DNA from: Gemmatimonadales bacterium
GTDB taxonomy: Bacteria; Gemmatimonadota; Gemmatimonadetes; Gemmatimonadales; GWC2-71-9
Direction: 5' to 3'
Length of the DNA: 64,000 bases
Assembly: GCA_035637355.1 (NCBI GenBank)
Contig: DASPXJ010000003.1
Location: forward strand, 79-64,078
The notes under the pieces are model-generated. The model was not told the DNA's origin and made no database searches. It saw only the letters and a program-made list of their open reading frames with translations. Positions 1 through 64,000 of this stretch are shown piece after piece. The translations under genes were made by a program, and so were the position numbers. Positions within the stretch are counted from its first letter, which is position 1, and every line of letters begins with the position of its first letter.

Positions 1-356
1 TGATCGGTACCGCCGGCTAAGTAGGACAGTTGGTACGTGCCCCACACATAGGCCAGATCCTCGCGCCCGTCGATCTCGATCGGGGAGCCGGTGAAGTGGC
101 TGATCGCCGGAAACGCCTTCATCCACTCTCGGATGGCGGTGCGGCCTCGCACCATGGGCTGATTCGGTGGCATGTACGTCGCATTTTCCGCGTACATCGC
201 GGCGGCCATCGAATCACGACGCTGCACGACGTACACGGTAAAGCTGTCGATCGAGGCCCGTATCGCCGTCTTGTCGGTGTCCAGAAATGCCTGTGGACCT
301 GGGGACCCGCACGCGACGGTTAGACATCCCAGAACCCCAGCGATTATTGCGCGCAT
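1..356 (-). CDS. NTF2-fold (SnoaL/DUF4440-like) lipoprotein, C-terminus runs off the window
   Basis: Own minus-strand translation from ATG 356-354 (GGAGGTG just upstream): MRAIIAGVLGCLTVACGSPGPQAF...YAENATYMPPNQPMVRGRTAIREWMKAFPAISHF... Lipobox LTVAC. Open to position 1. Absent from the ORF track because no stop lies in the window. Confidence 0.55.
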   Translation of the reverse strand, partial: MRAIIAGVLGCLTVACGSPGPQAFLDTDKTAIRASIDSFTVYVVQRRDSMAAAMYAENATYMPPNQPMVRGRTAIREWMKAFPAISHFTGSPIEIDGREDLAYVWGTYQLSYLAGGTD

Positions 357-359
357 CAG

Positions 360-959
360 TCACCTCCGTTTCCAAACGACGGGTTGAATCTTGCGCGACA
401 TCTCCGCCGCGACCTGCTGCGCTTCCTTCAGCTTCGCTTCGTACTCGATCCTCCACTCCGCCGGCATGTTCGTGCGGAAGTAGGTCGCCGTCAGCAGCTC
501 CCCTGTGGGCTCGAGCCCAGCGGCTGCGCCACAACCCACCGCCATCACGTCCCCGAGAAAGAGCGTCGAGCTCCCGGTATCCATCACGTTCGCGACGCTG
601 CACTCGAAGTGCGCGAAGCACTCGTCGAGCACCGGTACCCCCGTCTTTCCTTTATGATGCGGTATCCCGGCCAGCTTGTCCTGATCGCGCCCGCTGAAAA
701 AGCCCAGCCGCCGCACCACGTCGAGCTGCCTGGTGTGCAGCAGATGCAGCCCAAAGCGGCCCGTCTCGAAGATCATATCGTGGCTGTAGTTGAACTTGTG
801 GATGTACACCGACAGGCGCGGGACCGACGGCACGATCGAGGCGCGCACCGCCGCATCGGAGATCATACCGTTCTTTTTGCCCTTCCGCTCCGACGTTATA
901 GCTACAACGGGGGACGTGAGATTGCGCAGGAGTTGGTAGGTGAGGTCGGGTTCGAGCAT
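360..959 (-). CDS. flavin reductase-like (FMN-binding split-barrel) protein
   Basis: 199-aa ORF. N-terminal LTSPVVAITSERKGKKNGMISDAAVRASIVP and FGLHLL/ECFAHFEC segments resemble the Flavin_Reduct family. Its stop lies 3 nt from the next minus-strand start. Confidence 0.65.
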   Translation of the reverse strand: MLEPDLTYQLLRNLTSPVVAITSERKGKKNGMISDAAVRASIVPSVPRLSVYIHKFNYSHDMIFETGRFGLHLLHTRQLDVVRRLGFFSGRDQDKLAGIPHHKGKTGVPVLDECFAHFECSVANVMDTGSSTLFLGDVMAVGCGAAAGLEPTGELLTATYFRTNMPAEWRIEYEAKLKEAQQVAAEMSRKIQPVVWKRR

Positions 960-971
960 ACTTCAAGATAC

Positions 972-2324
972 ATGGGCACTCCCGGCTCGCTCCCCGCGCG
1001 CTTTCTGGCGCATCTGAAGCAGGCTCGGCTGTTTCGCGAGCCGGGGGAAGCGCTCGTTGCGGTATCGGGCGGCGCCGACTCCGTTGCGTTGCTCGACTTG
1101 CTGAACGGGGTGGCCGACGCATTAGGGCTTGCACTCGTGGTTGCGCATGCTGATCATGGAATCTCGGCGGATAGTCGGATCGTCGGATCGGCGGTTGGTG
1201 AACTCGCTGGCAAGTATGGCTTGCCATTCGAGACGGTCGAACTCCTCTTGGGATCAAGCGCTAGCGAGACCGAGGCGCGGCGCGCGCGCTACGCGTGGCT
1301 GCGCGAGGTACAACGCCGCCGCGGTGCAAAGTATGTGGTCACCGCGCATCACGAGGACGATCAGGTCGAGACGATCGTGCTGCGCTCGCTGCGCGGCAGC
1401 GCGCCCGCCGGCCTCGCCGGCATCGCCGCGCGCGGACGCGGCGGCCTGGTGCGGCCGCTGCTGCCGTTCACGCGCCGCGAGCTCGCCCTGTACGCCACCG
1501 AGCGCGGTCTGCCGGTTCACGACGATCCCGCGAATCGCGACCCGCGACATTTGCGTTCCTGGATTCGCACGACGCTGCTGCCGTTGCTGAACGACCGCAT
1601 GGGCGCCCGACTGCGGGGCGATTTGCTGGCGCAGGGCCGCCACGCCGCGAGTGACCGCCGCGCCTGGGATCGCATGCTCGATCTGCTCCCGGATCTGGCG
1701 CTGCAGGTGGACGGTGCGTGCTTTACCGTTGCCCGCGCGAGTGTGTGCGGCTATGATAACGCATTGTCTGTTGCGCTCTTGCGCGCGGCGGCACGAAGAG
1801 TAGGGCTGGTCCTTGGTCCCACCCGCGCCCGCCGGCTCGTGGCACTGGCGCAACGCCCCTCGGGGCGCCGCCTATCGCTGGGCGGCGGCTGGTCAGCCGA
1901 AGTGGCGTTCGATCGGTTGCGAGTGAGCCGTGATGTGGGAGCGGTCGGCTGCGCACTCGAACGAGTGTGGCCGACCGGCGAGCAGGGCATGGCGCGGTTC
2001 GGCGAATTCGCGATCACCTGGTCGACCGCGCCCGCTCCGGCCCGGATCGAGCGCGCGACGTGGACGACCTGGCTGGACAGCACGGCGTGGGAGGTGCGGT
2101 CTCCCGCGCGCGGCGATTCGCTGGTACCGCTGGGCGGGGTCGGGCATCGCCCGCTGCGGCGCCTATTAATGGAAGCGCGGATCCCGCGCAGCGCGCGGCC
2201 GCGCTATCCCGTAGTCAGTCGGGGTGAGACCATTCTCTGGGTGCCGGGCATCTGTCGCAGTGCCGCGGGCGTGCCGGCGCCCGGAACTCGAGCGGTGAGG
2301 GTGGATGTTATCGAGTATCGCTGA
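972..2324 (+). CDS. tilS: tRNA(Ile)-lysidine synthase
   Basis: PP-loop motif VAVSGGADSVALLDLL and TAHHEDDQVETIVLR. Start moved to ATG 972, because the track ORF from TTG 384 is antisense to the flavin reductase gene. Classic tilS-hpt-ftsH order. Confidence 0.85.
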   Translation: MGTPGSLPARFLAHLKQARLFREPGEALVAVSGGADSVALLDLLNGVADALGLALVVAHADHGISADSRIVGSAVGELAGKYGLPFETVELLLGSSASETEARRARYAWLREVQRRRGAKYVVTAHHEDDQVETIVLRSLRGSAPAGLAGIAARGRGGLVRPLLPFTRRELALYATERGLPVHDDPANRDPRHLRSWIRTTLLPLLNDRMGARLRGDLLAQGRHAASDRRAWDRMLDLLPDLALQVDGACFTVARASVCGYDNALSVALLRAAARRVGLVLGPTRARRLVALAQRPSGRRLSLGGGWSAEVAFDRLRVSRDVGAVGCALERVWPTGEQGMARFGEFAITWSTAPAPARIERATWTTWLDSTAWEVRSPARGDSLVPLGGVGHRPLRRLLMEARIPRSARPRYPVVSRGETILWVPGICRSAAGVPAPGTRAVRVDVIEYR

Positions 2325-2835
2325 GCTGAAGCGCGTCGTCTTTGAAGAAGAGACCATTGCGGAACGGGTGCGGGAGCTGGGGCAGGACATCACCGCGGCC
2401 TATCCGGATGGCGAGTTGCTCGTGCTCGGGTTGCTCAAAGGCAGCTTCATCTTTCTGAGTGATCTCGTACGCAAGATCGACCGGCCGTTACAGGTCGATT
2501 TCCTCGTCGCATCGAGCTACGGCGAAGGCACGGTATCGAGCGGGAACGTGCGGCTGGTGTACGATCCCGAGACGGAATTGGCGGGGAAGCACATCCTGCT
2601 GGTAGAAGACATCATCGACACGGGTAAGACGCTGAACAAGCTGGTCGCGCTGCTCAAGCAGCGCCGCCCGAAGAGCCTGGAGATTTGCGCGCTGTTGCAC
2701 AAGCATGTGGCTGAACACCTGGAGCGGGAAGCGAAGTTCCTCGGATTCGACGCGCCGACGCTGTTCCTAGTCGGCTATGGGCTCGATCACGCGGAAAACT
2801 TCCGGCACCTTCCTTATATCGCGAGTCTGACGTAG
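2305..2835 (+). CDS. hpt: hypoxanthine phosphoribosyltransferase
   Basis: 176 aa. PRPP-binding motif ILLVEDIIDTGKTL and LKGSFIFLSDL. ATG 2305 preceded by GGTGAGGGTGG. Overlaps the tilS end by 20 nt. Confidence 0.9.
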   Translation: MLSSIAELKRVVFEEETIAERVRELGQDITAAYPDGELLVLGLLKGSFIFLSDLVRKIDRPLQVDFLVASSYGEGTVSSGNVRLVYDPETELAGKHILLVEDIIDTGKTLNKLVALLKQRRPKSLEICALLHKHVAEHLEREAKFLGFDAPTLFLVGYGLDHAENFRHLPYIASLT

Positions 2836-4824
<1,989 letters not shown>

Positions 4825-4864
4825 CCGGCTCTCCCGCGCGGCTGCAGGTGGTCCAGGCGCTGCG

Positions 4865-6031
4865 GTGAGAGTCACCGCGCTCGCCGCGCACACACCGGAA
4901 GCGGTGCGCGCGGCGCTCGCGGCGCGGGGATGGGAAGCGCAGCCCGCCTGGTTCGCGGCCACCGGCATCCAGTCGTTCGTCGTTCTCATCGAAGACATCA
5001 CCGAGACCGAGCGCGAAGCGCTCGTGCACTGGGGCACGAAGTCCGGTGCCGACGTGCTGACCGGCGAGGGGTGGGCACTGGTGGCCGGCGCCGCGAGCCG
5101 CATCGCGCCGCTGGCACGCTACGATCGGGCGCCGCAAGAGCTGGCGCGTCTCGCTCCCGCCCTTGGCCAACTCCTGGCCGCGCGCGCCGAGCCGTCGCGC
5201 CAATGGTCGATCAGGGGCGGCGACCTGTCCGTCGACAAGCCCGTCATCATCGGGATCATCAACGTCACGCCCGATTCGTTCTCCGATGGCGGGCAATTGG
5301 CCACCGTGGACGCCGCCGTCGCCCACGCGGAGAAGCTGACGGCTGACGGCTGTCGGCTGATCGACGTCGGGGGCGAATCCACGCGCCCCGGTGCAGCCCC
5401 CGTTCCTGTTAAAGAAGAGATTGCCCGCGTCGTGCCGGTGATCGCGGGACTGGTCAAGCGCGGCCTGGGCCCGGTCTCGGTCGATACGCGCAAGGCGGCA
5501 GTCGCCCGCGCGGCCCTCGATGGAGGCGCGGCGGTGATCAACGACGTCTCGGGGCTGCGCTTCGATGCCGAGCTGGCGCACGTCGCCGCAGCGGCGCAGG
5601 CGGGCGTCATCCTGATGCACATGCGCGGCACGCCGGCCACGATGGATGATCTTGCGCGGTATGAGCATGTGGCGGCCGAGGTGGCAGCGGAGCTGGCGGC
5701 AGTGGCGGCACAGGCGGAAGGGGAGGGTATCGCCCGGGAGCGAATCGTGGTGGACCCGGGGTTCGGGTTCGCCAAGACCGCCACCCACAACTTCCGGCTG
5801 CTCGACGAACTGGCAACGATCGTCGCCCTGGGCTATCCTGTAGCCGTCGGCCTGTCGCGGAAGCGGTTTTTGGGTGCCGCCACCGGCCGTCCCGTGGAGG
5901 ATCGCGATCGCGCCACGGCTGTGGCGTGCGCCCTCGCGTGGGAACGCGGCGCGCGGCTGTTCCGGGTTCACGACGTCGCCCTGACACGCGAAGCCCTTGC
6001 ACTGGCGAGCGCTACGACCAACCCACCATGA
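4865..6031 (+). CDS. folP: dihydropteroate synthase with ~105-aa N-terminal extension
   Basis: Pterin-binding motifs GIINVTPDSFSDGG, DVGGESTRPG, GLSRKRF. GTG 4865 is the first in-frame start after the ftsH stop. The exact start is uncertain. Confidence 0.8.
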   Translation: MRVTALAAHTPEAVRAALAARGWEAQPAWFAATGIQSFVVLIEDITETEREALVHWGTKSGADVLTGEGWALVAGAASRIAPLARYDRAPQELARLAPALGQLLAARAEPSRQWSIRGGDLSVDKPVIIGIINVTPDSFSDGGQLATVDAAVAHAEKLTADGCRLIDVGGESTRPGAAPVPVKEEIARVVPVIAGLVKRGLGPVSVDTRKAAVARAALDGGAAVINDVSGLRFDAELAHVAAAAQAGVILMHMRGTPATMDDLARYEHVAAEVAAELAAVAAQAEGEGIARERIVVDPGFGFAKTATHNFRLLDELATIVALGYPVAVGLSRKRFLGAATGRPVEDRDRATAVACALAWERGARLFRVHDVALTREALALASATTNPP

Positions 6032-6828
6032 ATGTAGACGCCTTTAAGTTTCTGTCGCCGAGGGCTTGGCCGGATCTCTTCGAGATCCTGCTGGTGTCGT
6101 TCGTCATCTATCGTTTCCTGCTGTTCCTCGTCGGCACCCGCGCGCTGCAGATCGTCATCGGACTCGTGATTCTGTCGCTCACGTATTTCGTGGCGCTGTT
6201 CGCCAAGTTCACGATGATCAGCGCGCTGCTCGGCGTCGTGTTCACGTACGGCGGCTTCGCGCTGGTCGTCGTATTCCATCCCGAGCTGCGCAACGCACTG
6301 GCGCGGCTCGGGCAGTCGCGCTTGATGCGCGCCTTCTCGCGCGGCGACCGGCAATCGGTGGCGGAGGAGATCGCCGAGGCGCTCGATCGCCTGTCGCGCG
6401 CCGGGACCGGCGCGATCATCGCCGTCGAGGGCGACATCGGCCTCGAGGAGTTCATCACCACCGGAGTGCCGATGGAGGCGAAGGTGTCGGCCGACCTGCT
6501 GACGACGATCTTCACGCCCTATTCGCCGCTGCACGATGGCGCGATCCTGATCCGGGGCGATCAGATCATCGGAGCGGGGTGCGTGCTGCCGCTCACGCAG
6601 TTCAAGGTCGCGGACAAGTCCCTCGGCACGCGCCACCGTGCCGCGCTGGGCCTGTCCGAAGAAACCGACGCGACGGTGCTCGTCGTCTCGGAGGAGACGT
6701 CGACGATTTCCGTCGCGAGTCACGGGCTGCTGTACCGCCACCTCACACCGCAGCAGGTGCGCGATCTCCTCTCCGGCGCCGTCTCGCATCTCGAAGGCGG
6801 CGAGCGCGTGACCCAGCCTGCCACCTAA
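6028..6828 (+). CDS. cdaA: diadenylate cyclase (c-di-AMP synthase) CdaA
   Basis: Three N-terminal TM helices followed by a DAC domain (HDGAILIRGDQIIGAGCVLPL, GTRHRAALGLSEETDA). ATG 6028 overlaps the folP stop (ATGA). Confidence 0.85.
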   Translation: MNVDAFKFLSPRAWPDLFEILLVSFVIYRFLLFLVGTRALQIVIGLVILSLTYFVALFAKFTMISALLGVVFTYGGFALVVVFHPELRNALARLGQSRLMRAFSRGDRQSVAEEIAEALDRLSRAGTGAIIAVEGDIGLEEFITTGVPMEAKVSADLLTTIFTPYSPLHDGAILIRGDQIIGAGCVLPLTQFKVADKSLGTRHRAALGLSEETDATVLVVSEETSTISVASHGLLYRHLTPQQVRDLLSGAVSHLEGGERVTQPAT

Positions 6829-6880
6829 GCCTCCATACAGGGAGGCCGCCGCTGTCGCCTTCCTGGTACTGCTCGGCTAT

Positions 6881-9127
6881 GTGATCACCCTCGCCCCCAC
6901 AGTCACGCTGTGGGACGCGGGCGAATTCATCACCGCTGCCAAAGTGCTCGGCGTGCCCCACCCGCCGGGGACGCCGTTATTCGTCCTGTTGGGTCACGTC
7001 TGGGCCGACGTGCTTCGCGTCGGCGCGTACGCGTGGCGCACCAATCTGATGAGCGCCTGTTTTTCCGCGGCCGGCGCCGGCTGCCTCTTCCTCGTTGCGC
7101 ATCGTCTCCTGGATGGGGAGGCGGGATGGCTGCGAACCGGCGGCGCCGCGGCGGCGGCGATCCTGTCGGCGTTCACCTTCACCGGCTGGCAGAACAGCAA
7201 CGAGACCGAGGTCTACACGGTCGCGACGTTCAGTATCGCGGCGATTTGTTGGTTGTGTTTGCGCTGGCGAGATGTACGAGGGACGCCGCGAGCACCGCAC
7301 ATCCTGCTGCTCATCGTCTACATCGCCGCGTTGTCCATCGGCAACCATCTCCTCGCGCTGCTGGTGGGTCCCGCGGTGTCGCTGTTCATCGCCTATACGC
7401 TGCGCGCGCAGCCTGCCGCCGATCCCGCCGAGCGCCGGATGGAGTGGGCGGAGTGGGCAGCGCTCAGCGCGTTGTGGATCGTGCTCATCGCAGTGGGGCT
7501 CGGCAGCGAGCCGCTGCTCATGTTTGGCGGTGCGCTGCTCGCGGCAGCCCTCGTGGCGTGCGTGATGAACGGGTCGCGCGCATTTCCCGTCATCGCGATC
7601 GCGATCGCCGCCGCGGGCATCTCGATCTACGCGTTCCTCTATATCCGCTCCGGACTGCAGCCGTTGCTCGATGAAGCGGACCCCGAGACGTGGACCAGCC
7701 TGCTCGCCGTGATCCGCCGCGAGCAGTTCGGCAGCCGCGGCATTCTCGACAACCCGATGTTGGCGGGGAGTCCCCGCACGCTGGCGGTGTTCGGCCAGCA
7801 GCTCGTCAACTACTTCCAGTACTGCTCGTGGCAATGGGGTCGCTCGCTGCCGCTCGCCGCCATGGTGGTCGTGGCGCTCGTCTTTGTGTCGTTGGGGATG
7901 CTGGGCTTCGCGTTCGCCCGGCGCCGCGATGTGGGACTCGCGTATCTGCTCGGCGCGCTGTGGCTCATCACCGGCATCGGCCTCGTCGTCTACATGAACT
8001 TCAAGGCCGGCTTTTCGCTGTTCTGGAACGAGTACCGGACGATCGGGCAGCACGAGGTGCGCGAGCGGGACTACTTCTTCGTCGTGAGCTTCCAGGTCTG
8101 GGGCCTGTTCGCGGGGCTCGGTATCGCGCGCCTGTTACGCTCGCTCGCAGCGCGCTCCGTTGCTGCGGCGCGCTGGGGCAGCGGCGCGGCGGCGCTGCTC
8201 ACGTTGCTGCCCTTCGCCGCAAACTTCACCGCGGCCTCGCGGCGGCACGGTCCCGACGCGACGATCGCCCGCGATCTGGCCTACAACCTGTTGCAATCGG
8301 TCGAGCCGTACGGCGTGCTGTTCGGCTACGGGGACAACGACACGTTCCCGGTGTGGTATCTGCAGGAGGTCGAGGGCGTGCGGCAGGATGTGACGCTCAT
8401 CAACCTGTCACTCGCCAATCTCGACTGGTACCTGCGTCAGCTCGCGTCGCGCCCGATCCGGCCGTTCGACCCATCCCATGCGCCCGCGATCTATCGGACG
8501 CTGGCGCCCCCCCCCCCGTGGCGGTCGGCGGGTGCCGCGCTGAATTTCACGGCCCAGGACATCGAGGGCATGCAGCCGATGCGCGTCAGTGATGACGGCG
8601 TGTTCCGCGCGGGACGGTTCGAGCTGCAGGTGCGGAAGGGGCAAATCCTGCGGACTTCCGACCAGGTGATCCTGTACACGATCGCCGCATACCTGCCGGC
8701 GGGGCGGCCCGTCACATTCGGCGTGGCGTCGGGGCGCGGCTCCTGGTTGGGCCTCGACCCGCATCTCGTGTTTCAGGGGCTCGTGTTCAAGGTCGTGCCG
8801 CGCGCCGATACCGTCCGCCACTGGGTGCGCGGCATCCAGGGGCCGATGGTCGATTCGGCGCGCACCCGGTTGCTGGTAGACTCCGTTTTCCAATTCGGCG
8901 CGCTGTTCGCCGCCGACACGCTCGCGCTCGAGCCGGCCGCGCAGCAGGTCGCCACGTCGTTCGCCGTGGCGTTTCTGGAGCTTGGGAATGCCGCCGCCCT
9001 GCGCGGCGAGCAGGACCGCGCTCTCGACTACCTGCGTCGGGGCTACCATCTCAACCCCAGCCAGCCGCTCGCCGACATCATCCGCCGGGCAGAAACCCAA
9101 GGCGTGCGGAGCCTCTTTAGCCCCTAG
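6881..9127 (+). CDS. DUF2723 (GT117/TMEM260-like) polytopic membrane protein with C-terminal TPR-like region
   Basis: N-terminal LAPTVTLWDAGEFITAAKVLGVPHPPGTPLF signature and many hydrophobic helices. GTG start at 6881; the homologous region may extend a few codons upstream without a canonical start. Confidence 0.7.
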   Translation: MITLAPTVTLWDAGEFITAAKVLGVPHPPGTPLFVLLGHVWADVLRVGAYAWRTNLMSACFSAAGAGCLFLVAHRLLDGEAGWLRTGGAAAAAILSAFTFTGWQNSNETEVYTVATFSIAAICWLCLRWRDVRGTPRAPHILLLIVYIAALSIGNHLLALLVGPAVSLFIAYTLRAQPAADPAERRMEWAEWAALSALWIVLIAVGLGSEPLLMFGGALLAAALVACVMNGSRAFPVIAIAIAAAGISIYAFLYIRSGLQPLLDEADPETWTSLLAVIRREQFGSRGILDNPMLAGSPRTLAVFGQQLVNYFQYCSWQWGRSLPLAAMVVVALVFVSLGMLGFAFARRRDVGLAYLLGALWLITGIGLVVYMNFKAGFSLFWNEYRTIGQHEVRERDYFFVVSFQVWGLFAGLGIARLLRSLAARSVAAARWGSGAAALLTLLPFAANFTAASRRHGPDATIARDLAYNLLQSVEPYGVLFGYGDNDTFPVWYLQEVEGVRQDVTLINLSLANLDWYLRQLASRPIRPFDPSHAPAIYRTLAPPPPWRSAGAALNFTAQDIEGMQPMRVSDDGVFRAGRFELQVRKGQILRTSDQVILYTIAAYLPAGRPVTFGVASGRGSWLGLDPHLVFQGLVFKVVPRADTVRHWVRGIQGPMVDSARTRLLVDSVFQFGALFAADTLALEPAAQQVATSFAVAFLELGNAAALRGEQDRALDYLRRGYHLNPSQPLADIIRRAETQGVRSLFSP

Positions 9128-9153
9128 GCGCCGATCCTCTATATTCACAGGCT

Positions 9154-9834
9154 ATGAGTTTCGAGGCCCTCCCGGAGCGTTTGGCACAGGTGAGGGCCGA
9201 GGTCGCGCGAGCCGCGGCGCAACCGGTCGCGATTGTGGCCGTGACCAAGGGATTCGGCACCGATGCGATTCGCGCGGCACACGCGGCCGGGATCGCCGAC
9301 ATCGGTGAGAACCGCGTTCAGGAAGCGGTGCAAAAGCAGAAGGAGTTGGGAGCCGGGAGTCAGGAGCTGGGGATTCGGTGGCATTTGATCGGGCATCTGC
9401 AGCGCAACAAGGCTCGGCTGGTGCCCGGTCGATTCGAATTGGTACACTCGGTGGATTCGCTGGAACTTGCCAATGAGCTCAGCAAACGTGCTGCTGGTTT
9501 GCGTGTGCTTTTACAAGTGAACGTGGCGCGGGAGCCGCAGAAGAGCGGCTGCACGCCGGAAGAGGCCCGACCCCTGGCGCGGCACATCGCGGCTTTGGGG
9601 AATCTGAGACTAGAAGGACTGATGACGTTGGCTCCGTTTACCGATGACGTGGATGTGCAGCGCCGGACATTCCGGGGCCTGCGCGTCCTGCGGGATACGA
9701 TCAAGGAGGAGGAAGGGATATGGCTGCCGACCCTCTCGATGGGGATGTCCGGCGACTACGCTACAGCGGTCCAAGAGGGGGCAACGGTGATCCGCTTGGG
9801 TACCGCCCTGTTCGGTCCGAGGGTGGCGAGGTAG
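9154..9834 (+). CDS. yggS: YggS-family pyridoxal-phosphate homeostasis protein
   Basis: 226 aa. AVTKGFG (PLP lysine), IGENRVQE, WHLIGHLQRNK, SMGMSGDY motifs. Confidence 0.85.
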   Translation: MSFEALPERLAQVRAEVARAAAQPVAIVAVTKGFGTDAIRAAHAAGIADIGENRVQEAVQKQKELGAGSQELGIRWHLIGHLQRNKARLVPGRFELVHSVDSLELANELSKRAAGLRVLLQVNVAREPQKSGCTPEEARPLARHIAALGNLRLEGLMTLAPFTDDVDVQRRTFRGLRVLRDTIKEEEGIWLPTLSMGMSGDYATAVQEGATVIRLGTALFGPRVAR

Positions 9835-9845
9835 GGGGAGACGCC

Positions 9846-10316
9846 GTGAACGACGACGCGTTCAACCTGACGCCTCTGGATGTCCGCAAGCAGGAGTTTC
9901 GCAAGACACTGCGTGGCTATGATACGCTCGGCGTGGAGGATTTCCGCATGCGGGTCGCCGACGCGCTGGAGCGCGCGATGCGCGAGCGCCAGGTACTCGA
10001 CGAGCGCGTGGCCGCGCTGACCGAGCAGCTGCGGGTGTTTCGCGAGCGCGAGAAAGCGATGAACGAGGCCCTCGTCGCCGCGCAACAGCTGCGCCAGGAC
10101 ACGCGCGCCGCCGCGGAGCGCGAGGGGCAGGTGATCGTGCGCGAGGCGCAGGCGGAAGCGACGCGGCTGCTCGACGAAGCGAAGCACGCGCAGAGCGTGG
10201 TGCAGGCGCGCATGGCGGAGACCGAGCGGCAGTTCCAGCAGTATGTCGGCGGCTTTCGCGCGCTGCTCGAGCGCCAGCTCGCGGAGCTGCGCGCACTCGA
10301 CGGGCAGCGCGGGTGA
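9846..10316 (+). CDS. divIVA: DivIVA-domain cell-division/polarity protein
   Basis: LTPLDVRKQEFRKTLRGYDTLGVEDF N-terminal DivIVA signature followed by a coiled coil. GTG 9846 lies after the yggS stop, with GGGGGAG upstream. Confidence 0.8.
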   Translation: MNDDAFNLTPLDVRKQEFRKTLRGYDTLGVEDFRMRVADALERAMRERQVLDERVAALTEQLRVFREREKAMNEALVAAQQLRQDTRAAAEREGQVIVREAQAEATRLLDEAKHAQSVVQARMAETERQFQQYVGGFRALLERQLAELRALDGQRG

Positions 10317-11122
10317 CGTCGGTCGCCGATGCGGTCCGCGCCGTGCAGGCGCGGGCCGCGGTCGTTCCGGAGGTCGCGGTGATTCTCGGAACGGGGCTCG
10401 GGGCATTGGCCGACGACATGAAGGCCGAGGCCACGATCACGTACGCCGACATCCCCGGATTCCCGCGTCCCACGGTCGAGACCCACGCCGGCCGTCTGTT
10501 GCTCGGCACCCTGGGAGGGCACCGCGTCGCGATGATGCAGGGCCGCTTCCATCGCTACGAGGGGTACACGCTGCAGCAGGTCGCGTTTCCGGTACGCGTG
10601 TTGCGCGCCCTGGGTGCGAAGACGCTGATCGTCTCCAACGTGTCGGGGGGCATGCATCCGCTGTGGTCGACGGGCGACCTCGTCCTGCTCTCCGATCACA
10701 TCAACCTGCTCGGCGATAATCCGCTGGCCGGGCCGAACGTCGATGCGGAAGGCCCGCGCTTTCCCGACATGTCGTCCGCGTACGACCCCGCGCTGCGCAA
10801 GCTCGCCCACCAGGTCGCTGTGGACCACAAGATCGTGTTGCGGGAAGGAGTCTACGTCGCGGTGCCGGGCCCGAACCTGGAGACGCGCGCCGAGTACCGC
10901 ATGCTGCGGGCGCTGGGCGCCGATCTCGTGGGCATGAGCACCGTGCCCGAAGTCATCACGGCCGTGCATCAGGGGATGCGGGTGCTCGGTCTCTCGATCA
11001 TCACCGACACCTGTCTGCCCGACGCGCTCGAGCCGACATCGGTCGAGCAGATCATTGCCGTCGCGCGCGCCGCCGAGCCGCGGCTCGCCACCGTGGTGCG
11101 CGGCGTCCTGGAGCGCCTCTAG
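10313..11122 (+). CDS. purine nucleoside phosphorylase (trimeric PNP family)
   Basis: 269 aa. GTGLG, HAGRLLLG, MQGRFHRYEGY, GMSTVPEV motifs. GTG start overlaps the divIVA stop (GTGA). Confidence 0.85.
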   Translation: MTSVADAVRAVQARAAVVPEVAVILGTGLGALADDMKAEATITYADIPGFPRPTVETHAGRLLLGTLGGHRVAMMQGRFHRYEGYTLQQVAFPVRVLRALGAKTLIVSNVSGGMHPLWSTGDLVLLSDHINLLGDNPLAGPNVDAEGPRFPDMSSAYDPALRKLAHQVAVDHKIVLREGVYVAVPGPNLETRAEYRMLRALGADLVGMSTVPEVITAVHQGMRVLGLSIITDTCLPDALEPTSVEQIIAVARAAEPRLATVVRGVLERL

Positions 11123-11125
11123 CCG

Positions 11126-14100
11126 ATGCCGTATCCGCCTTCCGACCCCAATCAGTCGATCGACGTGCTCGAGAAGCAGCTGCTCGCGACGTGGAAGCAC
11201 GAGCGCCTGTTCACGCGCGTCAGCGACGCCACCCGCTACGGGCCGCCGTTCATCTTCTATGAAGGCCCGCCGACGGCCAACGGGCGGCCGGGGATCCATC
11301 ACGTCTTTTCGCGCACGCTCAAGGACCTGATCTGCCGCTACCACACGATGCTGGGGCAGGGCGTGACGCGCATCGCCGGCTGGGATACGCACGGCCTGCC
11401 CGTCGAGATCGAGGTGGAGAAAGCGCTCAACATCAGCGGCAAGCGGCAGATCGAAGCGTACGGCATCGAGCGCTTCAACAAGCTGTGCCGCGACAGCGTG
11501 TTCAAGTACAAGACCGATTGGGAATCGCTGTCGGACCGGATCGGCTACTGGCTCGACTACGAGCACCCGTACGTCACCTACAGTAACCCGTACATCGAGA
11601 CGGTCTGGTGGCTGCTCAAGCGCCTGCACGAAAAGGCGCTGCTGTACCGCGGTCACAAGGTGCTGCCGTATTGCCCGCGCTGCGGCACCGCGCTGTCGTC
11701 GCACGAGGTGGCGCAAGGCTACGAGACGGTCCAGACCAACTCGGTCTACGTCACCTTCCCGCTGGCGAGCGATACCGCGCGCCAGCTCGTCGTGTGGACG
11801 ACGACCCCCTGGACGCTGCTCGCCAACGTCGCGGTCGCAGCGCATCCCGACATCGCATACGGCGAATGGGAGCTGGACGGCGTGCGCTACATCGCCGCCG
11901 AGCAGCGCGCCGGCGACGTGCACGTGCACGGCAAGCCGCTGGCCCAGCTCCATCGCGTGGCGTCATATCCGGGCCGCGATCTCGTCGGCCAGAAATACAT
12001 CCGGCCGCTGGACCTCGTACCGCTGCCGCCGGAAGGCCAGCGCGCCGTGGTCGTCGCGGGCGGCTTCGTGTCGGCGGACGAGGGGACGGGCCTGGTGCAC
12101 ATGGCGCCGGCGTTCGGCGCCGACGACTACGCGACGGGGCAGCAGTACGGGCTGGCATTCGTCAACCCGGTCGCGCCCGACGGCACGTTCCGCGGCGTGG
12201 GCGACGGCTGGCCGGAGATCGAGGGCAAGCTCGTCACCGACAAGGAAACGAACCGCATCATCATCGAGCGGCTGAAGCAGGACGGCCGCTGGCTCGAAAC
12301 TAGGGCCTATACGCACAGCTATCCGCACTGCTGGCGCTGCGACTCGCCGCTCATCTACTACGCGCGCAGCTCCTGGTTCGTCCGCACCACGGCGGTGAAG
12401 GTGCGGATGCTCGAGATAAACGCCGAAGTGGACTGGCACCCCGCGGAAGTGGGCACGGGGCGCTTCGGCGAGTGGCTCGAGAACAACGTGGACTGGGCAC
12501 TGTCGCGCGATCGCTACTGGGGCACGCCGCTCAACGTGTGGGAGTGCGGTGCGGACCGCGAGCACCGCGAGGTGATCGGGTCCTACGACGAGCTGGCGCA
12601 GCGCTGGGGGAAGGCGCTGCCCGCCGATTTCGATCCCCACAAGCCGTACATCGACGCCTACACCTGGCCCTGCCGCGAATGCGCGGGGACGATGCGGCGC
12701 GTCAGCGAAGTGATCGACGCCTGGTTCGACTCGGGCTCGATGCCGTACGCGCAGTGGCACTATCCGTTCGAGCATCAGGCCGACTTCAAGGCGCACTTCC
12801 CGGCCGACTACATCTGCGAAGGCGTGGACCAGACACGCGGCTGGTTCTATTCGCTGCTCGCGATCGGCGTGACGGCGTTCGACGCGCCGGTCTACAAGCA
12901 CGTCATCGTGAACGAGCACGTGCTCGACGTGCACGGCCAGAAGATGTCCAAGAGCCGCGGCAACGTCGTCGATCCGTGGAAGGTGGTCGGCGAGCACGGC
13001 GCCGACGCGGTGCGGCTCTACCTGCTCGGCCAAAGTCAGGTCTGGCTGCCCAAGCGCTTCGACGAGCGGCAGATCCCGGAGGTCTCGGGGGGGTTCCTGA
13101 ACACGCTGCGCTCGACCTACGACTTCTTCCGCCGCTACGCGCAGGACTGGAGTCCGCCCGCCGAGGAGGAGGCCACGCCGCCGCCGCAACGCCCGGCGGC
13201 GGACCGCTGGCTGCTCGCGCGCCTCGATGAGGTCGTCGCGGCGGTCCGGCACGGGTGGTCCTCCTACGACGTCACCGCCGGCGTTCGCGCGATCATGGAT
13301 TTCGTGGGCGAGGACCTGTCGCGCTGGTACATCCGGCGCAACCGGCCCCGCTTCTGGGCACCCGACCGGGCGACCGATCCCGTGGCGCTCGAAACGCTGC
13401 ATGAGGCGCTCGTGGCCGCCCTCCGGCTGCTCGCCCCGGCGGCCCCCTTTATTGCGGACTGGCTGCACCGGGCCATGACGGGGACGTCCGTTCACCTCGC
13501 CCCGTTCCCCGCCGACCGCGGGCACCGGGAGCCGGAGCTCCTGTCCGCCATGAACACCGTGCGGCGGCTGGCCTCGCTGGCCCGGGCGGCACGGGAATCG
13601 CGTAACCTGAGGGTGCGGCAACCGCTGGCGCGGATGCAACTGGCCGTTCCCGCCGCCGCCCAGGGCCCGGCCTTGTCAGACCTGTTAGATATTCTGGCTG
13701 CCGAAGTCAACGTGAAAGCCGTGCAAGTCGTCGCCTCGGATCATGATCTGGTGCGGCTGCGCGGGAAGGCGAACTTTCGGACCCTTGGCAAACGGTACGG
13801 CAAGGATACGCCGCGCGCCGCCGCCGCCGTTGCGGAGCTGAGCGCGGCCGATCTGCAGACGCTGGAGCAGGGCAGTGCCGTGCGGTCCGACGAATGGGAG
13901 TTCCGGCCGGAAGATGTGACCGTCACGCGCGAAGTCGCGAGTGAGTGGCTGGTGCAGGCCGACGGCCCGTACGTCGTCGCGCTGGATCCGGAGTTGAGCG
14001 AGGACCTGGTGCAGGAAGGATTGGCACGCGAGGTGGTGAATCGCGTGCAGCGCCTCCGCAAGGAGGCGGGATACGAATACACGACGCGCATCGAGTTGAG

Positions 14101-14302
14101 CGTCACCGGCGCCGCAGAGGTGGTCGCCGCGACCCGCGCGTTTCAAGGATTTGTCGAAGGCGAAACGCTGGCCCGCCGGATGCTGCTCGGCGAAGGCGCC
14201 GAGCTCGACGAACCCGACTTGCAGCGTGATGTGGACATCGAAGGGCGCCGGGTCACGATTGGACTGCGGCGTCACGACGGACGAAAGGGCGGAACCAGAT
14301 AA
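11126..14302 (+). CDS. ileS: isoleucine--tRNA ligase
   Basis: 1058 aa. Class I signature PPTANGRPGIHHV and KMSKSRGN, plus an editing-domain region. Confidence 0.95.
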   Translation: MPYPPSDPNQSIDVLEKQLLATWKHERLFTRVSDATRYGPPFIFYEGPPTANGRPGIHHVFSRTLKDLICRYHTMLGQGVTRIAGWDTHGLPVEIEVEKALNISGKRQIEAYGIERFNKLCRDSVFKYKTDWESLSDRIGYWLDYEHPYVTYSNPYIETVWWLLKRLHEKALLYRGHKVLPYCPRCGTALSSHEVAQGYETVQTNSVYVTFPLASDTARQLVVWTTTPWTLLANVAVAAHPDIAYGEWELDGVRYIAAEQRAGDVHVHGKPLAQLHRVASYPGRDLVGQKYIRPLDLVPLPPEGQRAVVVAGGFVSADEGTGLVHMAPAFGADDYATGQQYGLAFVNPVAPDGTFRGVGDGWPEIEGKLVTDKETNRIIIERLKQDGRWLETRAYTHSYPHCWRCDSPLIYYARSSWFVRTTAVKVRMLEINAEVDWHPAEVGTGRFGEWLENNVDWALSRDRYWGTPLNVWECGADREHREVIGSYDELAQRWGKALPADFDPHKPYIDAYTWPCRECAGTMRRVSEVIDAWFDSGSMPYAQWHYPFEHQADFKAHFPADYICEGVDQTRGWFYSLLAIGVTAFDAPVYKHVIVNEHVLDVHGQKMSKSRGNVVDPWKVVGEHGADAVRLYLLGQSQVWLPKRFDERQIPEVSGGFLNTLRSTYDFFRRYAQDWSPPAEEEATPPPQRPAADRWLLARLDEVVAAVRHGWSSYDVTAGVRAIMDFVGEDLSRWYIRRNRPRFWAPDRATDPVALETLHEALVAALRLLAPAAPFIADWLHRAMTGTSVHLAPFPADRGHREPELLSAMNTVRRLASLARAARESRNLRVRQPLARMQLAVPAAAQGPALSDLLDILAAEVNVKAVQVVASDHDLVRLRGKANFRTLGKRYGKDTPRAAAAVAELSAADLQTLEQGSAVRSDEWEFRPEDVTVTREVASEWLVQADGPYVVALDPELSEDLVQEGLAREVVNRVQRLRKEAGYEYTTRIELSVTGAAEVVAATRAFQGFVEGETLARRMLLGEGAELDEPDLQRDVDIEGRRVTIGLRRHDGRKGGTR

Positions 14303-14730
14303 TGCCGACGAAATCGACAAAGCTGAAGGTGAAGGCCAAGAGCGGCCTCAACAAAAAGCAGCTGACGCACCTCGAGAAGCGGTTGCTCGAAGAGCGGGCG
14401 CGCGTGATCAAGGAGCTGGGCCACTACGGCGAGTCGTTCAACTCGAGCCTGCAGGCGTCGGACGGCGATCTCTCCAGCTATTCCTTCCACATGGCCGATC
14501 AGGGCACCGACGCGATGGAGCGCGAGAAGCAGTTCCTGTTCGCGTCGCAGGAAGGGCGCTACCTGTGGCACGTGAACGAGGCGCTGCGCCGGCTGTACAG
14601 CGCGCCCGAGCGCTTCGGGCGCTGCGAGCAGTGCGGCGATCCGATCGGCTTCGACCGCCTCGATGCGCTCCCCCACGCCCGCCTGTGCATCAAGTGCAAG
14701 GCCAAAGAGGAAGATGGTAAGCGCCGCTGA
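14302..14730 (+). CDS. DksA/TraR-family C4 zinc-finger protein (YlyA-like)
   Basis: 142 aa. CEQCGDPIGFDRLDALPHARLCIKC zinc finger. TAATG junction with ileS. Same position as B. subtilis ylyA between ileS and lspA. Confidence 0.8.
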   Translation: MPTKSTKLKVKAKSGLNKKQLTHLEKRLLEERARVIKELGHYGESFNSSLQASDGDLSSYSFHMADQGTDAMEREKQFLFASQEGRYLWHVNEALRRLYSAPERFGRCEQCGDPIGFDRLDALPHARLCIKCKAKEEDGKRR

Positions 14731-15229
14731 GCGCCGCCTCTTCTGGGGCACGGCGGTCGCGGTCGTCGTCGCCGACTTCGCCACCAAGCTGATCGCGGAA
14801 TCATTCCTCGCGCGGCGGCTGCCGCTCGCGGTGCTGGGCGACTTCGTGCAGCTGCGCCTGGTCTACAATGAGGGCGCGGCGTTCGGGCTGCACGTCGGCG
14901 ACAACTCCCGCTGGATCTTCCTCGGCCTCGCCATCATCGCGCTGTTCGTGCTCGCGTCGCTGGTGCGCGGCACGCGGCCGGGCGACCGCTTTCGCCTGCT
15001 CGCGCTGGCGCTCGTGTGCGGCGGTGCCGTCGGCAATCTGATCGACCGGATCCGCAGCGCGCAGGGCGTCGTCGATTTCGTCGACGTCGGCATCGGCGCC
15101 TGGCGCTGGCCCACCTTCAACGTCGCCGACTCCGCGATCACGATCGGGGCGATCGCACTCGGACTATCGCTGTGGCAGGAAGGCCGCGCGCAGCAACGGG
15201 CGAAGGAGGCGCGGGCGGCCGAGCCTTGA
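14714..15229 (+). CDS. lspA: lipoprotein signal peptidase II
   Basis: Start moved to ATG 14714. LVYNEGAAFG, GGAVGNLIDR and FNVADSAI motifs. Four TM segments. Confidence 0.85.
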   Translation: MVSAAERRLFWGTAVAVVVADFATKLIAESFLARRLPLAVLGDFVQLRLVYNEGAAFGLHVGDNSRWIFLGLAIIALFVLASLVRGTRPGDRFRLLALALVCGGAVGNLIDRIRSAQGVVDFVDVGIGAWRWPTFNVADSAITIGAIALGLSLWQEGRAQQRAKEARAAEP

Positions 15230-16242
15230 ACATCGCGTTTTGTGTTGTCGCAGTCAGTACCGAACGTCTCGACAAATTCCTCGCCGACCAGCTCGCGCTT
15301 TCCCGAACCCAAGCCGGACGCCTCATCGCCGACAAGCGGGTACGCGCGCGTGGCAAAGCGCTGCGTGCGTCGGCCGTCCTCGCGCGCGGGCTCGAAGTCA
15401 CCGTCGAGCTGCCTCCCGACGCGCCGCCGCCCCGCACCTACACGCCCGCCCACGCCGACCTGCGCTTCGTCTACGAGGACGAGCATCTCGCCGTACTCGA
15501 CAAGCCGGCGGGCCTGGTCGTCCACCCGGGCCCCGGTCACTGGAACGACACCTTGGTGAACGTGCTGGTGGGGCGGGGGACCGAGCTGTCGGGCGGCGCG
15601 TCCGGGGAAGCGGGCCGTCCCGGGATCGTGCACCGGCTGGATCGTGATACCTCGGGGCTGCTCGTCGTCGCCAAGAGCGATCTGGCGCACCGCCGTCTCG
15701 CCGCCGCGATCGAGCGGCGCCAGGTGAAGCGCGTCTACGCGGCACTCGTGTGGGGCCATCTCCGCAAGAGTCCCGTCGACATCGAGGCGCCCATCGCCCG
15801 CCATCCCAGGGAGCGCAAACGCATGACGGTCGCTGACGGTGGCCGCCATGCGGTGACGCATGCCGCCCTCGTCGCGCGCTTCGCCCATGCCGACTTGTTG
15901 CGCGTGCGGTTGGGCACCGGCCGGACGCACCAGATTCGCGTGCACCTCGCGCACATCGGTTGTCCGATCGTCGGCGACCGCGAGTACACGTTCGGTGGCA
16001 GCCGGCGCGTGACGCCGTCGGCGCGGAACCAAGCCGAGCGGCTCGAGGCGCTGGCACCGCGCCAGTTGCTGCACGCCGCTGCGCTGTCGTTCGCGCATCC
16101 GGTGACCGGTGAGCCGCTCGCGCTGCGGTCGGAATGGCCCGACGATTTGCGTCCCGCGCTGGCGGAAGCGGCCGCCGATGCGAATTTGCTTGCCGAGCGC
16201 AACCCCTTGCAGTATCTTGGCTTCTTCGTATCCGATGAATGA
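15226..16242 (+). CDS. rluD: RluD/RluA-family 23S rRNA pseudouridine synthase
   Basis: S4 domain (ERLDKFLADQL) and catalytic HRLDRDTSGLLVVAK. TTG 15226 is the only in-frame start near the lspA stop. Confidence 0.8.
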   Translation: MNIAFCVVAVSTERLDKFLADQLALSRTQAGRLIADKRVRARGKALRASAVLARGLEVTVELPPDAPPPRTYTPAHADLRFVYEDEHLAVLDKPAGLVVHPGPGHWNDTLVNVLVGRGTELSGGASGEAGRPGIVHRLDRDTSGLLVVAKSDLAHRRLAAAIERRQVKRVYAALVWGHLRKSPVDIEAPIARHPRERKRMTVADGGRHAVTHAALVARFAHADLLRVRLGTGRTHQIRVHLAHIGCPIVGDREYTFGGSRRVTPSARNQAERLEALAPRQLLHAAALSFAHPVTGEPLALRSEWPDDLRPALAEAAADANLLAERNPLQYLGFFVSDE

Positions 16243-16783
16243 AGAAAGTCTCGGCCCCGGCCCCGGCCCCGGCCCCGCCCCCCCCGCACCGCCCGGCCGA
16301 TTGCTCGTGTTCCGTGTGGGAACACTGGCGTGCGCGGCCGAGGTGGATCAGGTGCGGGAGATACTCCCGCGGCTCCCAACGACGCGTATCCCGGGCGCGC
16401 CCCCGGTCGTGGCGGGGCTTGTGAATGTTCGCGGCACACTGGTGACGGTCGTGGAAGGGTGGCGTGCGCTGGGGCAGGTCCCGCCCTCCCCTCCGCCCGG
16501 TCCGGCCGCAGGTTCCCCGTCATCGACACCCGAGGCCGCTGCCGGGTCGACGATTATCCTCGAGGTGGGAAAGGGTGACGAGGACAACGGCGGCAAGAAG
16601 CTGATCGGCTTTATCGTTGACGAGGTGATGGACATGCTGGCGGGGACCGACACGACGTTGGAAGACCGCCAGAGTCTCCCGGGGATCGATCCCGTCCTGG
16701 TCCGCGCGGTGGGGCGGCGCAATGGTGAGCTGTTCATCGTATTGGACGTGCCGGCGCTGTTGGGCCCGGTTCTGACCACTTAA
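16235..16783 (+). CDS. cheW: CheW-like coupling protein with Gly/Pro-rich N-terminus and internal Pro-rich insert
   Basis: LLVFRVGTLACAAEVDQVREIL...VAGLVNVRGTLVTVV...IGFIVDEV CheW fold pattern. ATG 16235 overlaps the rluD end by 8 nt. Confidence 0.75.
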   Translation: MNEESLGPGPGPGPAPPAPPGRLLVFRVGTLACAAEVDQVREILPRLPTTRIPGAPPVVAGLVNVRGTLVTVVEGWRALGQVPPSPPPGPAAGSPSSTPEAAAGSTIILEVGKGDEDNGGKKLIGFIVDEVMDMLAGTDTTLEDRQSLPGIDPVLVRAVGRRNGELFIVLDVPALLGPVLTT

Positions 16784-16793
16784 GGAGCGAGCA

Positions 16794-17156
16794 GTGAGCC
16801 ACACGGTTCTCGTCTGTGACGACGCCATCTTCATGCGCACGATGATCACCGATATCCTGGCCCAGGCCGGATTCGAGGTCGTCGGCGAGGCGGAAACGGG
16901 TAGCCAGGCCGTCGAGAAGTACCGCCAGCTGAAACCGGATCTCGTCACGATGGACATCGTGATGCCCGACATGGGCGGCATCGATGCCGTCCGCGAAATC
17001 GTCAAGCAGGATCCCGACGCCAAGATCCTGATGTGCAGCGCCATGGGGCAGCAGGCGCTGGTCGTCGAGGCGATCCAGGCGGGCGCCAAGGACTTCGTCG
17101 TCAAACCCTTCCAGCCTTCCCGCGTTCTCGAAGCCGTCCAGCGCGTTCTGGGTTAG
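16794..17156 (+). CDS. cheY: CheY-like single-domain response regulator
   Basis: 120 aa. VLVCDDA, DLVTMDIVMPDMGG (phospho-Asp), KDFVVKPF. AAGGAG Shine-Dalgarno upstream. Confidence 0.9.
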   Translation: MSHTVLVCDDAIFMRTMITDILAQAGFEVVGEAETGSQAVEKYRQLKPDLVTMDIVMPDMGGIDAVREIVKQDPDAKILMCSAMGQQALVVEAIQAGAKDFVVKPFQPSRVLEAVQRVLG

Positions 17157-17158
17157 CG

Positions 17159-19090
17159 ATGGATCTGTCGCAGTACGCCGAGCTGTTCCTGGCCGAGAGC
17201 CGCGAGCACTTGAGCGCCTGCAATCAGCTGTTGCTCGAGTGGGAGCGTCATCCCGCCTCGCCCGAGCCAGTCGGCGGCATTTTCCGCGCGGTCCATACCA
17301 TCAAGGGCATGGCGGCGACGATGGGCTACGGCCGCGTGGCCGATCTCGCCCATCGCATGGAGAATCTGCTCGACCATTTGCGTCGCGGCGGCAAGTCGCC
17401 GGGCGAGGACACGCTCCAGCTCCTGTTCCGCGCCACCGACGCGCTCGAGAAAGCGGTCGGGCTCGCGGTCGCGGGGCGGGAACGGGAGCTGGATGTCGCG
17501 GCGATCCTCGCGGATTTGGATCGTGCAGGCGCTAAGGAGCCAACAGCAGCAGTTGCCGCCCCTTCGCCGCCCTCCGCCGCCGCTTCAATCGCCGCCCCAG
17601 TCGGATCCGGACGACTCATCAGCGTTCAGCTTCGGCCAGAGGCGCCGTTGAAGGGCGGCCGCGCCATGTTGATCGTCCGCAAGGTGCAAAGCCTGGGCGT
17701 CATTCAGCGGATGCAGCCGGCGGCCGCGGCATTCGAGTCCGACGACTTCGACGGCCACTTCGTGTTCGAGCTCGAGAGCGCCGCTGGCGCGCGGGACATC
17801 GAGGCGGCGATCCGTTCGATGGGAGACGTCGAGCGCGTGACGGTGGGCGACGAGGAGGAGCACGTCACGCCCGCCGAGAGTGTCGCCGCCGGGGGCGGTG
17901 GATCGGGGGGAGCGGGGGGGGCAGGGGCGGCGGGAGGGCGCGGCAGGCATATCCGCGTCGATCTGCGCCGGCTCGACACGCTCATGGACCTGATCGGCGA
18001 GCTGGTGACCGAGCGTGGCCGCTTGAACGAGCTGGCCGCGCGCTGGGTCGGCCAGGATCCGGCGATCGACGAGGTCGCGATTCAGATCTCGCGCCTCTCC
18101 GCCGATCTCCAAAACGAGATCATTCAGGCGCGCATGACGCCGGTGTGGCAGGTGTTCGACCGTTTTCCACGGCTGGTGCGCGACGTCGCGCGGCAGCTGG
18201 GGAAGCAGGTGGCGTTCCGCGTCGAAGGCAAAGAGATCGAGCTCGACCGGGAGATCCTCGACGAGCTGGGCGATCCGCTCGTGCACCTGCTGCGGAACGC
18301 CGTGGACCATGGCATCGAGCCGCCGGCCGAGCGCAAGCGCGCCAAGAAAAACGCGGAAGGCGAGATCGTCCTCACGGCGGTGCGCGAGCGCTCCAGCGTC
18401 GCGATCAGCATCGCGGACGACGGCCGCGGCATCGATCGCAGCCGCGTTCTGGCCAAAGCGAAGCGCGAAGGCATCGTTGGGCCGCACGTCGAGTCACTCT
18501 CGGACGATCAGCTGCTGCGCGTCCTGGCCCGGCCCGGTTTCTCGACGGCCGAAGCGGTGACCGCCGTGTCGGGGCGCGGCGTCGGGATCGATGTCGCGAT
18601 GACGCGTATCCGCGCGCTCGGCGGCTCGATCGAGATCCGCACCGAGCCGGGGAAGGGGACGACGTTCGTGTTGCGGCTCCCGGTGACGCTGGCGATCGTC
18701 CGTGCCTTGATCGCGGCCGTCGGGTTGGAGCGCTACGCGCTGCCGTTGACCTATGTGGCCGAGACCGTCGAGCTGGGCACGACGCCGATGACCAAGATGG
18801 AAGGGCGCGAGGCGATGGTGCTGCGCGATCGCGTCGTGCCACTCGTTGACCTGCGTCAGCTGCTCGGGACAAACGGCGGCTCGCCGCCGCCGCCCCCCCG
18901 CCGTCCTGTGATTGTGCTCGAGATGGGGGAACGGCGGGCCGGGATCATCGTGGACGGGATGCTGAGCCAGCAGGAAATCGTCGTGAAGGGGTTCGATGCG
19001 CCGCAGGGCACGCTGCCGGTGTTTAGTGGCGCCACGATCATGGGCGATGGCGTGCCGGCGCTGATTCTCGATGCCGCCGGACTCGTGTAG
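17159..19090 (+). CDS. cheA: chemotaxis histidine kinase CheA
   Basis: Hpt site FRAVHTIKGMAATMG, dimerisation region HIRVDLRRLDTLMDLIGELV, HATPase (HLLRNAVDHGIE, DDGRGID, GRGVGID), C-terminal CheW-like domain. Start ATG 17159. Confidence 0.9.
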   Translation: MDLSQYAELFLAESREHLSACNQLLLEWERHPASPEPVGGIFRAVHTIKGMAATMGYGRVADLAHRMENLLDHLRRGGKSPGEDTLQLLFRATDALEKAVGLAVAGRERELDVAAILADLDRAGAKEPTAAVAAPSPPSAAASIAAPVGSGRLISVQLRPEAPLKGGRAMLIVRKVQSLGVIQRMQPAAAAFESDDFDGHFVFELESAAGARDIEAAIRSMGDVERVTVGDEEEHVTPAESVAAGGGGSGGAGGAGAAGGRGRHIRVDLRRLDTLMDLIGELVTERGRLNELAARWVGQDPAIDEVAIQISRLSADLQNEIIQARMTPVWQVFDRFPRLVRDVARQLGKQVAFRVEGKEIELDREILDELGDPLVHLLRNAVDHGIEPPAERKRAKKNAEGEIVLTAVRERSSVAISIADDGRGIDRSRVLAKAKREGIVGPHVESLSDDQLLRVLARPGFSTAEAVTAVSGRGVGIDVAMTRIRALGGSIEIRTEPGKGTTFVLRLPVTLAIVRALIAAVGLERYALPLTYVAETVELGTTPMTKMEGREAMVLRDRVVPLVDLRQLLGTNGGSPPPPPRRPVIVLEMGERRAGIIVDGMLSQQEIVVKGFDAPQGTLPVFSGATIMGDGVPALILDAAGLV

Positions 19091-19101
19091 AGAGGAGCGA
19101 G

Positions 19102-19722
19102 GTGATGGAAGACGTCCGTGATCTCAAAGCGCTGCAGCTCGATGCGCTGAAAGAGGTCGCCAACATCGGCGCGGGCCACGCGGCGACGGCGCTGTCGCAG
19201 CTGACCCACCGTCGCATCATGATCTCGGTGCCCGAGATCAACATCGCGCGGCTCGAGGAAGTGCCCGGGCTGATCGGCGATCCGCAGGAGGTCGTCGCCG
19301 CGGTGCTGATGCACATGCTCGGCGACCTGACGGGGCGGACGCTGCTGCTCTTTCCCGAGCCGGTCGGCCGGCAGCTCTGCGACATGCTGCTCAAGCGCCC
19401 CCTCGGCACGACCCAAACCTTCGAGACGATCGAGCAGTCGTGCCTCAAGGAGGCGGGGAACATCCTCTCGGGCGCGTACATGAACGCGCTGTCGGAGTTC
19501 ATGGGAATGCTGCTGTTGCCGTCGGTGCCCAGCCTCGTGGTGGACCTCTCGGCCGCCGTCCTCACGACCACGTATCTGAACTTCGGGCACGACCGGGACT
19601 TCGTGTTTTGCGTCGAGACGGAGTTCAACATCGATGCTCGGGACGGGCTGCGCGGCCATTTCCTGCTCCTGCCCGATCTGGCGTCTCTCAAAGCGATCTT
19701 CGACGCCATCCGCCTCACCTAA
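19102..19722 (+). CDS. cheC: CheC-type CheY-P phosphatase
   Basis: Two E-x2-N active-site motifs (ALKEVANIGAG and CLKEAGNILSG). 206 aa. Confidence 0.8.
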   Translation: MMEDVRDLKALQLDALKEVANIGAGHAATALSQLTHRRIMISVPEINIARLEEVPGLIGDPQEVVAAVLMHMLGDLTGRTLLLFPEPVGRQLCDMLLKRPLGTTQTFETIEQSCLKEAGNILSGAYMNALSEFMGMLLLPSVPSLVVDLSAAVLTTTYLNFGHDRDFVFCVETEFNIDARDGLRGHFLLLPDLASLKAIFDAIRLT

Positions 19723-19725
19723 CCA

Positions 19726-22434
19726 GTGACTGTCCCGGCGGTCTCAGAGCGCGATCTCGCCGTTCTTCGCTCTTTCGCCCGCCGGATCGATCCGTCGGAC
19801 GCCGGGGCGCATAACAACCTCGGCGTTCTCTATTACCAGAAGGGCCTCGTCCCCGAGGCCATCGAGCAGTTCACGCGGGCGCTGGAGCTCGACCCGCGCA
19901 TGCAGGTCGCGCAGCGCAATCTCGAAATCGCGTATCACAACACCGGCTTCTACGACCGGCGCGTCAACGAGCTCCAGGAGCGGCTGCGCCAGGCGCCCGA
20001 CGAGCGTGACGCGCGCTGGGAGCTGGGCCGCACGTACGCGATTCTCGGGGCGCACGAAGAAGCGGTCGCCGAATTCGAGGAGCTGCTGGCGCACAAGTCG
20101 AAGGACGTGGCGTCGATCATTCAGCTCGGGCTCGCCGAGAAATCGCGCGGCCGGCTGGAAATCGCGACCGAATGGTTTCTGCGGGCGGTCGAGGAAGACC
20201 CCGATTCGTCCGTCGTCCACTTCTATCTCGGCGAGGTCTACTACAATCGTGGCTTGAACGAGCCGGCGCTCACCGCGCTGGAGCGCGCGGTGTCGCTCAA
20301 TCCCGACAACGCGAACGCCCATTACCTGATGGCGTTCGTGCTGGGCGACATGGGTCGGCATCAGGACGCGCGCGCCGCGTCGAAGCGCGCGATTCAGCTC
20401 AATCCGCCGCTGGCGCGCGCGCAGACGAATCTCTCGCTGGAACGCTACCGCGCCGAGCGGCAGTCGGCCGAGCAGCGGTTGCGCGAGCAGCCCGCGCCGG
20501 AGGTGGCCGAGGGCAGCGAGCTGGCGCACTACAACCTGGGGCTCGCGTTCCGCCAGCGGGGCTATTACGCGGAGGCGTTGCGCGAGTATCGGCTCGCGAT
20601 CGAGCGCGGCGAGGACCGCCGGCTGGTGCGCCAGGCGATGGCGGAGGTCTACCTCCTGAAGCGGGACTTCACGGACGCCCTCGAGCTGTACGAGTCGCTG
20701 ATCCACGAGGTCCCGGACTCCCCCAAGCTGTGGAACGAGCGCGGCGTCGTCTTGCATCAGGCGGGCCGCCCCGCCGAGGCGTTGACGTCCTACCGGCAGG
20801 CGACGGAGGTCGATCCGCGCTACGCGCTGGCCTGGAACAACGTGGGCGTGGTGCTCGCGCACCAGAGCGACACCGAGGCAGCGATCGAGGCTTTTCGCAA
20901 GGCGTTACAGCTCAGCTCCGTCTTCGTGGGGGCGAGGCTCAATCTGGCATTGCTGCTGACGCATCTGCGCCGCTTCCAGCTGGCCCTCGAAGCCTATCGC
21001 CAGGTGCTCGCCGACCAGCCGGCCTCGGCGCCCGCCTGGAACGGCGTCGGGCTGGTGCTGGTGGAGCTGAAGCGGTTCACCGATGCGCGCAACGCCTTCG
21101 TCCGGGCGGTCGAGGCGGATCCGCACAACGCCGGCGCGCACTACAACCTGAGCTTCACGCTCTCGAATCTCGGGGATTACGACGGCGCGTTGCGCGCCAC
21201 CAAGCGCGCCCTCGAGCTCGATCCCTACTACGTCTCGCAGAAGTTCGCGCTCGCGATCGACCTGCAGTACGAAACGGTGTCGATCGGCATCGTGCCGGAG
21301 ATCTCGGCCGACGTCACCGCCGAGAACCTCGGTGCCGAGTTTGCGTTCGACCAGCGGCTGCTCGACAACATTTTCCAGGAGCTCGAGCCGGCGGCGACGG
21401 CAGCGCAGCCGGCGCCTGCGGGGCTCGCCAAGAAACCCGACGATCCCCTCGCGCTGGCGCGCGACTACGTGAGCAAGGGGATGATGGACCTCGCGGTCGC
21501 CGAAGCGATGCGCGCCGTGCAGCGCGGCGCCGACCGCGGCCAGGCGGCGACGCTGCTGGGCGACATCTACGCGCGGCGCGGGCTGCACGGCGAGGCACTC
21601 GAGCGCTACCGCGAAGCGCGCACGCTGGACGCGGCGAATGCCGGCGCGGCGTTGGGCGAAGTGAAGAGCCTGCTGGCGATGCATCGCTCGGCCGAGGCCC
21701 TGCCGTTGGCCGAGGAGCGCGCCGCCAAGGCGCCGGAAGACGTGGAGGTGCTGGTCGCGGCCGCCAAGGCGCGCGCCGCCACGGGCGATGCGGCGGGCGC
21801 GCTTACCGCGCTGCGGCAGGCGCAAACGCGCGCGCCGGACCGCGCCGACCTCCACAAGCTCCAGGGCGACATCGCCCTCAAGGTCGGGGACCGTCAGGGC
21901 GCGCGGGCGGCGTACCGGTCCGCGCTCGATCTCGACGAGGGCTTCGTCCAGGTCTGGCTCGACCTCGGGCGGCTGCACGAGCAGGACGAAGCATGGCCCG
22001 ACGCGCAGCACGCGTACGAAGCGGCGCTCGACGCCCTCCCCACGTTCCACGAGGCGTCACTGGCGCTCGCCGATCTGCTGCGCCGCTCGGGCAGCGTGCA
22101 CGCGGCCGTGGTGCGGCTGGCGGATATGCTGGAGCAGGATCCCTACGACATGGATGCGCTCCTGCTGCTCGGACGGACGCTGCTCGACGACAAGCGCAAC
22201 GCCGAGGCGCTCGAAGCCTTCCGGCGCGCCCTCAAGTTCGATATCGAGCATACCGGCGCGCTGTTCTACCTCGGCGCGACGCTCGCGCGGCTGCAGCGCT
22301 ACGGCGAGGCGGTCGACGCGTGGGAGCGCGTGACGCGCATCGATCCGGGCGGGCCGTTCGCGCAGCGCGCGCGCCTGCATGCGCGCACCGCGGTCGACCT
22401 GCAACACATCTTCTCCACCTCGGACGCGGCGTAA
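19726..22434 (+). CDS. large tetratricopeptide-repeat protein (902 aa)
   Basis: Repeated A-x3-Y/F...A...L.L.P TPR signatures along the whole length (e.g. AHNNLGVLYYQKGLVPEAIEQFTRALELDP). 3-nt gap after cheC. Confidence 0.75.
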   Translation: MTVPAVSERDLAVLRSFARRIDPSDAGAHNNLGVLYYQKGLVPEAIEQFTRALELDPRMQVAQRNLEIAYHNTGFYDRRVNELQERLRQAPDERDARWELGRTYAILGAHEEAVAEFEELLAHKSKDVASIIQLGLAEKSRGRLEIATEWFLRAVEEDPDSSVVHFYLGEVYYNRGLNEPALTALERAVSLNPDNANAHYLMAFVLGDMGRHQDARAASKRAIQLNPPLARAQTNLSLERYRAERQSAEQRLREQPAPEVAEGSELAHYNLGLAFRQRGYYAEALREYRLAIERGEDRRLVRQAMAEVYLLKRDFTDALELYESLIHEVPDSPKLWNERGVVLHQAGRPAEALTSYRQATEVDPRYALAWNNVGVVLAHQSDTEAAIEAFRKALQLSSVFVGARLNLALLLTHLRRFQLALEAYRQVLADQPASAPAWNGVGLVLVELKRFTDARNAFVRAVEADPHNAGAHYNLSFTLSNLGDYDGALRATKRALELDPYYVSQKFALAIDLQYETVSIGIVPEISADVTAENLGAEFAFDQRLLDNIFQELEPAATAAQPAPAGLAKKPDDPLALARDYVSKGMMDLAVAEAMRAVQRGADRGQAATLLGDIYARRGLHGEALERYREARTLDAANAGAALGEVKSLLAMHRSAEALPLAEERAAKAPEDVEVLVAAAKARAATGDAAGALTALRQAQTRAPDRADLHKLQGDIALKVGDRQGARAAYRSALDLDEGFVQVWLDLGRLHEQDEAWPDAQHAYEAALDALPTFHEASLALADLLRRSGSVHAAVVRLADMLEQDPYDMDALLLLGRTLLDDKRNAEALEAFRRALKFDIEHTGALFYLGATLARLQRYGEAVDAWERVTRIDPGGPFAQRARLHARTAVDLQHIFSTSDAA

Positions 22435-22437
22435 CGC

Positions 22438-23574
22438 ATGACGATCGAAGGACCGCTCCGCGAGCTCGGCATCCACGACGTCTTCCAGCTGCTCGACCTC
22501 AGCCGGAAGACGGGGGCGCTCCGCGTCACCTCGGAGCTGCGCCACAATGAGGGGAAGATCTACTTCGACAACGGCGTCGTCGTCTCGGCGGAGATCCGCA
22601 GCAACCCTCATCCCCTCGGCGCGTTGCTGCTGCGCACCGGCAAGATCGCCGAGGCCGACCTCGAGCGCGCGCGCGACATGCAGCAGCGCCAGGGGGACAA
22701 GCGCCGGCTCGGCGAGATCCTCGTGTCGCTCGGCGTGATCACGCAGCGCGAGGTCGAGCGCCAGGTCCACTTCCAGATCGAGGAAGTCGTCTTCGAGGTG
22801 ATGAGCTGGAACGAAGGCTACTTCTCGTTCGCCGAAGAGGCCGAGAGCAAAGTCCCCACCGAAGTGACGGTCCGCATTCCCGTCGAGGCGCTGCTGATGG
22901 AGGGGGCGCGGCGCATCGACGAGTGGTCGCGCATCGAGAACCGCATTCCCCACATCGGCGTCGTGCCGTCGCTCGCGCCGCCGCCCGAAGGCGGAGGCGG
23001 CGAGCTCGACCTCCTGCCGCCGGAATGGGAAGTGCTCGCGCTGATCGACGGCCAGCGCTCCATCCGCGGGTTGGCGACGGAGCTGGGACGCTCGGACTTC
23101 GAGGTCGCCAAAACGCTGTTCGGTCTCGAGAGTGCCGGCGTCATCGTGCTCATGGACCCCGGGACGTCGAAGCGCGGCCGTCCCACCGGCTCGGCGGACC
23201 TGCCCGAGCTCGTGGCGAAGGCCGAGCGCGCGCTGCAGGCGAAGGATCTGGACGCCGCGCGCGCCGCGGCGGAGCAAGCCGGAAGCATGCAGCCGCACGA
23301 TGCGACCATCCATCTCCTCCTCGGCAGGATTCATCTGGCGCAGGGGCACGGGTCGGCCGCGGCCGAAGAGCTGCGGCGCGCGCTGCGGCTCGATCCGCAG
23401 CTCGCCGCGGCCCACCGCCAGCTGGGTTTCGCGCTCGTGTCGATGGGCCGCTTTGCCGAAGCGGTCGCCAGCTGGGACGAGTGGGAGCGAGTGGCCCGCA
23501 GCCCCGATGAAGAGGCGCAACGATCCGAGGTGAAGCGCGCGCGCGACGCGGCCCGGGTGTTCAGCCATGGCTGA
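22438..23574 (+). CDS. PATAN/DUF4388 domain - TPR protein (paralog 1)
   Basis: N-terminal GPLRELGIHDVFQLLDLSRKTGALRVTS...GKIYFDNGVVVSA matches the DUF4388/PATAN signature. C-terminal TPR repeats. Paralogous to 27790-29406. Confidence 0.7.
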   Translation: MTIEGPLRELGIHDVFQLLDLSRKTGALRVTSELRHNEGKIYFDNGVVVSAEIRSNPHPLGALLLRTGKIAEADLERARDMQQRQGDKRRLGEILVSLGVITQREVERQVHFQIEEVVFEVMSWNEGYFSFAEEAESKVPTEVTVRIPVEALLMEGARRIDEWSRIENRIPHIGVVPSLAPPPEGGGGELDLLPPEWEVLALIDGQRSIRGLATELGRSDFEVAKTLFGLESAGVIVLMDPGTSKRGRPTGSADLPELVAKAERALQAKDLDAARAAAEQAGSMQPHDATIHLLLGRIHLAQGHGSAAAEELRRALRLDPQLAAAHRQLGFALVSMGRFAEAVASWDEWERVARSPDEEAQRSEVKRARDAARVFSHG

Positions 23575-24412
23575 CGACATTCGCGCACTCTCCGCCCAGC
23601 TCGCCCAGGATCCGCAGAGCCTCGTGTTCCTGCGGCTCGGCGAAGCATTGCGCCGCAAGGGCCAGCTCGATGCCGCGCTGCGCGTCGCCATGAATGGGCT
23701 CGAGCGGCATCCGCATCTCGCCGATGCCCACGACTTGTATGCGCGGATCCTCACGGACAAGCACGACTACGAGCGCGCGTTCGACGAATGGGACATGGCG
23801 GTGCGGATCGCGCCCAATCATACCGGTGCGCTGAAGGGACTCGCGTTCCTCTATTTCAAGGTCGGTGACCCGGCGCAAGCGGAAGCGCACCTCGAGAGCG
23901 CGCGGAAAGTCGAGCCGGACGATCCAAGCATCGACCAGGCGATCGCCATGATGCGGAAAGGCGTGAGTCCCCCGGCACCGGAACAAGGCGCCGCCCCTTC
24001 GCCGCCCGCCGCCGCCGCTTCATCCGCCGCCCCTCCCGTCGCTGCTCCGCTCGACGAAGCCCGCGTGTTCGCGGGTCTCGAGGGGGCCCACGAGGGCCTG
24101 CTCCTCATCGACGGCGCCGGCCGCGTCCTCGGTGGGGCATTGCGAAATCGATCGGGGTCCGATGTCACGGATGCCGTCGCCGCCTACCTCGCCGGCGTGT
24201 CGCAGGAAGCCGCGCGCACGGCGAAGCTGCTGGGACTGGGCGCCTGGAACGGCCTGTCGGCGGAAGGGCAGCACGGCAACGTACATCTCGCGCATCCCAC
24301 CCCCGAAGCGCTGCTGCTCGTAGTCCGGGAGCGGGGGATGCCGCTGGGCCGGCTCGCGATTCTCGCGCAGCGCGCGACCACCATGGCGCGTCGCTGGTTG
24401 GAGAAGACGTGA
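23567..24412 (+). CDS. TPR - Roadblock/LC7 fusion protein
   Basis: N-terminal TPR repeats, an Ala/Pro linker, then a C-terminal EGLLLIDGAGRVLGG...ALLLVVRERGMPLGRL pattern typical of the Roadblock/LC7 fold. 8-nt overlap with the upstream gene. Confidence 0.6.
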   Translation: MADDIRALSAQLAQDPQSLVFLRLGEALRRKGQLDAALRVAMNGLERHPHLADAHDLYARILTDKHDYERAFDEWDMAVRIAPNHTGALKGLAFLYFKVGDPAQAEAHLESARKVEPDDPSIDQAIAMMRKGVSPPAPEQGAAPSPPAAAASSAAPPVAAPLDEARVFAGLEGAHEGLLLIDGAGRVLGGALRNRSGSDVTDAVAAYLAGVSQEAARTAKLLGLGAWNGLSAEGQHGNVHLAHPTPEALLLVVRERGMPLGRLAILAQRATTMARRWLEKT

Positions 24413-24756
24413 GCACCGCGCTCGATCTGATCACGCGCGTGCGCGGTGTGCGCGGCGCGATGCTCGTCTCGGCGGATGACGGGATCGTCGTCGCCGAGCA
24501 GCTCATGGAAGGGATCAAAGGCGGCGCTGTCGCCGCGTTGGCCGCGAGCCTGGCGGGCCGGTTGCGCCGGGCGATGGAAGCGGCGGGCACCGGCACGAGC
24601 GTCTTCTGGCATCTGCAGGCGGAGCAGGGCGCGCTCCTGGTGGTGCCGGGAGGAAATGCCGCGGGCGGAATTCTGGTCGTCGCCGTCGCCGAGCCGGACG
24701 TGAACATCGGCCTGGTGCGCCTCGAGCTGCTGCGCGCGGCGGAGTCGGTCGTATGA
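24409..24756 (+). CDS. Roadblock/LC7 domain protein (MglC-like size)
   Basis: 115 aa. VRGAMLVSADDGIVVAE...ALLVVPGG...ILVVAVAEPDVNIGLVRLEL. GTGA overlap upstream and ATGA overlap downstream. Confidence 0.7.
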   Translation: MSTALDLITRVRGVRGAMLVSADDGIVVAEQLMEGIKGGAVAALAASLAGRLRRAMEAAGTGTSVFWHLQAEQGALLVVPGGNAAGGILVVAVAEPDVNIGLVRLELLRAAESVV

Positions 24757-25229
24757 GCCCGCAGACCCGCGCCGTCGAAAGCTGGACGCTGCAACCGCTC
24801 ACCGACTTCGTGCGCGAATCCTCCGTGCGTCTTGTACTGGTACTGACCCCTTCAGGACAGGTGCTGGCGCAGTCCGGGTTCTCGCGCGCCGTCGACGTGA
24901 TGTCCGCAGCAGCGCTCGCCGCGGCGATCGTCGCCTCCACGGGAGAGCTGGCGCGGCAGCTGCGGCAGCCGCCCTTTGCGGCGCTCAGTCATCAGGGTCC
25001 CAAGAACGGGTTCTTTCTGGCCACGCTCACGGCCGACCGCGGGACGCTGGCGGTGCTCGCCGTCTACGATCTCGATGTTTCATCGCTTGGCCTGGTGCAG
25101 TTATTCTATGAGCAACTTGCGGCGGACTTGAAGACGGCGAGCCCAAAGGGCGCAGTCCCGAAGCAGGTGCTGGCCGCGGACTTCGAGCGCGAGCTGACGG
25201 ACAGCCTCAACACGCTGTTTGGGAGATAG
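24753..25229 (+). CDS. mglB: MglB-like Roadblock/LC7 GTPase-activating protein
   Basis: 158 aa, directly upstream of mglA as in the Myxococcus mglBA operon. VRLVLVLTPSGQVLAQSG...VSSLGLVQLFYEQLAADL and the C-terminal LNTLFGR tail resemble, as far as I recall it, MglB (SLGLVRLRIKKASDEL...DNLFSE). Confidence 0.7.
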   Translation: MSPQTRAVESWTLQPLTDFVRESSVRLVLVLTPSGQVLAQSGFSRAVDVMSAAALAAAIVASTGELARQLRQPPFAALSHQGPKNGFFLATLTADRGTLAVLAVYDLDVSSLGLVQLFYEQLAADLKTASPKGAVPKQVLAADFERELTDSLNTLFGR

Positions 25230-25232
25230 CCC

Positions 25233-25835
25233 GTGTCCCTGGTCAACTTCACGAGCCGCGAGATCACGTGCAAAATCGTCTACTACGGGCCGGGACGGTC
25301 CGGAAAGACGACGAATCTCCATTACGTGTATGGGCGCGTGCCCGAGACGCGGCGCGGCCGCATGGTCTCGCTGGCCACGCAGACCGACCGCACGCTGTTC
25401 TTCGACTTCCTGCCGATCGATCTGGGGCAAATCTCCGGCTTTTCGACCCGCTTCCAGCTCTACACGGTGCCCGGCCAGGTTTACTACGATGCCACCCGGC
25501 GGCTCGTACTCCAGGGCGCGGATGGCGTCGTGTTCGTCGGCGACAGCCAGGCGCGGCAGCTGGATGAAAACATCGAAAGCCTGCAGAACCTGCAGAGCAA
25601 TCTCCTGGAGCACGGCGTCGATGTGCGCACCATGCCCCTGGTGATGCAGTACAACAAACAGGATCTGCCGCGGGAGCTGATCCTCACGCAGGCCGAGCTG
25701 GACGACGCGCTCAACTTCCGCAGCGTGCCGAGTTTTGCGGCCGACGCGCTGCACGGCAGAGGCGTGTTCGAGACGCTGAAGGCGATTTCGGAACTGGTCC
25801 TGAAGAAACTCGCGGCCGGGAGCCCGGCGGCATGA
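25233..25835 (+). CDS. mglA: MglA-family Ras-like small GTPase
   Basis: [22 protein letters not shown] (P-loop), [11 protein letters not shown] (switch I with intrinsic Arg), [14 protein letters not shown] (switch II Gln), QYNKQDLP (G4). Near-collinear with M. xanthus MglA as recalled. GTG start. Confidence 0.9.
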
Positions 25836-27790
25836 CCAGCACGCTCAACCCCCGCTTCACCTTCGACACGTTCGTCGTGGGCGCCGCCAACCGTCTGGCC
25901 GTCACCGCCGGGCGGACCGTGGCCGAGAATCCCGGCTCGGCCTACAACCCGCTCTTCATTTATAGTGGCTCCGGACTGGGCAAGACCCACGTGCTCATGG
26001 CCGTCGGTCACGCGGCCAAGGCGCTCGCGACCCAGCTCAACATCGAGTACCTCACGCTCGACGAGTACGTGGAGGCATTCCACGCCGCCATCGCCGCCGG
26101 TCAGGGCGATGCGTTCCGGCGTCGCTTCCAGAACGTGGACGTGCTGCTGGTCGACGACGTCCAGTTCCTGACGAATCGCAAGGAGATGCAGGCCGAGTTG
26201 CTGCGTCTGACGGAGGCGCTGCAGCAGGCGGGGCATCAGATCGTGCTCGCGAGCGACCGGCCGCCGGCCGAGATCGCGGACCTGGACGAGCGGCTGATCT
26301 CCCGCTTCTCGGGCGGGCTGGTCGTCGACATGGGGGTTCCCGATTACGAGACGCGCGTCGCGATTCTGCGGCGCAAGGCGGACGAGCGCGGGACGTCGTT
26401 CCAGCCCGGCGTGCTCGAGACGGTCGCGAAGATCGACTACCCCAACGTGCGCGAGCTCATGGGGGCGCTGAATCGCCTCATCGCCTTCCAGGCCGTGAAT
26501 GACACGCCGATCAATGAAGAAGCCGCGCGAAAAGTGCTCGGCGTTCCGACCGCTGCCTCATCGACCGCCGCCTCATCTACCGCCGCCGCACCTACCGTGG
26601 CCTCATCAGATGAGTTCTCCCAGTTCTTAACGGACGTCACGGTTACCGTCGGTAAAGCGGTCGAGGCGTGGCGCGCGCGCGTGGCGGAGGCGGTGATCCG
26701 GTGGGAGGGGGAAGGCTACCGCACCGGCAGGCTGGAGAAGCTGCTCGACCAGGAAACGCCGGCCGCCGTCGACGAAGCGATCGCCGCCTACGTGCAGGAT
26801 GTGGAGCGGCTCAAGACGCTCGAGGCGGAAGTCGCCGTGCTCGATCCGCAGGCGGCGGGCGAAAAGGCGTTTCGCGATCCCGATCACATGGACGAAGCCG
26901 AAGCTGCCGCGGCGAAGGTGCGGGACGGCGCGGCGCCGCCGCCCGCGCCCTCCGCCGCCTTCCCGCTCGAGACCTACATCGGGGGGTCGTCCAACGAGGT
27001 CGCGCTCAGCGCCGCCCGCGACGCGATCGCCAAGCCGGGGAAGAAATACAACCCTGTCGTCATCGTCGGCCCGAGCGGCCTCGGCAAGACCCACCTGCTC
27101 AACGCCATCGGCCTCGAGCTCGCCCGGAAGAAAAACGCGATCGTCGCCTGCCTCTCCACGCAGCAATTCGTCGACGAGTTGATCGCCGCGATCGACGGCA
27201 ATCGCGTCGACTGGTGGCGCGCCCGTTATCGCCGCGCCACGGCGCTGTTGCTCGACGACATCCAGCTCCTGGCCGGCAAGGATCGGACACAGGAAGAGCT
27301 GTTCAATCTCTTTAACCAATGCATCGACGCGGACCACCAGCTCGTGTTCACCGCGCCCGCCCACCCCAACCGGCTCGAGGGCCTGGAAGAGCGCATCGTC
27401 TCGCGGCTCGAGGGGGGGCTCGTCGTCGAGATTGGCGAGCCCGACAAGGATCTCCGTCGCGGCGTGCTGGAGCGGCTGCTCAGGAATCAGCGCGTGGTGG
27501 TGGAGCCTGCGCTGCTCGATTATCTGGTGGACCGGCCCGCCGATTCGGTACGCAGCCTGACGGGGATGGTGCAGCGGGTGGTGGAAGCGGCGGCGGCGCA
27601 GGACGCGCCCGTGACCGCCGGTCTCGCGCGCGACGTGCTGGAGGGCGCCCCTCCACCCGGAACCCGGCGCACGACCGGGCTGCGCACCAGCGGCATCGTC
27701 GTCTCCAGCGCCGGCGGCGTGCGCAGCCGCGAAAAGATGGTGTGGGACTGGCCCTCGTCCGCTGACCGCGTGATCGAGGATCTCCGCTAA
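25832..27790 (+). CDS. tandem double DnaA-type AAA+ (domain III) protein lacking DnaA domains I/II and IV
   Basis: Module 1: [76 protein letters not shown]. Module 2: [71 protein letters not shown] overlap with the mglA stop. Confidence 0.85.
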
Positions 27791-29406
27791 TGGCGATCAA
27801 AGGCTCGCTCAAGGAAGCGTCGCTTCCCGACGTGCTGCAGCTGCTCGCGTTGGGCCAGAAGACGGGCTGCCTGTCGATCGCCGACCGTTCCAACTTCGGC
27901 TACATCTATTTCGACAAGGGCCGCATCGCCTACGCGTCGATCGTCAACCGCCGCGACCGCCTGGGCGACATCCTCGTCAAGCACGAAAAGATCACCCAGG
28001 AGCAGCTCGACACCGCGATTCATCGCCAGGCCAAGGAACGCGACAAGAAGCTGGGCGAGATCCTCGTCAACCAGACGGTGATCTCGCAGCAGGAGCTCGA
28101 GCGCTACATGCGCATGCAGATCGAGGAGTCGGTCTACTACCTGTTCACGTGGACGCAGGGGACGTTCAACTTCGAGGCCGACGTCCGGCCGGAGCAGCAG
28201 GACTTCCTCGTCTCGATCAACCCCGAGTCGCTGCTGCTCGAGGGCGCCCGCCGCGTGGACGAGTGGGGCCTGATCGAAAAAAAGATCCCGTCGTTCGATC
28301 TCATCTTCCTCGTCGATCGCGACCGCCTCGCCATCAGCGATGCGAAGCTCACCGAGGTGCAGGAGCGGCTGCTGCCGCTGCTCGACGGCTCGCGCGACGT
28401 GAACCAGGTGATCGAAGACTCCGGGATGGGCGAGTTCGAGGTGGGCAAGGCGCTGTACGGGCTCGTCACGGCGGGGTTCCTGCATCGCGCGGGGCGCACC
28501 GCCAGCGCCGAAGACGTGAAGATGACCGACGCGCGCGTCGAGGAGCACCGCAATCTCGGCATCGCCTTCTACAAGACGGGCATGCTCGACGAGGCCGCGC
28601 GCGAGTTCCGCCGGGTTGCGGAGCTGCGGGGCAGCGACGCCAACGCGCACTTCTTCATCGGGCTCGTCGCGCTCAAGCAGGCGCGCTGGCGCGAGGCGAT
28701 GGAAGCGCTGCGCCTCGCGGCCGAGAAGGGCGGCTCGCGGCCCGCCGTGCTGCACAATCTCGGGTTGGCGTACGAACAGCTCGGCCGGCTGGAGGACGCG
28801 GAGGCGGCGTATTCCGAGGCGGCGACGCGCGCGCGCACCGACCCGCGCGTGTACGTGGGGTGGGGCGTCGTGGCCCTGAAGCAGGGCGACCTGGCGAGCG
28901 CGGCCGGCCGGCTCGACCGGGCGAAAGAGCTCTTTGCCGAGAAGATTCCGCCGATCTGGTTCTGGGCGCGCTCCCTCGCCGCCGCCGCCGCCGGGGATTT
29001 CGAGACCGCGGAGCAGGTGGCCGTGCAGGCCGTCGCGGCCCATCCCCAGAACGGCGTGCTGCGCAACAACCTTGCCGTGCTGCACGAGCTCGCCGGTGAG
29101 CTGCCCGAGGCGGAAGACCTGGCGCGCGCCGCCTTGCAGGACGAGCCGTCGCTGCCGCAGCTCTCCAAGAACCTCGGCGATCTCGCCTACCGCGGCTCCC
29201 GCTACGACGAAGCGTGGGGCCTGTATCAGCGCGTCATCGAGCTGTCCCCGGAGCTGGGCGACGACGTGTACTTCAAGCTCGGCAACATCGCCTACAAGCG
29301 GAACGACCGGGAGCAGGCGAGCGCGCTGTGGCATCGCGCCCTCGAGCTGAATCCGAAGCACGAACTGGTGAAAGCGAATCTGGACACCTTGAGCACGTTG
29401 TCGTGA
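27790..29406 (+). CDS. PATAN/DUF4388 domain - TPR protein (paralog 2)
   Basis: GSLKEASLPDVLQLLALGQKTGCLSIADRSNFGYIYFDKGRIAYA followed by a shared LLLEGARRVDEW block and a long TPR region. TAATG junction upstream. Confidence 0.7.
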   Translation: MAIKGSLKEASLPDVLQLLALGQKTGCLSIADRSNFGYIYFDKGRIAYASIVNRRDRLGDILVKHEKITQEQLDTAIHRQAKERDKKLGEILVNQTVISQQELERYMRMQIEESVYYLFTWTQGTFNFEADVRPEQQDFLVSINPESLLLEGARRVDEWGLIEKKIPSFDLIFLVDRDRLAISDAKLTEVQERLLPLLDGSRDVNQVIEDSGMGEFEVGKALYGLVTAGFLHRAGRTASAEDVKMTDARVEEHRNLGIAFYKTGMLDEAAREFRRVAELRGSDANAHFFIGLVALKQARWREAMEALRLAAEKGGSRPAVLHNLGLAYEQLGRLEDAEAAYSEAATRARTDPRVYVGWGVVALKQGDLASAAGRLDRAKELFAEKIPPIWFWARSLAAAAAGDFETAEQVAVQAVAAHPQNGVLRNNLAVLHELAGELPEAEDLARAALQDEPSLPQLSKNLGDLAYRGSRYDEAWGLYQRVIELSPELGDDVYFKLGNIAYKRNDREQASALWHRALELNPKHELVKANLDTLSTLS

Positions 29407-30185
29407 GCAAAGCTCCTCCGGAGCGAGCGTTCGATGCGTTGACCGAGAAGATCTCGCGTGAGCGGGGAGTGAGCTGCGGATCGTACAAAGACAAGTGCTT
29501 GAAGCGCCGCATCGCGGTCCGCATGCGCGCCCGCGGCGTCCACTCCTACGAAGACTACGCCACGGTGCTCGATCAGGATGCGCACGAGTATCAGGAGCTG
29601 CTCGACGCGCTGACGATCAACGTCACCAAGTTCTTCCGCAACCCCGAAACATGGACGGCGCTCCGTCCCTACCTCGAGCGACTGGCACAGCAGCGATCGA
29701 GCCTGCGAATCTGGTCGGCCGGATGCTCCTCCGGTGAGGAGCCCTACACGATCGCGGTCCTGCTGGCCGAGATCGGGGCGGGCGGATTCATCGATGCAAC
29801 CGACGTCGATCGCCTGAGCCTCGAACGGACGCGGCAGGCGAAGTATCCCGACACAGCGTTCAGTGAGATGCCGGTGACGTTGCGGCGCCGCTATTTTCAG
29901 GACGGCCAGCCCACGGCCCCGGTGCGCGAGCTGGTGCAGGTGCGCGCCCACGATCTGACCCGGCACCCACCTCCGCGCCCACCGTACGATCTCATCGCGT
30001 GCCGCAACGTGGTCATCTACTTCGAGCGAGCGGCGCAGGAGCGGCTGTTTCAGGTGTTCGTGGACGCGCTGGCGCCGGGCGGCGTGCTGTTGCTCGGCAA
30101 GGTCGAGACGCTGTTCGGCCCCGCGCGGAACAAACTGGCGCTCGAGGACCCGCGCGAGCGGATCTACACGAAGCCTCCGTCGTGA
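29403..30185 (+). CDS. cheR: chemotaxis protein methyltransferase CheR
   Basis: TKFFRNPETW, IWSAGCSSGEEPYTIA (SAM site), IACRNVVIYF. GTG 29403 overlaps the upstream stop (GTGA). Confidence 0.85.
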   Translation: MSKAPPERAFDALTEKISRERGVSCGSYKDKCLKRRIAVRMRARGVHSYEDYATVLDQDAHEYQELLDALTINVTKFFRNPETWTALRPYLERLAQQRSSLRIWSAGCSSGEEPYTIAVLLAEIGAGGFIDATDVDRLSLERTRQAKYPDTAFSEMPVTLRRRYFQDGQPTAPVRELVQVRAHDLTRHPPPRPPYDLIACRNVVIYFERAAQERLFQVFVDALAPGGVLLLGKVETLFGPARNKLALEDPRERIYTKPPS

Positions 30186-30664
30186 AGGAAGTTATCGTCA
30201 AAGTCGCCGACTGGGCGGCCGAGCGCGGGGATGGCGTGCTGATCACCCTCGGGCTCGGTTCCTGCGTCGCGATCATGCTGCACGATCCGCAGACGAAAGC
30301 CGGCGCGATGGCCCACGTCCTCCTGCCCTCGATCAGCCTGGCGCGCGACATCACCAACCGAGCCAAGTTTCCCGAGACCGCCGTGCCGTTGCTGGTCGAG
30401 CGTCTCAAGGCCCTGGGCGCCGATCCGCGGCGCCTGGTCGCCAAGCTCGCCGGCGGTGCCAGCATGTTCAGCCAGCTCGTCACACCCGGCACGATCCAGA
30501 TGGGCGAGCGCAACCTTCTGGCGTCGCGCAGTGCGCTGCGCGCGGCGCAGATCCCCATCATTCGGGAAGCGGTGGGCGGTGAGCGCGGCCGCAGCGTGCG
30601 CTTTCACGTCACCGACGGGCGCGTGGAAATCCGCTCCGTGGGGGAGCATGCCGACGTCATCTGA
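30182..30664 (+). CDS. cheD: chemoreceptor glutamine deamidase CheD
   Basis: [30 protein letters not shown] motifs. GTGA overlap with cheR. Confidence 0.85.
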
Positions 30665-31775
30665 CGCGCGGCCGACGGTCGTCGTGGCCGATGACAGCGC
30701 CCTGATGCGGCGCGTGCTCGTCGACGTCCTGGGCGGCGGCGATGCGGACAACGGCGCGTTCCGCGTGGTGGCCACGGCGCGCGATGGATTCGACGCCATC
30801 CGCAAAATCCACCAGCACAAGCCCGACGTCGTGACGCTCGATCTCGAGATGCCGCAGCTCGACGGCCTGGGCGCGATCGGCTACATCATGTCGGAATCGC
30901 CGCTCCCCATCGTCGTCGTCAGTGCGCACGCGGGGCCGGGCACCGCCACCGCGATCCGCGCGCTCGAGCTGGGCGCCGTCGAGATCGTCGCCAAGCCGCC
31001 CCCGCCACCCGATGGGTTCGGCCATCCGCGCGCCGCGCTCGCCGCGCTGGCGCCGCAGCTCATCGCCGCGGTGCGGCGCGCGCTCGCCGCGGACGTGTCG
31101 CACGTCAAAGTCCTGGCGCGGCCGCCGGCACCCGTCGTCCACCCTCCGGAGCTGGCACTGCGGGGCCGCGCGGCGCTCGCCGTGGGCGTGGCTGCGTCGA
31201 CCGGCGGGCCACGCGCCCTGACCGATCTCGTGCCGCGTCTCCCGACCGGCCACGGTGCGGCAGTGCTCATCGTGCAGCACATGCCGCCGAAGTTCACGCG
31301 CAGTCTCGCAGAACGGCTCGACTCGATAAGCCGGTTGCGTGTCGTCGAAGCGGACGACGGCGCACCGGTCGTCGCCGATACGGCGTACGTGGCGCCGGGC
31401 GATTATCATATGCGGGTGCGTTTCGCCCTCGACGGTCCCGTGATCGCGCTCGATCAATCCGCGCCGATCCACGGCGTCCGCCCCGCGGCCGATCCGTTGT
31501 TCCGCTCCATCGCCGAGGTGTATGGCGCACGCGGCGTCGGCGTCGTGCTGACGGGGATGGGGCGCGACGGCGCCGACGGGCTGCGCGCCATGCATGATGC
31601 GGGCGCGACCGGCGTCGCGCAGGATCGCGAGTCGGCGGTCATCGCCGGCATGCCGGTCGCCGCGGTGCAGGCGGGCGGGGTCGATGCCGTCCTGCCGCTC
31701 GGCCAGATCGCCGATTGCGTCGCGGCCGAGCTGGCACGAAGAGGGGGAGGGGGAGGGGGGGGCTCCAAGGAATGA
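30648..31775 (+). CDS. cheB: chemotaxis response regulator protein-glutamate methylesterase CheB
   Basis: REC domain ([26 protein letters not shown]) plus esterase domain ([30 protein letters not shown]). ATG 30648. Confidence 0.85.
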
Positions 31776-32194
31776 AGGGCTATCTGCTGGTGCGCGCCGA
31801 AGGAAAAGCGTACGGCTTCCCGGTCAATCGGGTGCTGGAGGTCGGCGATGCCACCGAAGTGCTCAGTATTCCGCGCAAGCTCCCGGCAATACGCGGCCTG
31901 ACGCCGTTGCGCGGCCGGCTCGTCCCCCTGATCCACCTCGGTGCGTTTCTCGCCGGCGGGGAAGCTCCCGCGGCGGCGCCCAGCGGTGCGCGCACCATCG
32001 TGCTGGTCGAGCTCGGCGCCGGCGGACGACATGTGGCGTTCGAGGTGGATGACGTGGATTCCGTCGTCCGCGAGCAGCCGCTGCCCGTTCCCCGCGGGCA
32101 CACGCTGCCTTGGGCGGCGGGTGTCGCGGAGCAGGAGGGCGGACACCTGGTGCCGATCCTCGACCTGGACGCCCTCGGAGACCGCATCGGATGA
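31772..32194 (+). CDS. cheW: CheW-like coupling protein
   Basis: 140 aa. [20 protein letters not shown]...[17 protein letters not shown]...[12 protein letters not shown] overlap with cheB. Confidence 0.7.
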
Positions 32195-32661
32195 CGACGA
32201 CCGGGACCACGGGTGACGACGTCCAACTGGTCACCTTCAAGGTCGGCGGCCAGGACTTTGCGTTCAACATTTTTCAGGTGGAGCGCATCCTCCGGTATGA
32301 AGCGCCCGCGCCGCTGCCCAAAGCGCCCGAGTTCCTCGAAGGCGTGCTGCAGTATCAGGGCGGCGCCGTCCCGCTCGTCGATCTGCGCAAGCGTCTCGGC
32401 ACGCCGGCGCCGCTGCGGGAAGACACGCGCACCGTCATCCTCGAATTCGAGGGCGGCAAGATCGGCGTCATCGTCGATGCCGTGACCGAGGTGATGCAGG
32501 TGGCGGCACAGGCGGTGACGCCGCCGCCGGGAATCGTGAAGGGGCTGGCCGCGGAATACATCGCGGGCCTGGTCGTGCAAAACGGCCGCACGATCGTCGT
32601 GTTGAATACGAACAAGCTGCTCAATTCGAAGGAGAAACTGGCCTTGCAGGAAGTGTCATGA
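32191..32661 (+). CDS. cheW: CheW-like coupling protein
   Basis: 156 aa. LVTFKVGGQDFAFNIFQVERIL...LEGVLQYQGGAVPLVDL...IGVIVDAVTEV. ATGA overlap upstream. Confidence 0.8.
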   Translation: MTTTGTTGDDVQLVTFKVGGQDFAFNIFQVERILRYEAPAPLPKAPEFLEGVLQYQGGAVPLVDLRKRLGTPAPLREDTRTVILEFEGGKIGVIVDAVTEVMQVAAQAVTPPPGIVKGLAAEYIAGLVVQNGRTIVVLNTNKLLNSKEKLALQEVS

Positions 32662-33527
32662 CGGAGTCGCCGGTCGCCGCGTTGCGTCGCGAATACGATA
32701 TCATCGCGCGCCAGCTCGAGGGTGGGGGCCCGCCGGGAAACGCCGAGCGCGAAGCCGCCAAGCGCGAGATCATCGCGTTTTTCAAGAAGATCGACGGGAT
32801 GCTGGGCGAGATGACGCAGCTCAAAGACGACATCCGCCAGCTCGTCGATCGCTACAAGCAGATCGCCGCAGACACGAAACAGGCGGGCGCGCCCGAGTTC
32901 ACCGGCCAGCGGCCCGTGCTGCACGCCGATCACATCGGCGCGACCACGTTCATCGAAAAAGGCTGGAGCCTCATCTCCCTGGGCGACCATGCCGGCGCGA
33001 TTCAGGCGCTCACCAAGGCGCTGCAGCTCTCGCCGGGCGAGACGCAGGCCGAGTCGCTGCTCGGCTGGGCGCAGATGCTGCACGAGGATTACGACGACGC
33101 GCTCGGCACCTTTCAAAAAGTGCTGATGAAAGAGCCGGCGAACTCGCTGGCGCGCATCAACGTCGGCTACATCTGCCTGAAGAAGCGGATTTTCGGCGAG
33201 GCGATCGAGCACCTGTCGAAGGCGATCCGGCTCGACAACGACAAGAAGGCGACGCTGTACGCGCACTTCTATCTGGGGCTCGTCTACCTGCAGCGCGAGA
33301 TGTTCGAGGATGCGGAGACGTTCTTCCAGAAGACACTCAAGCTCGGCCCGAATCTGATCGAAGCCTATTACGAGCTGGGCCGCGCGCACTGGTTCGCGGG
33401 CGATCAAGCGAAGGCGAAATCCACCTGGGACGAGGGCTTCAAGGCGAACAAGTTCAATCCCTGGGGCAAGCGGTGCCAGGAGATGCTGGACCTCGTCGCC
33501 AAGGGCGAGGAGCCGCCGCGAGACTAG
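32658..33527 (+). CDS. TPR-repeat protein, terminal gene of the che/mgl operon
   Basis: 289 aa. Coiled-coil-like N-terminus then TPR repeats (GDHAGAIQALTKALQLSP, YDDALGTFQKVLMKEP, FGEAIEHLSKAIRLD). ATGA overlap with cheW. Confidence 0.7.
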   Translation: MTESPVAALRREYDIIARQLEGGGPPGNAEREAAKREIIAFFKKIDGMLGEMTQLKDDIRQLVDRYKQIAADTKQAGAPEFTGQRPVLHADHIGATTFIEKGWSLISLGDHAGAIQALTKALQLSPGETQAESLLGWAQMLHEDYDDALGTFQKVLMKEPANSLARINVGYICLKKRIFGEAIEHLSKAIRLDNDKKATLYAHFYLGLVYLQREMFEDAETFFQKTLKLGPNLIEAYYELGRAHWFAGDQAKAKSTWDEGFKANKFNPWGKRCQEMLDLVAKGEEPPRD

Positions 33528-34369
33528 GGCTGCTCTTCGTCGCTCTGCTGCTGCAGGCTCCCACGGCGACGGAAGTGGGTCGTGTGACGGCGATCGCGTG
33601 GCCGGGTCAGGAGGCGTTGGCGGCGGCGATCGCGGAGCAGGCCGACCGCGCGACGAACTTTCCCGGCATCGGTGCGCTTCCTGACCGGCCCCTCCGCATC
33701 ATCCTCGCGCCCGATCGTCAGACGTACGACTCGCTCACGCGTGGCCGGCTGCCGCTGTGGAGTGAAGGCGCCGCATTCCCCGATGCCGGCACGATCGTGT
33801 TGTTGGCGGTCGGGCCGTCCGGCCGTCCGGCTGTCGCGCTTCGTCATGAGCTCGCGCATCTGGCGCTGCGCTGGCAGGTCGGTCGCCGCGTGCCGCTGTG
33901 GTTCGAGGAAGGCTATGCGGCGGTCGCGGCACAGGAGTGGGATCGCCTCGACGCGTTGCGGCTCAACTGGCAGCTGGCGCGCGGCGTGCGCATGAATCTC
34001 GACGAAGTCGATCGCGCCTTGCGTGGCTCGCGCGGCGACGCCGAGGCGGGATATGCGCTGGCGGCGACGGCCGTTTTGCTGTTGGAGCGGTGGGGTGGCG
34101 AGCGGGGGCTCGCGCCGCTGATGGCGAACCTGTCGCAGGCGGAATCGTTCGATGCGGCGTTGCGCGCGACCTATCACATCACCGAGGGCGACTTCGAGCA
34201 GCGCTGGCAGCGCGACGTCGCATCGCGCTACGGCTGGCTGTCGTGGCTCGCCGCGATGGGCTTCTTCTGGCTGGCGATCGGCGCCGTGCTGGCGGCGCTG
34301 CTGGGGTTGCGCCGTCGCCGCGACCACGCAAAGCGGCAACTGCTTGACGAGCTTGAGATTGAGGAATAG
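33473..34369 (+). CDS. peptidase-MA-like (HExxH...E) metalloprotease-fold protein with signal peptide and C-terminal TM
   Basis: RHELAHLAL ... WFEEGYA gluzincin-like motif. N-terminal RLGLLFVALLLQAPTA signal-like segment if GTG 33473 is used (55-nt overlap with the upstream gene). C-terminal hydrophobic helix. Start uncertain. Confidence 0.55.
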   Translation: MPGDAGPRRQGRGAAARLGLLFVALLLQAPTATEVGRVTAIAWPGQEALAAAIAEQADRATNFPGIGALPDRPLRIILAPDRQTYDSLTRGRLPLWSEGAAFPDAGTIVLLAVGPSGRPAVALRHELAHLALRWQVGRRVPLWFEEGYAAVAAQEWDRLDALRLNWQLARGVRMNLDEVDRALRGSRGDAEAGYALAATAVLLLERWGGERGLAPLMANLSQAESFDAALRATYHITEGDFEQRWQRDVASRYGWLSWLAAMGFFWLAIGAVLAALLGLRRRRDHAKRQLLDELEIEE

Positions 34370-34374
34370 ACTCC

Positions 34375-34566
34375 GTGCCCATGCCGGACCAGACTCTCGC
34401 CCGCTCGCGCCTGCGCTTCGGACCGAAGAACTACATGGTTCTCGGTGGAGCGCTCGTGTCGCTCGCACTTGGCTACTGGTTGCTGTCGCGGGGTTCAACG
34501 ACGCTCGCGCCGGTGCTGCTCGTCCTGGGCTACTGTGTGTTGGTTCCAGTAGGCCTCGCCCTTTAG
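34375..34566 (+). CDS. small two-TM membrane protein (DUF3098-like)
   Basis: 63 aa. FGPKNYMVLGGALVSLALGYWLL ... LAPVLLVLGYCVLVPVGLAL. Two hydrophobic helices. GTG 34375 or ATG 34381. Confidence 0.45.
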   Translation: MPMPDQTLARSRLRFGPKNYMVLGGALVSLALGYWLLSRGSTTLAPVLLVLGYCVLVPVGLAL

Positions 34567-34589
34567 CACCTCGCTCCCCCAAATGGCCC

Positions 34590-34663
34590 GGGCGAATAGC
34601 TCAGCGGTTCAGAGCGCCTGCCTTACACGCAGGATGTCGGGGGTTCGAATCCCTCTTCGCCCA
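34590..34663 (+). tRNA. tRNA-Val (anticodon TAC)
   Basis: Hand-folded cloverleaf: acceptor GGGCGAA/TTCGCCC, D stem GCTC/GAGC, anticodon stem CCTGC/GCAGG with loop CTTACAC, T arm GGGGG-TTCGAAT-CCCTC, discriminator A. No encoded CCA. Confidence 0.9.
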
Positions 34664-34698
34664 TTGGTGTAGCAGCCTGTAACGGAGGAACGCACAAG

Positions 34699-36495
34699 GT
34701 GAGAGCGCTTCCATTCGCAGTGGCTCTAACGGTCGGTGTTGCGACAACGGCAGCCGCGCAGCTGGCCGCGCCGCAGGCGCCGAGTCAGAGACTTCTCGTC
34801 TTGCCGTTCGTGGCCTCGGCCGCTGATTCGGCGGGCAGCATCGCGCTGTCGGACGCGGTGCGGGATCGGCTCACCGCGCTGACGAAAAACAAGGTCCTGG
34901 TGGTGCCGAAGGCCAAGTTGTGCGAAGCACTCGCGGCCTCGGGATTCCCCTGCAACGGCTTGCTCGATGATCAGCAGGCGCGCCAGCTCGCGCGGTTCCT
35001 GCAGGTCCACGCGTACCTCACCGGCAGTTACGGGAAGAACGGCAACTCGCTCGCCGCCGACGTGCATTTGATCGACATCTCGAGCTCCGGCATGTCCGGC
35101 AGCTTCACGGTGACGAACGGCAATCCGGGAACGGCCATGGCGTTGGCCGACTCCATCGCGCAACGTGTCGCGATCATCGTGCGCATCAGCGAGCCGATCC
35201 GCAATTGCAACGACGAGCGCAAGAAGAGCCAGTTCGCGCGCGCGCGCGCCGAAGCGATGAAGGCGATCGCGGTGAGCCCCAATTCCCCGGGCGCCTGGCT
35301 GTGCATTGCGACGGTGTACGAAGCGCAGCGGATGCCGATCGACAGCGTGATCGCGGCGTCGCAGCGCGCGCTCAAGGATGACTCCCTCAACGGCACCGCG
35401 CTGGAAAACATCGCGCGCGGCTATCAGCAGAAGGGCGACACCCTCAAGGCGCTCGAGGCGTTCATCCAGCAGCTGCGCGGGGAGCCGCGCAACACGCAGA
35501 AGCGCCTCGGCATCGCGCAGCTGCTGCGGCAGATGAAGCAGTACGACCGGGCCATCGAGCTGCTGGACGAGGGCCTCAAGGTCGCGCCCGGCGATCCGCA
35601 GCTGCTCGACATGGAGCTGACGATTTGCAACGAGGCGAGCAAGTTCACCTGCTCGGCGCGCGTCTTCTATCAAAAGGCGCAGCACGACACCGCCCTGCTC
35701 GCGGACAGCACGTTCCTCAAGCCGGCGATCGGCGCAGCGCAGCAGGCGTCCGACACCGTCGCGCTGGACTTCTTCACCGCCGCGGCCGTCCGGCACTTCC
35801 CCGGCAACGCGAGTTTCCACCGGACGCGAGCGGCGGCGTATGAGATGCGCGGCAAGCTGGATTCAGCGATTGTTTCCCTGAACAATGCCTTGAAACTCGA
35901 GCCCAATGACGTCGGCACCAGTCTGCAGATCGCGAAGATCCTGATCGACCGCGCCGTGTGGGATACCGCCGGCAAGGCAGATACCGCCGGCGCGCGCATG
36001 CGGCGTGCGGTGTTCGTCCAAAAGGTGGACTCGGCAAAACCCTATCTGCGTCCCGGACTCGGGTCGGCCGATTCCACCCAGCGCCTCGCGGGGGCGGTCA
36101 TGATGCTGACGGCCGGTTCCAAGCTCGCGCAGGCGGGGGCGTACGACGGGGCGTACCCGTGGCTCGACACGTTGCTCCAGATCATCGCGCCGAAGAGCGC
36201 GGCGGACACGTTGGGCCCAAAACACCAGGTCCGGATCAATGCGAGCTTCTGGTACGGACTATCATCAGTGCTGACGCTCCAGCCGGTGTACAAGGCCATG
36301 TCCGAGGCAAAAGGAGCGGCTCGCTGCCCCGCGGCGCGCGCCGTCTTCGAGCGCTTGTCGCGCACCAAGGCGTCGCTGCAACTGGGCCGGCGCGTACACC
36401 CGCCGACGGCGGATCAGATGCTCGGCTTCGTGCGGCAGTACGAGGCCGCCAAGCCGCAGGTGCAAAAAGCCTTCAAGTGCTCGCCGCCGGTGTGA
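34699..36495 (+). CDS. secreted TPR-like/helical-repeat hypothetical protein
   Basis: 598 aa. Signal peptide MRALPFAVALTVGVATTAAAQ. TPR-like segments (GDTLKALEAFIQQL, YDRAIELLDEGLKVAP, LDSAIVSLNNALKLEP). GGAGGAAC upstream of GTG 34699. Confidence 0.6.
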   Translation: MRALPFAVALTVGVATTAAAQLAAPQAPSQRLLVLPFVASAADSAGSIALSDAVRDRLTALTKNKVLVVPKAKLCEALAASGFPCNGLLDDQQARQLARFLQVHAYLTGSYGKNGNSLAADVHLIDISSSGMSGSFTVTNGNPGTAMALADSIAQRVAIIVRISEPIRNCNDERKKSQFARARAEAMKAIAVSPNSPGAWLCIATVYEAQRMPIDSVIAASQRALKDDSLNGTALENIARGYQQKGDTLKALEAFIQQLRGEPRNTQKRLGIAQLLRQMKQYDRAIELLDEGLKVAPGDPQLLDMELTICNEASKFTCSARVFYQKAQHDTALLADSTFLKPAIGAAQQASDTVALDFFTAAAVRHFPGNASFHRTRAAAYEMRGKLDSAIVSLNNALKLEPNDVGTSLQIAKILIDRAVWDTAGKADTAGARMRRAVFVQKVDSAKPYLRPGLGSADSTQRLAGAVMMLTAGSKLAQAGAYDGAYPWLDTLLQIIAPKSAADTLGPKHQVRINASFWYGLSSVLTLQPVYKAMSEAKGAARCPAARAVFERLSRTKASLQLGRRVHPPTADQMLGFVRQYEAAKPQVQKAFKCSPPV

Positions 36496-36502
36496 CGCGC
36501 CG

Positions 36503-36531
36503 TTGAATTGACCTGACCCCCGGTCTATATT
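36503..36531 (+). promoter_or_regulatory. sigma70-like promoter candidate for tRNA-Asp
   Basis: TTGAAT (36503-36508), 17-nt spacer, TATATT (36526-36531), about 22 nt upstream of the mature tRNA 5' end. AT-rich hexamers are rare in this GC-rich sequence. Confidence 0.45.
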
Positions 36532-36552
36532 CCGGCGCTCCGCGAGGGGCTT

Positions 36553-36626
36553 GGGGCTGTAGCTCAGCTGGTTAGAGTGCCGGTCTGTCACACCGGAGGT
36601 CGCGGGTTCGAGCCCCGTCAGCCCCG
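36553..36626 (+). tRNA. tRNA-Asp (anticodon GTC)
   Basis: Acceptor GGGGCTG/CAGCCCC, anticodon stem CCGGT/ACCGG with loop CTGTCAC, T arm GCGGG-TTCGAGC-CCCGT, discriminator G. Confidence 0.9.
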
Positions 36627-36647
36627 CTCTGAGAACCGTCGATTTTG

Positions 36648-36680
36648 AAACCCCCGCCCCATCTCGGCGGGGGTTTTCTT
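36648..36680 (+). terminator. rho-independent terminator after tRNA-Asp
   Basis: Stem CCCCCGCC (36651-58) / GGCGGGGG (36666-73), 7-nt loop, followed by TTTTCTT. Confidence 0.7.
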
Positions 36681-36690
36681 ATGTTGGAGC

Positions 36691-37641
36691 GTGCCCACGG
36701 CTGCCTCAGGCTCCATTCCATACCATGTCCCCGTCCTCTCCGCGGCCGTGCGGGAGTGGGCCGGCGGCAGCACGCGGGCCGTCGACGCGACGCTGGGCGG
36801 CGGGGGCCACGCCGCCATCCTGCGCGATGTCGGTGCGAGTGTGCTTGGGATCGACCGTGACCCCGATGCCATTGCCGCCTCTCGCCGCCGACTTGGCACC
36901 GTCAACGTGGAGTACCTCGAAGCGTCGTTCGCCGCCCCTTCGGCCGTTGCCGCCATTCGTGAGTTCCAACCCGACCGCATCCTCCTTGATCTCGGCGTCA
37001 GCTCCCATCAGATCGATAGCGCCGAGCGCGGGTTCACGTTCCGGCCGGGGGCGCCCTTGGATATGCGAATGACGGGAAGGGGGAAGGGGGAAGGGGGAAG
37101 GGGCGTTACCGCGCGCGATGTCTTGAACAGCTGGCCCGTCGAAAGATTGGCCACGGTCTTCACCGATTACGCCGATGAGCGGCGCGGCCGCGCCTTGGCC
37201 AGGGAAATCGTGCGCCGGCGGCTGTCGGCGCCGTTTGCGATCAGCGACGACTTCGTGAACGCGATCCGCGCCGTGCTGGGACCGCGCTCGGGGCCGCCCG
37301 AGTTCGCGCGGCTGTTTCAGGCGCTGCGCATCGCGGTCAACGCAGAGCTCGAATCGCTCAGCGCCGCGCTGCCGGCCGTGCGCGACGCGCTCGTGCCCGG
37401 CGGGCGGCTGGGCGTCATCACGTATCACTCGGGCGAGGACCGCATCGTCAAGCATCAGTTTCGGGAATGGGCGCGCGCGTGCATCTGCCCGCCACGCCAA
37501 CCCGTGTGCACCTGCCGCGGCCGGGCGCTCGGCCGGGTGCTCACGAAGAAGCCGATCGTTCCCGACCCGGACGAAATCACCGCCAATCCGCGCGCCCGCT
37601 CGGCGCAATTCCGCGTGTTCGAGACCGTCGGTGACGTTTAG
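36691..37641 (+). CDS. rsmH: 16S rRNA (cytosine1402-N4)-methyltransferase RsmH/MraW
   Basis: YHVPVL, VDATLGGGGHA, LLDLGVSSHQID, GFTFRPGAPLDMRM, ITYHSGEDRIVK, ANPRARSA motifs. GTG 36691. Confidence 0.9.
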   Translation: MPTAASGSIPYHVPVLSAAVREWAGGSTRAVDATLGGGGHAAILRDVGASVLGIDRDPDAIAASRRRLGTVNVEYLEASFAAPSAVAAIREFQPDRILLDLGVSSHQIDSAERGFTFRPGAPLDMRMTGRGKGEGGRGVTARDVLNSWPVERLATVFTDYADERRGRALAREIVRRRLSAPFAISDDFVNAIRAVLGPRSGPPEFARLFQALRIAVNAELESLSAALPAVRDALVPGGRLGVITYHSGEDRIVKHQFREWARACICPPRQPVCTCRGRALGRVLTKKPIVPDPDEITANPRARSAQFRVFETVGDV

Positions 37642-37918
37642 AGGCCGGCACTGGATCGCCTTCTGGCTGGTCGCGCTGCTCGCGGCGCTCTGGGCGGTCA
37701 TCGCCCGCCAAACCTCCGCACTCAATTCGGCGCGCGCGCTCGCGGACCTGCGCGAGGAGCGCGCGTCTCTGGAAGGCCGCCGCGCGGCACTGGATCGGCG
37801 GGTGCGCACCGCCCAGAGCAGAGCCGTGCTGCTGCCGCGGGCGCAGCGACTGGGGCTGCGCTTGCCGGCTGACACCGAGATCATCCTGATCCCCGTCCCG
37901 GTGGCGGCGCCGCACTGA
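37631..37918 (+). CDS. ftsL: FtsL-like cell division protein
   Basis: 95 aa. Short cytoplasmic tail, one TM (HWIAFWLVALLAALWAVI), then a coiled coil. Sits at the canonical position between rsmH and ftsI. Confidence 0.65.
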   Translation: MTFRGRHWIAFWLVALLAALWAVIARQTSALNSARALADLREERASLEGRRAALDRRVRTAQSRAVLLPRAQRLGLRLPADTEIILIPVPVAAPH

Positions 37919-39882
37919 TGGCGAAGCCCCTGGTGCGCCTCCGGGTCGTGGAGGTCGGCCTCGCCGCCGCCCTCGTGGCGCTGCTGTTCCGCGCCGCGCA
38001 GGTGCAGCTCGTGGACGGGCGGCGCTATGCGGCCGCCGCCAAGGCGCAGCGCACCGAGCACGTGGTGCTCGACGCGCGGCGCGGCGCCCTCTACGACCGG
38101 CACGGGACCGCGATCGCGCTCACGCAGGAGACGTATCACCTCGGCATCGCGCCCAACGAGCTGCGCGATCCCTCGCGCGACATCGGCACCATCGTGCGCC
38201 AGCTCCATCTCCCGCGGGCCGATCTGGAGCGCGGGCTGCAGCGCCGCTACGCCTGGTTTGCGGGACCGTTCACGGCGACCGAGGTCCAGCCGCTGCGCAG
38301 CATGCGCGGCGTGCATCTGGAGCCGGTGATGCGGCGCTTCTATCCGTCGAACGAGTTCGCGCGCGCCGTAATCGGGAGGGTGGGGGAGGACGGTCGAGGT
38401 GGTGGAAGTGGAGGGGGAGGGCTCGAGCGCCTGCTGGACAGCCTGCTTGCTGGGACGCCGGGCTCTGCGGTTGTGCTGAAAGATCGTGAGGGGCGGGAGT
38501 ATGAATCCCCCGCGCGCGTCATCGCCGAGCCGGTCGCCGGCAACGACGTCGTGCTCACGCTCGATGCCGAGCTGCAGGAGATCGCGCAGCGCGCGCTCGA
38601 TGATGCGATCGACAACATGGAAGCCGACGGCGGCGACGTGGTCATGCTCGATCCCGCGAGCGGCGAAATCCTCGCGGTCGCGTCCCGCCGCGCCGACGGC
38701 ACGATGCGGCCGAGTGCGTTCACGGAGACGTTCGAGCCGGGGTCGCTCGCCAAGATTTTCGCCGCCGCGGCGCTGATCACGTTCGATCGCATCCGTCCCG
38801 GCGAGCGCGTCTCCGGCGAAGGCGGGACGTACCGGATGCCCGGCCGGCCGGCACCGCTGACGGACGAACATCCGCTGCCGTCGCTCACGCTCGCCGACGC
38901 GATCCGCGTGTCGAGCAACATCGCGCTGGCGAAATTCTCGGCGCGCCTGCATCCGGACGAGCAGTATGGGGTGCTCCGCGGGTTCGGGTTCGGTGCGCCG
39001 ACGGGTGTCGAGTTTCCGGCCGAATCGCCGGGCCGGCTGCGGCCGCCGCGGGAATGGTCGCGCCCCAGCTCCGCCAGCCTCGCGATCGGCTACGAGCTGG
39101 CCGTCACGCCGATCCAGCTCGCCGCGGCGTACGGCGCGATCGGGAATGACGGCGTGCTGCTCGAGCCGACGCTGATCCGCGAGATCCGCACACCCAACGG
39201 CTTCGTCCGCTACCGGCACTACCCGCAACCGGTGCGGCGCGTGGTGACGCCGGACGTGGCAGCGAAATTGCGCGACTTGTTGCGCGGCGTGGTCGCAGCG
39301 GGCGGGACGGCGGAGCGGGCGGCGCTCGCCAACTTTCAGCTGGCCGCCAAGACGGGCACGGCTCGCCGCGTGGTGGCGGGCCGCTACGCCGCCGGGCAAT
39401 ACACGGCGTCGTTCGCGGCGCTGTTTCCCGCCGACCAGCCGCAGCTCGTCGTGGTGATGAAGATCGACAGTCCCCAGAAGGGCAGCTATTTCGCCGCCCA
39501 GACCGCCGCCCCGGTGACCCGCTCGATGCTCGAGCAGGCGCTCGCCGCGCGCACCGTGGCGCTCGATCGGGCGCGTCTCTCGAACGTGGCCACGACCGCC
39601 GACCGCGCGCCGCTGGAAGAGCCCGACGGCGTCGTGCCCTACCTCGTCGCATGGCCGTATGTCCCGGACAGTGCCGCGGCGCAGCCGGACCGCATGGTCC
39701 CCAACGTGACCGGCCGGCCGTTGCGCGAGGCGGCGCGGGCACTGCACGCGCGAGGCTTTCACGTCGTGGTGAAAGGGTGGGGCATCATCCATCACACCTG
39801 GCCGGCAGCGGGCGAGCACGCGGCAGCGGGATCGACGGTCACGATGTTCGCGGAGCCCCCCCCCCCCTCGCGACGTCGATGA
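37918..39882 (+). CDS. ftsI: peptidoglycan D,D-transpeptidase FtsI (class B PBP) with C-terminal PASTA domain
   Basis: Transpeptidase motifs (PGSLAKIF = SxxK, SSN, KTGTA). C-terminal VPNVTGRPLREAARALHARGFHVVVKG PASTA-like module. TGATG junction with ftsL. Confidence 0.9.
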   Translation: MAKPLVRLRVVEVGLAAALVALLFRAAQVQLVDGRRYAAAAKAQRTEHVVLDARRGALYDRHGTAIALTQETYHLGIAPNELRDPSRDIGTIVRQLHLPRADLERGLQRRYAWFAGPFTATEVQPLRSMRGVHLEPVMRRFYPSNEFARAVIGRVGEDGRGGGSGGGGLERLLDSLLAGTPGSAVVLKDREGREYESPARVIAEPVAGNDVVLTLDAELQEIAQRALDDAIDNMEADGGDVVMLDPASGEILAVASRRADGTMRPSAFTETFEPGSLAKIFAAAALITFDRIRPGERVSGEGGTYRMPGRPAPLTDEHPLPSLTLADAIRVSSNIALAKFSARLHPDEQYGVLRGFGFGAPTGVEFPAESPGRLRPPREWSRPSSASLAIGYELAVTPIQLAAAYGAIGNDGVLLEPTLIREIRTPNGFVRYRHYPQPVRRVVTPDVAAKLRDLLRGVVAAGGTAERAALANFQLAAKTGTARRVVAGRYAAGQYTASFAALFPADQPQLVVVMKIDSPQKGSYFAAQTAAPVTRSMLEQALAARTVALDRARLSNVATTADRAPLEEPDGVVPYLVAWPYVPDSAAAQPDRMVPNVTGRPLREAARALHARGFHVVVKGWGIIHHTWPAAGEHAAAGSTVTMFAEPPPPSRRR

Positions 39883-41360
39883 GCAGATCGCTGCAGGAAG
39901 TCATCGACGCGCTCGCGCGCGCCGGCGTCTTGATCGATGCGCCGAAATCTGCCGCCGGGGGGGGCGCGCTCCCGGAAATCACGGGCCTCACCGCCGACGC
40001 GCGCCGGCTCACGCCCGGCATGCTGTTTTGCGCCGTGCGCGGTGCCGTGCTGGATGGGCACGCGTTTGTGGGCGACGCTGCCGCACGGGGAGCCGCGGCC
40101 GCGCTGGTCGAGTCGCGGCAATCAGTCGCGATTCCGCAAATCCTGGTTCGCAATGGCCGGCGCGCGGCGGCGATCGCCGCGGAGGCGTGGTACCGGCGCC
40201 CGGCGGCACGGCTGCAGCTGATCGGCGTCACGGGGACGAACGGCAAGACGACCTCGGTCATCCTCTCACAGCATGTGCTGAGCCCCCTCTGGCCGATGGG
40301 AGCGATCGGCACGCTGGGCGCATTCGATCCGTCGGGAGCGCCGGTCGAAAGCGAAGCCGGCAACCTCACGACGCCGGGTCCGATCGACCTGCAGGCGACG
40401 CTCGCCGCGCTGGTCGATCGCGGTGCCGGCGGTGTCGCCATGGAAGTGTCGTCGCACAGCCTCGATCAGGGGCGCGTCGAAGGGCTGATATTTCGCGCCG
40501 CCATCTTCACGAACCTCACGCGCGACCACCTCGACTACCACGAAACTTTCGATGCCTACTTCGCGGCGAAAGCCAGGCTCGTCGGCTATCTGGCGGACGC
40601 CGGGCTCGCGGTGATCAACGCGGACGACGCCGCGTGGGCGCGCCTCCCCCGCACGCCGCGTCGTATCACGTTCTCGGCGACGCTGCCGCGCGCCGATGTG
40701 ACGGCGCGCGACGTGCGCATCGATGCGAAGGGGGCGCATTTCACCCTCGTGACGACCGGCGGCAGTCACCCCGTCAGCCTGCCGCTACTCGGCCGCTTCA
40801 ACGTGGCGAATGCGCTCGGCGTCGCCGCCTGTGCGGTGGGACTGGACGTCCCGGCACGAGTCGTCGCCGAGCGGCTGTCGACGGCGCCGCAGGTCCCGGG
40901 TCGCATGGAGCGCATTGCCGTCGATCCCTGCGTCGTGCTGCGCGACTACGCGCACACCCCCGATGCCCTGGAGCGCGCCCTGGAGACGGTTCGCGAGGTG
41001 ACGCCGCCCGCTGGCCGCGTGATCGTCGTGTTCGGCGCGGGGGGGGACCGCGACCGCGGCAAGCGGGCGCCGATGGGGGAGATCGCGGTGCGCCTGGCCG
41101 ACGTCGCGATCGCCACGTCCGACAATCCGCGGACGGAGGATCCCGAACGGATTCTCGACGACGTCGAAGCGGGCATGAGCGGCCGGCAACACTATCGGGT
41201 CGTGGACCGCCGCGCCGCGATCGGCCAGGCGCTCGAGCTCGCGCGCCAGGGCGACACGGTCCTGTTGGCGGGGAAGGGCCACGAGACCTATCAGGTCGTC
41301 GGCACCGTCAAAGAGCCGTTCGACGAGCGGGAAGTGGTGCGCAGTCTGGGAGCGAACTGA
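39879..41360 (+). CDS. murE: UDP-N-acetylmuramoyl-L-alanyl-D-glutamate--2,6-diaminopimelate ligase
   Basis: GVTGTNGKTT, AMEVSSH, NLTRDHLDYH, DYAHTPDAL and the DNPR motif (SDNPRTEDP) typical of DAP-adding MurE. ATGA overlap with ftsI. Confidence 0.9.
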   Translation: MSRSLQEVIDALARAGVLIDAPKSAAGGGALPEITGLTADARRLTPGMLFCAVRGAVLDGHAFVGDAAARGAAAALVESRQSVAIPQILVRNGRRAAAIAAEAWYRRPAARLQLIGVTGTNGKTTSVILSQHVLSPLWPMGAIGTLGAFDPSGAPVESEAGNLTTPGPIDLQATLAALVDRGAGGVAMEVSSHSLDQGRVEGLIFRAAIFTNLTRDHLDYHETFDAYFAAKARLVGYLADAGLAVINADDAAWARLPRTPRRITFSATLPRADVTARDVRIDAKGAHFTLVTTGGSHPVSLPLLGRFNVANALGVAACAVGLDVPARVVAERLSTAPQVPGRMERIAVDPCVVLRDYAHTPDALERALETVREVTPPAGRVIVVFGAGGDRDRGKRAPMGEIAVRLADVAIATSDNPRTEDPERILDDVEAGMSGRQHYRVVDRRAAIGQALELARQGDTVLLAGKGHETYQVVGTVKEPFDEREVVRSLGAN

Positions 41361-42712
41361 TGGCCGGGCGGCCGTGGACGAGCGACGAGGTTGCCGGTGC
41401 ATTGGGGGTCCCTGCGCCGGCGAAGCTCAAGTTCAAAAGCGTAGTCACCGATACCCGACAACCGATAACCGATAACCTGTTCGTCGCCCTCAAGGGCGAG
41501 CGATTTGACGCTCACGCGTTCCTCGACAAAGCCAAAGCGCAGGGTGCCACGGCCGCGATCGTCCGGCGCGGGACACCGAAAATCGAGGGGCTGCCCTTCT
41601 TCGAGGTGGACGACACGCTCGTGGCGCTGGGTCGGCTGGCGCGGGCGCGGCGCCGCATGCTGCCCGAGGGCACGCCGGTTGTCGCCATCACCGGGTCGAG
41701 CGGCAAAACGAGCACCAAGGAAATGATCAGTGCCACCCTCGGCGCTCGCTACAGGGTGCATGCAACAGTGGGAAATCTGAATAATCTGGTCGGCGTGCCA
41801 CTCACGATCCTGAGCGCGCCGGAGGACACCGAAGCGCTGGTCGTCGAGGCGGGCGCCAGCGTCCCCGGAGAAGTCGCCCGGCTGCGCGACATCATCGAGC
41901 CTACCATCGCCGTCATCACCAACATCGGCTACGCCCACGTCGAAGGATTCGGGTCGCTGGAACGAGTGATGGCGGAGAAGCTGTCGCTGCTCGACGGCGC
42001 GCCGGTCGCCGTCATCGGGTCGGGGCCGGAGACGATGTGGCCCGAAGCCCGCCGTCGCACGCAGGTGATTCCCGCGGCGCTGCCGGGGAAGAGCGGCGAC
42101 GACGCCCTGCTCGATCGCTACCTCGACCGGGACGGCCATCCCCGCCTGTCGCTCGACTCAGGCGAGAAGGTGACCCTCCCGGCGTTGGGGCTGCATCAGC
42201 TCGAGAATGCCCAGATCGCCCTGGCGGTGGCGCAGCGGGCGGGGGTCGATCGCGACGCCGCGATCCGCGCGCTCGCGGGCGTGCAGCTGCCCGAAGGGCG
42301 CGGTGATGTCCGTGAGATCGGTGACATGGTGGTGATCGACGACACCTACAACGCCAACCCCGCCTCGTTGCGGCGGGCGGTGCAGACCGCCGCCTGGCTG
42401 GCCCGCCGGCAGCGGCGGCCGCTGGTCGTGGTGGTGGGCCCGATGTTGGAGTTAGGGCCGGAAAGTGCAAGATTGCACGCCGAAGCGGCACGCGACATCG
42501 CCCAGCGCAAGCCCGCGCTCGTCGCGGCCGTCGGTACGTTCGCGCGGGTGTTCGAGTCGCTGCGGGAGGCGTTGGGGGGGCGGTTGATCACCGCTCCCGA
42601 TGCCGACGCGCTGGGACCCAAGCTGAAATCGGCGCTGCGGGGCAACGAGCTGGTACTGCTCAAAGCTTCACGAGGAGTCGCCTTGGAACGTGTCCTCAAC
42701 TACCTGACCTGA
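41360..42712 (+). CDS. murF: UDP-N-acetylmuramoyl-tripeptide--D-alanyl-D-alanine ligase
   Basis: VVTDTRQPITDNLFVALKGERFDAHAF is collinear with E. coli MurF. ITGSSGKTSTKEM. DDTYNANP. TGATG junction with murE. Confidence 0.9.
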   Translation: MAGRPWTSDEVAGALGVPAPAKLKFKSVVTDTRQPITDNLFVALKGERFDAHAFLDKAKAQGATAAIVRRGTPKIEGLPFFEVDDTLVALGRLARARRRMLPEGTPVVAITGSSGKTSTKEMISATLGARYRVHATVGNLNNLVGVPLTILSAPEDTEALVVEAGASVPGEVARLRDIIEPTIAVITNIGYAHVEGFGSLERVMAEKLSLLDGAPVAVIGSGPETMWPEARRRTQVIPAALPGKSGDDALLDRYLDRDGHPRLSLDSGEKVTLPALGLHQLENAQIALAVAQRAGVDRDAAIRALAGVQLPEGRGDVREIGDMVVIDDTYNANPASLRRAVQTAAWLARRQRRPLVVVVGPMLELGPESARLHAEAARDIAQRKPALVAAVGTFARVFESLREALGGRLITAPDADALGPKLKSALRGNELVLLKASRGVALERVLNYLT

Positions 42713-43833
42713 TGCTCTATCATCTCCTCGCGCCGCTCGCACGCCAGCACATCATTTTCAATCTTTTCAATTACATCACGTTCCGCGTCGCGGGCGGGAC
42801 CGTGACGGCGCTGCTCCTGGCTTTCATCGTCGGCCCCTGGATCATCGGCAAGCTGCGCGCGAACCATATCGGCCAGATCGTGCGTGCCGAGGGACCGGCC
42901 AGCCATCACGCCAAGCGCGGCACGCCGACGATGGGCGGTTTGATCATCATTCTGGCCACCGTCGTGCCGACGCTGTTGTGGGCGCGGCTCGACAGCCGCT
43001 ACGTCATCGTGGCCGTCATCGCCACGCTGTGGATGGGGCTGATCGGATTCCTCGATGACTATCTGAAAATCGTGCGCGGCAAGTCGCAGGGGCTCGTCGC
43101 CCGCTGGAAGCTCGTCGGCCAGATCTCCTTCGGCGTTGGATTGGCCGTGTATCTCCTGTTGTTTCCGCTCACGAACAGCGTCGACCCCTCGGCCACGCAA
43201 CTGCCGTTCTTCAAGTACATCGTCCTGGTGCTGCCGTGGCCGATTTACCTCCTGTTCGTGACGTTCGTGACCACCGCCAGCTCGAATGCCGTGAACCTGA
43301 CGGATGGACTGGACGGGCTCGCGTCGGGACTGACCGTCATCGTCGCCGGCGCGTTCGCGATCTTTGCATATCTGTTCGGCCGTGTGGACGCGACGCGTTG
43401 GTTGCTCGTGCTCTACCTCCCGGGAGCGGGTGAGCTCGCGATCTTCTGCGGCGCACTGATGGGAGCCGCGCTCGGCTTCCTGTGGTTCAACGCGCACCCG
43501 GCGCAGGTGTTCATGGGCGATACCGGTGCGCTGGCGATCGGCGGCGCGCTCGGCACCGTGGCGATTCTCCTCAAGACCGAGTTCCTGCTGTTGATCGCGG
43601 GCGCGGTCTTCGCCGCGGAGACGTTGTCGGTCCTGATTCAGACCACCACGTACAAATGGCGCAAGCGGCGGTACGGCAGGGAATACGCCGACGCGCATAA
43701 GGTTTTCCGCATGGCGCCGCTGCATCACCATTTCGAAAAACTCGGCTGGGCCGAGCCGCAGGTGGTGATGCGCTTCTACATCCTGGGGGTGCTGTGCGCG
43801 ATGATCGCGCTGGCCACGCTCAAGGTGCGATGA
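42712..43833 (+). CDS. mraY: phospho-N-acetylmuramoyl-pentapeptide transferase
   Basis: TPTMGG, NAVNLTDGLDGLA, VFMGDTGALAIGG, PLHHHFE motifs. 10-TM profile. Confidence 0.95.
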   Translation: MLYHLLAPLARQHIIFNLFNYITFRVAGGTVTALLLAFIVGPWIIGKLRANHIGQIVRAEGPASHHAKRGTPTMGGLIIILATVVPTLLWARLDSRYVIVAVIATLWMGLIGFLDDYLKIVRGKSQGLVARWKLVGQISFGVGLAVYLLLFPLTNSVDPSATQLPFFKYIVLVLPWPIYLLFVTFVTTASSNAVNLTDGLDGLASGLTVIVAGAFAIFAYLFGRVDATRWLLVLYLPGAGELAIFCGALMGAALGFLWFNAHPAQVFMGDTGALAIGGALGTVAILLKTEFLLLIAGAVFAAETLSVLIQTTTYKWRKRRYGREYADAHKVFRMAPLHHHFEKLGWAEPQVVMRFYILGVLCAMIALATLKVR

Positions 43834-45227
43834 TCGAGCAGGTGTCCCCAACCCCCCGGCTGGTACCCGATGCCTGGCGCCGCGCGGGGAGCGTGGTGGC
43901 AATCGTCGGGCTCGGCAAGAGTGGCGTTGCCGCGGCGCGGTTGCTGGCGCGCGAAGGGGTGCGCGTCTATGCGAGCGACGCGTCCGACCATCCGTACGCC
44001 GGCGCGGCCGCCGAAGCGCTGAAGGGTGTGCCGTGGATCGACGTCGAAATCGGCCGCCACGACGTCAACAAGATTCGCCAGGCCGCCGGTGTGGTGGTCT
44101 CGCCGGGTGTCCCGCCTGACGCACCGGTCCTGACCGCCGCGCGCCATGCCGGCGTGGAAATCGTCTCCGAGCTCGATCTCGGCTTCCGCGCCCTCGCGGC
44201 CTTGCAGCCCGGCACGCGCAGCATCGCGATCACGGGAACCAACGGCAAGACCACGACGACGGCGCTCGTCGCGCATTTGCTGAGTGCTGCCGGCCTGCGC
44301 GCGACGACCGCGGGCAACATCGGCCGGCCCGTGACCGATCTCGCGCTGTCGAACGAGCGCTTCCAATGGCTCAGCCTCGAGGTCTCCTCGTTTCAATTGC
44401 ACGACAGCCCGAACTTCGCCCCCGACGTGGGTCTGTTGACCAACCTGGCGCCCGATCATCTGGACCGGTACCCGTCGGCGGACGCCTACTATGCGGACAA
44501 GCGGTTGTTGTTTCGCAACGCCGGGGATGACGACGTGTGGGTCTTGAACGCCGACGACGCGTTGGTCCTCAAGCTCGCCCAGGGGGTCGCTGGGCGCCGG
44601 GTGCACTTCTCGCTCCTGAAGCAGAGCGATGCCTGGTACGACAGTGGCAGCCGGACATTGCGGCTTGGCGGAGAGGCGCTGCTGGAGCGCGAGGGGCTGC
44701 ACCTGCTCGGCGACCACAACGTGGCGAATGCGCTGGCCGCGGCGCTCGCGGTGCACGAAGCCGGCGTACCCACGCCCTTGATTGCCGAGGGGCTGCGTTC
44801 GTTCCGGCCGCTGCCACATCGCCTCGAGCCGGTGCGCGAAGTGGACGGCGTCCTGTGGATCAACGATTCCAAGGCGACGAACATCGCGGCAACGACGGTG
44901 GCCGTGATCGCGATGCAGCGGCCGTACGTCCTGCTGCTGGGCGGCCGGCACAAGGGCGAGCCGTATACCAGCCTCGCCCCGCTGCTGGCCGATCGTTGCC
45001 GGCTCGTGATCGCCTATGGTGAAGCGGGGCCGCTCGTCGAGCAGGATCTCACAGGCAAGGTGCCGCTCGAACGCGGTACGACGTTCGAGGATGTGATCGC
45101 GCGTGCCCGGCGGGCGGCGCAACGCGGCGATGCCGTCCTGCTGTCGCCCGCGTGCTCGAGCTACGACATGTTCAAGAACTACGAGGAGCGGGGGGCCACA
45201 TTTCGGCGACTCGTCGAAGCACCGTGA
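43830..45227 (+). CDS. murD: UDP-N-acetylmuramoylalanine--D-glutamate ligase
   Basis: IVGLGKSGVAAARLL, ITGTNGKTTT, NDSKATN motifs. ATGA overlap with mraY. Confidence 0.9.
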   Translation: MIEQVSPTPRLVPDAWRRAGSVVAIVGLGKSGVAAARLLAREGVRVYASDASDHPYAGAAAEALKGVPWIDVEIGRHDVNKIRQAAGVVVSPGVPPDAPVLTAARHAGVEIVSELDLGFRALAALQPGTRSIAITGTNGKTTTTALVAHLLSAAGLRATTAGNIGRPVTDLALSNERFQWLSLEVSSFQLHDSPNFAPDVGLLTNLAPDHLDRYPSADAYYADKRLLFRNAGDDDVWVLNADDALVLKLAQGVAGRRVHFSLLKQSDAWYDSGSRTLRLGGEALLEREGLHLLGDHNVANALAAALAVHEAGVPTPLIAEGLRSFRPLPHRLEPVREVDGVLWINDSKATNIAATTVAVIAMQRPYVLLLGGRHKGEPYTSLAPLLADRCRLVIAYGEAGPLVEQDLTGKVPLERGTTFEDVIARARRAAQRGDAVLLSPACSSYDMFKNYEERGATFRRLVEAP

Positions 45228-46324
45228 CCTGGGAAGGGCGGCTGCTCGCCGTCGTGACGGCCGTGCTCGTCGTATTCGGCCTGGCGGCGGTGTACGGCGC
45301 CTCGAGTCTCGTCACGACCGCCGGTGGCCAGGTAGGCGCGAGCTTCGCGCTGCGCCAGGCGGTGGGCGCCGCCGTCGGCGGCCTGCTGGCCATTGTATTC
45401 GCCCGCATGGACTATCACCGCTGGCGGCGCTGGGCGTGGCCGCTGCTCGGCGTCACCGTGCTGCTGCTGCTCATTCCCTTGCTGCCCTTCACCCATCCCA
45501 TCACGCCGACGATCAATGGCGCGCGCCGCTGGGTGAACCTCGGCGTGTTGACGCTGCAGCCATCGGAGCTCGCCAAGTTCGCGGTCGTGGTGTGGTGCGC
45601 GATGCTCGCCGCGAAGAAAGGGGAGCAGCTGCGCGACTTCAAGCTCGGCGTGCTGCCCTTCGTCGTCATTCTCGGGCCGGTCGTCGGTCTGATCTTCCTC
45701 GAGCCGCATCTGTCGATGGCGCTGCTCGTCGCCGTGCTGGCGGGGAGCGTGCTGTTTACCGCCGGCGCCCGCATCGGGCATTTCCTCGCGCTCGGCGTGG
45801 CGGCCGGGCCGCTGCTCTACGGCGCCGTGGCGACGGCGCAGTACCGGCTCGCCCGCGTGCTGACGTTTTTGAACCCCGGCGCCGCCCCCACGGAGGCGAC
45901 GTGGCAGGTCCAGCAATCGCTCACCGGCATCGGCGCGGGACAGCTGCTGGGCGCGGGGTTCGGACAGGGGCAACAGAAGCTCGGTTACCTGCCCTACGCC
46001 TATTCCGATTTCATTTTTTCGACGATCGGCGAGGAGTGGGGCTTCCTTGGCGTGGTGATGATCGCGCTGCTGTTCGGAACGTTCGTCTGGCTCGGCTTTC
46101 GCATCGCGCGCCACGCCGCCGATCCCTTCGGGCAACTGCTTGCGACGGGCATCAGCGTGATGATCGGCCTGAGCGTCGTGCTGCACATCGGCGTCAGCCT
46201 GGCGGTGATTCCGGCGACGGGCGTGACGCTGCCGTTCATGTCGTATGGGCGGTCGTCACTGATTGTCGCGCTCGCGGCGACCGGTGTGTTGGCGAGTGTT
46301 GGGAGGGCTCGACGTGTGTCGTAA
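45224..46324 (+). CDS. ftsW: SEDS-family peptidoglycan polymerase FtsW
   Basis: Polytopic membrane protein. QPSELAKF, SDFIFSTIGEEWGF, TGVTLPFMSYGRSS motifs. GTGA overlap with murD. Confidence 0.9.
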   Translation: MTWEGRLLAVVTAVLVVFGLAAVYGASSLVTTAGGQVGASFALRQAVGAAVGGLLAIVFARMDYHRWRRWAWPLLGVTVLLLLIPLLPFTHPITPTINGARRWVNLGVLTLQPSELAKFAVVVWCAMLAAKKGEQLRDFKLGVLPFVVILGPVVGLIFLEPHLSMALLVAVLAGSVLFTAGARIGHFLALGVAAGPLLYGAVATAQYRLARVLTFLNPGAAPTEATWQVQQSLTGIGAGQLLGAGFGQGQQKLGYLPYAYSDFIFSTIGEEWGFLGVVMIALLFGTFVWLGFRIARHAADPFGQLLATGISVMIGLSVVLHIGVSLAVIPATGVTLPFMSYGRSSLIVALAATGVLASVGRARRVS

Positions 46325-46404
46325 ACGCGGAACTCGGAACGTGGAACGTGGAACACGTAGGCCTTTCGCTTCTGTTTCGCGTTCCGACTTCCACGTTCCG
46401 CGTT
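46324..46404. repeat. imperfect 81-nt inverted repeat built from tandem heptamers, filling the ftsW-murG spacer
   Basis: Left arm AACGCGG AACTCGG AACGTGG AACGTGG AACACGT. Right arm (reverse complement) GAACGCG GAACGTG GAAGTCG GAACGCG. The terminal 10 bp pair perfectly (AACGCGGAAC / GTTCCGCGTT). Confidence 0.8.
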
Positions 46405-46405
46405 C

Positions 46406-47491
46406 ATGAAGATCCTCATCGCGGGCGGCGGCACCGGCGGCCACCTCATGCCCGCGCTCGCGCTCGCGCGCGTCGCCGCCGATCTCGGCCACGACGTCGT
46501 GTTAGTTGGCGCGGCGCGTGGCATCGAAGCCCAGATCCTGCCGCGCCATCTCTTCCGATTCCATCTGCTCCCGATGGAGCCGTTCTACCGCAGAGCGTGG
46601 TGGCGCAACCTGCGCTGGCCGATGATCGCGCTGCGTGCCTGGCGGTCGGCGGGACGCGTGCTGCAGGACGAGCGGCCCGCGATCGTCATCGGTACCGGCG
46701 GCTATGCGGCGGGGCCCGTCGTGTGGCGCGCCCAGCGCGCCGGCATTCCGACGGCGTTGCAGGAGCAGAACGCGTTCCCCGGACTCACGACGCGCTGGCT
46801 GGCGCGGGGCGCGCGGCAGGTGCACCTCGGATTTCCGGAAGCGAATCTGCGGCTCTCGCCCGGCCCCCGGACACCGGTGTTCGTGTTCGGCAATCCGATC
46901 ACGCCGCCGGGCCGGGTCGACGCCGTCGCGGCACGCAGCGAATTCAGTTTGGCCGCCGAGCGGCGCACGGTGCTCGTCGTGGGCGGCAGTCAGGGCGCGC
47001 GCGCGCTCAACGAGACCGTCGCGCGCGCGCTGGGACTCGAGCTGCTGCGCGACGTGAATCTGATCTGGGGTACCGGCGCGGCGCACGAATCACGCTACGC
47101 CGCCCTGGCGGTGCCGGGGCGCGTCGTGGTCCGCGGATTCTTCGATCCGATCGCGCCGGCGTACGCGGCCGCCGATCTCGTCGTCGCGCGCGGGGGCGCG
47201 ATGACGGTGGCGGAGCTGTGCGCGTGGGGGAAGCCGAGTGTGCTGGTGCCGCTGCCGACGGCGGCGGCGGACCATCAGACGTTCAATGCCCACGCCCTGG
47301 CGAACGCCGGCGCGAGTGTGTTGCTGCTCGAGAGCGAGCTCGCGCCCGAGTCGTTTGCGAAGACGATCACCGCGCTGGTCCAGAACCGGGGCCGGCTCGA
47401 GGAATTGGCCCGCAGTGCCCGAAAACGGGGGCACCCGAACGCCGCCCGAACCATCATGGAAAAGGTTTTAGAGCTTTCGCAAGTTGTGTAA
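46406..47491 (+). CDS. murG: UDP-N-acetylglucosamine--N-acetylmuramyl-(pentapeptide) pyrophosphoryl-undecaprenol GlcNAc transferase
   Basis: ILIAGGGTGGHLMPALA, GGYAAGP, VVGGSQGA, ARGGAMTVAEL, AADHQTFNA motifs. Confidence 0.9.
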   Translation: MKILIAGGGTGGHLMPALALARVAADLGHDVVLVGAARGIEAQILPRHLFRFHLLPMEPFYRRAWWRNLRWPMIALRAWRSAGRVLQDERPAIVIGTGGYAAGPVVWRAQRAGIPTALQEQNAFPGLTTRWLARGARQVHLGFPEANLRLSPGPRTPVFVFGNPITPPGRVDAVAARSEFSLAAERRTVLVVGGSQGARALNETVARALGLELLRDVNLIWGTGAAHESRYAALAVPGRVVVRGFFDPIAPAYAAADLVVARGGAMTVAELCAWGKPSVLVPLPTAAADHQTFNAHALANAGASVLLLESELAPESFAKTITALVQNRGRLEELARSARKRGHPNAARTIMEKVLELSQVV

Positions 47492-47515
47492 ATTTCCTAT
47501 ATTAGCTCCCCACAG

Positions 47516-48925
47516 ATGACCTTGTTTCTAACCGGGGATCCCCGACCCATCCACTTCATGGGCATAGCTGGGGCGGGGATGAGCGCCCTGGCGATGATTG
47601 CCGCGCACCGGGGAGTCTTCATAACTGGTTGTGATTCCGAGACTTCTGGGACAGGTGTCGATGATCTCACCGCCTTGGGAGTTCGTGTTTGGCGGGGCCA
47701 CGATCCCAGCCATTTAGAGGGGGTGCGGGCCGTTGTGGTGACGGCCGCGGTCCCGCGAGACCATCCGGAATTGGAACGGGCCCGGGCGTTGGGCCTACCG
47801 GTCGTGCGTCGCGCCGATGCGCTGGGCGAGCTGGTGTCCGAGGGTGGAGCGAGCCTCGTGGCGGTTGCCGGCACGCATGGCAAGACGACCACCACGGTCA
47901 TGGTGACTGAGGCGCTCACGGCCGCCGGGCGAAACCCCACGGGACTCGCCGGCGGCCGTGTCGCTGCCTGGGGCGGCAACGCCCGCATCGGCGGTGCTGA
48001 GTTGTTCGTCGTGGAGGCCGATGAGTACGACAAGGCCTTCCTGTCGTTGCAGCCGACGATCGCGGTCGTGAACAATGTCGAAGCGGATCACCTCGAGTGC
48101 TACGGCAGCGTGGACGCGCTCGAGCAAGCGTTCGCCGATTTTGCGGGCCGTGCGGCACGGGTGATCGTCGGCGCGGACGACGTGGGTGCGGACCGCGTCG
48201 CGTTGCAAGTCAGCGCGCCGGTGTGGCGCGTCGGCCTCGGTGCGACGGCGGACGTGCGCATTCGCGGCGTGCGACTGGAGCCGGGCGGCTCGCGGGCGAC
48301 GATCTCGCTGCCGGGCGGCCACACGGTCGAGCTGCAGCTCGCGGTGCCGGGCATGCACAACGTGCGCAACGCGGCCGCCGCACTCGGCGTGCTGCAGGCG
48401 CTGGGCGCGGATGTGCAGGCCGGCGCGGACGCCCTGGCGGCGTTCCGCGGTGTAGGACGGCGCTTCGAGCGCTTGGGTGACGCGGGTGGCGTGACCGTCG
48501 TCGACGATTACGCCCATCACCCGACGGAGGTGGCGGCGACGTTGGCGGCGGCGCGGCAGGCGTTTCCCGGCCGGCGCGTGGTCGCGGTGTTTCAGCCGCA
48601 TCTCTATTCACGGACGGCATTGCATGGCGAGGCGTTGGGGAAGGCGCTCGCCGCGGCGGACATGGTGGTCGTGGCACCGATCTACGGAGCGCGCGAGCAA
48701 CCGCTCGCCGGCGTGACGCATCACCTCGTGGTGCGCGGCGCGACGCGCGCGGGCGCCGCGACGGTGGCGGTGCGCGATCGTGCGGGGCTGACGACGCATG
48801 TCGCCCGCGCGGTGCGCGGGGGCGACGTCGTGTTCACCCTGGGGGCGGGCGATATCACACGGGTCGGACCTGAGCTGCTGCAGATGCTGGGGAACGGCAG
48901 CCGGGAGCAGGGAGCGGTCGCGTGA
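47516..48925 (+). CDS. murC: UDP-N-acetylmuramate--L-alanine ligase
   Basis: IHFMGIAGAGMSALA, VAGTHGKTTTT, DDYAHHPTEV motifs. Confidence 0.9.
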   Translation: MTLFLTGDPRPIHFMGIAGAGMSALAMIAAHRGVFITGCDSETSGTGVDDLTALGVRVWRGHDPSHLEGVRAVVVTAAVPRDHPELERARALGLPVVRRADALGELVSEGGASLVAVAGTHGKTTTTVMVTEALTAAGRNPTGLAGGRVAAWGGNARIGGAELFVVEADEYDKAFLSLQPTIAVVNNVEADHLECYGSVDALEQAFADFAGRAARVIVGADDVGADRVALQVSAPVWRVGLGATADVRIRGVRLEPGGSRATISLPGGHTVELQLAVPGMHNVRNAAAALGVLQALGADVQAGADALAAFRGVGRRFERLGDAGGVTVVDDYAHHPTEVAATLAAARQAFPGRRVVAVFQPHLYSRTALHGEALGKALAAADMVVVAPIYGAREQPLAGVTHHLVVRGATRAGAATVAVRDRAGLTTHVARAVRGGDVVFTLGAGDITRVGPELLQMLGNGSREQGAVA

Positions 48926-49626
48926 AGTGGCCGCGGCAGTCCCGGCGCGTGTTGCTGTGGGCCGGCGCGGCGCTGCTGGGGATGGCGATGTGGATGGCGG
49001 CGCCGCTCGCGCTGCGCCGCCTGGCATTCTTCCGCGTGCGGCAGGTCGAGCTCATCGGCATCCGCTATCTGGATGCCGATCAGGTTTTGGCGGCGCTCGG
49101 GCTGTCGCCCCGCGCCAGCGTGTTCGACGATACGGGCGTGCTCGCCGAGCGCTTGCGCGGGCTGGATGGTGTTGCCGATGCTTCGGTCATCCGCCGCCCG
49201 CCGGCATCGCTGAAGGTGATCGTGCGCGAGGTCGAGCCGGTGGCGCTGGTGGCGAACGGTCGCGGCGCGCTGGCGCCGGTCGCGGCGGACGGGCGGGCGA
49301 TGCCCTTCGATCCGGCGGGACTCGATCTCCCGATCGTGCGGACGGCGGACAGTGGGGTCGTCGCGCTGTTGGCGCGGGTGCAAGCGTTCGATCCCGCGCT
49401 GTTTCAATCGATCGATGCCGCGCGGGTGAATGCGCCGCGCGGTGACGTGCTTCTCGAGCTGGGCGCGCATCGCGTGCTGCTGGGCCGCGATGCGGGGCCG
49501 GAGGTGATCGAGGCGGTGATGCTGGTGGCGAGGGATCTGGCGGCGAAAGCGCGCCCCTACGCGGAGCTCGACGGCCGGTACGCCGGACAGGTCGTCGTGC
49601 GGCGCCGGAGTGCCCGGAGCGCCTGA
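48922..49626 (+). CDS. ftsQ: cell division protein FtsQ (POTRA domain)
   Basis: N-terminal TM (VLLWAGAALLGMAMWMAAPLAL), then FRVRQVELIGIRYLDADQV POTRA-like start. Sits at the canonical position upstream of ftsA. GTGA overlap with murC. Confidence 0.75.
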   Translation: MKWPRQSRRVLLWAGAALLGMAMWMAAPLALRRLAFFRVRQVELIGIRYLDADQVLAALGLSPRASVFDDTGVLAERLRGLDGVADASVIRRPPASLKVIVREVEPVALVANGRGALAPVAADGRAMPFDPAGLDLPIVRTADSGVVALLARVQAFDPALFQSIDAARVNAPRGDVLLELGAHRVLLGRDAGPEVIEAVMLVARDLAAKARPYAELDGRYAGQVVVRRRSARSA

Positions 49627-50873
49627 TGGCGGACCGCCGCCTCGTCGCCGGCCTCGACCTCGGCAGCACCAAGACGTGCGCCGTCATCGCGGAGCTCGCG
49701 GGCGACCTGCCGCGCGCCCCGCTCGCGAAGATCCTCGGCGTCGGGCTCGCGAAGAACAGCGGCGTGCGGCGCGGCATGGTGCGTGACATCGACGAAACGA
49801 CGCGCTCGGTCGCGGCCGCGCTCAAGGACGCCGAGCGGATGGCGGGCGCGCGGGTGCCGGACGTGACGTGCGGCATCGCCGGCGAGCATGTGTCGGCGCG
49901 CGGCTCGAGCGGCGTCGTCGCCGTGAGCGGGGACGAGATCTCGCCGCAGGACGTGGCCCGGGTCAACGAAGTCGCCCGGGCGGTCTCGCTGGGCCGGGAT
50001 CACGAGCTGCTGCACGACATTCCGCAGGAGTACGTCGTCGATCAACAGCACGGCATCTCGGATCCGGTCGGCATGACCGGGACACGGCTCGAAGTGGAGA
50101 TGTATCTCGTCACCGCGCAGGCGACGGCGGCGCAGAATCTCCGCAAGAGCGTGCAGCGCGCGGGCTATCGCGTCGCCGACCTGGTGCTTGAGCCGCTCGC
50201 GGCGTCGTACGCGGTGTTGACCGATGACGAGAAAGAGCTGGGCGTCGCCCTGGTGGAAGTGGGCGGCAGCTCGACCGGCGTCGCGATCTTTCACGAAGGC
50301 AAGATCCGGCACCTCGCGTCGCTCAAGTACGCGGGCGCGCACGTGACGAGCGATCTGGTGCAGGGCCTCGGCGTGACGCAGTCGGATGCCGAAAGACTGA
50401 AGGAGCGGCACGGGGCGGCATACACCCCGCTGGTCGATGCGGGCGAAATGATCAGCCTGCCGTCGACACAGGGACAGGGTGCCCGCACGGCCTCCCGCGA
50501 GCTGGTCGCTCACATCATCCACCAGCGCGTGGATGAGATTTTCCAGCTGGTGGGCCGCGAGTTCGAGCGCGCCGGGTACGGCGGCGGCCGCCTGCCGGCC
50601 GGCGTCGTGCTGAGCGGCGGCACGGCGCACCTGCCGGGGATGGTCGAGCTGGCCCGCGAGGTGTTCGCGGTGCCGGTGCGCGCGGGACATCCGGAGCTGG
50701 GCATTTCGGGACTGGTGGACAGCGTGCAAGCGCCGCGCTACGCGGTGCCGGTCGGTCTGGTGTTGTACGCGGCGCGCAAGAGCGCCCAGGGAGGCGCGCC
50801 CGGCGTGTTGTTCGGCGGCCGCCCCGAGAAGCTGTTTGCGCCTCTCAAGAGATGGTTGCAGGACTTCTTCTGA
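49626..50873 (+). CDS. ftsA: cell division protein FtsA
   Basis: Actin-fold motifs (VAGLDLGSTKTCAVIAE, VEVGGSSTGVAIF, VVLSGGTAHLPGM). C-terminal amphipathic tail LKRWLQDFF. Confidence 0.9.
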   Translation: MADRRLVAGLDLGSTKTCAVIAELAGDLPRAPLAKILGVGLAKNSGVRRGMVRDIDETTRSVAAALKDAERMAGARVPDVTCGIAGEHVSARGSSGVVAVSGDEISPQDVARVNEVARAVSLGRDHELLHDIPQEYVVDQQHGISDPVGMTGTRLEVEMYLVTAQATAAQNLRKSVQRAGYRVADLVLEPLAASYAVLTDDEKELGVALVEVGGSSTGVAIFHEGKIRHLASLKYAGAHVTSDLVQGLGVTQSDAERLKERHGAAYTPLVDAGEMISLPSTQGQGARTASRELVAHIIHQRVDEIFQLVGREFERAGYGGGRLPAGVVLSGGTAHLPGMVELAREVFAVPVRAGHPELGISGLVDSVQAPRYAVPVGLVLYAARKSAQGGAPGVLFGGRPEKLFAPLKRWLQDFF

Positions 50874-50889
50874 GCCCTAGGGGAGAACC

Positions 50890-52071
50890 ATGATCTTCGA
50901 ACTCGAAGAAACCGTTACACAGAACGCGCGCATGAAAGTCGTCGGCGTCGGCGGGGGCGGCGGCAACGCCCTGAACCGCATGATCGACGAGCACGTGAGC
51001 GGTGTCGAGTTCATCTCGGTGAACACCGATGCCCAGGCGCTCCTCAACAACAAGGCCGACGTCAAAGTCCAGATCGGCAAGAAGCTGACGCGCGGGCTCG
51101 GCGCCGGCGCGCGACCTGAAATCGGCCGCCAGGCCATCGAAGAGAACCGCGACGAGGTGCTGCACTCCCTGCAAGGCGCGGACCTCGTGTTCGTCACCTG
51201 CGGCATGGGCGGCGGCACCGGCACCGGGGCGGCCCCGATCATCTCGCAGGTCGCCCGCGACCTCGGCGCGCTGACGATCGGGATCGTCACCAAGCCCTTC
51301 CTGTTCGAAGGCCGCAAGCGCATGCGTCAGGCGGAGATGGGGATCGCGGAGATGCGCAAGCACGTGGACACGATGATCGTCGTGCCCAACGAGCGGCTGC
51401 TCGCCGTCGTCGGCAAGGGCATCCCGTTCCAGGATGCGCTGAAGAAGGCGGACGAAGTGCTGCTGCATGCGACGCAGGGGATTTCGGCCCTCATCTGTGT
51501 CACCGGGCTCGTGAATGTAGATTTCGCCGACGTCCGCACCGTCATGCAGAACGGCGGCGCGGCCTTGATGGGGACGGGCCAGGGACGCGGCGAGAACCGC
51601 GCCATGGAAGCGGCGCAGCAGGCGATTTCGAGCCCGCTGCTCGACAACATTTCGATCGCCGGCGCGACGGGCGTGCTGATCAATATCACGGGCGGCGAAG
51701 ACCTGACGCTCGGCGAAGTGACGCAGATCAGCGAAGCGATTCACGATGCCGCGGGCGACGACGCCGAGATCATCTTCGGCGCCGTCAACGATCCCGCGAT
51801 GCACGGCGAAGTGCGGATCACCGTGATTGCGACGGGGTTCGACAAGACCGGCGCGATGGCGGATGCGCTGGCGGGCGTGCAGCGGCCCGCCGCCGGCGTG
51901 CTGCCGTTCCGTGACCGTGGCGCGCGACCGACGCCCGTGCCGCCGCCGGGATTTGCGAAGCCGGCAGAAGTGGGAGGAGCGCCCAAGCGTCCCGCGCAGG
52001 CGCCTCCGCCCGGCAGTCCCGAGCTGAATGAAATGGAAATTCCGACTTTCATCCGGAGACAGATGGACTGA
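50890..52071 (+). CDS. ftsZ: cell division protein FtsZ
   Basis: GVGGGGGNA, tubulin signature [20 protein letters not shown]-terminal conserved peptide EIPTFIRRQ. Confidence 0.95.
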
Positions 52072-53381
52072 TGGTTGGGGCCTGGCGAGCGAGTCACTAC
52101 GTTGCTGCCGGCACGCTCGCTGCCGGGATGCTGGTGTGGGCCGCACACGAGGCGTGGCCGTCGCGCGAGGTCCCGGTCGCGCTCCCCATCGTGGTGACGA
52201 GCGCGTACGACGAATGGGCCGACACCCTCGGCCGCCGCGAAATGCTGTCCGATGTGCTCATGCGCGCCGGCATCACCGGCCGTGAGTACGTCAGCTTCCT
52301 GAAGGCGAAGCACACGCTCAACCCCCGCCGCATGCAGCCGGGACTGATCTTCGAAGTGCGCCGGTTGAAAGGCACGACGGTCGCCAATCGCCTGGGCGTG
52401 CGCCTCGATCCCGAGCGGCATCTGGTGATGACGCGCCTCGGCGGCGACGCGGGATGGCGCGAGACCGTCGAAGACATCCCCTGGGCGACCGAACGGCTGC
52501 GCACCACCGCCGTCATTCAGTCGAACCTGTACGACGCGCTCGACGCCGCGATCCCCGATTCGTTTCTCCCGGTCCGTCAACGCGTCGCGCTCGCCTGGGC
52601 CATCGCCGACGTGTACGACTGGGAAGTGGACTTCACGCGCGATCTGCGCCCCGGGGATCGCGTCGACGTGCTGATCGAGCGGTTGCAATCGCCGGAGGGG
52701 GAGAAGCGTTTGGGCCGCATTCTCGCCGCCCGCGTCGACGTTGCGGGCTCCCCCAGCTTCGCCTTCGCGTTCGACAATCCGAACGGCCGGGGGGGGGGCG
52801 GGGGCGGGGGCGGGTTCTACGACGACAAGGGGCGTTCGCTGCGCCGCGCGTTTCTGCGCGCGCCGCTGCGCTTCAGCCACATCTCGAGCCGCTTCGGCGG
52901 GCGCTTTCATCCGATTCTCAGGCGCTGGCGGACCCATCAGGGGACCGACTATGCGGCGGCGTACGGGACGCCGGTCCGCGCCACCGCCGACGGCGTCGTC
53001 ATGATCGCCGGCCGCAATGGCGGCTACGGCAACCTGGTCGAGATCCGCCACGCCAACGGCATTCGGACCCGCTACGGCCACCTCTCGCGGTTCGCCTCTG
53101 GCGTGCATGTGGGGCAGCGCGTCGGTCAGCAACAGATCATCGGCTACGTGGGCGCGACCGGCCTCGCGACGGGGCCGCATCTGCATTACGAGTTCCTGAT
53201 CAATGGCCGGCCGACGAATCCGCAGCGCAAGGACGCCAGCGCCGGCGAGCCCGTGCCGTCGAAGTTGAAACCGGCGTTCGACGCCGCGCGCGCGCAGCTA
53301 CTGGCGGAGCTCGAACCCACCGGTCTGCCTGCCGCGGCACCGGCGCTCGGTTCGGTCGCCGGGCCCGCTCGCGACGACTAG
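52071..53381 (+). CDS. M23-family peptidoglycan metalloendopeptidase
   Basis: HQGTDYAA ... GYGNLVEIRHANG ... GATGLATGPHLHYE M23 zinc motifs. N-terminal membrane anchor. TGATG junction with ftsZ. Confidence 0.8.
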   Translation: MVGAWRASHYVAAGTLAAGMLVWAAHEAWPSREVPVALPIVVTSAYDEWADTLGRREMLSDVLMRAGITGREYVSFLKAKHTLNPRRMQPGLIFEVRRLKGTTVANRLGVRLDPERHLVMTRLGGDAGWRETVEDIPWATERLRTTAVIQSNLYDALDAAIPDSFLPVRQRVALAWAIADVYDWEVDFTRDLRPGDRVDVLIERLQSPEGEKRLGRILAARVDVAGSPSFAFAFDNPNGRGGGGGGGGFYDDKGRSLRRAFLRAPLRFSHISSRFGGRFHPILRRWRTHQGTDYAAAYGTPVRATADGVVMIAGRNGGYGNLVEIRHANGIRTRYGHLSRFASGVHVGQRVGQQQIIGYVGATGLATGPHLHYEFLINGRPTNPQRKDASAGEPVPSKLKPAFDAARAQLLAELEPTGLPAAAPALGSVAGPARDD

Positions 53382-53414
53382 CGCCCCCCTCCAACCTTCC
53401 GCGCACAGAATTCC

Positions 53415-54101
53415 GTGGAGCTCTATCCCGCCGTTGACGTCGAAGGCGGGCGCGTGGCACGTGCCCACGGCGCGATGGCCGAGCCGCTCGCGGCGCTCGA
53501 TTGGTTCACGCGCGCGGGTGCGCACTGGATTCACCTGGTCGACATGGACCGGGCGTATGGTCGCAAGGAGAATTCCGCAATCATCGGCGCAGTGCTGAAG
53601 GCGGCGAGGGTTCAGGTGCAGGTCGGGGGCGGCCTGTTTCGAGAAACGGACATCGATCAGGTGTTCACATTGGGGGCCACGCGCGTGGTCATCGGCCCGC
53701 GCGGCGCCGTGGACTCCGGTCTCGTCGAGCGGCTGCTCGCACGCCACGGGGCCGAGCGGCTGGCGGTCGGCATCGATGCGAAGGACGGACGCGTCGCGCC
53801 GCGCGGCACGAGCGACGTGCTCGATCTCACCGCGCGCGAGCTCGCGGCGCGCGTCGCCGGCCTGGGCATTCGCACGATCATCTACAATGAAGTCACGCGC
53901 GACGGGAAGCTCACGGGCCCCGACGTGGGCGGCGCCCGGCAGCTCGCAGAACTCGGTCTCGCGGTGATCGTCTCGGGCGGCGTGGGCTCGCTGGACGACC
54001 TGCGCGCCGCTCGCGCCGCTGGGCTCGCGGGCGCGTGCGTCGGACGGGCTTTGTACGACGAGAAGTTCACGATCGCGGAGGCGCTGGCGTGCCTCTCGTG
54101 A
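53415..54101 (+). CDS. hisA: HisA/PriA-type (beta/alpha)8 ProFAR isomerase-like protein
   Basis: LYPAVDVEGGRV, HLVDMD, QVGGGL, VSGGVGSLDDL, GACVGRALYD motifs. No other his genes in the window. Confidence 0.75.
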   Translation: MELYPAVDVEGGRVARAHGAMAEPLAALDWFTRAGAHWIHLVDMDRAYGRKENSAIIGAVLKAARVQVQVGGGLFRETDIDQVFTLGATRVVIGPRGAVDSGLVERLLARHGAERLAVGIDAKDGRVAPRGTSDVLDLTARELAARVAGLGIRTIIYNEVTRDGKLTGPDVGGARQLAELGLAVIVSGGVGSLDDLRAARAAGLAGACVGRALYDEKFTIAEALACLS

Positions 54102-55831
54102 CGCTGCGCGTCGTCGCCGTGCTGGCGTTGCTGCTGCTGCTCTGGAATCCCGCCAGCTCCCGGCTCCTGCCCTCGGGCGACCAGCCGATCGTGCTGCTCG
54201 ATGCCTCGCTGAGCATGAGCGGCGCACCGTGGCGTGCGGCGCTTGACAGCGCCCGCGGCTTTGCGCACGACCGCGCCGTCGTGTGGCGCTTCGGCAGCGG
54301 CGTGGCGGCGTTCGACACCGCGCCGCCGGCGGACGGCGCGACGCGCCTCGGTCCGGCGCTGGAAGCGGCCGCCGCGCGTGCCGGCGAGGTCGTCATCGTG
54401 ACCGACGGCGCCGTGGATGACGCGGCCGACATTCCCGCCGATCTCCTGCGCCGGCCTCGCGTGATTACCACGCCACGTCCCGCGTTTTGGGATGCGTACG
54501 TTGCCCGGGTTGAGGGCGGTCGCCACGTCACGCGATCGGATACTGTCCGGCTCAGGGTGAGCTACGGCGTTGTCGGGATGCGAGATGCGAGAAGCGGGAT
54601 GCGAACTGGTCGGCTCACCCTAAGGGCCGAAGGTCGTGAATTGATGTCGCAACGCGTCTCGTTGCCCGATAGTGGAGTGTTGTCGCAGGATCTCACGCTT
54701 CCCGCATCTCGCATCCCGCATCCCGGTTGGACCGTCCTGCAGATCGCGCTGGATGGCGTGAACGACGCCGAGCCTCGAGACGACAGCCGTCAGTTCGTAG
54801 TTGACGTGAGCCTCGATCCCGCCGCGGTGATCTTCGCATCGCCGCCTGATTGGGAAGCGCGATTCCTCGCCCGGACGCTCGCCGATGTCGCGCGCCTGCC
54901 GGTCAGGATGTTCGTCGAAACCGAGCCGGGCCGGTGGCGGGATGGTGCCACACTGGTCCCGGTCGCGAGCGGCGACCTCACCCGCGCGGCACAAGGCGCG
55001 CGCCTCGTGATTGCGCTGGGGGACCCGGCGCGCGCCCGCGCGTTCACCAGCGGCGCGCATGTTGCGCGCGTGATCTGGTCCACGAACGGGCAGCCCGGTG
55101 ACTGGTACGTGGAGCGCCCCGTTTCGTCTCCCTTCACTGCGGCACTGGCGGGCGTGCTGTGGGATTCGCTGCCGCCCGCGACGGCCGTCGCGGTGGCACC
55201 GCGCGATTCCGCACAGGCCACCGTCGCGCTCACGGCGCGCCTGGTCCGGCGCGGCCCGCCGCGTCCCGTTCTCACCTTGGAGCGCCGCAACGGGGAGCGC
55301 GTGGCGACGGTCAGTGCCGCGGGGCTGTGGCGCTGGGCATTCCGCGGCGGCGCGGCGGACGAAGCATACCGCAGCTTCGTCGCGGCGTTGGTCGACTGGC
55401 TGCTGGGGGACGGGGGACGGGGGACGAGGGAGCGGGTGGTGCCGGAATCTTTCGAAGCGCCGAATGGACTTCCCACGGTGTGGCGCTGGGTGGCAGCCGA
55501 TACGGCGCGGCCCGTCGCCGTTACGCTGCGGAGCGACGACACGACGCGCGTCGACACGCTGCGCTTCGATGCCGCCGGCCGCGCCCAGTTGCGGCTGCCG
55601 CCCGGTGTCTATCACTATGCGATCGGCGGCGGAACCGAGCGCGGCGTGGTCGCCGTCGAGACCTATTCCGATGAATGGCTGCCGCGCACGCCCACGCTCG
55701 CCTCGCAGCCCGGTGAGGCGACGGCCCGGCTGGCATCGGTCGGACTGCGCGACCGCTGGTGGTTGTTCGTCATCGCGATCGCTGCACTGGCGACGGAGTG
55801 GGCGTTGCGGCGTCGCCAGGGCCTGCCGTAA
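54098..55831 (+). CDS. membrane-anchored vWA-like (Bat-like) protein
   Basis: N-terminal TM (VVAVLALLLLLW). MIDAS-like LLDASLSMSG. VVIVTDGAVDD. C-terminal TM WWLFVIAIAALATEW. GTG 54098 overlaps the hisA stop. Confidence 0.55.
   Translation: MTLRVVAVLALLLLLWNPASSRLLPSGDQPIVLLDASLSMSGAPWRAALDSARGFAHDRAVVWRFGSGVAAFDTAPPADGATRLGPALEAAAARAGEVVIVTDGAVDDAADIPADLLRRPRVITTPRPAFWDAYVARVEGGRHVTRSDTVRLRVSYGVVGMRDARSGMRTGRLTLRAEGRELMSQRVSLPDSGVLSQDLTLPASRIPHPGWTVLQIALDGVNDAEPRDDSRQFVVDVSLDPAAVIFASPPDWEARFLARTLADVARLPVRMFVETEPGRWRDGATLVPVASGDLTRAAQGARLVIALGDPARARAFTSGAHVARVIWSTNGQPGDWYVERPVSSPFTAALAGVLWDSLPPATAVAVAPRDSAQATVALTARLVRRGPPRPVLTLERRNGERVATVSAAGLWRWAFRGGAADEAYRSFVAALVDWLLGDGGRGTRERVVPESFEAPNGLPTVWRWVAADTARPVAVTLRSDDTTRVDTLRFDAAGRAQLRLPPGVYHYAIGGGTERGVVAVETYSDEWLPRTPTLASQPGEATARLASVGLRDRWWLFVIAIAALATEWALRRRQGLP
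54575..54724. repeat. 150-nt unit bounded by inverted heptamer arrays, inside the vWA-like CDS
   Basis: Left GGGATGC GAGATGC GAGAAGC GGGATGC GA. Right (reverse complement) GGGATGC GGGATGC GAGATGC GGGAAG. Arms about 94 nt apart. The span is exactly 50 codons. Confidence 0.75.
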
Positions 55832-56676
55832 TGGGGCTGTGGAAGCAGCTGTCGCGTTTCCTCACGCCGGGCGCGGATGACGCGAAGCTCGAGGCGGTGC
55901 AGCGCCTCTTGATCGAAGCAGATTTCGGCGTCGCGGCAACAAACGAAACCGTCGAGCGCCTCAGCCGCGCCAACAACGTCGATCAGCCCACGCTCGAACG
56001 TATCGTCGTCGAGCTGCTCGGCCCGGCGGCGCCGCCGCTCGCGCGGTCCGACAAACCGCCGACCGTCGTGCTGGTTTTTGGCGTCAACGGCACTGGAAAG
56101 ACCACGACCGTCGCCAAACTGGCGCAGCGACTCAAGCGGGAAGGCCGCAGCGTGCTGCTCGCCGCCGCCGACACCTTTCGGGCCGGCGCGACCGAGCAGC
56201 TCGAGACCTGGGCGCGGCGTCTGAGCGTGCCGTTCGTCGGCGCCAACTCGGGGAAGGGCGCCGATGCGGCTGCCGTAGCGTTCGATGCGGTGGACGCCGG
56301 GCTCGCGCGCGGCATCGATACGGTGTTAGTGGACACGGCCGGCCGGCTCCACACGGATGAGCGCCTGCGCGAGGAGCTCAAGAAGGTGGCGCGCGTGGTC
56401 GGGAAACGGCAGGCCGGCGCGCCGCACGAATCGCTGCTGGTGCTGGACGCGACCGTCGGCCAAAACGCGGTGCACCAGGCACGCGAGTTCTCGGCCGCCG
56501 TGCCGCTCACGGGGCTCGTGATCACGAAGCTCGATGGCACCGCGAAAGGCGGCAGCGTCGTCGCGCTGCGTCGCGCGGTGCCCGCGCCGATTCGCTTCCT
56601 CGGCACCGGCGAGACCCTCGACGACCTCGAGCTGTTCGACCCCGTGCGGTTCGCGCACCGTCTGGTCTCCGAATGA
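55831..56676 (+). CDS. ftsY: signal recognition particle receptor FtsY (short form, NG domain only)
   Basis: GVNGTGKTTT, DTFRAGA, DTAGRLH, TKLDGTAKGG motifs. TAATG junction upstream. Confidence 0.9.
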   Translation: MGLWKQLSRFLTPGADDAKLEAVQRLLIEADFGVAATNETVERLSRANNVDQPTLERIVVELLGPAAPPLARSDKPPTVVLVFGVNGTGKTTTVAKLAQRLKREGRSVLLAAADTFRAGATEQLETWARRLSVPFVGANSGKGADAAAVAFDAVDAGLARGIDTVLVDTAGRLHTDERLREELKKVARVVGKRQAGAPHESLLVLDATVGQNAVHQAREFSAAVPLTGLVITKLDGTAKGGSVVALRRAVPAPIRFLGTGETLDDLELFDPVRFAHRLVSE

Positions 56677-56749
56677 GGGGAAGAGGGACGGGGGAAGGGG
56701 GAAGGGTACGGCGCTAACGCTCGCGAGTCCCGTCAAATTCCTGAAAGGT

Positions 56750-58774
56750 GTGGGACCGAAGCGCGCGGAAGCACTCATGCGTCTGGGCATCCGCACCGCG
56801 GGCGATCTCCTGTATCACACGCCGCATCGCTATCTCGACGCGACGACCGTGACGCCGCTGGCCCGCGCTGCCGTCGGCCAGGACGTCACCTGTGTCGGTC
56901 GCGTCGTGAGCACCGGTGTGTTGCCGACGCGGCGTGGCTTGCGGGTGTTCCGCGCGGTGCTGAAGGACGAGAGCGGATTGCTCGAATGCGCCTGGCCGGG
57001 CCGCCCATTTCTCGAGCGGCAGATCAAGAAAGGCCAGCTGCTGCTCGTGACGGGGCCGGTACGGTACTACCACGGCAAGCAGCTCGTGCCGAGCGAGTTC
57101 ATCGTGCTGGCCGAGCCGGACGACGACAGCGCTGGCGATCCCGGGCTGGTGCTTCCGGTCTATCCCGCCACCGAAGGCCTCACGCACCGCCAAATCCGCG
57201 CGCTGGTGCAGCAGCATCTCGACCTGCTGCTCCCCCTCGTCACTGATCCGCATCCTCCCGCGTTTCGTGCGAGTCACGACCTCATCGAGCTGCGGCGCGG
57301 GCTGGAGCTGATGCATCGGCCCAAGCGCGTAGAAGAGGCGGAGCTGGGCCGCCGCCGCCTCGCCTTCGACGAGCTGTTCGATCAGCAGTTGGTGCAGGCG
57401 CGCGCCCGGCATCTCGCCAAGCGCGCGCGCGCCGGAATTCGTTTCGAGCTCAAGCGGGAACTCACCACGCGGCTCAGCGAGAATCTTCCGTTCGCGCTCA
57501 CCGCCGATCAGCGTCATGCGATCCGTGAGATCTGTGGCGATATGACCGCGCCGCTGCGCATGCACCGCCTGCTGATGGGGGACGTGGGGACGGGCAAGAC
57601 GGTGGTGGCGCTGTTCGCCATGCTGCTCGCCGCCGAGAACGAGTATCAGGCGGCGATCATGGCGCCCACGGAGCTATTGGCCGAGCAGCACGGCGCGACG
57701 TTGACGCGGCTGCTCGAGCCGCTGGCGATCCGGCCCGAGATGTTGCTGGGCCGTATGACTGTCGCGGAGAAGGCGGCGGCACGGCAGCGCATCGCGTCTG
57801 GTGCTCCGCGGATCGTCGTCGGCACCCACGCGCTGATCCAGGAGTCGGTCACGTTTCGTCGTCTGGGGCTGGCTGTGATCGATGAGCAGCACCGCTTCGG
57901 GGTGGAGCAGCGGGCCGCGCTGGTCGAAAAAGGCGACGCCCCCGACGTGCTGCTCCTCACCGCGACACCGATCCCGCGCTCGCTGGCGCTCACGCTGTAT
58001 GGCGACCTCGACGTCACGCAGATCCGTGAGCGGCCGCCGGGGCGCGGCGCCGTGAAGACCGCGCTCCGCACCGACGCCGCGCGGTCCAAGATCTACGAGT
58101 TCATCCGCAGCGAGTGCGCGGCCGGCCGGCAGGCGTACGTGATCTATCCCGTGATCGACGAATCGGAGCGCGCGGATCTCAAGGCCGCGACGACGATGGC
58201 GGAGAAGCTCAAGAAGACGTTTGCCGAATTCCGCGTCGGCTTGGTGCACGGAAAGATGAAAGCCGAGGAGCGCGATGCCACGATGCGCGCGTTCCGCGAC
58301 AACCAGGTGCAGATCCTTGTCGCCACGACCGTGATCGAGGTCGGGATCGACGTCGCGAACGCCACGGTCATGCTCATCGAGCATGCCGAGCGTTTCGGGC
58401 TGGCGCAGCTGCATCAGCTGCGCGGCCGGGTAGGGCGGGGGGCCGCGGCGAGCCACTGCATTCTTCTGTCCGATTCGCCGCAGGCCGCGGCTCGGCTGCA
58501 GCCGTTCTGCGAAACGACGGACGGCTTCAAGATCGCCGAGCTGGACTTGCACGAGCGCGGCATGGGGGAGCTGACCGGTGCGCGGCAATCGGGCGGCGTG
58601 CCGCTGCGCTACGCCAATCTCGAAACCGATATCCCGCTGCTCGAAGCTGCGCGCACCGCCGCGGCCGCCATGATCGCCACCGACCCCGCCCTCGAGCGGC
58701 GCGAGCACTCGGCCTACCGGGAGCGGATTGTGACTCGCTATGAGCGCGGCTTCGAACTCTTCCGGGTGGGGTGA
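56750..58774 (+). CDS. recG: ATP-dependent DNA helicase RecG (start unresolved)
   Basis: LKGVGPKRAEAL, wedge domain, GDVGTGKT, DEQHRFG, TATPIPR, LHQLRGRVGRG motifs. RecG-like sequence extends upstream to about 56714, but there is no ATG/GTG/TTG in frame between the ftsY stop and GTG 56750. Confidence 0.8.
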   Translation: MGPKRAEALMRLGIRTAGDLLYHTPHRYLDATTVTPLARAAVGQDVTCVGRVVSTGVLPTRRGLRVFRAVLKDESGLLECAWPGRPFLERQIKKGQLLLVTGPVRYYHGKQLVPSEFIVLAEPDDDSAGDPGLVLPVYPATEGLTHRQIRALVQQHLDLLLPLVTDPHPPAFRASHDLIELRRGLELMHRPKRVEEAELGRRRLAFDELFDQQLVQARARHLAKRARAGIRFELKRELTTRLSENLPFALTADQRHAIREICGDMTAPLRMHRLLMGDVGTGKTVVALFAMLLAAENEYQAAIMAPTELLAEQHGATLTRLLEPLAIRPEMLLGRMTVAEKAAARQRIASGAPRIVVGTHALIQESVTFRRLGLAVIDEQHRFGVEQRAALVEKGDAPDVLLLTATPIPRSLALTLYGDLDVTQIRERPPGRGAVKTALRTDAARSKIYEFIRSECAAGRQAYVIYPVIDESERADLKAATTMAEKLKKTFAEFRVGLVHGKMKAEERDATMRAFRDNQVQILVATTVIEVGIDVANATVMLIEHAERFGLAQLHQLRGRVGRGAAASHCILLSDSPQAAARLQPFCETTDGFKIAELDLHERGMGELTGARQSGGVPLRYANLETDIPLLEAARTAAAAMIATDPALERREHSAYRERIVTRYERGFELFRVG

Positions 58775-58797
58775 CCCGGGGCCGTGCCCCGGGTCAC
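58771..58797. terminator. GC-rich hairpin shared by convergent recG and a minus-strand gene (no U-tract)
   Basis: GTGACCCGGGG (58771-81), loop CCGTG, CCCCGGGTCAC (58787-97). The recG TGA lies in the left arm. The stop of the minus-strand gene (58794-96) lies in the right arm. Confidence 0.5.
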
Positions 58798-59294
58798 AGA
58801 GGGATCCGCAGTCCCACCTTCATTGGAGCAAACGGAATATTATCCGGTCCTGCCCCCGGATGCAGATCGATAATGAACAGCGCTGTCGTCGCGAGCAGGC
58901 TCGCCTGGGCGCCGAGCAGCCAGCGATTGGCGCGCCGGTCGAATGTGCGCGACCGCTGATACAACAGCTCCGCGTCGCTCCGCAGATAGCGGCCGTCCGG
59001 TCCCAACGCGCAGGCGTCCTGCGCCGAGCGGCAGATGGCGAGCAGCGCATTCCAATCGCGCCGCGAGTAGCGGTGCTGCTCCGCGCCGAGCAGCGTGAGC
59101 GCGACGGTGCCTGCGGCGGTGAGCCATTTGCCGTGATGCACGACCGCCTGTTGGAAAGATGCGCGTTGGTCATCAGTCATCAGTTTTCTGTTGTCAGAAC
59201 AGACGACTGATGACTGAGAACAAATGACCTGCCCTCGCAGCGTCGGGACGACACCGCAGCACAGCATGGCGACGAGGAAAATCGAGCGCATCAT
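58794..59294 (-). CDS. small secreted hypothetical protein
   Basis: Start moved to ATG 59294 (ATGATGA junction with the upstream BamB-like gene). Signal peptide MMRSIFLVAMLCCGVVPTLRGQ. 166 aa. No recognisable family. Confidence 0.5.
   Translation of the reverse strand: MMRSIFLVAMLCCGVVPTLRGQVICSQSSVVCSDNRKLMTDDQRASFQQAVVHHGKWLTAAGTVALTLLGAEQHRYSRRDWNALLAICRSAQDACALGPDGRYLRSDAELLYQRSRTFDRRANRWLLGAQASLLATTALFIIDLHPGAGPDNIPFAPMKVGLRIPL
59168..59229. repeat. 62-nt nested palindrome inside the small secreted-protein CDS
   Basis: 12-bp perfect stem TCAGTCATCAGT / ACTGATGACTGA, inner stem TCTGTT / AACAGA, outer GGTCAT / ATGACC. The left arm is a tandem heptamer GTCATCA GTCATCA. Confidence 0.8.
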
Positions 59295-60427
59295 CGATAC
59301 GTATGAATATTGCCGCGACCGGCGACGACCACCACCTGGCGGTCCCGCACCAGGGGTGGCTCTTCGATCGGACCCGTGACCTGGGCGCGCCAGCGAATCT
59401 CTCCGCTCCTGGGGTCGACGAGCAGCACCTCGCCGCTGACGCTGCCGACCAGCACGCCTGACGCGAGTGGCGTCGGGCCTGCGGTCGCGACGATGTCGAG
59501 CGTGTGACTGATGGCGCCGTCCGGCGTTGCCGCCGGAATCACCCACAACCGGCCATCCCGGGCGAGCACGTACAGCGTGTCGGAGACGATCGCCGGCGCG
59601 CCGTACACGGCATCGCCCGCGGAGCGATCCCAGCTGACGGTCCAGGACGCCAGATCGACGGCGACGATCCGCCCGCTGACGGTCGCGAGGTAGACTCGGC
59701 GGCCGTCGGTCGCGGGCGTGGCGAGGACGGCGCCCGGCAGTGCCAGGCGCGCGTGTACGGTGCCGTTGTCGCGGTCGAGTAAGTAGAGCGTGTCGCTCGT
59801 CGTGGTGACGACGAGGCCGTGTGGCGTGACCAGCGGCCCGGCCCGCACCGCGCCGGAGAGCGGCGTTCTCCATATCACGCTGCCCGCTTCGGGATCGAGC
59901 CGCGCCACCGTCCCGTCTTCGGTCCCGGCATAAATGGCATCACCGTCGAACGCGAGTGGCGCCGGGACGCTGCCGACGCCGCGGTGCCACAGCTCCTTGC
60001 CGTCGCGCAGCCGAATCGCATAGACCCGGCCCTGCGGCTGGGCTTCGGTGGCGATGTAGAGCCGGTCTTCATCGAGCAGCGGGCCCGCCCGGACCGTCCC
60101 GTCGAGCCGCGTGCGCCACCAGACGTCACCGCTGGCGCGGTCCACCAGTACGATGGTGCGATCGGCCGTGCCCACCGCAACGACGGCTTCGCCGAGCGCC
60201 GGGCTGCCGCGGACGCCGCGCCCCATCGACGCATGCCACAGCGGCCGGGGGTCGGGATTGAGCGTCTCGCGCGCACTGGCGTCGTGCCGTTGGTTGCCGA
60301 GATAGGCGGGCCAGCCCGATTCCTGCCGCTCCGGGCCGGGTTTCATTACGGGAGTGCAGCCGGCGGCGATCGCGTTGACACTGAAAAGGCCCGCCACTAG
60401 TATGCCGCGCCTATGCCGGATCGTCAT
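59291..60427 (-). CDS. PQQ-like beta-propeller lipoprotein (BamB-like)
   Basis: Start moved to ATG 60427. Lipoprotein signal MTIRHRRGILVAGLFSVNAIAAGC. Repeated G.V.A.D...G...W propeller blades. Confidence 0.7.
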   Translation of the reverse strand: MTIRHRRGILVAGLFSVNAIAAGCTPVMKPGPERQESGWPAYLGNQRHDASARETLNPDPRPLWHASMGRGVRGSPALGEAVVAVGTADRTIVLVDRASGDVWWRTRLDGTVRAGPLLDEDRLYIATEAQPQGRVYAIRLRDGKELWHRGVGSVPAPLAFDGDAIYAGTEDGTVARLDPEAGSVIWRTPLSGAVRAGPLVTPHGLVVTTTSDTLYLLDRDNGTVHARLALPGAVLATPATDGRRVYLATVSGRIVAVDLASWTVSWDRSAGDAVYGAPAIVSDTLYVLARDGRLWVIPAATPDGAISHTLDIVATAGPTPLASGVLVGSVSGEVLLVDPRSGEIRWRAQVTGPIEEPPLVRDRQVVVVAGRGNIHTYR

Positions 60428-61711
60428 TGGATCGAGGAGCTGCCGCAGCACGCGGGACAGACAGTGTCCGTCCGCGGCTGGGTCACGACGACCCGGTCCA
60501 GCGGCAAGATCGCGTTCGTCGTTGTGCGCGACGGCACCGGCCTGTTGCAAGCGGTTCTCTCCAAGAAAGACCTGCCCGCGGACGTCTGGGATGCGTTCGG
60601 GAAACTTACACAAGAGACGTCAGTCGAGGTGACGGGCGTGGTGCGCGCCGAGCCTCGCGCCCCGGGCGGCGTCGAGCTGCAAACGTCCGACCTGAAGATC
60701 CTCGGCCCGAGCCCCGAGTTCCCGATCACGCCCAAGGAACACGGCACCGCGTTTCTGTTCGAGCACCGCCACTTGTGGCTGCGGTCCAGGCAACAGGTGG
60801 CGATCGCGCGCGTGCGGCACGAAGTCATCCAGGCGATCCGCGATTTTTTCTACCAGCGCCACTTCACGCTGGTGGATACGCCGATTCTCACCGGCTCCAT
60901 CGGCGAGCACGCGGGGACGCTCTTCTCGGTCGATTACTTCGATCTCGGCAAGGCGTATCTCGCGCAGACCGGCCAGTTGTACGTTGAAGCGGCGGCCGCC
61001 GCGCTCGGCAAGGTCTACTGCTTCGGGCCGACGTTTCGCGCCGAGAAGTCGAAGACTCGTCGGCATCTGACGGAGTTCTGGATGGTCGAGCCGGAGGTCG
61101 CCTGGAACGATTCTGACGCCAATATGCGACTCCAGGAGGATTTCGTCTCTTATATCGTGGGTCGGTGTCTGGAAAAACGGAAGAATGACCTGGCGGAGCT
61201 GGGGCGCGATGTCGCGCCTTTGGAACGGGTAGTGCCGCCGTTTCCTCGGATTTCGTACAGCGACGCCGTGGCGAAGCTGAAAGAGCTCGGTGGCGACATG
61301 GAGTGGGGCCGCGATCTCGGCGGCGACGCCGAGACGACGCTCGCCAAGCAGTACGACCGGCCGCTGTTCGTCTACAACTATCCGAAGGCGGTGAAGGCGT
61401 TTTACATGAAGGAGAACCCGGACGATCCGCGCACGGTGTTGAACAACGACTGCCTGGCGCCGGAGGGCTACGGCGAGATCATCGGCGGCAGCCAGCGCGA
61501 AGACGATTACGACAAGCTGCTCGCGCGCATTCGCGCCGAGCAGCTGCCGGAAGAGGCGTATTCGTGGTATCTCGACCTGCGCAAGTACGGCACGTTTGTG
61601 CACTCGGGCTTCGGCTTGGGGGTCGAGCGGACGGTCGGGTGGATTTGTGGCACTCCGCACATCCGCGAGGCCATCGCGTTTCCGCGGACGTTGTACCGGT
61701 TGTGGCCGTAG
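60413..61711 (+). CDS. asnS: asparagine--tRNA ligase
   Basis: 432 aa, collinear with short AsnS (e.g. Thermus type as recalled). GWVTTTRSSGKIAFVVVRDGTG, FRAEKSKTRRHLTEFWMVEPE, GYGEIIGGSQRE, GFGLGVER motifs. Confidence 0.9.
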   Translation: MPDRHWIEELPQHAGQTVSVRGWVTTTRSSGKIAFVVVRDGTGLLQAVLSKKDLPADVWDAFGKLTQETSVEVTGVVRAEPRAPGGVELQTSDLKILGPSPEFPITPKEHGTAFLFEHRHLWLRSRQQVAIARVRHEVIQAIRDFFYQRHFTLVDTPILTGSIGEHAGTLFSVDYFDLGKAYLAQTGQLYVEAAAAALGKVYCFGPTFRAEKSKTRRHLTEFWMVEPEVAWNDSDANMRLQEDFVSYIVGRCLEKRKNDLAELGRDVAPLERVVPPFPRISYSDAVAKLKELGGDMEWGRDLGGDAETTLAKQYDRPLFVYNYPKAVKAFYMKENPDDPRTVLNNDCLAPEGYGEIIGGSQREDDYDKLLARIRAEQLPEEAYSWYLDLRKYGTFVHSGFGLGVERTVGWICGTPHIREAIAFPRTLYRLWP

Positions 61712-61712
61712 A

Positions 61713-61797
61713 CCCGGGCTGAGAGCCCGGGCTCGGCATTTGTGCGCCCTGTAAAGGGCGCACTCGTCGCCGAGCGCGCGCTCTCAGCGCGCGTTTA
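61713..61797 (+). terminator. three consecutive hairpins after asnS, the last with a T-tract
   Basis: H1 CCCGGGCT-GAG-AGCCCGGG (61713-31). H2 GTGCGCCCT-GTAA-AGGGCGCAC (61742-63, GNRA loop). H3 CGCGCGC-TCTCA-GCGCGCG (61775-93) followed by TTTAT. Confidence 0.55.
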
Positions 61798-61808
61798 TAC
61801 TAGACGAT

Positions 61809-63017
61809 ATGACGAAGCCTGCCGTCTTCGGTTCGCACGAACCGAACACCCTCGCACAACTCGACGATGTCGCGAGCCGCGCTGAGCGTGCCGCGCTCAT
61901 GGCGGACGGCCATCTGGGCTACGTCATGCCCATCGGCGGCGTGGCGGCCTACCGCGACAAGGTCTCGGTCGTGGGGGTGGGGTTCGACATCGCCTGCGGC
62001 AACGCCGCAATTCGTACCGACCTGAAGCTGCCGCAGATCCAGGGCCGGTTGCGCGAGCTGGCCGATGCGATTCAGGCGTCGCTGTCGTTCGGCGTCGGCC
62101 TGCGGAATCGGTCTGAGGATGCGCCGAGCGACGATCCGCTGTTCGAGGATCCCGCGTGGGACGCGGTGCCCGACAGGCACGAGCGCGATCGGCTGCGCGC
62201 CAAGGCGCGCGAGCAGATCGGCACGGTGGGCAGCGGCAACCATTACGTCGACGTGTTCGCCGACGAAGCGGACCGCATCTGGGTCGGCGTGCATTTCGGA
62301 TCGCGCGGTTTTGGGTTCGGTGTGGCGCACGGGTTTCTCGCGCTGTCGCAGAACAAGCAGTGGGGCGAGCGTGCGCCCGAGCGCGAGGCGTTGCTCGACG
62401 TCCATGCGCCCATCGGCGATGCGTATTGGCAGCTGATGAATCTCGCCGGCCGCTACGCCTACGCCGGCCGCGAGTGGGTCGCGCGCAAGGTCGTGTCGAT
62501 CCTCGGCGGCCGCGAGGAGGAGTTGGTGCACAACCACCACAACTTCGCATGGATCGAGGAGCATGGTGGCGAGAAGCTGTACGTGATCCGCAAGGGCGCG
62601 ACGCCGGCGTTCCCGGGCCAGAAGGGGTTTGTGGGTGGGTCGATGGGTGACGACGCCGTGATTCTCCAGGGCGCCACGCCGGCCGACGCAGCGACGCGGC
62701 AGCTGCAGGCGCGCGCGCTGTACTCGACGGTGCACGGGGCGGGCCGTGTGATGAGTCGCACGGCCGCTGCGGGGAAGCGCACGCGCAAGGGCAAGGTACT
62801 GAAGCCGGGCGCGATCTCGCGCGAGATGATGCATGAGTGGGTGAAAGGGAAGGGTGTGGTGCTGCGCGGTGGTGGCACTGACGAGAGCCCGCATGTGTAC
62901 CGGCGCTTGCCCGATGTGCTGAAGGCTCAGGGCGCGACGGTTGAGGTGCTGCATACGCTGCGACCGCTGATCGTGGTGATGGCCGGGGCGGACGAGTTCG
63001 ATCCATACAAGGATTGA
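61809..63017 (+). CDS. rtcB: RtcB-family RNA 3'-phosphate ligase
   Basis: MADGHLGYVMPIGG, GFDIACGN, GSGNHYVDVF, HFGSRGFG, HNHHNF, HGAGR motifs. Confidence 0.9.
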   Translation: MTKPAVFGSHEPNTLAQLDDVASRAERAALMADGHLGYVMPIGGVAAYRDKVSVVGVGFDIACGNAAIRTDLKLPQIQGRLRELADAIQASLSFGVGLRNRSEDAPSDDPLFEDPAWDAVPDRHERDRLRAKAREQIGTVGSGNHYVDVFADEADRIWVGVHFGSRGFGFGVAHGFLALSQNKQWGERAPEREALLDVHAPIGDAYWQLMNLAGRYAYAGREWVARKVVSILGGREEELVHNHHNFAWIEEHGGEKLYVIRKGATPAFPGQKGFVGGSMGDDAVILQGATPADAATRQLQARALYSTVHGAGRVMSRTAAAGKRTRKGKVLKPGAISREMMHEWVKGKGVVLRGGGTDESPHVYRRLPDVLKAQGATVEVLHTLRPLIVVMAGADEFDPYKD

Positions 63018-63060
63018 GATCGATGTCTATATCGTCGGAGCCCCCCCGGTCAAGAACGCC

Positions 63061-63366
63061 ATGCGACACGACATTCTTGGTACCGAGACCATCGAAGATC
63101 TTAAAGTCGAAGTGAAGCTCGATGGGTGGGACAAGGCGAAGGGCTCGAAGGAAGGGGACTTCACGGTCAAGGACGAAAGGATCTTGTACTACTTCGGCAG
63201 GAGAGGCGTCAGCAATCTCCTCCTGCCCACTGACACGCTGCTGTTGCGATTCCCGACGTCATCCGGAGACAACGTCTTGGTGGAGTTTCGCTTGGGCGCG
63301 GACAGCGTTCGCCGAACGGCGCTGCAGCATGTCGCCGATGCCTGTAACTGGAAACTCCCGAGCTAA
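63061..63366 (+). CDS. hypothetical 101-aa protein, visibly lower GC than neighbours
   Basis: ATG-to-stop ORF with no recognisable motifs, no signal peptide and no obvious Shine-Dalgarno. Coding status is supported only by ORF length in an otherwise dense region. Confidence 0.4.
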   Translation: MRHDILGTETIEDLKVEVKLDGWDKAKGSKEGDFTVKDERILYYFGRRGVSNLLLPTDTLLLRFPTSSGDNVLVEFRLGADSVRRTALQHVADACNWKLPS

Positions 63367-63374
63367 ACGCGGTT

Positions 63375-64000
63375 ATGAATCAACGAATTGCTCTCCTGTC
63401 GGTTGTTGCGGCGCTCGGCCTCTGCACGTCGGGAGCGCATGGTCAGCAACGAGTCATCGATCCCGGTCTTGCCAAGCTGGCCCCGGGTCGCGGGCTGCGC
63501 GTCACGGTCACGAACCGCACCGTGTCCGGCTTCACCGACGGCGACCGGCAGGGTCTGCGTCTGAGTGAAGGTCCGGCCGAAGGCGCCACCTACCTTGAAG
63601 GCGTGGAATTCGCCAACGGCACGATCGAGCTCGACATCCGTGGCAAGGATGTGCAGGGACAGAGCTTCGTCGGATTGGCGTTCCATGGCATCGACAGCGC
63701 CAAATACGAAGCGATCTATTTCTGCCCATTCAACTTCCAGACGGCGGACTCAGCCCGGCACGCGCATGCAGTCCAGTATGTCTCGCAACCCACCGACACG
63801 TGGCAGAAGCTGCGCGCGGAGCATCCAGGGATCTATGAGAAGGCCGTGAATCCGGCACCCGATCCCAACGACTGGTTCCACGCGCGCGTGGTCGTCGCCG
63901 GCGACCGGGTCAGTGTGTTTGTGAACGGAGCGACGGAACCGAGTCTCGAAGTGACCCGATTGAGCAAGAGCACGAAGGGCCTCGTGGGCTTGTGGGTTGG
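63375..64000 (+). CDS. DUF1080 (3-keto-disaccharide hydrolase/LamG-like) secreted protein, C-terminus off window
   Basis: Own translation from ATG 63375: MNQRIALLSVVAALGLCTSGAHGQQ (signal peptide) ...NGTIELDIRGKDVQGQSFVGLAFHG...WFHARVVVAGDRVSVFVNG...GLVGLWV. Open to the window end. Confidence 0.65.
   Translation, partial: MNQRIALLSVVAALGLCTSGAHGQQRVIDPGLAKLAPGRGLRVTVTNRTVSGFTDGDRQGLRLSEGPAEGATYLEGVEFANGTIELDIRGKDVQGQSFVGLAFHGIDSAKYEAIYFCPFNFQTADSARHAHAVQYVSQPTDTWQKLRAEHPGIYEKAVNPAPDPNDWFHARVVVAGDRVSVFVNGATEPSLEVTRLSKSTKGLVGLWV

Follow-up and report, generated by a model that had tools for sequence, protein, structure and literature searches.

Gene content and packing of the block

The genome of a soil Gemmatimonadales bacterium combines a chemotaxis-type pathway, an MglA/MglB switch, two predicted c-di-GMP sensors and a double DnaA-like ATPase in one block. 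In the window, by which we mean the whole stretch of 64,000 nucleotides that was analysed, positions 16235-33527 of the forward strand are annotated as an unbroken chain of 18 co-directional genes; all genes described below lie on this strand. An earlier note on this DNA had counted 19 genes, but its own gene list also comes to 18. The junction table agrees with its statement that every junction from cheW to the terminal TPR gene is an overlap or a gap of at most 11 nt (17/17 junctions, the widest gap being the 11 nt between cheA and cheC). The nine junctions that it named (24409, 24753, 25832, 27790, 29403, 30182, 31772, 32191 and 32658) are all ATGA, GTGA or TAATG overlaps, and further overlaps occur at 23567 (-8) and 30648 (-17). 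Its domain calls, including MglA, MglB, Roadblock, PATAN and the double DnaA protein, are borne out by Pfam, PDB matches and profile-profile comparison.

The block opens with cheW1 (16235-16783), which encodes a CheW-like scaffold protein of 182 amino acids with Pro/Gly-rich insertions (Pfam CheW, 80 bits) and the start of which overlaps the rluD stop by 8 nt. The cheY gene (16794-17156) encodes a single-domain response regulator of 120 amino acids (Response_reg, 109 bits) with 67% identity to CheY of Thermotoga maritima (1tmy, E 1.6e-51). CheA (17159-19090, 643 aa) is a five-domain kinase with Hpt, P2, dimerisation, HATPase and CheW-like domains according to Pfam, and carries no receiver domain; its best model is NCBIfam CheA_Halo with 445 bits versus 329 bits for the E. 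coli-type model, both scores being under the equivalog cut-offs. CheC (19102-19722, 206 aa; Pfam CheC, 78.6 bits) belongs to the CheY-P phosphatase family and matches the T. maritima protein (1xkr, E 1.3e-29). The remaining chemosensory genes are found further downstream and encode a CheR methyltransferase with no fused TPR (29403-30185, 260 aa; CheR, 150 bits, and CheR_N), a CheD protein of the receptor deamidase family (30182-30664, 160 aa; 94 bits), a CheB with receiver and methylesterase domains (30648-31775, 375 aa; CheB_methylest, 212 bits, and Response_reg) and two more scaffold proteins, CheW2 (31772-32194, 140 aa; 68 bits) and CheW3 (32191-32661, 156 aa; 117.5 bits). With a Thermotoga-like CheY, both CheC and CheD, and CheA_Halo as the best model for CheA, the set looks F1-like, i.e. 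of the flagellar/archaellar type. The pathway had been called complete, but it lacks a receptor gene: tblastn searches of the 64-kb window and of 80 fetched loci returned no MCP signalling domain, and none lies near 45 related loci.

Between the two groups of che genes lie several TPR and PATAN proteins. The large TPR scaffold (19726-22434, 902 aa) consists entirely of TPRs (Pfam TPR families), has no signal peptide and shares with the N-termini of its orthologues the peptide LSERD(L/R)xVLRSFARRID. PATAN1 (22438-23574, 378 aa) contains a PATAN domain (DUF4388, 111.6 bits in Pfam) and C-terminal TPRs, whereas PATAN2 (27790-29406, 538 aa; DUF4388, 136.8 bits) has a PATAN domain, a winged-helix-like region and about nine TPRs. 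Inserted in PATAN1 at residues 59-113 is an MshEN-type c-di-GMP motif (40.8 bits with NF053729, cut-off 38), and PATAN2 carries a tandem motif of this type at residues 57-110 (53.5 bits, same cut-off). The latter is kept in orthologues and matches the MshEN/GSPII regions of PilF, PilB and MshE (5htl). On the basis of these motifs, which the earlier note had passed over, both PATAN proteins are predicted c-di-GMP sensors. The last tightly coupled gene (32658-33527) encodes a protein of 289 amino acids in which TPRs (Pfam TPR families) come after an N-terminal region of some 90 residues that contains none.

Three proteins have Roadblock domains. The first (23567-24412, 281 aa) is a fusion with N-terminal TPRs and a C-terminal Roadblock/LC7 domain, which Pfam scores with only 21 bits (Robl_LC7) but which hhalign assigns to the Roadblock family with 96.3% probability (E 1.5e-9). 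It is followed by a stand-alone Roadblock/LC7 protein (24409-24756, 115 aa; Robl_LC7, 39 bits; PDB 7f8m, E 2.8e-6) and by the mglB product (24753-25229, 158 aa; Robl_LC7, 29 bits), which has a Roadblock fold and matches MglB structures (6h5b/6izw, E 1.3e-8), although its score with the NCBIfam MglB model is 33 bits, below the equivalog cut-off of 200 bits. The mglA product (25233-25835, 200 aa) is a group-1-type MglA GTPase with a P-loop, the intrinsic arginine region TDRTLFFDF and the G3 motif TVPGQ. It matches the MglA proteins of Myxococcus xanthus (5ymx, E 1.4e-74, 57% identity) and Thermus thermophilus (3t12, E 3.8e-68). RomR, RomX, a FrzZ-like protein and a PATAN-REC protein are all absent from the locus.

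The dDnaA protein (25832-27790, 652 aa) is a tandem AAA+ ATPase built from two copies of DnaA domain III (Pfam Bac_DnaA twice, 339 bits; PDB 8bv3, E 1e-58). Its two AAA+ modules, each with a lid, are joined by a conserved helical linker (residues 262-366), and the C-terminus consists of a conserved EKMVWxWP motif and a helix. The AF2 model (pLDDT 85.8) superimposes on domain III of Bacillus subtilis DnaA with a Foldseek TM score of 0.94. Module 1 is about 45-50% identical to domain III of true DnaA, and in both modules the residues of Walker A, Walker B, box VII and sensor II are intact, as was also read directly from the sequence. Neither DnaA domain I nor domain IV was found with Pfam, the PDB match, the AF2 model or Foldseek.

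Upstream of the block (9154-16242) are yggS, divIVA, pnp, ileS, a dksA/traR-like gene, lspA and rluD, as judged from Pfam and the junction table. We regard these as context outside the machine, although they are packed equally tightly into cheW1: junctions are -4 for divIVA/pnp, +3 for pnp/ileS, -1 for ileS/dksA-like, -17 for dksA-like/lspA, -4 for lspA/rluD and -8 for rluD/cheW. Spacing therefore does not define a 5′ boundary at 16235, where the earlier note had placed the operon start, and a consensus promoter and terminator scan inside the block gave nothing above chance. The 3′ boundary is clearer, with gaps of +47 and then +329 and +195 nt. The downstream genes (33575-36495), a Peptidase_MA_2 membrane protein gene and one for a 598-aa TPR protein, are conserved neighbours set off by real gaps; the translations of both, read by eye, begin with hydrophobic, signal peptide-like N-termini. 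The dcw cluster starts at 36691.

Conservation and layers of the block

The linkage is conserved in many related genomes. Some 25 long loci share the gene order; they come from Gemmatimonadales, Gemmatimonadaceae and Gemmatimonas and include dDnaA identities as low as 43-50%. The segment from the TPR-Roadblock gene to dDnaA also occurs on a 4.5-kb Longimicrobiales contig (L039). The junctions are preserved as well: Robl/mglB is -4 or -1 in 33/33 loci, mglA/dDnaA at most 11 nt in 39/39, dDnaA/PATAN2 -1 in 34/40 and PATAN2/cheR -4 in 22/26, while flanking junctions are real gaps. Tight packing by itself is typical of the region, but chance does not explain the preservation of order and overlap types in 25-40 independent loci at deep divergence. 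The block proteins under by far the strongest constraint are CheY, which ranks first with a median identity of 88% in distant loci, and MglA (79%); the others range from 41 to 68%, and the terminal TPR protein reaches 68%.

Comparative genomics showed that the block is layered. Its oldest part, and its evolutionary core, is the pair of dDnaA and PATAN2 rather than MglA/MglB, a point that had escaped the earlier note. Each of the 40 fetched Gemmatimonadota loci in which the contig covers both positions has the pair, two further loci were found through PATAN2, and the PATAN2 gene is always directly 3′ of dDnaA. A switch set was added to this core, comprising cheW, cheY, cheA, cheC, the large TPR scaffold, the second PATAN-TPR protein, the three Roadblock-domain proteins including MglB, MglA and the terminal TPR protein. 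Most lineages also have an adaptation set of cheR, cheD, cheB and two cheW genes. Among the 26 loci with enough upstream sequence, cheY-cheA-cheC and mglA are both present in 25 and both absent in one, and no locus has only one of them; L040, L081 and L082 have neither. In three loci (L023, L025, L029) cheR, cheD, cheB and both 3′ cheW genes are missing, but the signalling half is still there together with mglA and the Roadblock genes, which links CheA/CheY to the nested genes and not to the adaptation enzymes. These adaptation-less variants retain the terminal TPR gene, and the catalytic motifs of their MglA are degenerate.

The dDnaA-PATAN2 pair always follows yggS-divIVA-pnp-ileS-(lspA)-rluD, and in Gemmatimonadales it adjoins the dcw cluster. 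The whole region is a syntenic stretch of the core genome in which rluD and the dcw cluster have conserved positions as well. The cluster is also found in the cultured Gemmatimonas phototrophica AP64 (GEMMAAP_RS07755 through at least RS07805). The Gemmatimonas-type variant of the cluster contains no Roadblock or MglB gene. G. phototrophica has a separate mglB-mglA pair besides the cluster, and also encodes PilT and GspE-family ATPases.

Possible functions of the block

We tentatively propose that the products of the block form a single, wholly cytoplasmic signalling hub, where the MglA/MglB polarity module would be acted upon by CheA/CheY and c-di-GMP; the wiring of CheA/CheY output to the GTPase is inferred from gene linkage and co-occurrence. 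Against a hub count the lack of a nearby receptor, the Gemmatimonas-type cluster without Roadblock/MglB, the degenerate MglA motifs in adaptation-less variants and the syntenic flanks, as well as the absence of RomR, RomX, FrzZ-like and PATAN-REC proteins and the separate mglB-mglA pair of G. phototrophica. Furthermore, CheY may simply go to FliM, given the F1-like Che set and the polar flagellum in Gemmatimonas.

The latter point leads to a serious though less likely alternative, namely F1-type flagellar chemotaxis in which CheY-P acts on the flagellar switch. The task of the nested proteins (MglA/MglB, Roadblock, PATAN-TPR and AAA+) would then be to position or partition the chemosensory array and/or the single polar flagellum. 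The likeness to T. maritima CheY and the presence of CheC, CheD and a five-domain CheA fit such a role, and one of the three CheW paralogues could be a tether of the ParP kind. Nesting of NTPase-based positioning genes in che operons is established; PpfA in Rhodobacter is one precedent. The genes for ParC and ParP lie inside che operons of polar flagellates (PMC5706961). Cultured Gemmatimonas species have one polar flagellum (PMC9862903), which is why this alternative must be taken seriously. The dDnaA-PATAN2 pair, which survives in lineages without any che or mgl genes, therefore has a function independent of Che, which also speaks for this alternative. However, neither a ParA-like ATPase nor a ParP-like protein is present, and in G. 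phototrophica it is the second CheA for which induction was reported under the calcium amendment that also raised the expression of flagellar biosynthesis genes (PMC9862903 and its supplement). Moreover, loss of cheR, cheB and cheD left the signalling half and the nested genes together, and mglA never occurs here without cheA/cheY, which a general polarity factor would not need.

It is improbable that the dDnaA-PATAN2 pair regulates replication initiation or pole/division-site identity, for example by co-oligomerising with DnaA via DnaA-type arginine fingers, with chemosensory, MglA and c-di-GMP inputs attached in Gemmatimonadales. The closeness of module 1 to true DnaA, the intact ATPase residues of both modules, the persistence of the pair without che and mgl genes and its fixed place behind yggS-divIVA and, in Gemmatimonadales, beside the dcw cluster agree with such a function, but dDnaA lacks an Hda-type clamp-binding motif as well as domain I and the DNA-binding domain IV, the neighbouring housekeeping operons may reflect plain synteny, and the clade with only the core pair does not have the dcw cluster next to it. 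Improbable, too, is that the che, mgl/Roadblock and AAA+/PATAN functions are unrelated and were held together by vertical inheritance of a little-rearranged core-genome region: rluD, the Peptidase_MA gene and rsmH, which are unrelated to the block, likewise keep their positions across the same loci and tight packing is common to the whole 0.4-33.5 kb stretch, but modules were lost or retained as a whole between flanks that did not move, che genes and mglA are all-or-none, the two parts of the che pathway enclose the nested genes and this split and the exact overlaps are kept at 43-50% identity, and associations of PATAN with MglA/MglB and with che-like systems have already been documented independently.

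The proposed signalling hub and related systems

In the proposed signalling hub, CheA would be controlled by receptors encoded elsewhere, and CheY-P, reset by CheC, would act on the assembly of MglA, MglB, Roadblock, TPR and PATAN proteins and thereby bias the nucleotide state of MglA or its pole of residence. A second input could be c-di-GMP, read by the MshEN-type inserts of both PATAN proteins, and the dDnaA ATPase may assemble or remodel the scaffold. The output would be a pole-specific activity of a polar machine, with a polar flagellum or polar growth as possible alternatives to our best guess, type IVa pili. Our searches of the literature found no description of such a block; since it is conserved across the order, a connection of environmental sensing with cell polarity can be tested directly.

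Parts of the proposed hub do resemble characterised systems. PATAN proteins bind PilB/PilC in the cyanobacterium Synechocystis, and PATAN genes are often located near MglA/MglB genes (bioRxiv 10.1101/2021.06.11.447907; PMC4316618). The mglB product is closest to MglB of M. xanthus, the GAP of MglA. A precedent for the role proposed here for CheY-P comes from Myxococcus, where FrzX and FrzZ, both single-domain regulators, target the MglA/MglB/MglC/RomR module. Myxococcus MglA works on pili with a TPR effector; together with the PilB/PilC binding of PATAN, this is why we consider type IVa pili the best candidate for the output.

Organization, flanks and conservation of the gene block

Annotation of the window yielded 18 co-directional genes at 16235-33527, all on the forward strand, which form a real block that is conserved throughout the order, translationally coupled, correctly identified at the protein level and modular in its evolutionary structure. 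The earlier note, made from the nucleotide sequence, had counted 19 genes, while its own list also adds up to 18. Its domain calls are all borne out by Pfam, and its description of the packing was exact: the 17 internal junctions are without exception an overlap or a gap of at most 11 nt, and each of the nine junctions that it named is an ATGA, GTGA or TAATG overlap. On the whole it described a genuine block but over-read it. The operon was claimed to start at 16235, but packing is equally tight upstream, through rluD, lspA, ileS and pnp to divIVA (divIVA/pnp −4, pnp/ileS +3, ileS/dksA-like −1, dksA-like/lspA −17, lspA/rluD −4, rluD/cheW1 −8), so that spacing does not fix the start. Packing ends on the 3' side, where the gaps are +47 nt before a Peptidase_MA_2 gene, +329 before a TPR gene and +195 before the rsmH/dcw cluster. 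A scan of 15000-34900 for consensus promoters and terminators gave nothing above shuffled expectation and thus neither sets nor excludes operon boundaries.

The G+C content of the window is about 68% throughout, nearly every gene is on the forward strand, and the closest relatives of the encoded proteins carry the source names Gemmatimonadales or Gemmatimonadetes. The tightly coupled upstream run (9154-16242) consists of yggS, divIVA, pnp, ileS, a dksA/traR-like zinc-finger gene, lspA and rluD, the last overlapping cheW1 by 8 nt. In a close relative (L002, 85% identity) the rluD match is on the strand opposite to cheW1, which points to a local inversion or else to an assembly artefact; a genuine inversion would mean that transcription of the che block does not depend on rluD. 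Further upstream in the same co-directional array (5926-9127) are genes for a DisA_N-type diadenylate cyclase (c-di-AMP synthesis) and a homolog of TMEM260-like protein O-mannosyltransferases. Downstream, at 33575-36495, two conserved genes lie between the block and the dcw operon: one encodes a Peptidase_MA_2 membrane protein, the other a TPR protein of 598 aa that, when the translation is judged by eye, begins with a signal-peptide-like segment.

Related loci were found by comparing a 7-sequence alignment of dDnaA, the tandem DnaA-domain-III ATPase of the block, with one genome per GTDB species and taking the best 45 loci. These 45 matches are all from Gemmatimonadota (Gemmatimonadales, Gemmatimonadaceae, Gemmatimonas, Longimicrobiales), and the matches listed below them are ordinary DnaA genes from other phyla. 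The tblastn comparisons showed that the order from cheW to the gene of the 289-aa TPR protein (32658-33527) is kept in some 25 long loci whose dDnaA identity goes as low as 43-50%, as is the 3' flank order of Peptidase_MA gene, TPR gene and rsmH. The junctions themselves are conserved. With PATAN1 and PATAN2 denoting the two PATAN (DUF4388)-TPR proteins, PATAN1/TPR-Roadblock is −8 in 24 of 26 loci, Roadblock/mglB −4 or −1 in all 33, mglA/dDnaA at most 11 nt in all 39, dDnaA/PATAN2 −1 in 34 of 40, PATAN2/cheR −4 in 22 of 26 and cheR/cheD −4 in 23 of 25; the spacing between the 289-aa TPR gene and the Peptidase_MA gene has a median of +62. In distant loci the median identity is 88% for CheY and 79% for MglA, against 52% for CheA and 49% for both MglB and dDnaA.

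The gene composition varies in a modular manner. The full form is found in the majority of Gemmatimonadales loci. A variant without the adaptation genes cheR, cheD, cheB and the two 3' cheW genes (L023, L025, L029 and probably L027) retains a truncated cheW, cheY, a cheA lacking P2, cheC, a shorter TPR protein, PATAN1, the Roadblock genes, mglB, mglA, dDnaA, PATAN2 and the 289-aa TPR gene. The Gemmatimonas-type variant (L030, L033, L034) is devoid of the Roadblock genes, mglB and cheR. In the core-only variant (L040, L042, L081, L082), a large clade with some members named Longimicrobiales, the che and mgl genes are absent and the order is yggS-divIVA-pnp-ileS-(lspA)-rluD-dDnaA-PATAN2-Peptidase_MA. 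Since dDnaA-PATAN2 is kept in every variant, including this one, the pair represents the invariant core. The genes cheY-cheA-cheC and mglA are jointly present in 25 loci and otherwise jointly absent, never occurring singly. The yggS-to-rluD run precedes the core pair also where che and mgl genes are missing (L042, L081, L082), and the Peptidase_MA_2 gene follows it in the core-only clade. On a 4.46-Mb core-only Gemmatimonadota contig (L081, 14738-20570), a gas-vesicle gene cluster for GvpA, GvpF/L, GvpG and GvpK is located a few kb downstream of dDnaA-PATAN2.

The encoded proteins

The genes cheW1 (16235-16783), cheY (16794-17156), cheA (17159-19090) and cheC (19102-19722) are at the 5' end of the block, and the adaptation set follows the nested genes as cheR (29403-30185), cheD (30182-30664), cheB (30648-31775), cheW2 (31772-32194) and cheW3 (32191-32661). 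CheY is 67% identical to CheY of T. maritima, which is also its closest solved CheY structure, and the closest solved structure for CheC is likewise the T. maritima protein. CheA has the five classical domains, lacks a receiver and scores best on the haloarchaeal CheA model of NCBIfam. Both the accessory proteins CheC and CheD and a five-domain CheA without receiver are traits of the F1 class, and the set looks like the F1 type of Wuichet & Zhulin (2010), as judged from accessories, CheA domains and closest matches. The pathway had been described as complete, and CheA, CheW, CheY, CheR and CheB are indeed encoded, but a receptor is absent: a tblastn search with the Tsr signalling domain (E 1e-3) gave no MCP signalling domain in the window or in 80 fetched loci, which makes the description an overstatement.

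The identity of CheY is 87-97% in full-form and Gemmatimonas-type loci and 76-83% in the reduced variants; that of CheA is only 45-55%. The C-terminal face of CheY, KDFVVKPFQPSRVLEAVQRVLG, is almost invariant among orthologs, which suggests that the protein has several constrained binding partners. The N-terminus of the 902-aa TPR protein (19726-22434), LSERDLAVLRSF, loosely resembles the CheY-binding peptides of FliM/CheZ (LSQxEIDALL); because the key hydrophobic position is Arg in many orthologs, the resemblance may be fortuitous. Ahead of the first TPR, the peptide LSERD(L/R)xVLRSFARRID (19726-19790) is conserved in orthologs (L004-L045).

The product of mglA (25233-25835) matches M. xanthus MglA (5ymx) with an E value of 1.4e-74 and T. 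thermophilus MglA (3t12) with 3.8e-68, aligned over residues 1-197, and is 57% identical to the former. The G3 motif LYTVPGQ (TxxGQ, with Thr replacing the usual Asp) and the switch I region with the intrinsic Arg (TDRTLFFDF) align with those of M. xanthus, and by its sequence the protein is unambiguously an MglA and agrees with group 1 of Wuichet & Søgaard-Andersen (2014). Both motifs are kept in orthologs and degenerate in L023, L025 and L029, where the homolog (around 9394-9999) is 37-47% identical and GIPAE, AVPPQ and AIPDQ replace TVPGQ. In these loci without adaptation genes the P-loop has degenerated as well; with the switch I Arg region and the G3 Gly lost, this homolog may be a pseudo-GTPase. 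The mglB gene (24753-25229) ends 3 nt 5' of mglA, and its product scores 29 bits on Robl_LC7 (Pfam cut-off 23) and matches M. xanthus MglB in the PDB (E 1.3e-8). On the MglB equivalog model of NCBIfam it reaches 33 bits, far below the cut-off of 200, so that it is a homolog of MglB and a putative equivalent. The 115-aa protein (24409-24756) belongs to Roadblock/LC7 according to Pfam and PDB matches. The C-terminal domain of the TPR-Roadblock fusion (23567-24412) obtains only 21 bits from the Pfam Roadblock model, and profile-profile comparison identifies it as Roadblock with 96.3% probability.

PATAN1 (22438-23574) and PATAN2 (27790-29406) score 111.6 and 136.8 bits on PF14332 (DUF4388/PatA_N, cut-off 25), including an internal helical insertion. 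On NF053729, the NCBIfam model for a 'cyclic di-GMP-binding domain, MshE-related' (cut-off 38), residues 57-110 of PATAN2 obtain 53.5 bits and residues 59-113 of PATAN1 40.8 bits, and residues 54-110 of PATAN2 align with the MshEN/GSPII regions of PilF, PilB and V. cholerae MshE (5htl). The MshEN motif is defined as a tandem of RLGxxLVxxGxIxxxxLxxAIxxQ (PMC5013675). Both proteins possess a tandem 24-residue RLGxxhhxxGhhxxxxLxxxLxxQ motif above the curated cut-off and are predicted to carry c-di-GMP motifs. In the window, position 10 of each half-motif of PATAN2 is E or T, not G, and PATAN1 has a 7-residue spacer. The tandem motif is kept in PATAN2 orthologs, including those of lineages with the core pair only; its second half is no longer intact in L030, L033 and L034, which are of the Gemmatimonas type. 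In the PATAN2 model, built from database homologs, the pLDDT of the PATAN core is below 50 at residues 1-55 and 113-149, and all Foldseek matches are generic TPR proteins. Neither protein is a PatA-type response regulator, as the PATAN domain runs into TPRs and a REC domain is lacking.

The 652-aa dDnaA (25832-27790) consists of two DnaA domain III modules according to Pfam, PDB alignments, AlphaFold and Foldseek. Its AlphaFold model (pLDDT 85.8) has two lidded AAA+ modules, a four-helix linker (262-366), two disordered stretches and a C-terminal helix. With Foldseek the model reaches a TM score of 0.94 to domain III of B. subtilis DnaA and otherwise matches generic double-ring AAA+ proteins (p97); the linker domain has no informative Foldseek match. 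In 28 relatives at 33-57% identity, both Walker A Lys, the Walker B Asp and the box VII and sensor II Arg are conserved, together with a signature in the linker and the motif EKMVWxWP at the C-terminus. In spite of the likeness of both modules to DnaA domain III in sequence and fold, the protein is not a DnaA: domains I and IV are missing (no Bac_DnaA_C match, PDB alignments spanning domain III only), and TIGR00362 passes its cut-off only by summing the two modules. Nor is it an Hda, in view of its tandem build and an N-terminus (MTSTLNPRF) without a clamp motif of the QL[SP]LPL type; on the Hda model TIGR03420 it scores 182 bits, under the cut-off of 194.8. What sets it apart from both is the duplication of the module in tandem, a helical linker and a C-terminal motif that are specific to the family, and the constant pairing of its gene with one for a PATAN-TPR protein. 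The database contains more than 7,800 homologs at E ≤ 1e-10, a count that includes some share of ordinary DnaA. Source databases label relatives as 'DnaA/Hda family protein' or 'chromosomal replication initiator protein DnaA', which for proteins without domains I and IV is an annotation trap when origins are sought in Gemmatimonadota MAGs.

Possible roles of the block

We infer that the parts of the block work together. The reading that we tentatively favor, giving it slightly less than an even chance, is that of a cytoplasmic hub. The CheA/CheY output, reset by CheC, would act on an assembly of MglA/MglB, Roadblock and TPR proteins; c-di-GMP, read by the PATAN inserts, would be a second input; and the assembly would control how active a polar machine is, with type IVa pili as the most plausible candidate and dDnaA as an assembly or remodelling ATPase. 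This is favored by the all-or-none co-occurrence of che and mglA, by loci that have lost the adaptation enzymes yet keep the signalling half together with the nested genes, and by the known links between PATAN and PilB and between MglA, TPR proteins and pili.

The main rival, which we regard as possible but rather unlikely, is a flagellar F1 pathway in which the nested genes would serve to place the array or the flagellum. The Thermotoga-like CheY agrees with this, and so does the polar flagellum of cultured relatives. The Gemmatimonas phototrophica strain AP64, which has a single polar flagellum (PMC9862903), is Gemmatimonas-type according to four genes annotated in the supplement of that paper (cheW RS07755, cheY RS07760, DUF4388 RS07780 and CheB RS07805) and their spacing. 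A second CheA (RS15835) was reported to be induced by a calcium amendment that also raised flagellar biosynthesis genes (PMC9862903). As far as the paper and the entries of its supplement indicate, MCP genes are located outside the cluster, PilT and GspE-family ATPases are present, and a stand-alone pair of an mglB-like Roadblock gene and mglA (RS06360/RS06365, NZ_CP011454 1536477-1537655) lies elsewhere, so that this genome contains a second mglB-mglA pair although the cluster itself has no Roadblock genes. If the nested genes do position the array or flagellum, they would constitute a new kind of positioning system without a ParA protein.

A cell-cycle role of the DnaA-like core, which occurs without che and mgl genes in one clade, seems improbable. 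Equally speculative is the wider proposal that dDnaA and a c-di-GMP-sensing PATAN-TPR protein form an unrecognized pole- or cell-cycle-organizing machine that defines the Gemmatimonadota, into which Gemmatimonadales plugged a chemosensory phosphorelay and a Ras-like GTPase. If so, chemical sensing, a second messenger and GTPase polarity would jointly decide pole identity, possibly affecting replication, division or budding beyond the steering of motility. Mere synteny of the genes is about as improbable.

The block offers a candidate full parts list in one coupled unit, with kinase, CheY, phosphatase, GTPase, GAP, two Roadblock proteins besides, scaffolds made of TPRs, a pair of predicted c-di-GMP receptors and an ATPase, conserved through a major, little-studied soil lineage. 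Lineages without adaptation genes, without Roadblock genes or with the core pair alone provide a natural 'deletion series', and with at least one cultured species possessing a cluster variant the wiring question is directly testable. The analysis also flags the large dDnaA family, labelled as replication initiator DnaA in source databases, and extends the MshEN c-di-GMP motif to PATAN-TPR proteins.

Comparison with known systems

To our knowledge, coupling of a chemosensory system to a Ras-like polarity GTPase is understood in Myxococcus only, where the parts are scattered over the genome and the connecting steps were hard to find. In the literature searched, including Geobacter che genomics, a survey of CheW domains and Guzzo et al. 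(2015), an mglA gene inside a che operon is undescribed; a description of the Gemmatimonadota cluster or of the tandem DnaA-like family was not found there either, and this family appears to be undescribed. Like the Frz and MglA/MglB/MglC/RomR-RomX proteins of M. xanthus, the block combines a CheA-type kinase with a single-domain receiver as output, a group 1 MglA (57% identical), an MglB GAP with extra Roadblock paralogs and large TPR partners, the latter by analogy with SgmX; the shared logic would be a phosphorelay that switches a Ras-like polarity GTPase. Whereas the block is one coupled unit, mglA of Myxococcus and Bdellovibrio lies apart from the genes for its signalling partners (PMC4316618), in agreement with the earlier note, which had called the Myxococcus loci unlinked. 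The block is devoid of a FrzE-type CheA-REC fusion, FrzCD, FrzZ, a CheR-TPR fusion and RomR/RomX, has F1-like Che parts, and adds PATAN-TPR proteins with MshEN motifs and the tandem DnaA-like ATPase. It is not a Frz-type system, as its CheA lacks Response_reg, its CheR lacks TPRs, and neither an MCP nor a dual-REC protein is encoded.

The note had also mentioned that PATAN, Roadblock and MglA-like genes co-occur, and PATAN genes near mglA/mglB were described by Makarova et al. (2006), as cited in PMC4316618. The cyanobacterial Tax/Pix/Pil operons resemble the block in encoding PATAN within a che-type operon. [quoted passage not shown] In contrast, PATAN in the block is fused to TPRs instead of a receiver and CheY is separate, while Tax/Pix/Pil operons encode their own MCP and have no MglA/MglB and no AAA+ protein.

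In Rhodobacter, the positioning gene for PpfA is nested in a che operon. Positioning ATPases in such operons are also known from ParC/ParP of Vibrio and Pseudomonas (PMC5706961), and the block is similar to both in having an NTPase-based spatial organizer amid che genes and co-inherited with them. However, ParC/ParP and PpfA use ParA/MinD-type ATPases and a CheW-like tether, where the block has a Ras-like GTPase and a DnaA-type AAA+ protein; since no CbiA, ParA or AAA_31 domain occurs among the 18 proteins, it does not belong to either system.

The F1-type Che system of archaea has been rewired to the archaellum through CheF (PMC2666748). CheY acts there via lineage-specific adaptors on a motor that is not a bacterial flagellum, to which the block bears a likeness; the adaptors are unrelated, and the archaeal system has no GTPase. 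Actinobacterial conservons (CvnA-D) likewise have, in one operon, the genes for a histidine kinase and a Roadblock protein together with one for an MglA-family GTPase, which is the proposed output (PMC4316618). In place of CheA they use a membrane sensor kinase, their GTPase belongs to MglA group 2, and Che, PATAN and AAA+ proteins are lacking. Among these systems, the block belongs with the chemosensory control or organization of a Ras-like polarity module, which is already a known theme.

What the first reader, a model, noticed from the sequence alone, without database searches (positions are those of the whole stretch)
25832..27790. Tandem double DnaA-type AAA+ protein without DNA-binding domain, translationally coupled to mglA
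This 652-aa protein consists of two complete copies of the DnaA domain III ATPase. Copy 1 begins exactly like DnaA domain III ([38 protein letters not shown]). It keeps Walker [13 protein letters not shown], sensor [10 protein letters not shown], box [14 protein letters not shown] and sensor [16 protein letters not shown]. Copy 2 (from about aa 375) has [54 protein letters not shown] and [13 protein letters not shown], so both modules look catalytically competent. There is no domain I/II and no domain IV helix-turn-helix, and the protein ends about 40 aa after the second lid, so it cannot be a DnaA-box-binding initiator. It resembles two Hda-like units in one chain, joined by a ~140-aa linker that includes a (TAASS)n repeat. 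Its ATG overlaps the mglA stop (ATGA, 25832-25835) and its stop overlaps the next PATAN gene's ATG. I know of no described role for a DnaA/Hda-family ATPase in a small-GTPase or chemosensory module. It could be an ATP-dependent oligomerising switch within the polarity machine, or a link between polarity signalling and replication control.
Basis: partly seen in the sequence, partly recalled or inferred. Interest (0 to 1): 0.9.

Follow-up and report, generated by a model that had tools for sequence, protein, structure and literature searches.

The report
Tandem DnaA-like ATPase beside MglA
A soil bacterium of the phylum Gemmatimonadota makes a protein built from two copies of the ATP-binding engine of the replication initiator DnaA, with no DNA-binding part, and it is always encoded next to cell-polarity and chemotaxis-type signalling genes, which suggests the DnaA engine was re-used as a signalling switch.

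Summary
ORF 25832-27790 (+) encodes 652 aa with two DnaA domain III AAA+ modules and no domain I, II or IV. Its start overlaps the mglA stop (ATGA). Its stop overlaps the start of a PATAN-TPR gene (TAATG).

It is not an assembly artefact. At least 399 GTDB species genomes encode a relative, and the best 80 are all Gemmatimonadota. About 46 clusters at 50% identity share the architecture: module 1, a family-specific helical domain of about 105 aa, module 2, a flexible tether, and a conserved C-terminal motif (EK-VW-WP...RLIEE). Median dN/dS is 0.15.

Both modules score as DnaA, not Hda. Walker A and B are nearly invariant in both modules. Sensor I and the arginine fingers are often lost, which fits a nucleotide-binding switch better than a motor.

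The constant partner is the PATAN-TPR gene, not mglA. Other Gemmatimonadota have only dDnaA, PATAN-TPR and an MA-type peptidase gene at the same chromosomal site. Relatives are fused to a receiver (REC) domain or to TPR repeats.

Best reading: a non-replicative, DnaA-derived ATP switch or assembly factor of a PATAN/MglA polarity module under Che control. A replication link is neither supported nor excluded. I found no literature on it. Verdict: a new variant of the DnaA/Hda family.

The parts
25832..27790 (+). dDnaA: 652-aa tandem DnaA-domain-III AAA+ protein (whole ORF with stop)
25844..26539 (+). Module 1 (aa 5-236). It has the full DnaA domain III motif set: Walker A GLGKT, Walker B LLVDD, sensor I SDRP, box [11 protein letters not shown], sensor II NVRE.
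   Evidence: (DnaA 282 bits, Hda 87); dN/dS 0.07
26547..26614 (+). Disordered low-complexity spacer (aa ~240-261), containing a 15-bp tandem repeat x4.1 (TAASS)n
   Evidence: pLDDT <50 for aa 241-264; dN/dS 0.39
26615..26932 (+). Family-specific helical inter-module domain (aa 262-367). Consensus DEFxxFL..W..R..LRW..EG.RT.RLE.LL...F..DV.RL....F.DPD...AE.
   Evidence: Conserved in 33 members. Stand-alone model pLDDT 88. No Pfam hit, no PDB neighbour, not domain IV. dN/dS 0.14.
26963..27643 (+). Module 2 (aa 378-604). Walker A GLGKT, Walker B LLLDD, box [11 protein letters not shown] and sensor II SVRS are kept. Sensor I is degenerate (TAPAH).
   Evidence: (DnaA 224 bits, Hda 101); dN/dS 0.18
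27650..27727 (+). Flexible tether (aa 607-632)
   Evidence: pLDDT <50; length-variable in the alignment
27728..27787 (+). Conserved C-terminal motif [21 protein letters not shown] (K635, W640 and P641 kept in >=90% of members)
   Evidence: Present in members that have a PATAN neighbour and replaced by a REC domain in P0216. dN/dS 0.12.
25233..25835 (+). mglA (small Ras-like GTPase). Its stop overlaps the dDnaA start (ATGA).
   Evidence: immediately upstream in 70/72 Gemmatimonadales loci
27790..29406 (+). PATAN (DUF4388/PatA_N)-TPR protein, 538 aa, with an MshE-related c-di-GMP-binding motif (aa 57-110). Its start overlaps the dDnaA stop (TAATG).
   Evidence: Immediately downstream in 76/76 loci. 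It is the only partner kept in all PATAN-containing contexts.
24753..25229 (+). MglB-like Roadblock protein
23567..24756 (+). Two further Roadblock-domain genes (TPR-Roadblock 23567-24412; Roadblock 24409-24756)
22438..23574 (+). First PATAN-TPR protein, which also carries the c-di-GMP motif
16109..22434 (+). CheW (16109-16783), CheA (17033-19090), CheC (19102-19722), 902-aa TPR protein (19726-22434)
29214..33527 (+). CheR, CheD (29999-30664), CheB (30456-31775), an ORF without Pfam hit (31594-32052), CheW (32110-32661), TPR protein (32658-33527). Starts are those of the longest ORFs and are uncertain.
33473..34369 (+). Peptidase_MA_2 protein, the third member of the minimal conserved core (dDnaA, PATAN-TPR, PepMA)

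Best explanation
The protein is a non-replicative descendant of DnaA. It consists of two DnaA domain III AAA+ modules, a family-specific helical domain between them, and a tethered C-terminal peptide. It defines a family found in Gemmatimonadota. I propose that it acts as an ATP-dependent switch or assembly factor, a matchmaker of the kind seen in the initiator/loader AAA+ clade. Its proposed client is the PATAN-TPR protein encoded right after it.

In this lineage the pair is wired into a Che phosphorelay and an MglA/MglB/Roadblock GTPase polarity module. PATAN domains contact the type IV pilus motor in cyanobacteria, and MglA sets pole identity in Myxococcus. So the likely output is polar placement or activity of a motility or envelope machine.

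Shown here:
- the architecture and the absence of DNA-binding domains;
- purifying selection on every part;
- near-invariant nucleotide-binding residues in both modules, with patchy hydrolysis residues;
- strict synteny and overlapping stop/start codons with mglA and PATAN-TPR.

Inferred:
- ATP binding at both sites;
- module 1 as the hydrolysing site in this protein, with module 2 as a weaker-binding regulatory site;
- docking of the C-terminal motif on the PATAN(-TPR) partner;
- the cellular output.
For: 1. Architecture. Two Bac_DnaA stretches and no domain I or IV. The linker and tail are unrelated to domain IV. The linker has no structural neighbour.

2. A real family under selection. About 46 full-length representatives at 33-57% identity. 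At least 399 species genomes, with the best 80 all Gemmatimonadota. dN/dS is 0.07 to 0.18 for the modules, linker domain and tail.

3. Motif pattern in 33 members.
- Walker A Lys: 33/33 in module 1 and 32/33 in module 2.
- Walker B Asp: 33/33 and 32/33.
- Sensor II Arg: 31/33 and 29/33.
- Arg finger: 17/33 and 28/33.
- Sensor I Asp: 20/33 and 5/33.
Nucleotide binding is what is conserved, not turnover.

4. Context.
- MglA lies immediately upstream in 70/72 loci and PATAN-TPR immediately downstream in 76/76.
- The whole che/TPR/PATAN/Roadblock/MglB/MglA cluster is syntenic down to 33-39% identity.
- The minimal form is RluD, (Roadblock), dDnaA, PATAN-TPR, PepMA, without che or mglA, at the same chromosomal site.
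- A third form is che, TPR, PATAN, dDnaA.

5. Fusions. One member has a C-terminal REC domain beside Hpt/REC phosphorelay genes. There the REC replaces the tail motif. Another relative is a TPR plus DnaA-III fusion. More distant MshEN plus DnaA-III proteins sit inside a type IV pilus gene cluster.

6. Partner biology. Both PATAN proteins carry an MshE-related c-di-GMP motif above the curated cut-off. [quoted passage not shown] MglA/MglB-PATAN adjacency is known in several phyla (PMC4316618).
Against: - There is no direct evidence of any interaction or activity. Everything functional rests on gene context, fusions and motif conservation.
- No type IV pilus or flagellar genes lie in the window. 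It is flanked by YggS-DivIVA-PNP-IleRS-LspA-RluD upstream and by the dcw cell-division cluster downstream. The output could therefore be division or pole related rather than motility.
- Module 2 keeps the K-x-R-T segment that contacts ssDNA in DnaA filaments (alignment). The Arg is kept in 18/33 members. Nucleic-acid binding is therefore not excluded.
- The relative placement of the two modules is not resolved (pTM 0.47).
- I could not confirm that the same genome has a canonical dnaA (one search was uninformative).
Confidence: 0.55

Rival explanations
1. Replication regulator. The DNA-binding-less DnaA modules co-oligomerise with genuine DnaA (Hda-like or filament-capping). This would couple polarity or chemosensory state, or the cell cycle, to replication initiation.
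For: - Both modules are DnaA-like rather than Hda-, DnaC- or IstB-like: 282 and 224 bits on TIGR00362.
- Module 1 is 45% identical to B. subtilis DnaA III with rmsd 1.5 A, so DnaA-DnaA type interfaces could persist.
- Box VII arginines are present in both modules of this protein.
- The locus sits between DivIVA and the dcw cluster.
Against: - No N-terminal clamp-binding motif. The N-terminus is simply the start of domain III.
- Hda models score below their cut-offs.
- No DnaA-box enrichment: 1 match against 1.9 expected.
- Arg fingers and sensor I are lost in many members while gene order is kept.
- Every context and fusion found is signalling related (PATAN, TPR, Che, MglA, REC/Hpt). None is replication related.
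Confidence: 0.12
2. Nucleoid- or ssDNA-binding positioning ATPase. It would be functionally analogous to the ParA-like PpfA/ParC proteins encoded in che operons. ATP-dependent binding to nucleic acid would place or partition a cytoplasmic chemosensory or polarity complex.
For: - The operon encodes CheA, CheW x2, CheC, CheD, CheR and CheB. No MCP or stand-alone CheY gene was seen among the scanned ORFs. It also has many soluble TPR scaffolds, so a cytoplasmic complex is plausible.
- Module 2 retains the DnaA K-x-R-T ssDNA-contact segment.
- ParA-type positioning ATPases in che clusters are a precedent (my own knowledge, not tested here).
Against: - No dsDNA-binding domain.
- The ssDNA-contact Arg is kept in only 18/33 members and is Glu in module 1 of this protein (sequence reading).
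- The minimal-core genomes have no che genes at the locus at all.
Confidence: 0.1
3. Largely inert scaffold. A pseudo-ATPase in which ATP is only a structural cofactor, and the protein merely bridges TPR/PATAN proteins.
For: In about 10 of 33 members neither site has a full catalytic set (sensor I Asp plus the relevant Arg finger), although Walker A and B persist. TPR fusions exist.
Against: In this window's clade, module 1 keeps every DnaA catalytic motif and is the most constrained part (dN/dS 0.07). Sensor II Arg is kept in 31/33 and 29/33 members. That is unexpected for a purely structural nucleotide.
Confidence: 0.1
4. Artefact: an assembly chimera, a fused gene pair, or a decaying dnaA duplicate.
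For: A low-complexity 15-bp repeat lies near the middle of the ORF. One oddity elsewhere, P0203, is a III-III-IV protein on a 2.6-kb contig.
Against: The same end-to-end architecture and length (645-697 aa) occur in hundreds of independent assemblies and at least 399 species genomes. The reading frame is intact in 70 orthologues with dN/dS 0.15.
Confidence: 0.01

Closest known systems
DnaA, bacterial replication initiator (domain III, AAA+ initiator clade)
   Same: Both modules have the DnaA domain III fold and motif order (Walker A, Walker B, sensor I, box VII, sensor II, lid). Module 1 is 45% identical to B. subtilis DnaA III with TM 0.94. The best HMM for each module is TIGR00362.
   Different: No domain I or II and no domain IV helix-turn-helix. 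Domain III is duplicated in tandem, with a new helical domain between the copies and a C-terminal peptide motif. The gene is not next to dnaN or an origin, and there is no DnaA-box cluster. It sits in a signalling operon.
Hda / HdaA (DnaA-related regulatory inactivator)
   Same: A DnaA-type AAA+ module without a DNA-binding domain. NCBI names this family 'DnaA/Hda family protein'.
   Different: Hda is a single module of about 230 aa with an N-terminal beta-clamp-binding motif. Here there are two modules, no such motif, and Hda HMM scores of 87 and 101 bits against a cut-off of 194.8. The context is unrelated to replication.
DnaC / DnaI / IstB helicase-loader and transposition-helper ATPases
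   Same: Sister AAA+ proteins of the initiator/loader clade that work as ATP-dependent switches or matchmakers for a protein partner. This is the mode of action proposed here.
   Different: Only weak HMM matches: IstB 47-50 bits against a cut-off of 200. Those proteins have a single module and different N-terminal partner-binding domains.
PatA-type (PATAN-REC) regulators of cyanobacterial Tax/Pix chemotaxis-like systems, and the MglA/MglB/Roadblock polarity module of Myxococcus and Thermus
   Same: The same partner set in one operon: PATAN domains, Che proteins, MglA, MglB and extra Roadblock proteins. PATAN is a known output domain that binds PilB1 and PilC. MglA-PATAN adjacency is known.
   Different: None of the described systems contains a DnaA-like ATPase. 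Here the PATAN proteins carry TPR repeats instead of a receiver domain.
Tandem (type II) AAA+ proteins such as p97/Cdc48, NSF, ClpB
   Same: Two AAA+ modules in one chain, often with one active and one mainly nucleotide-binding ring.
   Different: A different AAA+ clade. Foldseek matches to p97 are only topological (TM ~0.27, rmsd >20 A). There is no pore-loop or unfoldase signature, and the modules are separated by a 140-aa insert.
MshEN + DnaA-III fusion proteins in a type IV pilus cluster (undescribed; L088, P0207, P0210, P0259)
   Same: DnaA domain III modules without domain IV, recruited to a motility/c-di-GMP context. They are the best-scoring non-family relatives.
   Different: They lack the helical inter-module domain and the C-terminal motif. 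They carry an N-terminal MshEN domain and very long inserts. In a rough NJ tree they group with canonical DnaA.

Membership tests
DnaA replication initiator (TIGR00362 / PF11638+PF00308+PF08299) | AAA+ domain III with Walker A/B, sensor I, box VII and sensor II | tested here: met
   PF00308 matches twice, E 6e-102. Module 1 has all motifs. Module 2 has all except the sensor I Asp.
DnaA replication initiator (TIGR00362 / PF11638+PF00308+PF08299) | C-terminal domain IV helix-turn-helix that binds DnaA boxes | tested here: not met
   No PF08299 hit. Pfam scans of the linker and tail are empty. hhalign against a domain IV profile gives probabilities of 0.6% and 0.4%. The linker model has no PDB neighbour.
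DnaA replication initiator (TIGR00362 / PF11638+PF00308+PF08299) | N-terminal domain I (DnaA_N) and a flexible domain II | tested here: not met
   The protein starts at residue 5 of the domain III profile and has no PF11638 hit.
DnaA replication initiator (TIGR00362 / PF11638+PF00308+PF08299) | Whole-protein score above the curated equivalog cut-off | tested here: inconclusive
   The whole protein scores 504.8 bits, above 343.9, but only because two partial matches add up. Each module alone is below the cut-off at 282 and 224 bits. This explains why JGI names it 'chromosomal replication initiator protein DnaA'.
DnaA replication initiator (TIGR00362 / PF11638+PF00308+PF08299) | Origin-proximal context (dnaN, DnaA-box clusters) | tested here: not met
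   The neighbours are che, mglAB, PATAN and TPR genes. There is 1 near-consensus DnaA box in 64 kb against 1.9 expected.
Hda / HdaA (TIGR03420, NF006571) | HMM score above the curated cut-off | tested here: not met
   87.3 and 101.5 bits per module, and 182.1 for the whole protein, against a cut-off of 194.8. HdaA models score 72 or less against about 300.
Hda / HdaA (TIGR03420, NF006571) | Single AAA+ module with an N-terminal beta-clamp-binding motif (QL[SP]LPL type) | tested here: not met
   There are two modules. The N-terminus [14 protein letters not shown] is the canonical start of DnaA domain III, and no clamp motif appears in the family consensus.
Hda / HdaA (TIGR03420, NF006571) | Stimulates DnaA-ATP hydrolysis together with the DNA-loaded clamp (RIDA) | not testable with these tools
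   This needs biochemistry.
AAA+ initiator/loader clade working as an ATP switch | Conserved nucleotide-binding residues (Walker A Lys, Walker B Asp) | tested here: met
   K51 33/33, D108 33/33, K419 32/33 and D475 32/33 in 33 diverse members.
AAA+ initiator/loader clade working as an ATP switch | ATP-dependent oligomerisation or partner loading | not testable with these tools
   The AF2 monomer model has pTM 0.47, and no multimer prediction was available.
Gemmatimonadota dDnaA family (defined here) | Module 1, helical inter-module domain, module 2, and a tail motif EK-VW-WP...RLIEE | tested here: met
   The window protein aligns end to end with 32 representatives at 32-56% identity to it. The linker HMM and tail motif were recovered in members from other contexts.
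Gemmatimonadota dDnaA family (defined here) | Adjacent, overlapping PATAN-domain gene | tested here: met
   TAATG overlap in the window. 76/76 GTDB loci. Also. The REC-fused member is the exception.

The most novel reading that the evidence does not exclude
The tandem DnaA-like ATPase keeps DnaA-type protomer interfaces and hetero-oligomerises with the cell's genuine DnaA, or binds unwound DNA through module 2. Che and MglA/PATAN polarity signalling would then directly gate chromosome replication. That would be a physical link between motility or polarity state and the cell cycle, in a locus lying between DivIVA and the dcw cluster.
Probability: 0.08. Interest if true: 0.9.

Novelty: new variant of a known kind. 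Interest (0 to 1): 0.62.

Why it matters
DnaA's AAA+ module is known almost only from replication (DnaA, Hda) and, more distantly, from helicase loading and transposition. This would be a clear case of that module being duplicated, stripped of its DNA-binding parts, and fixed as a core component of a signalling and polarity operon.

The family is found across Gemmatimonadota, one of the most abundant and least studied soil phyla. If the proposal is right, it adds an ATP switch to the GTPase (MglA), the phosphorelay (Che) and the likely c-di-GMP input (PATAN motif) that set bacterial cell polarity. It also gives PATAN domains, whose mechanism is poorly understood, a defined enzymatic partner.

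There is a practical point too. The family is widely mis-annotated as 'chromosomal replication initiator protein DnaA', because two partial matches add up past the equivalog cut-off. This can mislead origin prediction and dnaA-based genome rotation in Gemmatimonadota MAGs.

Tried and rejected
I used the C-terminal alignment A3 instead.
- An HMM search with the linker alone returned only short metagenomic fragments. It gave no new architectures or taxa.
- The third homologue search used P0256, a DnaA_N-containing fragment that is 60% identical to module 1. I hoped to find the canonical Gemmatimonadota DnaA. Its full-length relatives are named as alphaproteobacterial DnaA and its domain III resembles dDnaA, so P0256 (1.6-kb contig) may be a chimera. 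The question of a canonical dnaA in this genome stays open.
- A neighbour-joining tree of all modules shows modules 1 and 2 as two separate groups within the main family, which fits one ancient duplication. It has no support values and long branches, so I draw nothing firmer from it.
- Foldseek of the whole model beyond DnaA gave only topological p97 matches.
- Foldseek of the linker gave nothing significant, best E 1.4.
- I considered the C-terminal motif as an MCP-like CheR/CheB-binding pentapeptide (tethered aromatic motif). I rejected it as a membership claim, because the motif is not at the extreme C-terminus and persists in genomes whose locus has no CheR or CheB.
- I considered TPR as the tail's receptor. 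The che-TPR-PATAN-dDnaA variant keeps the motif beside a PATAN protein without TPR. PATAN is therefore at least as likely.
Full report
OBSERVATION

The ORF at 25832-27790 (+) exists and encodes 652 aa. Pfam finds the DnaA ATPase domain (PF00308) twice, with E 6e-102. It finds neither DnaA_N nor the domain IV helix-turn-helix. NCBIfam aligns residues 2-240 to positions 101-339 of the DnaA model, and the second half best to DnaA/Hda models. The two halves are 34% identical to each other, E 2e-44.

The nearest solved structures are DnaA domain III of B. subtilis, T. maritima and A. aeolicus. An AlphaFold2 model built on 33 family members has mean pLDDT 87.5. It superposes on B. subtilis DnaA III with target-normalised TM 0.94 and rmsd 1.5 A.

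The gene start overlaps the stop of the upstream gene (gcATGAcc). Its stop overlaps the start of the downstream gene (cgcTAATGgcg). The upstream gene is a genuine MglA, E 1e-74 to M. xanthus MglA. The downstream gene is a 538-aa PATAN (DUF4388/PatA_N)-TPR protein. The (TAASS)n stretch is a 15-bp tandem repeat with 4.1 copies. It lies in a segment that the model predicts to be disordered, aa 241-264.

1. Module 2 is not a complete catalytic copy. Where DnaA and module 1 have the sensor I motif SDRP, module 2 has TAPAH.

2. The '140-aa linker' is a short disordered spacer followed by a conserved helical domain of about 105 aa (aa 262-367). Its pLDDT is 75-95 in the full model and 88 when modelled alone.

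3. The last 20 residues follow a disordered tether (aa 607-632) and carry a conserved motif, [10 protein letters not shown]...DRVIEDLR.

4. Taken separately, each module scores much higher on the DnaA model (282 and 224 bits) than on Hda (87 and 101 bits, cut-off 194.8). The units are therefore DnaA-like, not Hda-like. The two partial DnaA scores add up to 504.8 bits, above the equivalog cut-off of 343.9. That explains why JGI calls these proteins 'chromosomal replication initiator protein DnaA'.

IS THERE A CRYPTIC DNA-BINDING DOMAIN?

I found none.
- The linker and tail have no Pfam match even at E 10.
- Profile-profile comparison with a DnaA domain IV alignment gives probabilities of 0.6% and 0.4%.
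- The linker model is a bundle of long helices with no significant neighbour in the PDB, best E 1.4.
- The window shows no enrichment of DnaA boxes: 1 match against 1.9 expected.

One caveat remains. Module 2 keeps the K-D-R-T segment that aligns with the K-E-R-T segment of A. aeolicus DnaA. From my own knowledge, that segment contacts single-stranded DNA in the DnaA filament. The Arg is kept in 18 of 33 family members.

A REAL FAMILY, NOT A CHIMERA

- A search of 1.84 billion representatives at 50% identity returns about 46 full-length clusters (620-720 aa). They are 33-57% identical and align from residue 1 to about 651.
- A scan of one genome per GTDB species with the C-terminal motif finds 399 genomes that encode a relative. 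The best 80 are all Gemmatimonadota or Gemmatimonadales MAGs, including one closed chromosome, CP070666.1.
- Named members from other branches are also Gemmatimonadota.
- Across 70 orthologues, median dN/dS against the window gene is 0.07 for module 1, 0.14 for the helical domain, 0.18 for module 2 and 0.12 for the tail. It is 0.39 for the repeat-bearing spacer.

Every part except the spacer is therefore under purifying selection. The coverage-break or chimera scenario is refuted.

WHAT IS CONSERVED IN THE ATPASE SITES

Counts in 33 diverse members, module 1 then module 2:
- Walker A Lys: 33/33 and 32/33.
- First Walker B Asp: 33/33 and 32/33.
- Sensor II Arg: 31/33 and 29/33.
- Box VII arginine finger: 17/33 and 28/33.
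- Sensor I Asp: 20/33 and 5/33.

In roughly ten members neither site has a full catalytic set, yet gene order is unchanged. The constant requirement is therefore nucleotide binding, not fast turnover. That pattern fits a switch or matchmaker rather than a motor.

In the window protein, module 1 is fully canonical and is the most constrained part. Module 2 lacks only the sensor I Asp. From memory, that Asp is the residue DnaA needs for its unusually tight nucleotide binding. Module 2 may therefore be a weaker, exchangeable site. This last point is inference.

GENE CONTEXT

In the window the gene sits in a tightly packed, same-strand cluster:
- CheW, CheA, CheC, a 902-aa TPR protein;
- PATAN-TPR, TPR-Roadblock, Roadblock, MglB, MglA;
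- dDnaA;
- PATAN-TPR, CheR, CheD, CheB, an ORF without Pfam hit, CheW, a TPR protein, and an MA-type peptidase.

Among 80 GTDB loci, MglA lies immediately upstream in 70 of 72 informative cases. PATAN-TPR lies immediately downstream in 76 of 76. The whole cluster is syntenic. The same order holds for members only 39% and 33% identical.

MglA is not the universal neighbour, however.
- Four more distant members lie at the same chromosomal site as in the window, after IleRS and RluD. Their order is (Roadblock), dDnaA, PATAN-TPR (538-542 aa), MA peptidase. They have no che genes and no mglA there. The window's flanks are shown.
- Another branch has CheW, CheY, CheA, a STAND-like ATPase, CheW, CheC, TPR, PATAN, then dDnaA with an overlapping PATAN/dDnaA junction. 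It has no mglAB.

The invariant partner is a PATAN-domain protein. The minimal core is dDnaA, PATAN-TPR and the MA peptidase. The Che and MglA/MglB/Roadblock genes are an elaboration of that core, or were lost elsewhere.

FUSIONS

- One family member carries a C-terminal receiver (REC) domain in place of the tail motif. It sits next to Hpt-REC-Hpt-REC genes.
- Another relative fuses about 600 aa of TPR repeats to a DnaA-III module.
- More distant proteins combine an MshEN c-di-GMP-binding domain with one or two DnaA-III modules. They lie inside a type IV pilus cluster (PilD ... PilB, PilT, PilC, PilS). They lack the helical domain and the tail, so they are a separate group.

The tail motif is present wherever a PATAN neighbour is present, including a PATAN protein without TPR. 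It is absent in the REC-fused form. This suggests that the C-terminus is the partner or input end and that PATAN is its likely receptor. This is inference.

PARTNER BIOLOGY

Both PATAN proteins of the window, and the PATAN-TPR partners in the minimal loci, carry an MshE-related c-di-GMP-binding motif above NCBI's cut-off.

[quoted passage not shown] It binds the pilus extension ATPase PilB1, and these regulators evolved from chemosensory systems (bioRxiv 10.1101/2021.06.11.447907).

MglA/MglB-PATAN adjacency has been noted in several phyla (PMC4316618). That paper's Table S2 lists 'PATAN>MglA>-PATAN>' for Gemmatimonas aurantiaca T-27 starting at GAU_1409. The unnamed gene between MglA and PATAN may be the homologue in a cultured strain. 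I could not verify this.

Full-text searches for DnaA together with MglA, DUF4388 or MshEN found nothing relevant.

MOST LIKELY MECHANISM (confidence about 0.55)

The protein is a DnaA-derived tandem AAA+ protein that has left replication. I propose that it works as an ATP-dependent switch or assembly factor for the PATAN-TPR protein. In this lineage it operates inside a Che-controlled MglA/MglB polarity module.

Shown:
- the architecture;
- the loss of DNA-binding domains;
- selection on all parts;
- conservation of nucleotide binding;
- synteny, overlapping stop/start codons, and fusions.

Inferred:
- ATP binding at both sites;
- hydrolysis mainly at module 1;
- tail-PATAN docking;
- an output on a polar machine, such as type IV pili or another pole- or division-associated complex.

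The window itself has no pilus or flagellar genes. It lies between YggS-DivIVA-PNP-IleRS-LspA-RluD and the dcw cluster. A pole or division role is therefore as possible as a motility role.

RIVALS

- A replication regulator that co-oligomerises with DnaA (about 0.12).
- A nucleic-acid-binding positioning ATPase, analogous to ParA-like proteins of che operons (about 0.10).
- A largely inert scaffold (about 0.10).
- An artefact (about 0.01; refuted).

I could not test whether the same genome has a canonical dnaA.

VERDICT

This is a new variant of the DnaA/Hda family: tandem, with no DNA-binding domains, with its own helical domain and tail motif, found in Gemmatimonadota, and with PATAN-TPR as its constant partner. 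It is present in databases only as 'DnaA/Hda family protein' or is mis-named DnaA, and I found no paper that describes it. Interest 0.62.

Noticed in passing
window 22438-23574 and 27790-29406; L090:12180-13802; L091:12694-14310: The PATAN(DUF4388)-TPR proteins carry an MshE-related c-di-GMP-binding motif (NF053729) at about aa 57-113, above the curated cut-off (40.8 to 56.7 bits against 38). This suggests that these PATAN proteins are c-di-GMP receptors.
   Followed up: partly
L088:3359-14973 (GCA_030620115.1, JAUXFG010000024.1): Four consecutive genes encode MshEN domains, three of them fused to one or two DnaA-domain-III modules (proteins of 983, 436, 398 and 1990 aa). They lie inside a type IV pilus cluster (PilD upstream; PilB, PilT, PilC and PilS downstream). 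This looks like a second, apparently undescribed recruitment of the DnaA ATPase module to a motility system.
   Followed up: partly
L087:9001-11217 (protein P0216): A family member with a C-terminal receiver (REC) domain replacing the tail motif. It is followed by Hpt-REC-Hpt-REC genes and preceded by a PAS hybrid histidine kinase and a REC-HD-GYP protein.
   Followed up: partly
protein P0203 (673 aa, 2.6-kb ENA contig): Two DnaA domain III modules followed by a genuine domain IV (PF08299, 84.8 bits). It could be an evolutionary intermediate of the duplication, or it could be an assembly chimera.
   Followed up: no
window 23567-25229: Three Roadblock/LC7-domain genes in a row (TPR-Roadblock, Roadblock, MglB-like) precede mglA. 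This is reminiscent of the multi-Roadblock GAP complexes described for Myxococcus.
   Followed up: no
window 16109-34369: The che gene set (CheW x2, CheA, CheC, CheD, CheR, CheB) contains no MCP gene and no stand-alone CheY gene among the ORFs scanned. ORF 31594-32052 (152 aa) has no Pfam hit.
   Followed up: partly
window 9154-16242 and 36691-48925: The operon is inserted between YggS-DivIVA-PNP-IleRS-LspA-RluD and the dcw division/cell-wall cluster (RsmH, FtsI-type PBP, Mur ligases, MraY, MurD, MurC). The same upstream genes flank the minimal dDnaA, PATAN-TPR, PepMA locus in other Gemmatimonadota (L090, L091, L092).
   Followed up: partly
window 25832-27790 and homologues: Systematic mis-annotation. 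The two partial DnaA matches sum to 504.8 bits, above the TIGR00362 cut-off of 343.9. Many sources therefore name these proteins 'chromosomal replication initiator protein DnaA'.
   Followed up: yes
protein P0256 (357 aa, 1.6-kb ENA contig): A DnaA_N domain is joined to a domain III that is 60% identical to module 1 of the window protein. Its full-length relatives are named as alphaproteobacterial DnaA. It is possibly a chimeric contig.
   Followed up: partly
PMC4316618 Table S2 (Gemmatimonas aurantiaca T-27, GAU_1409 neighbourhood): The published neighbourhood string 'PATAN>MglA>-PATAN>' has an unnamed gene exactly where dDnaA sits in the window. A cultured strain may therefore carry the system.
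   Followed up: no
L005:3035-3853: In the che-TPR-PATAN-dDnaA variant, a 272-aa STAND/AAA_22-type NTPase gene sits between CheA and CheW.
   Followed up: no
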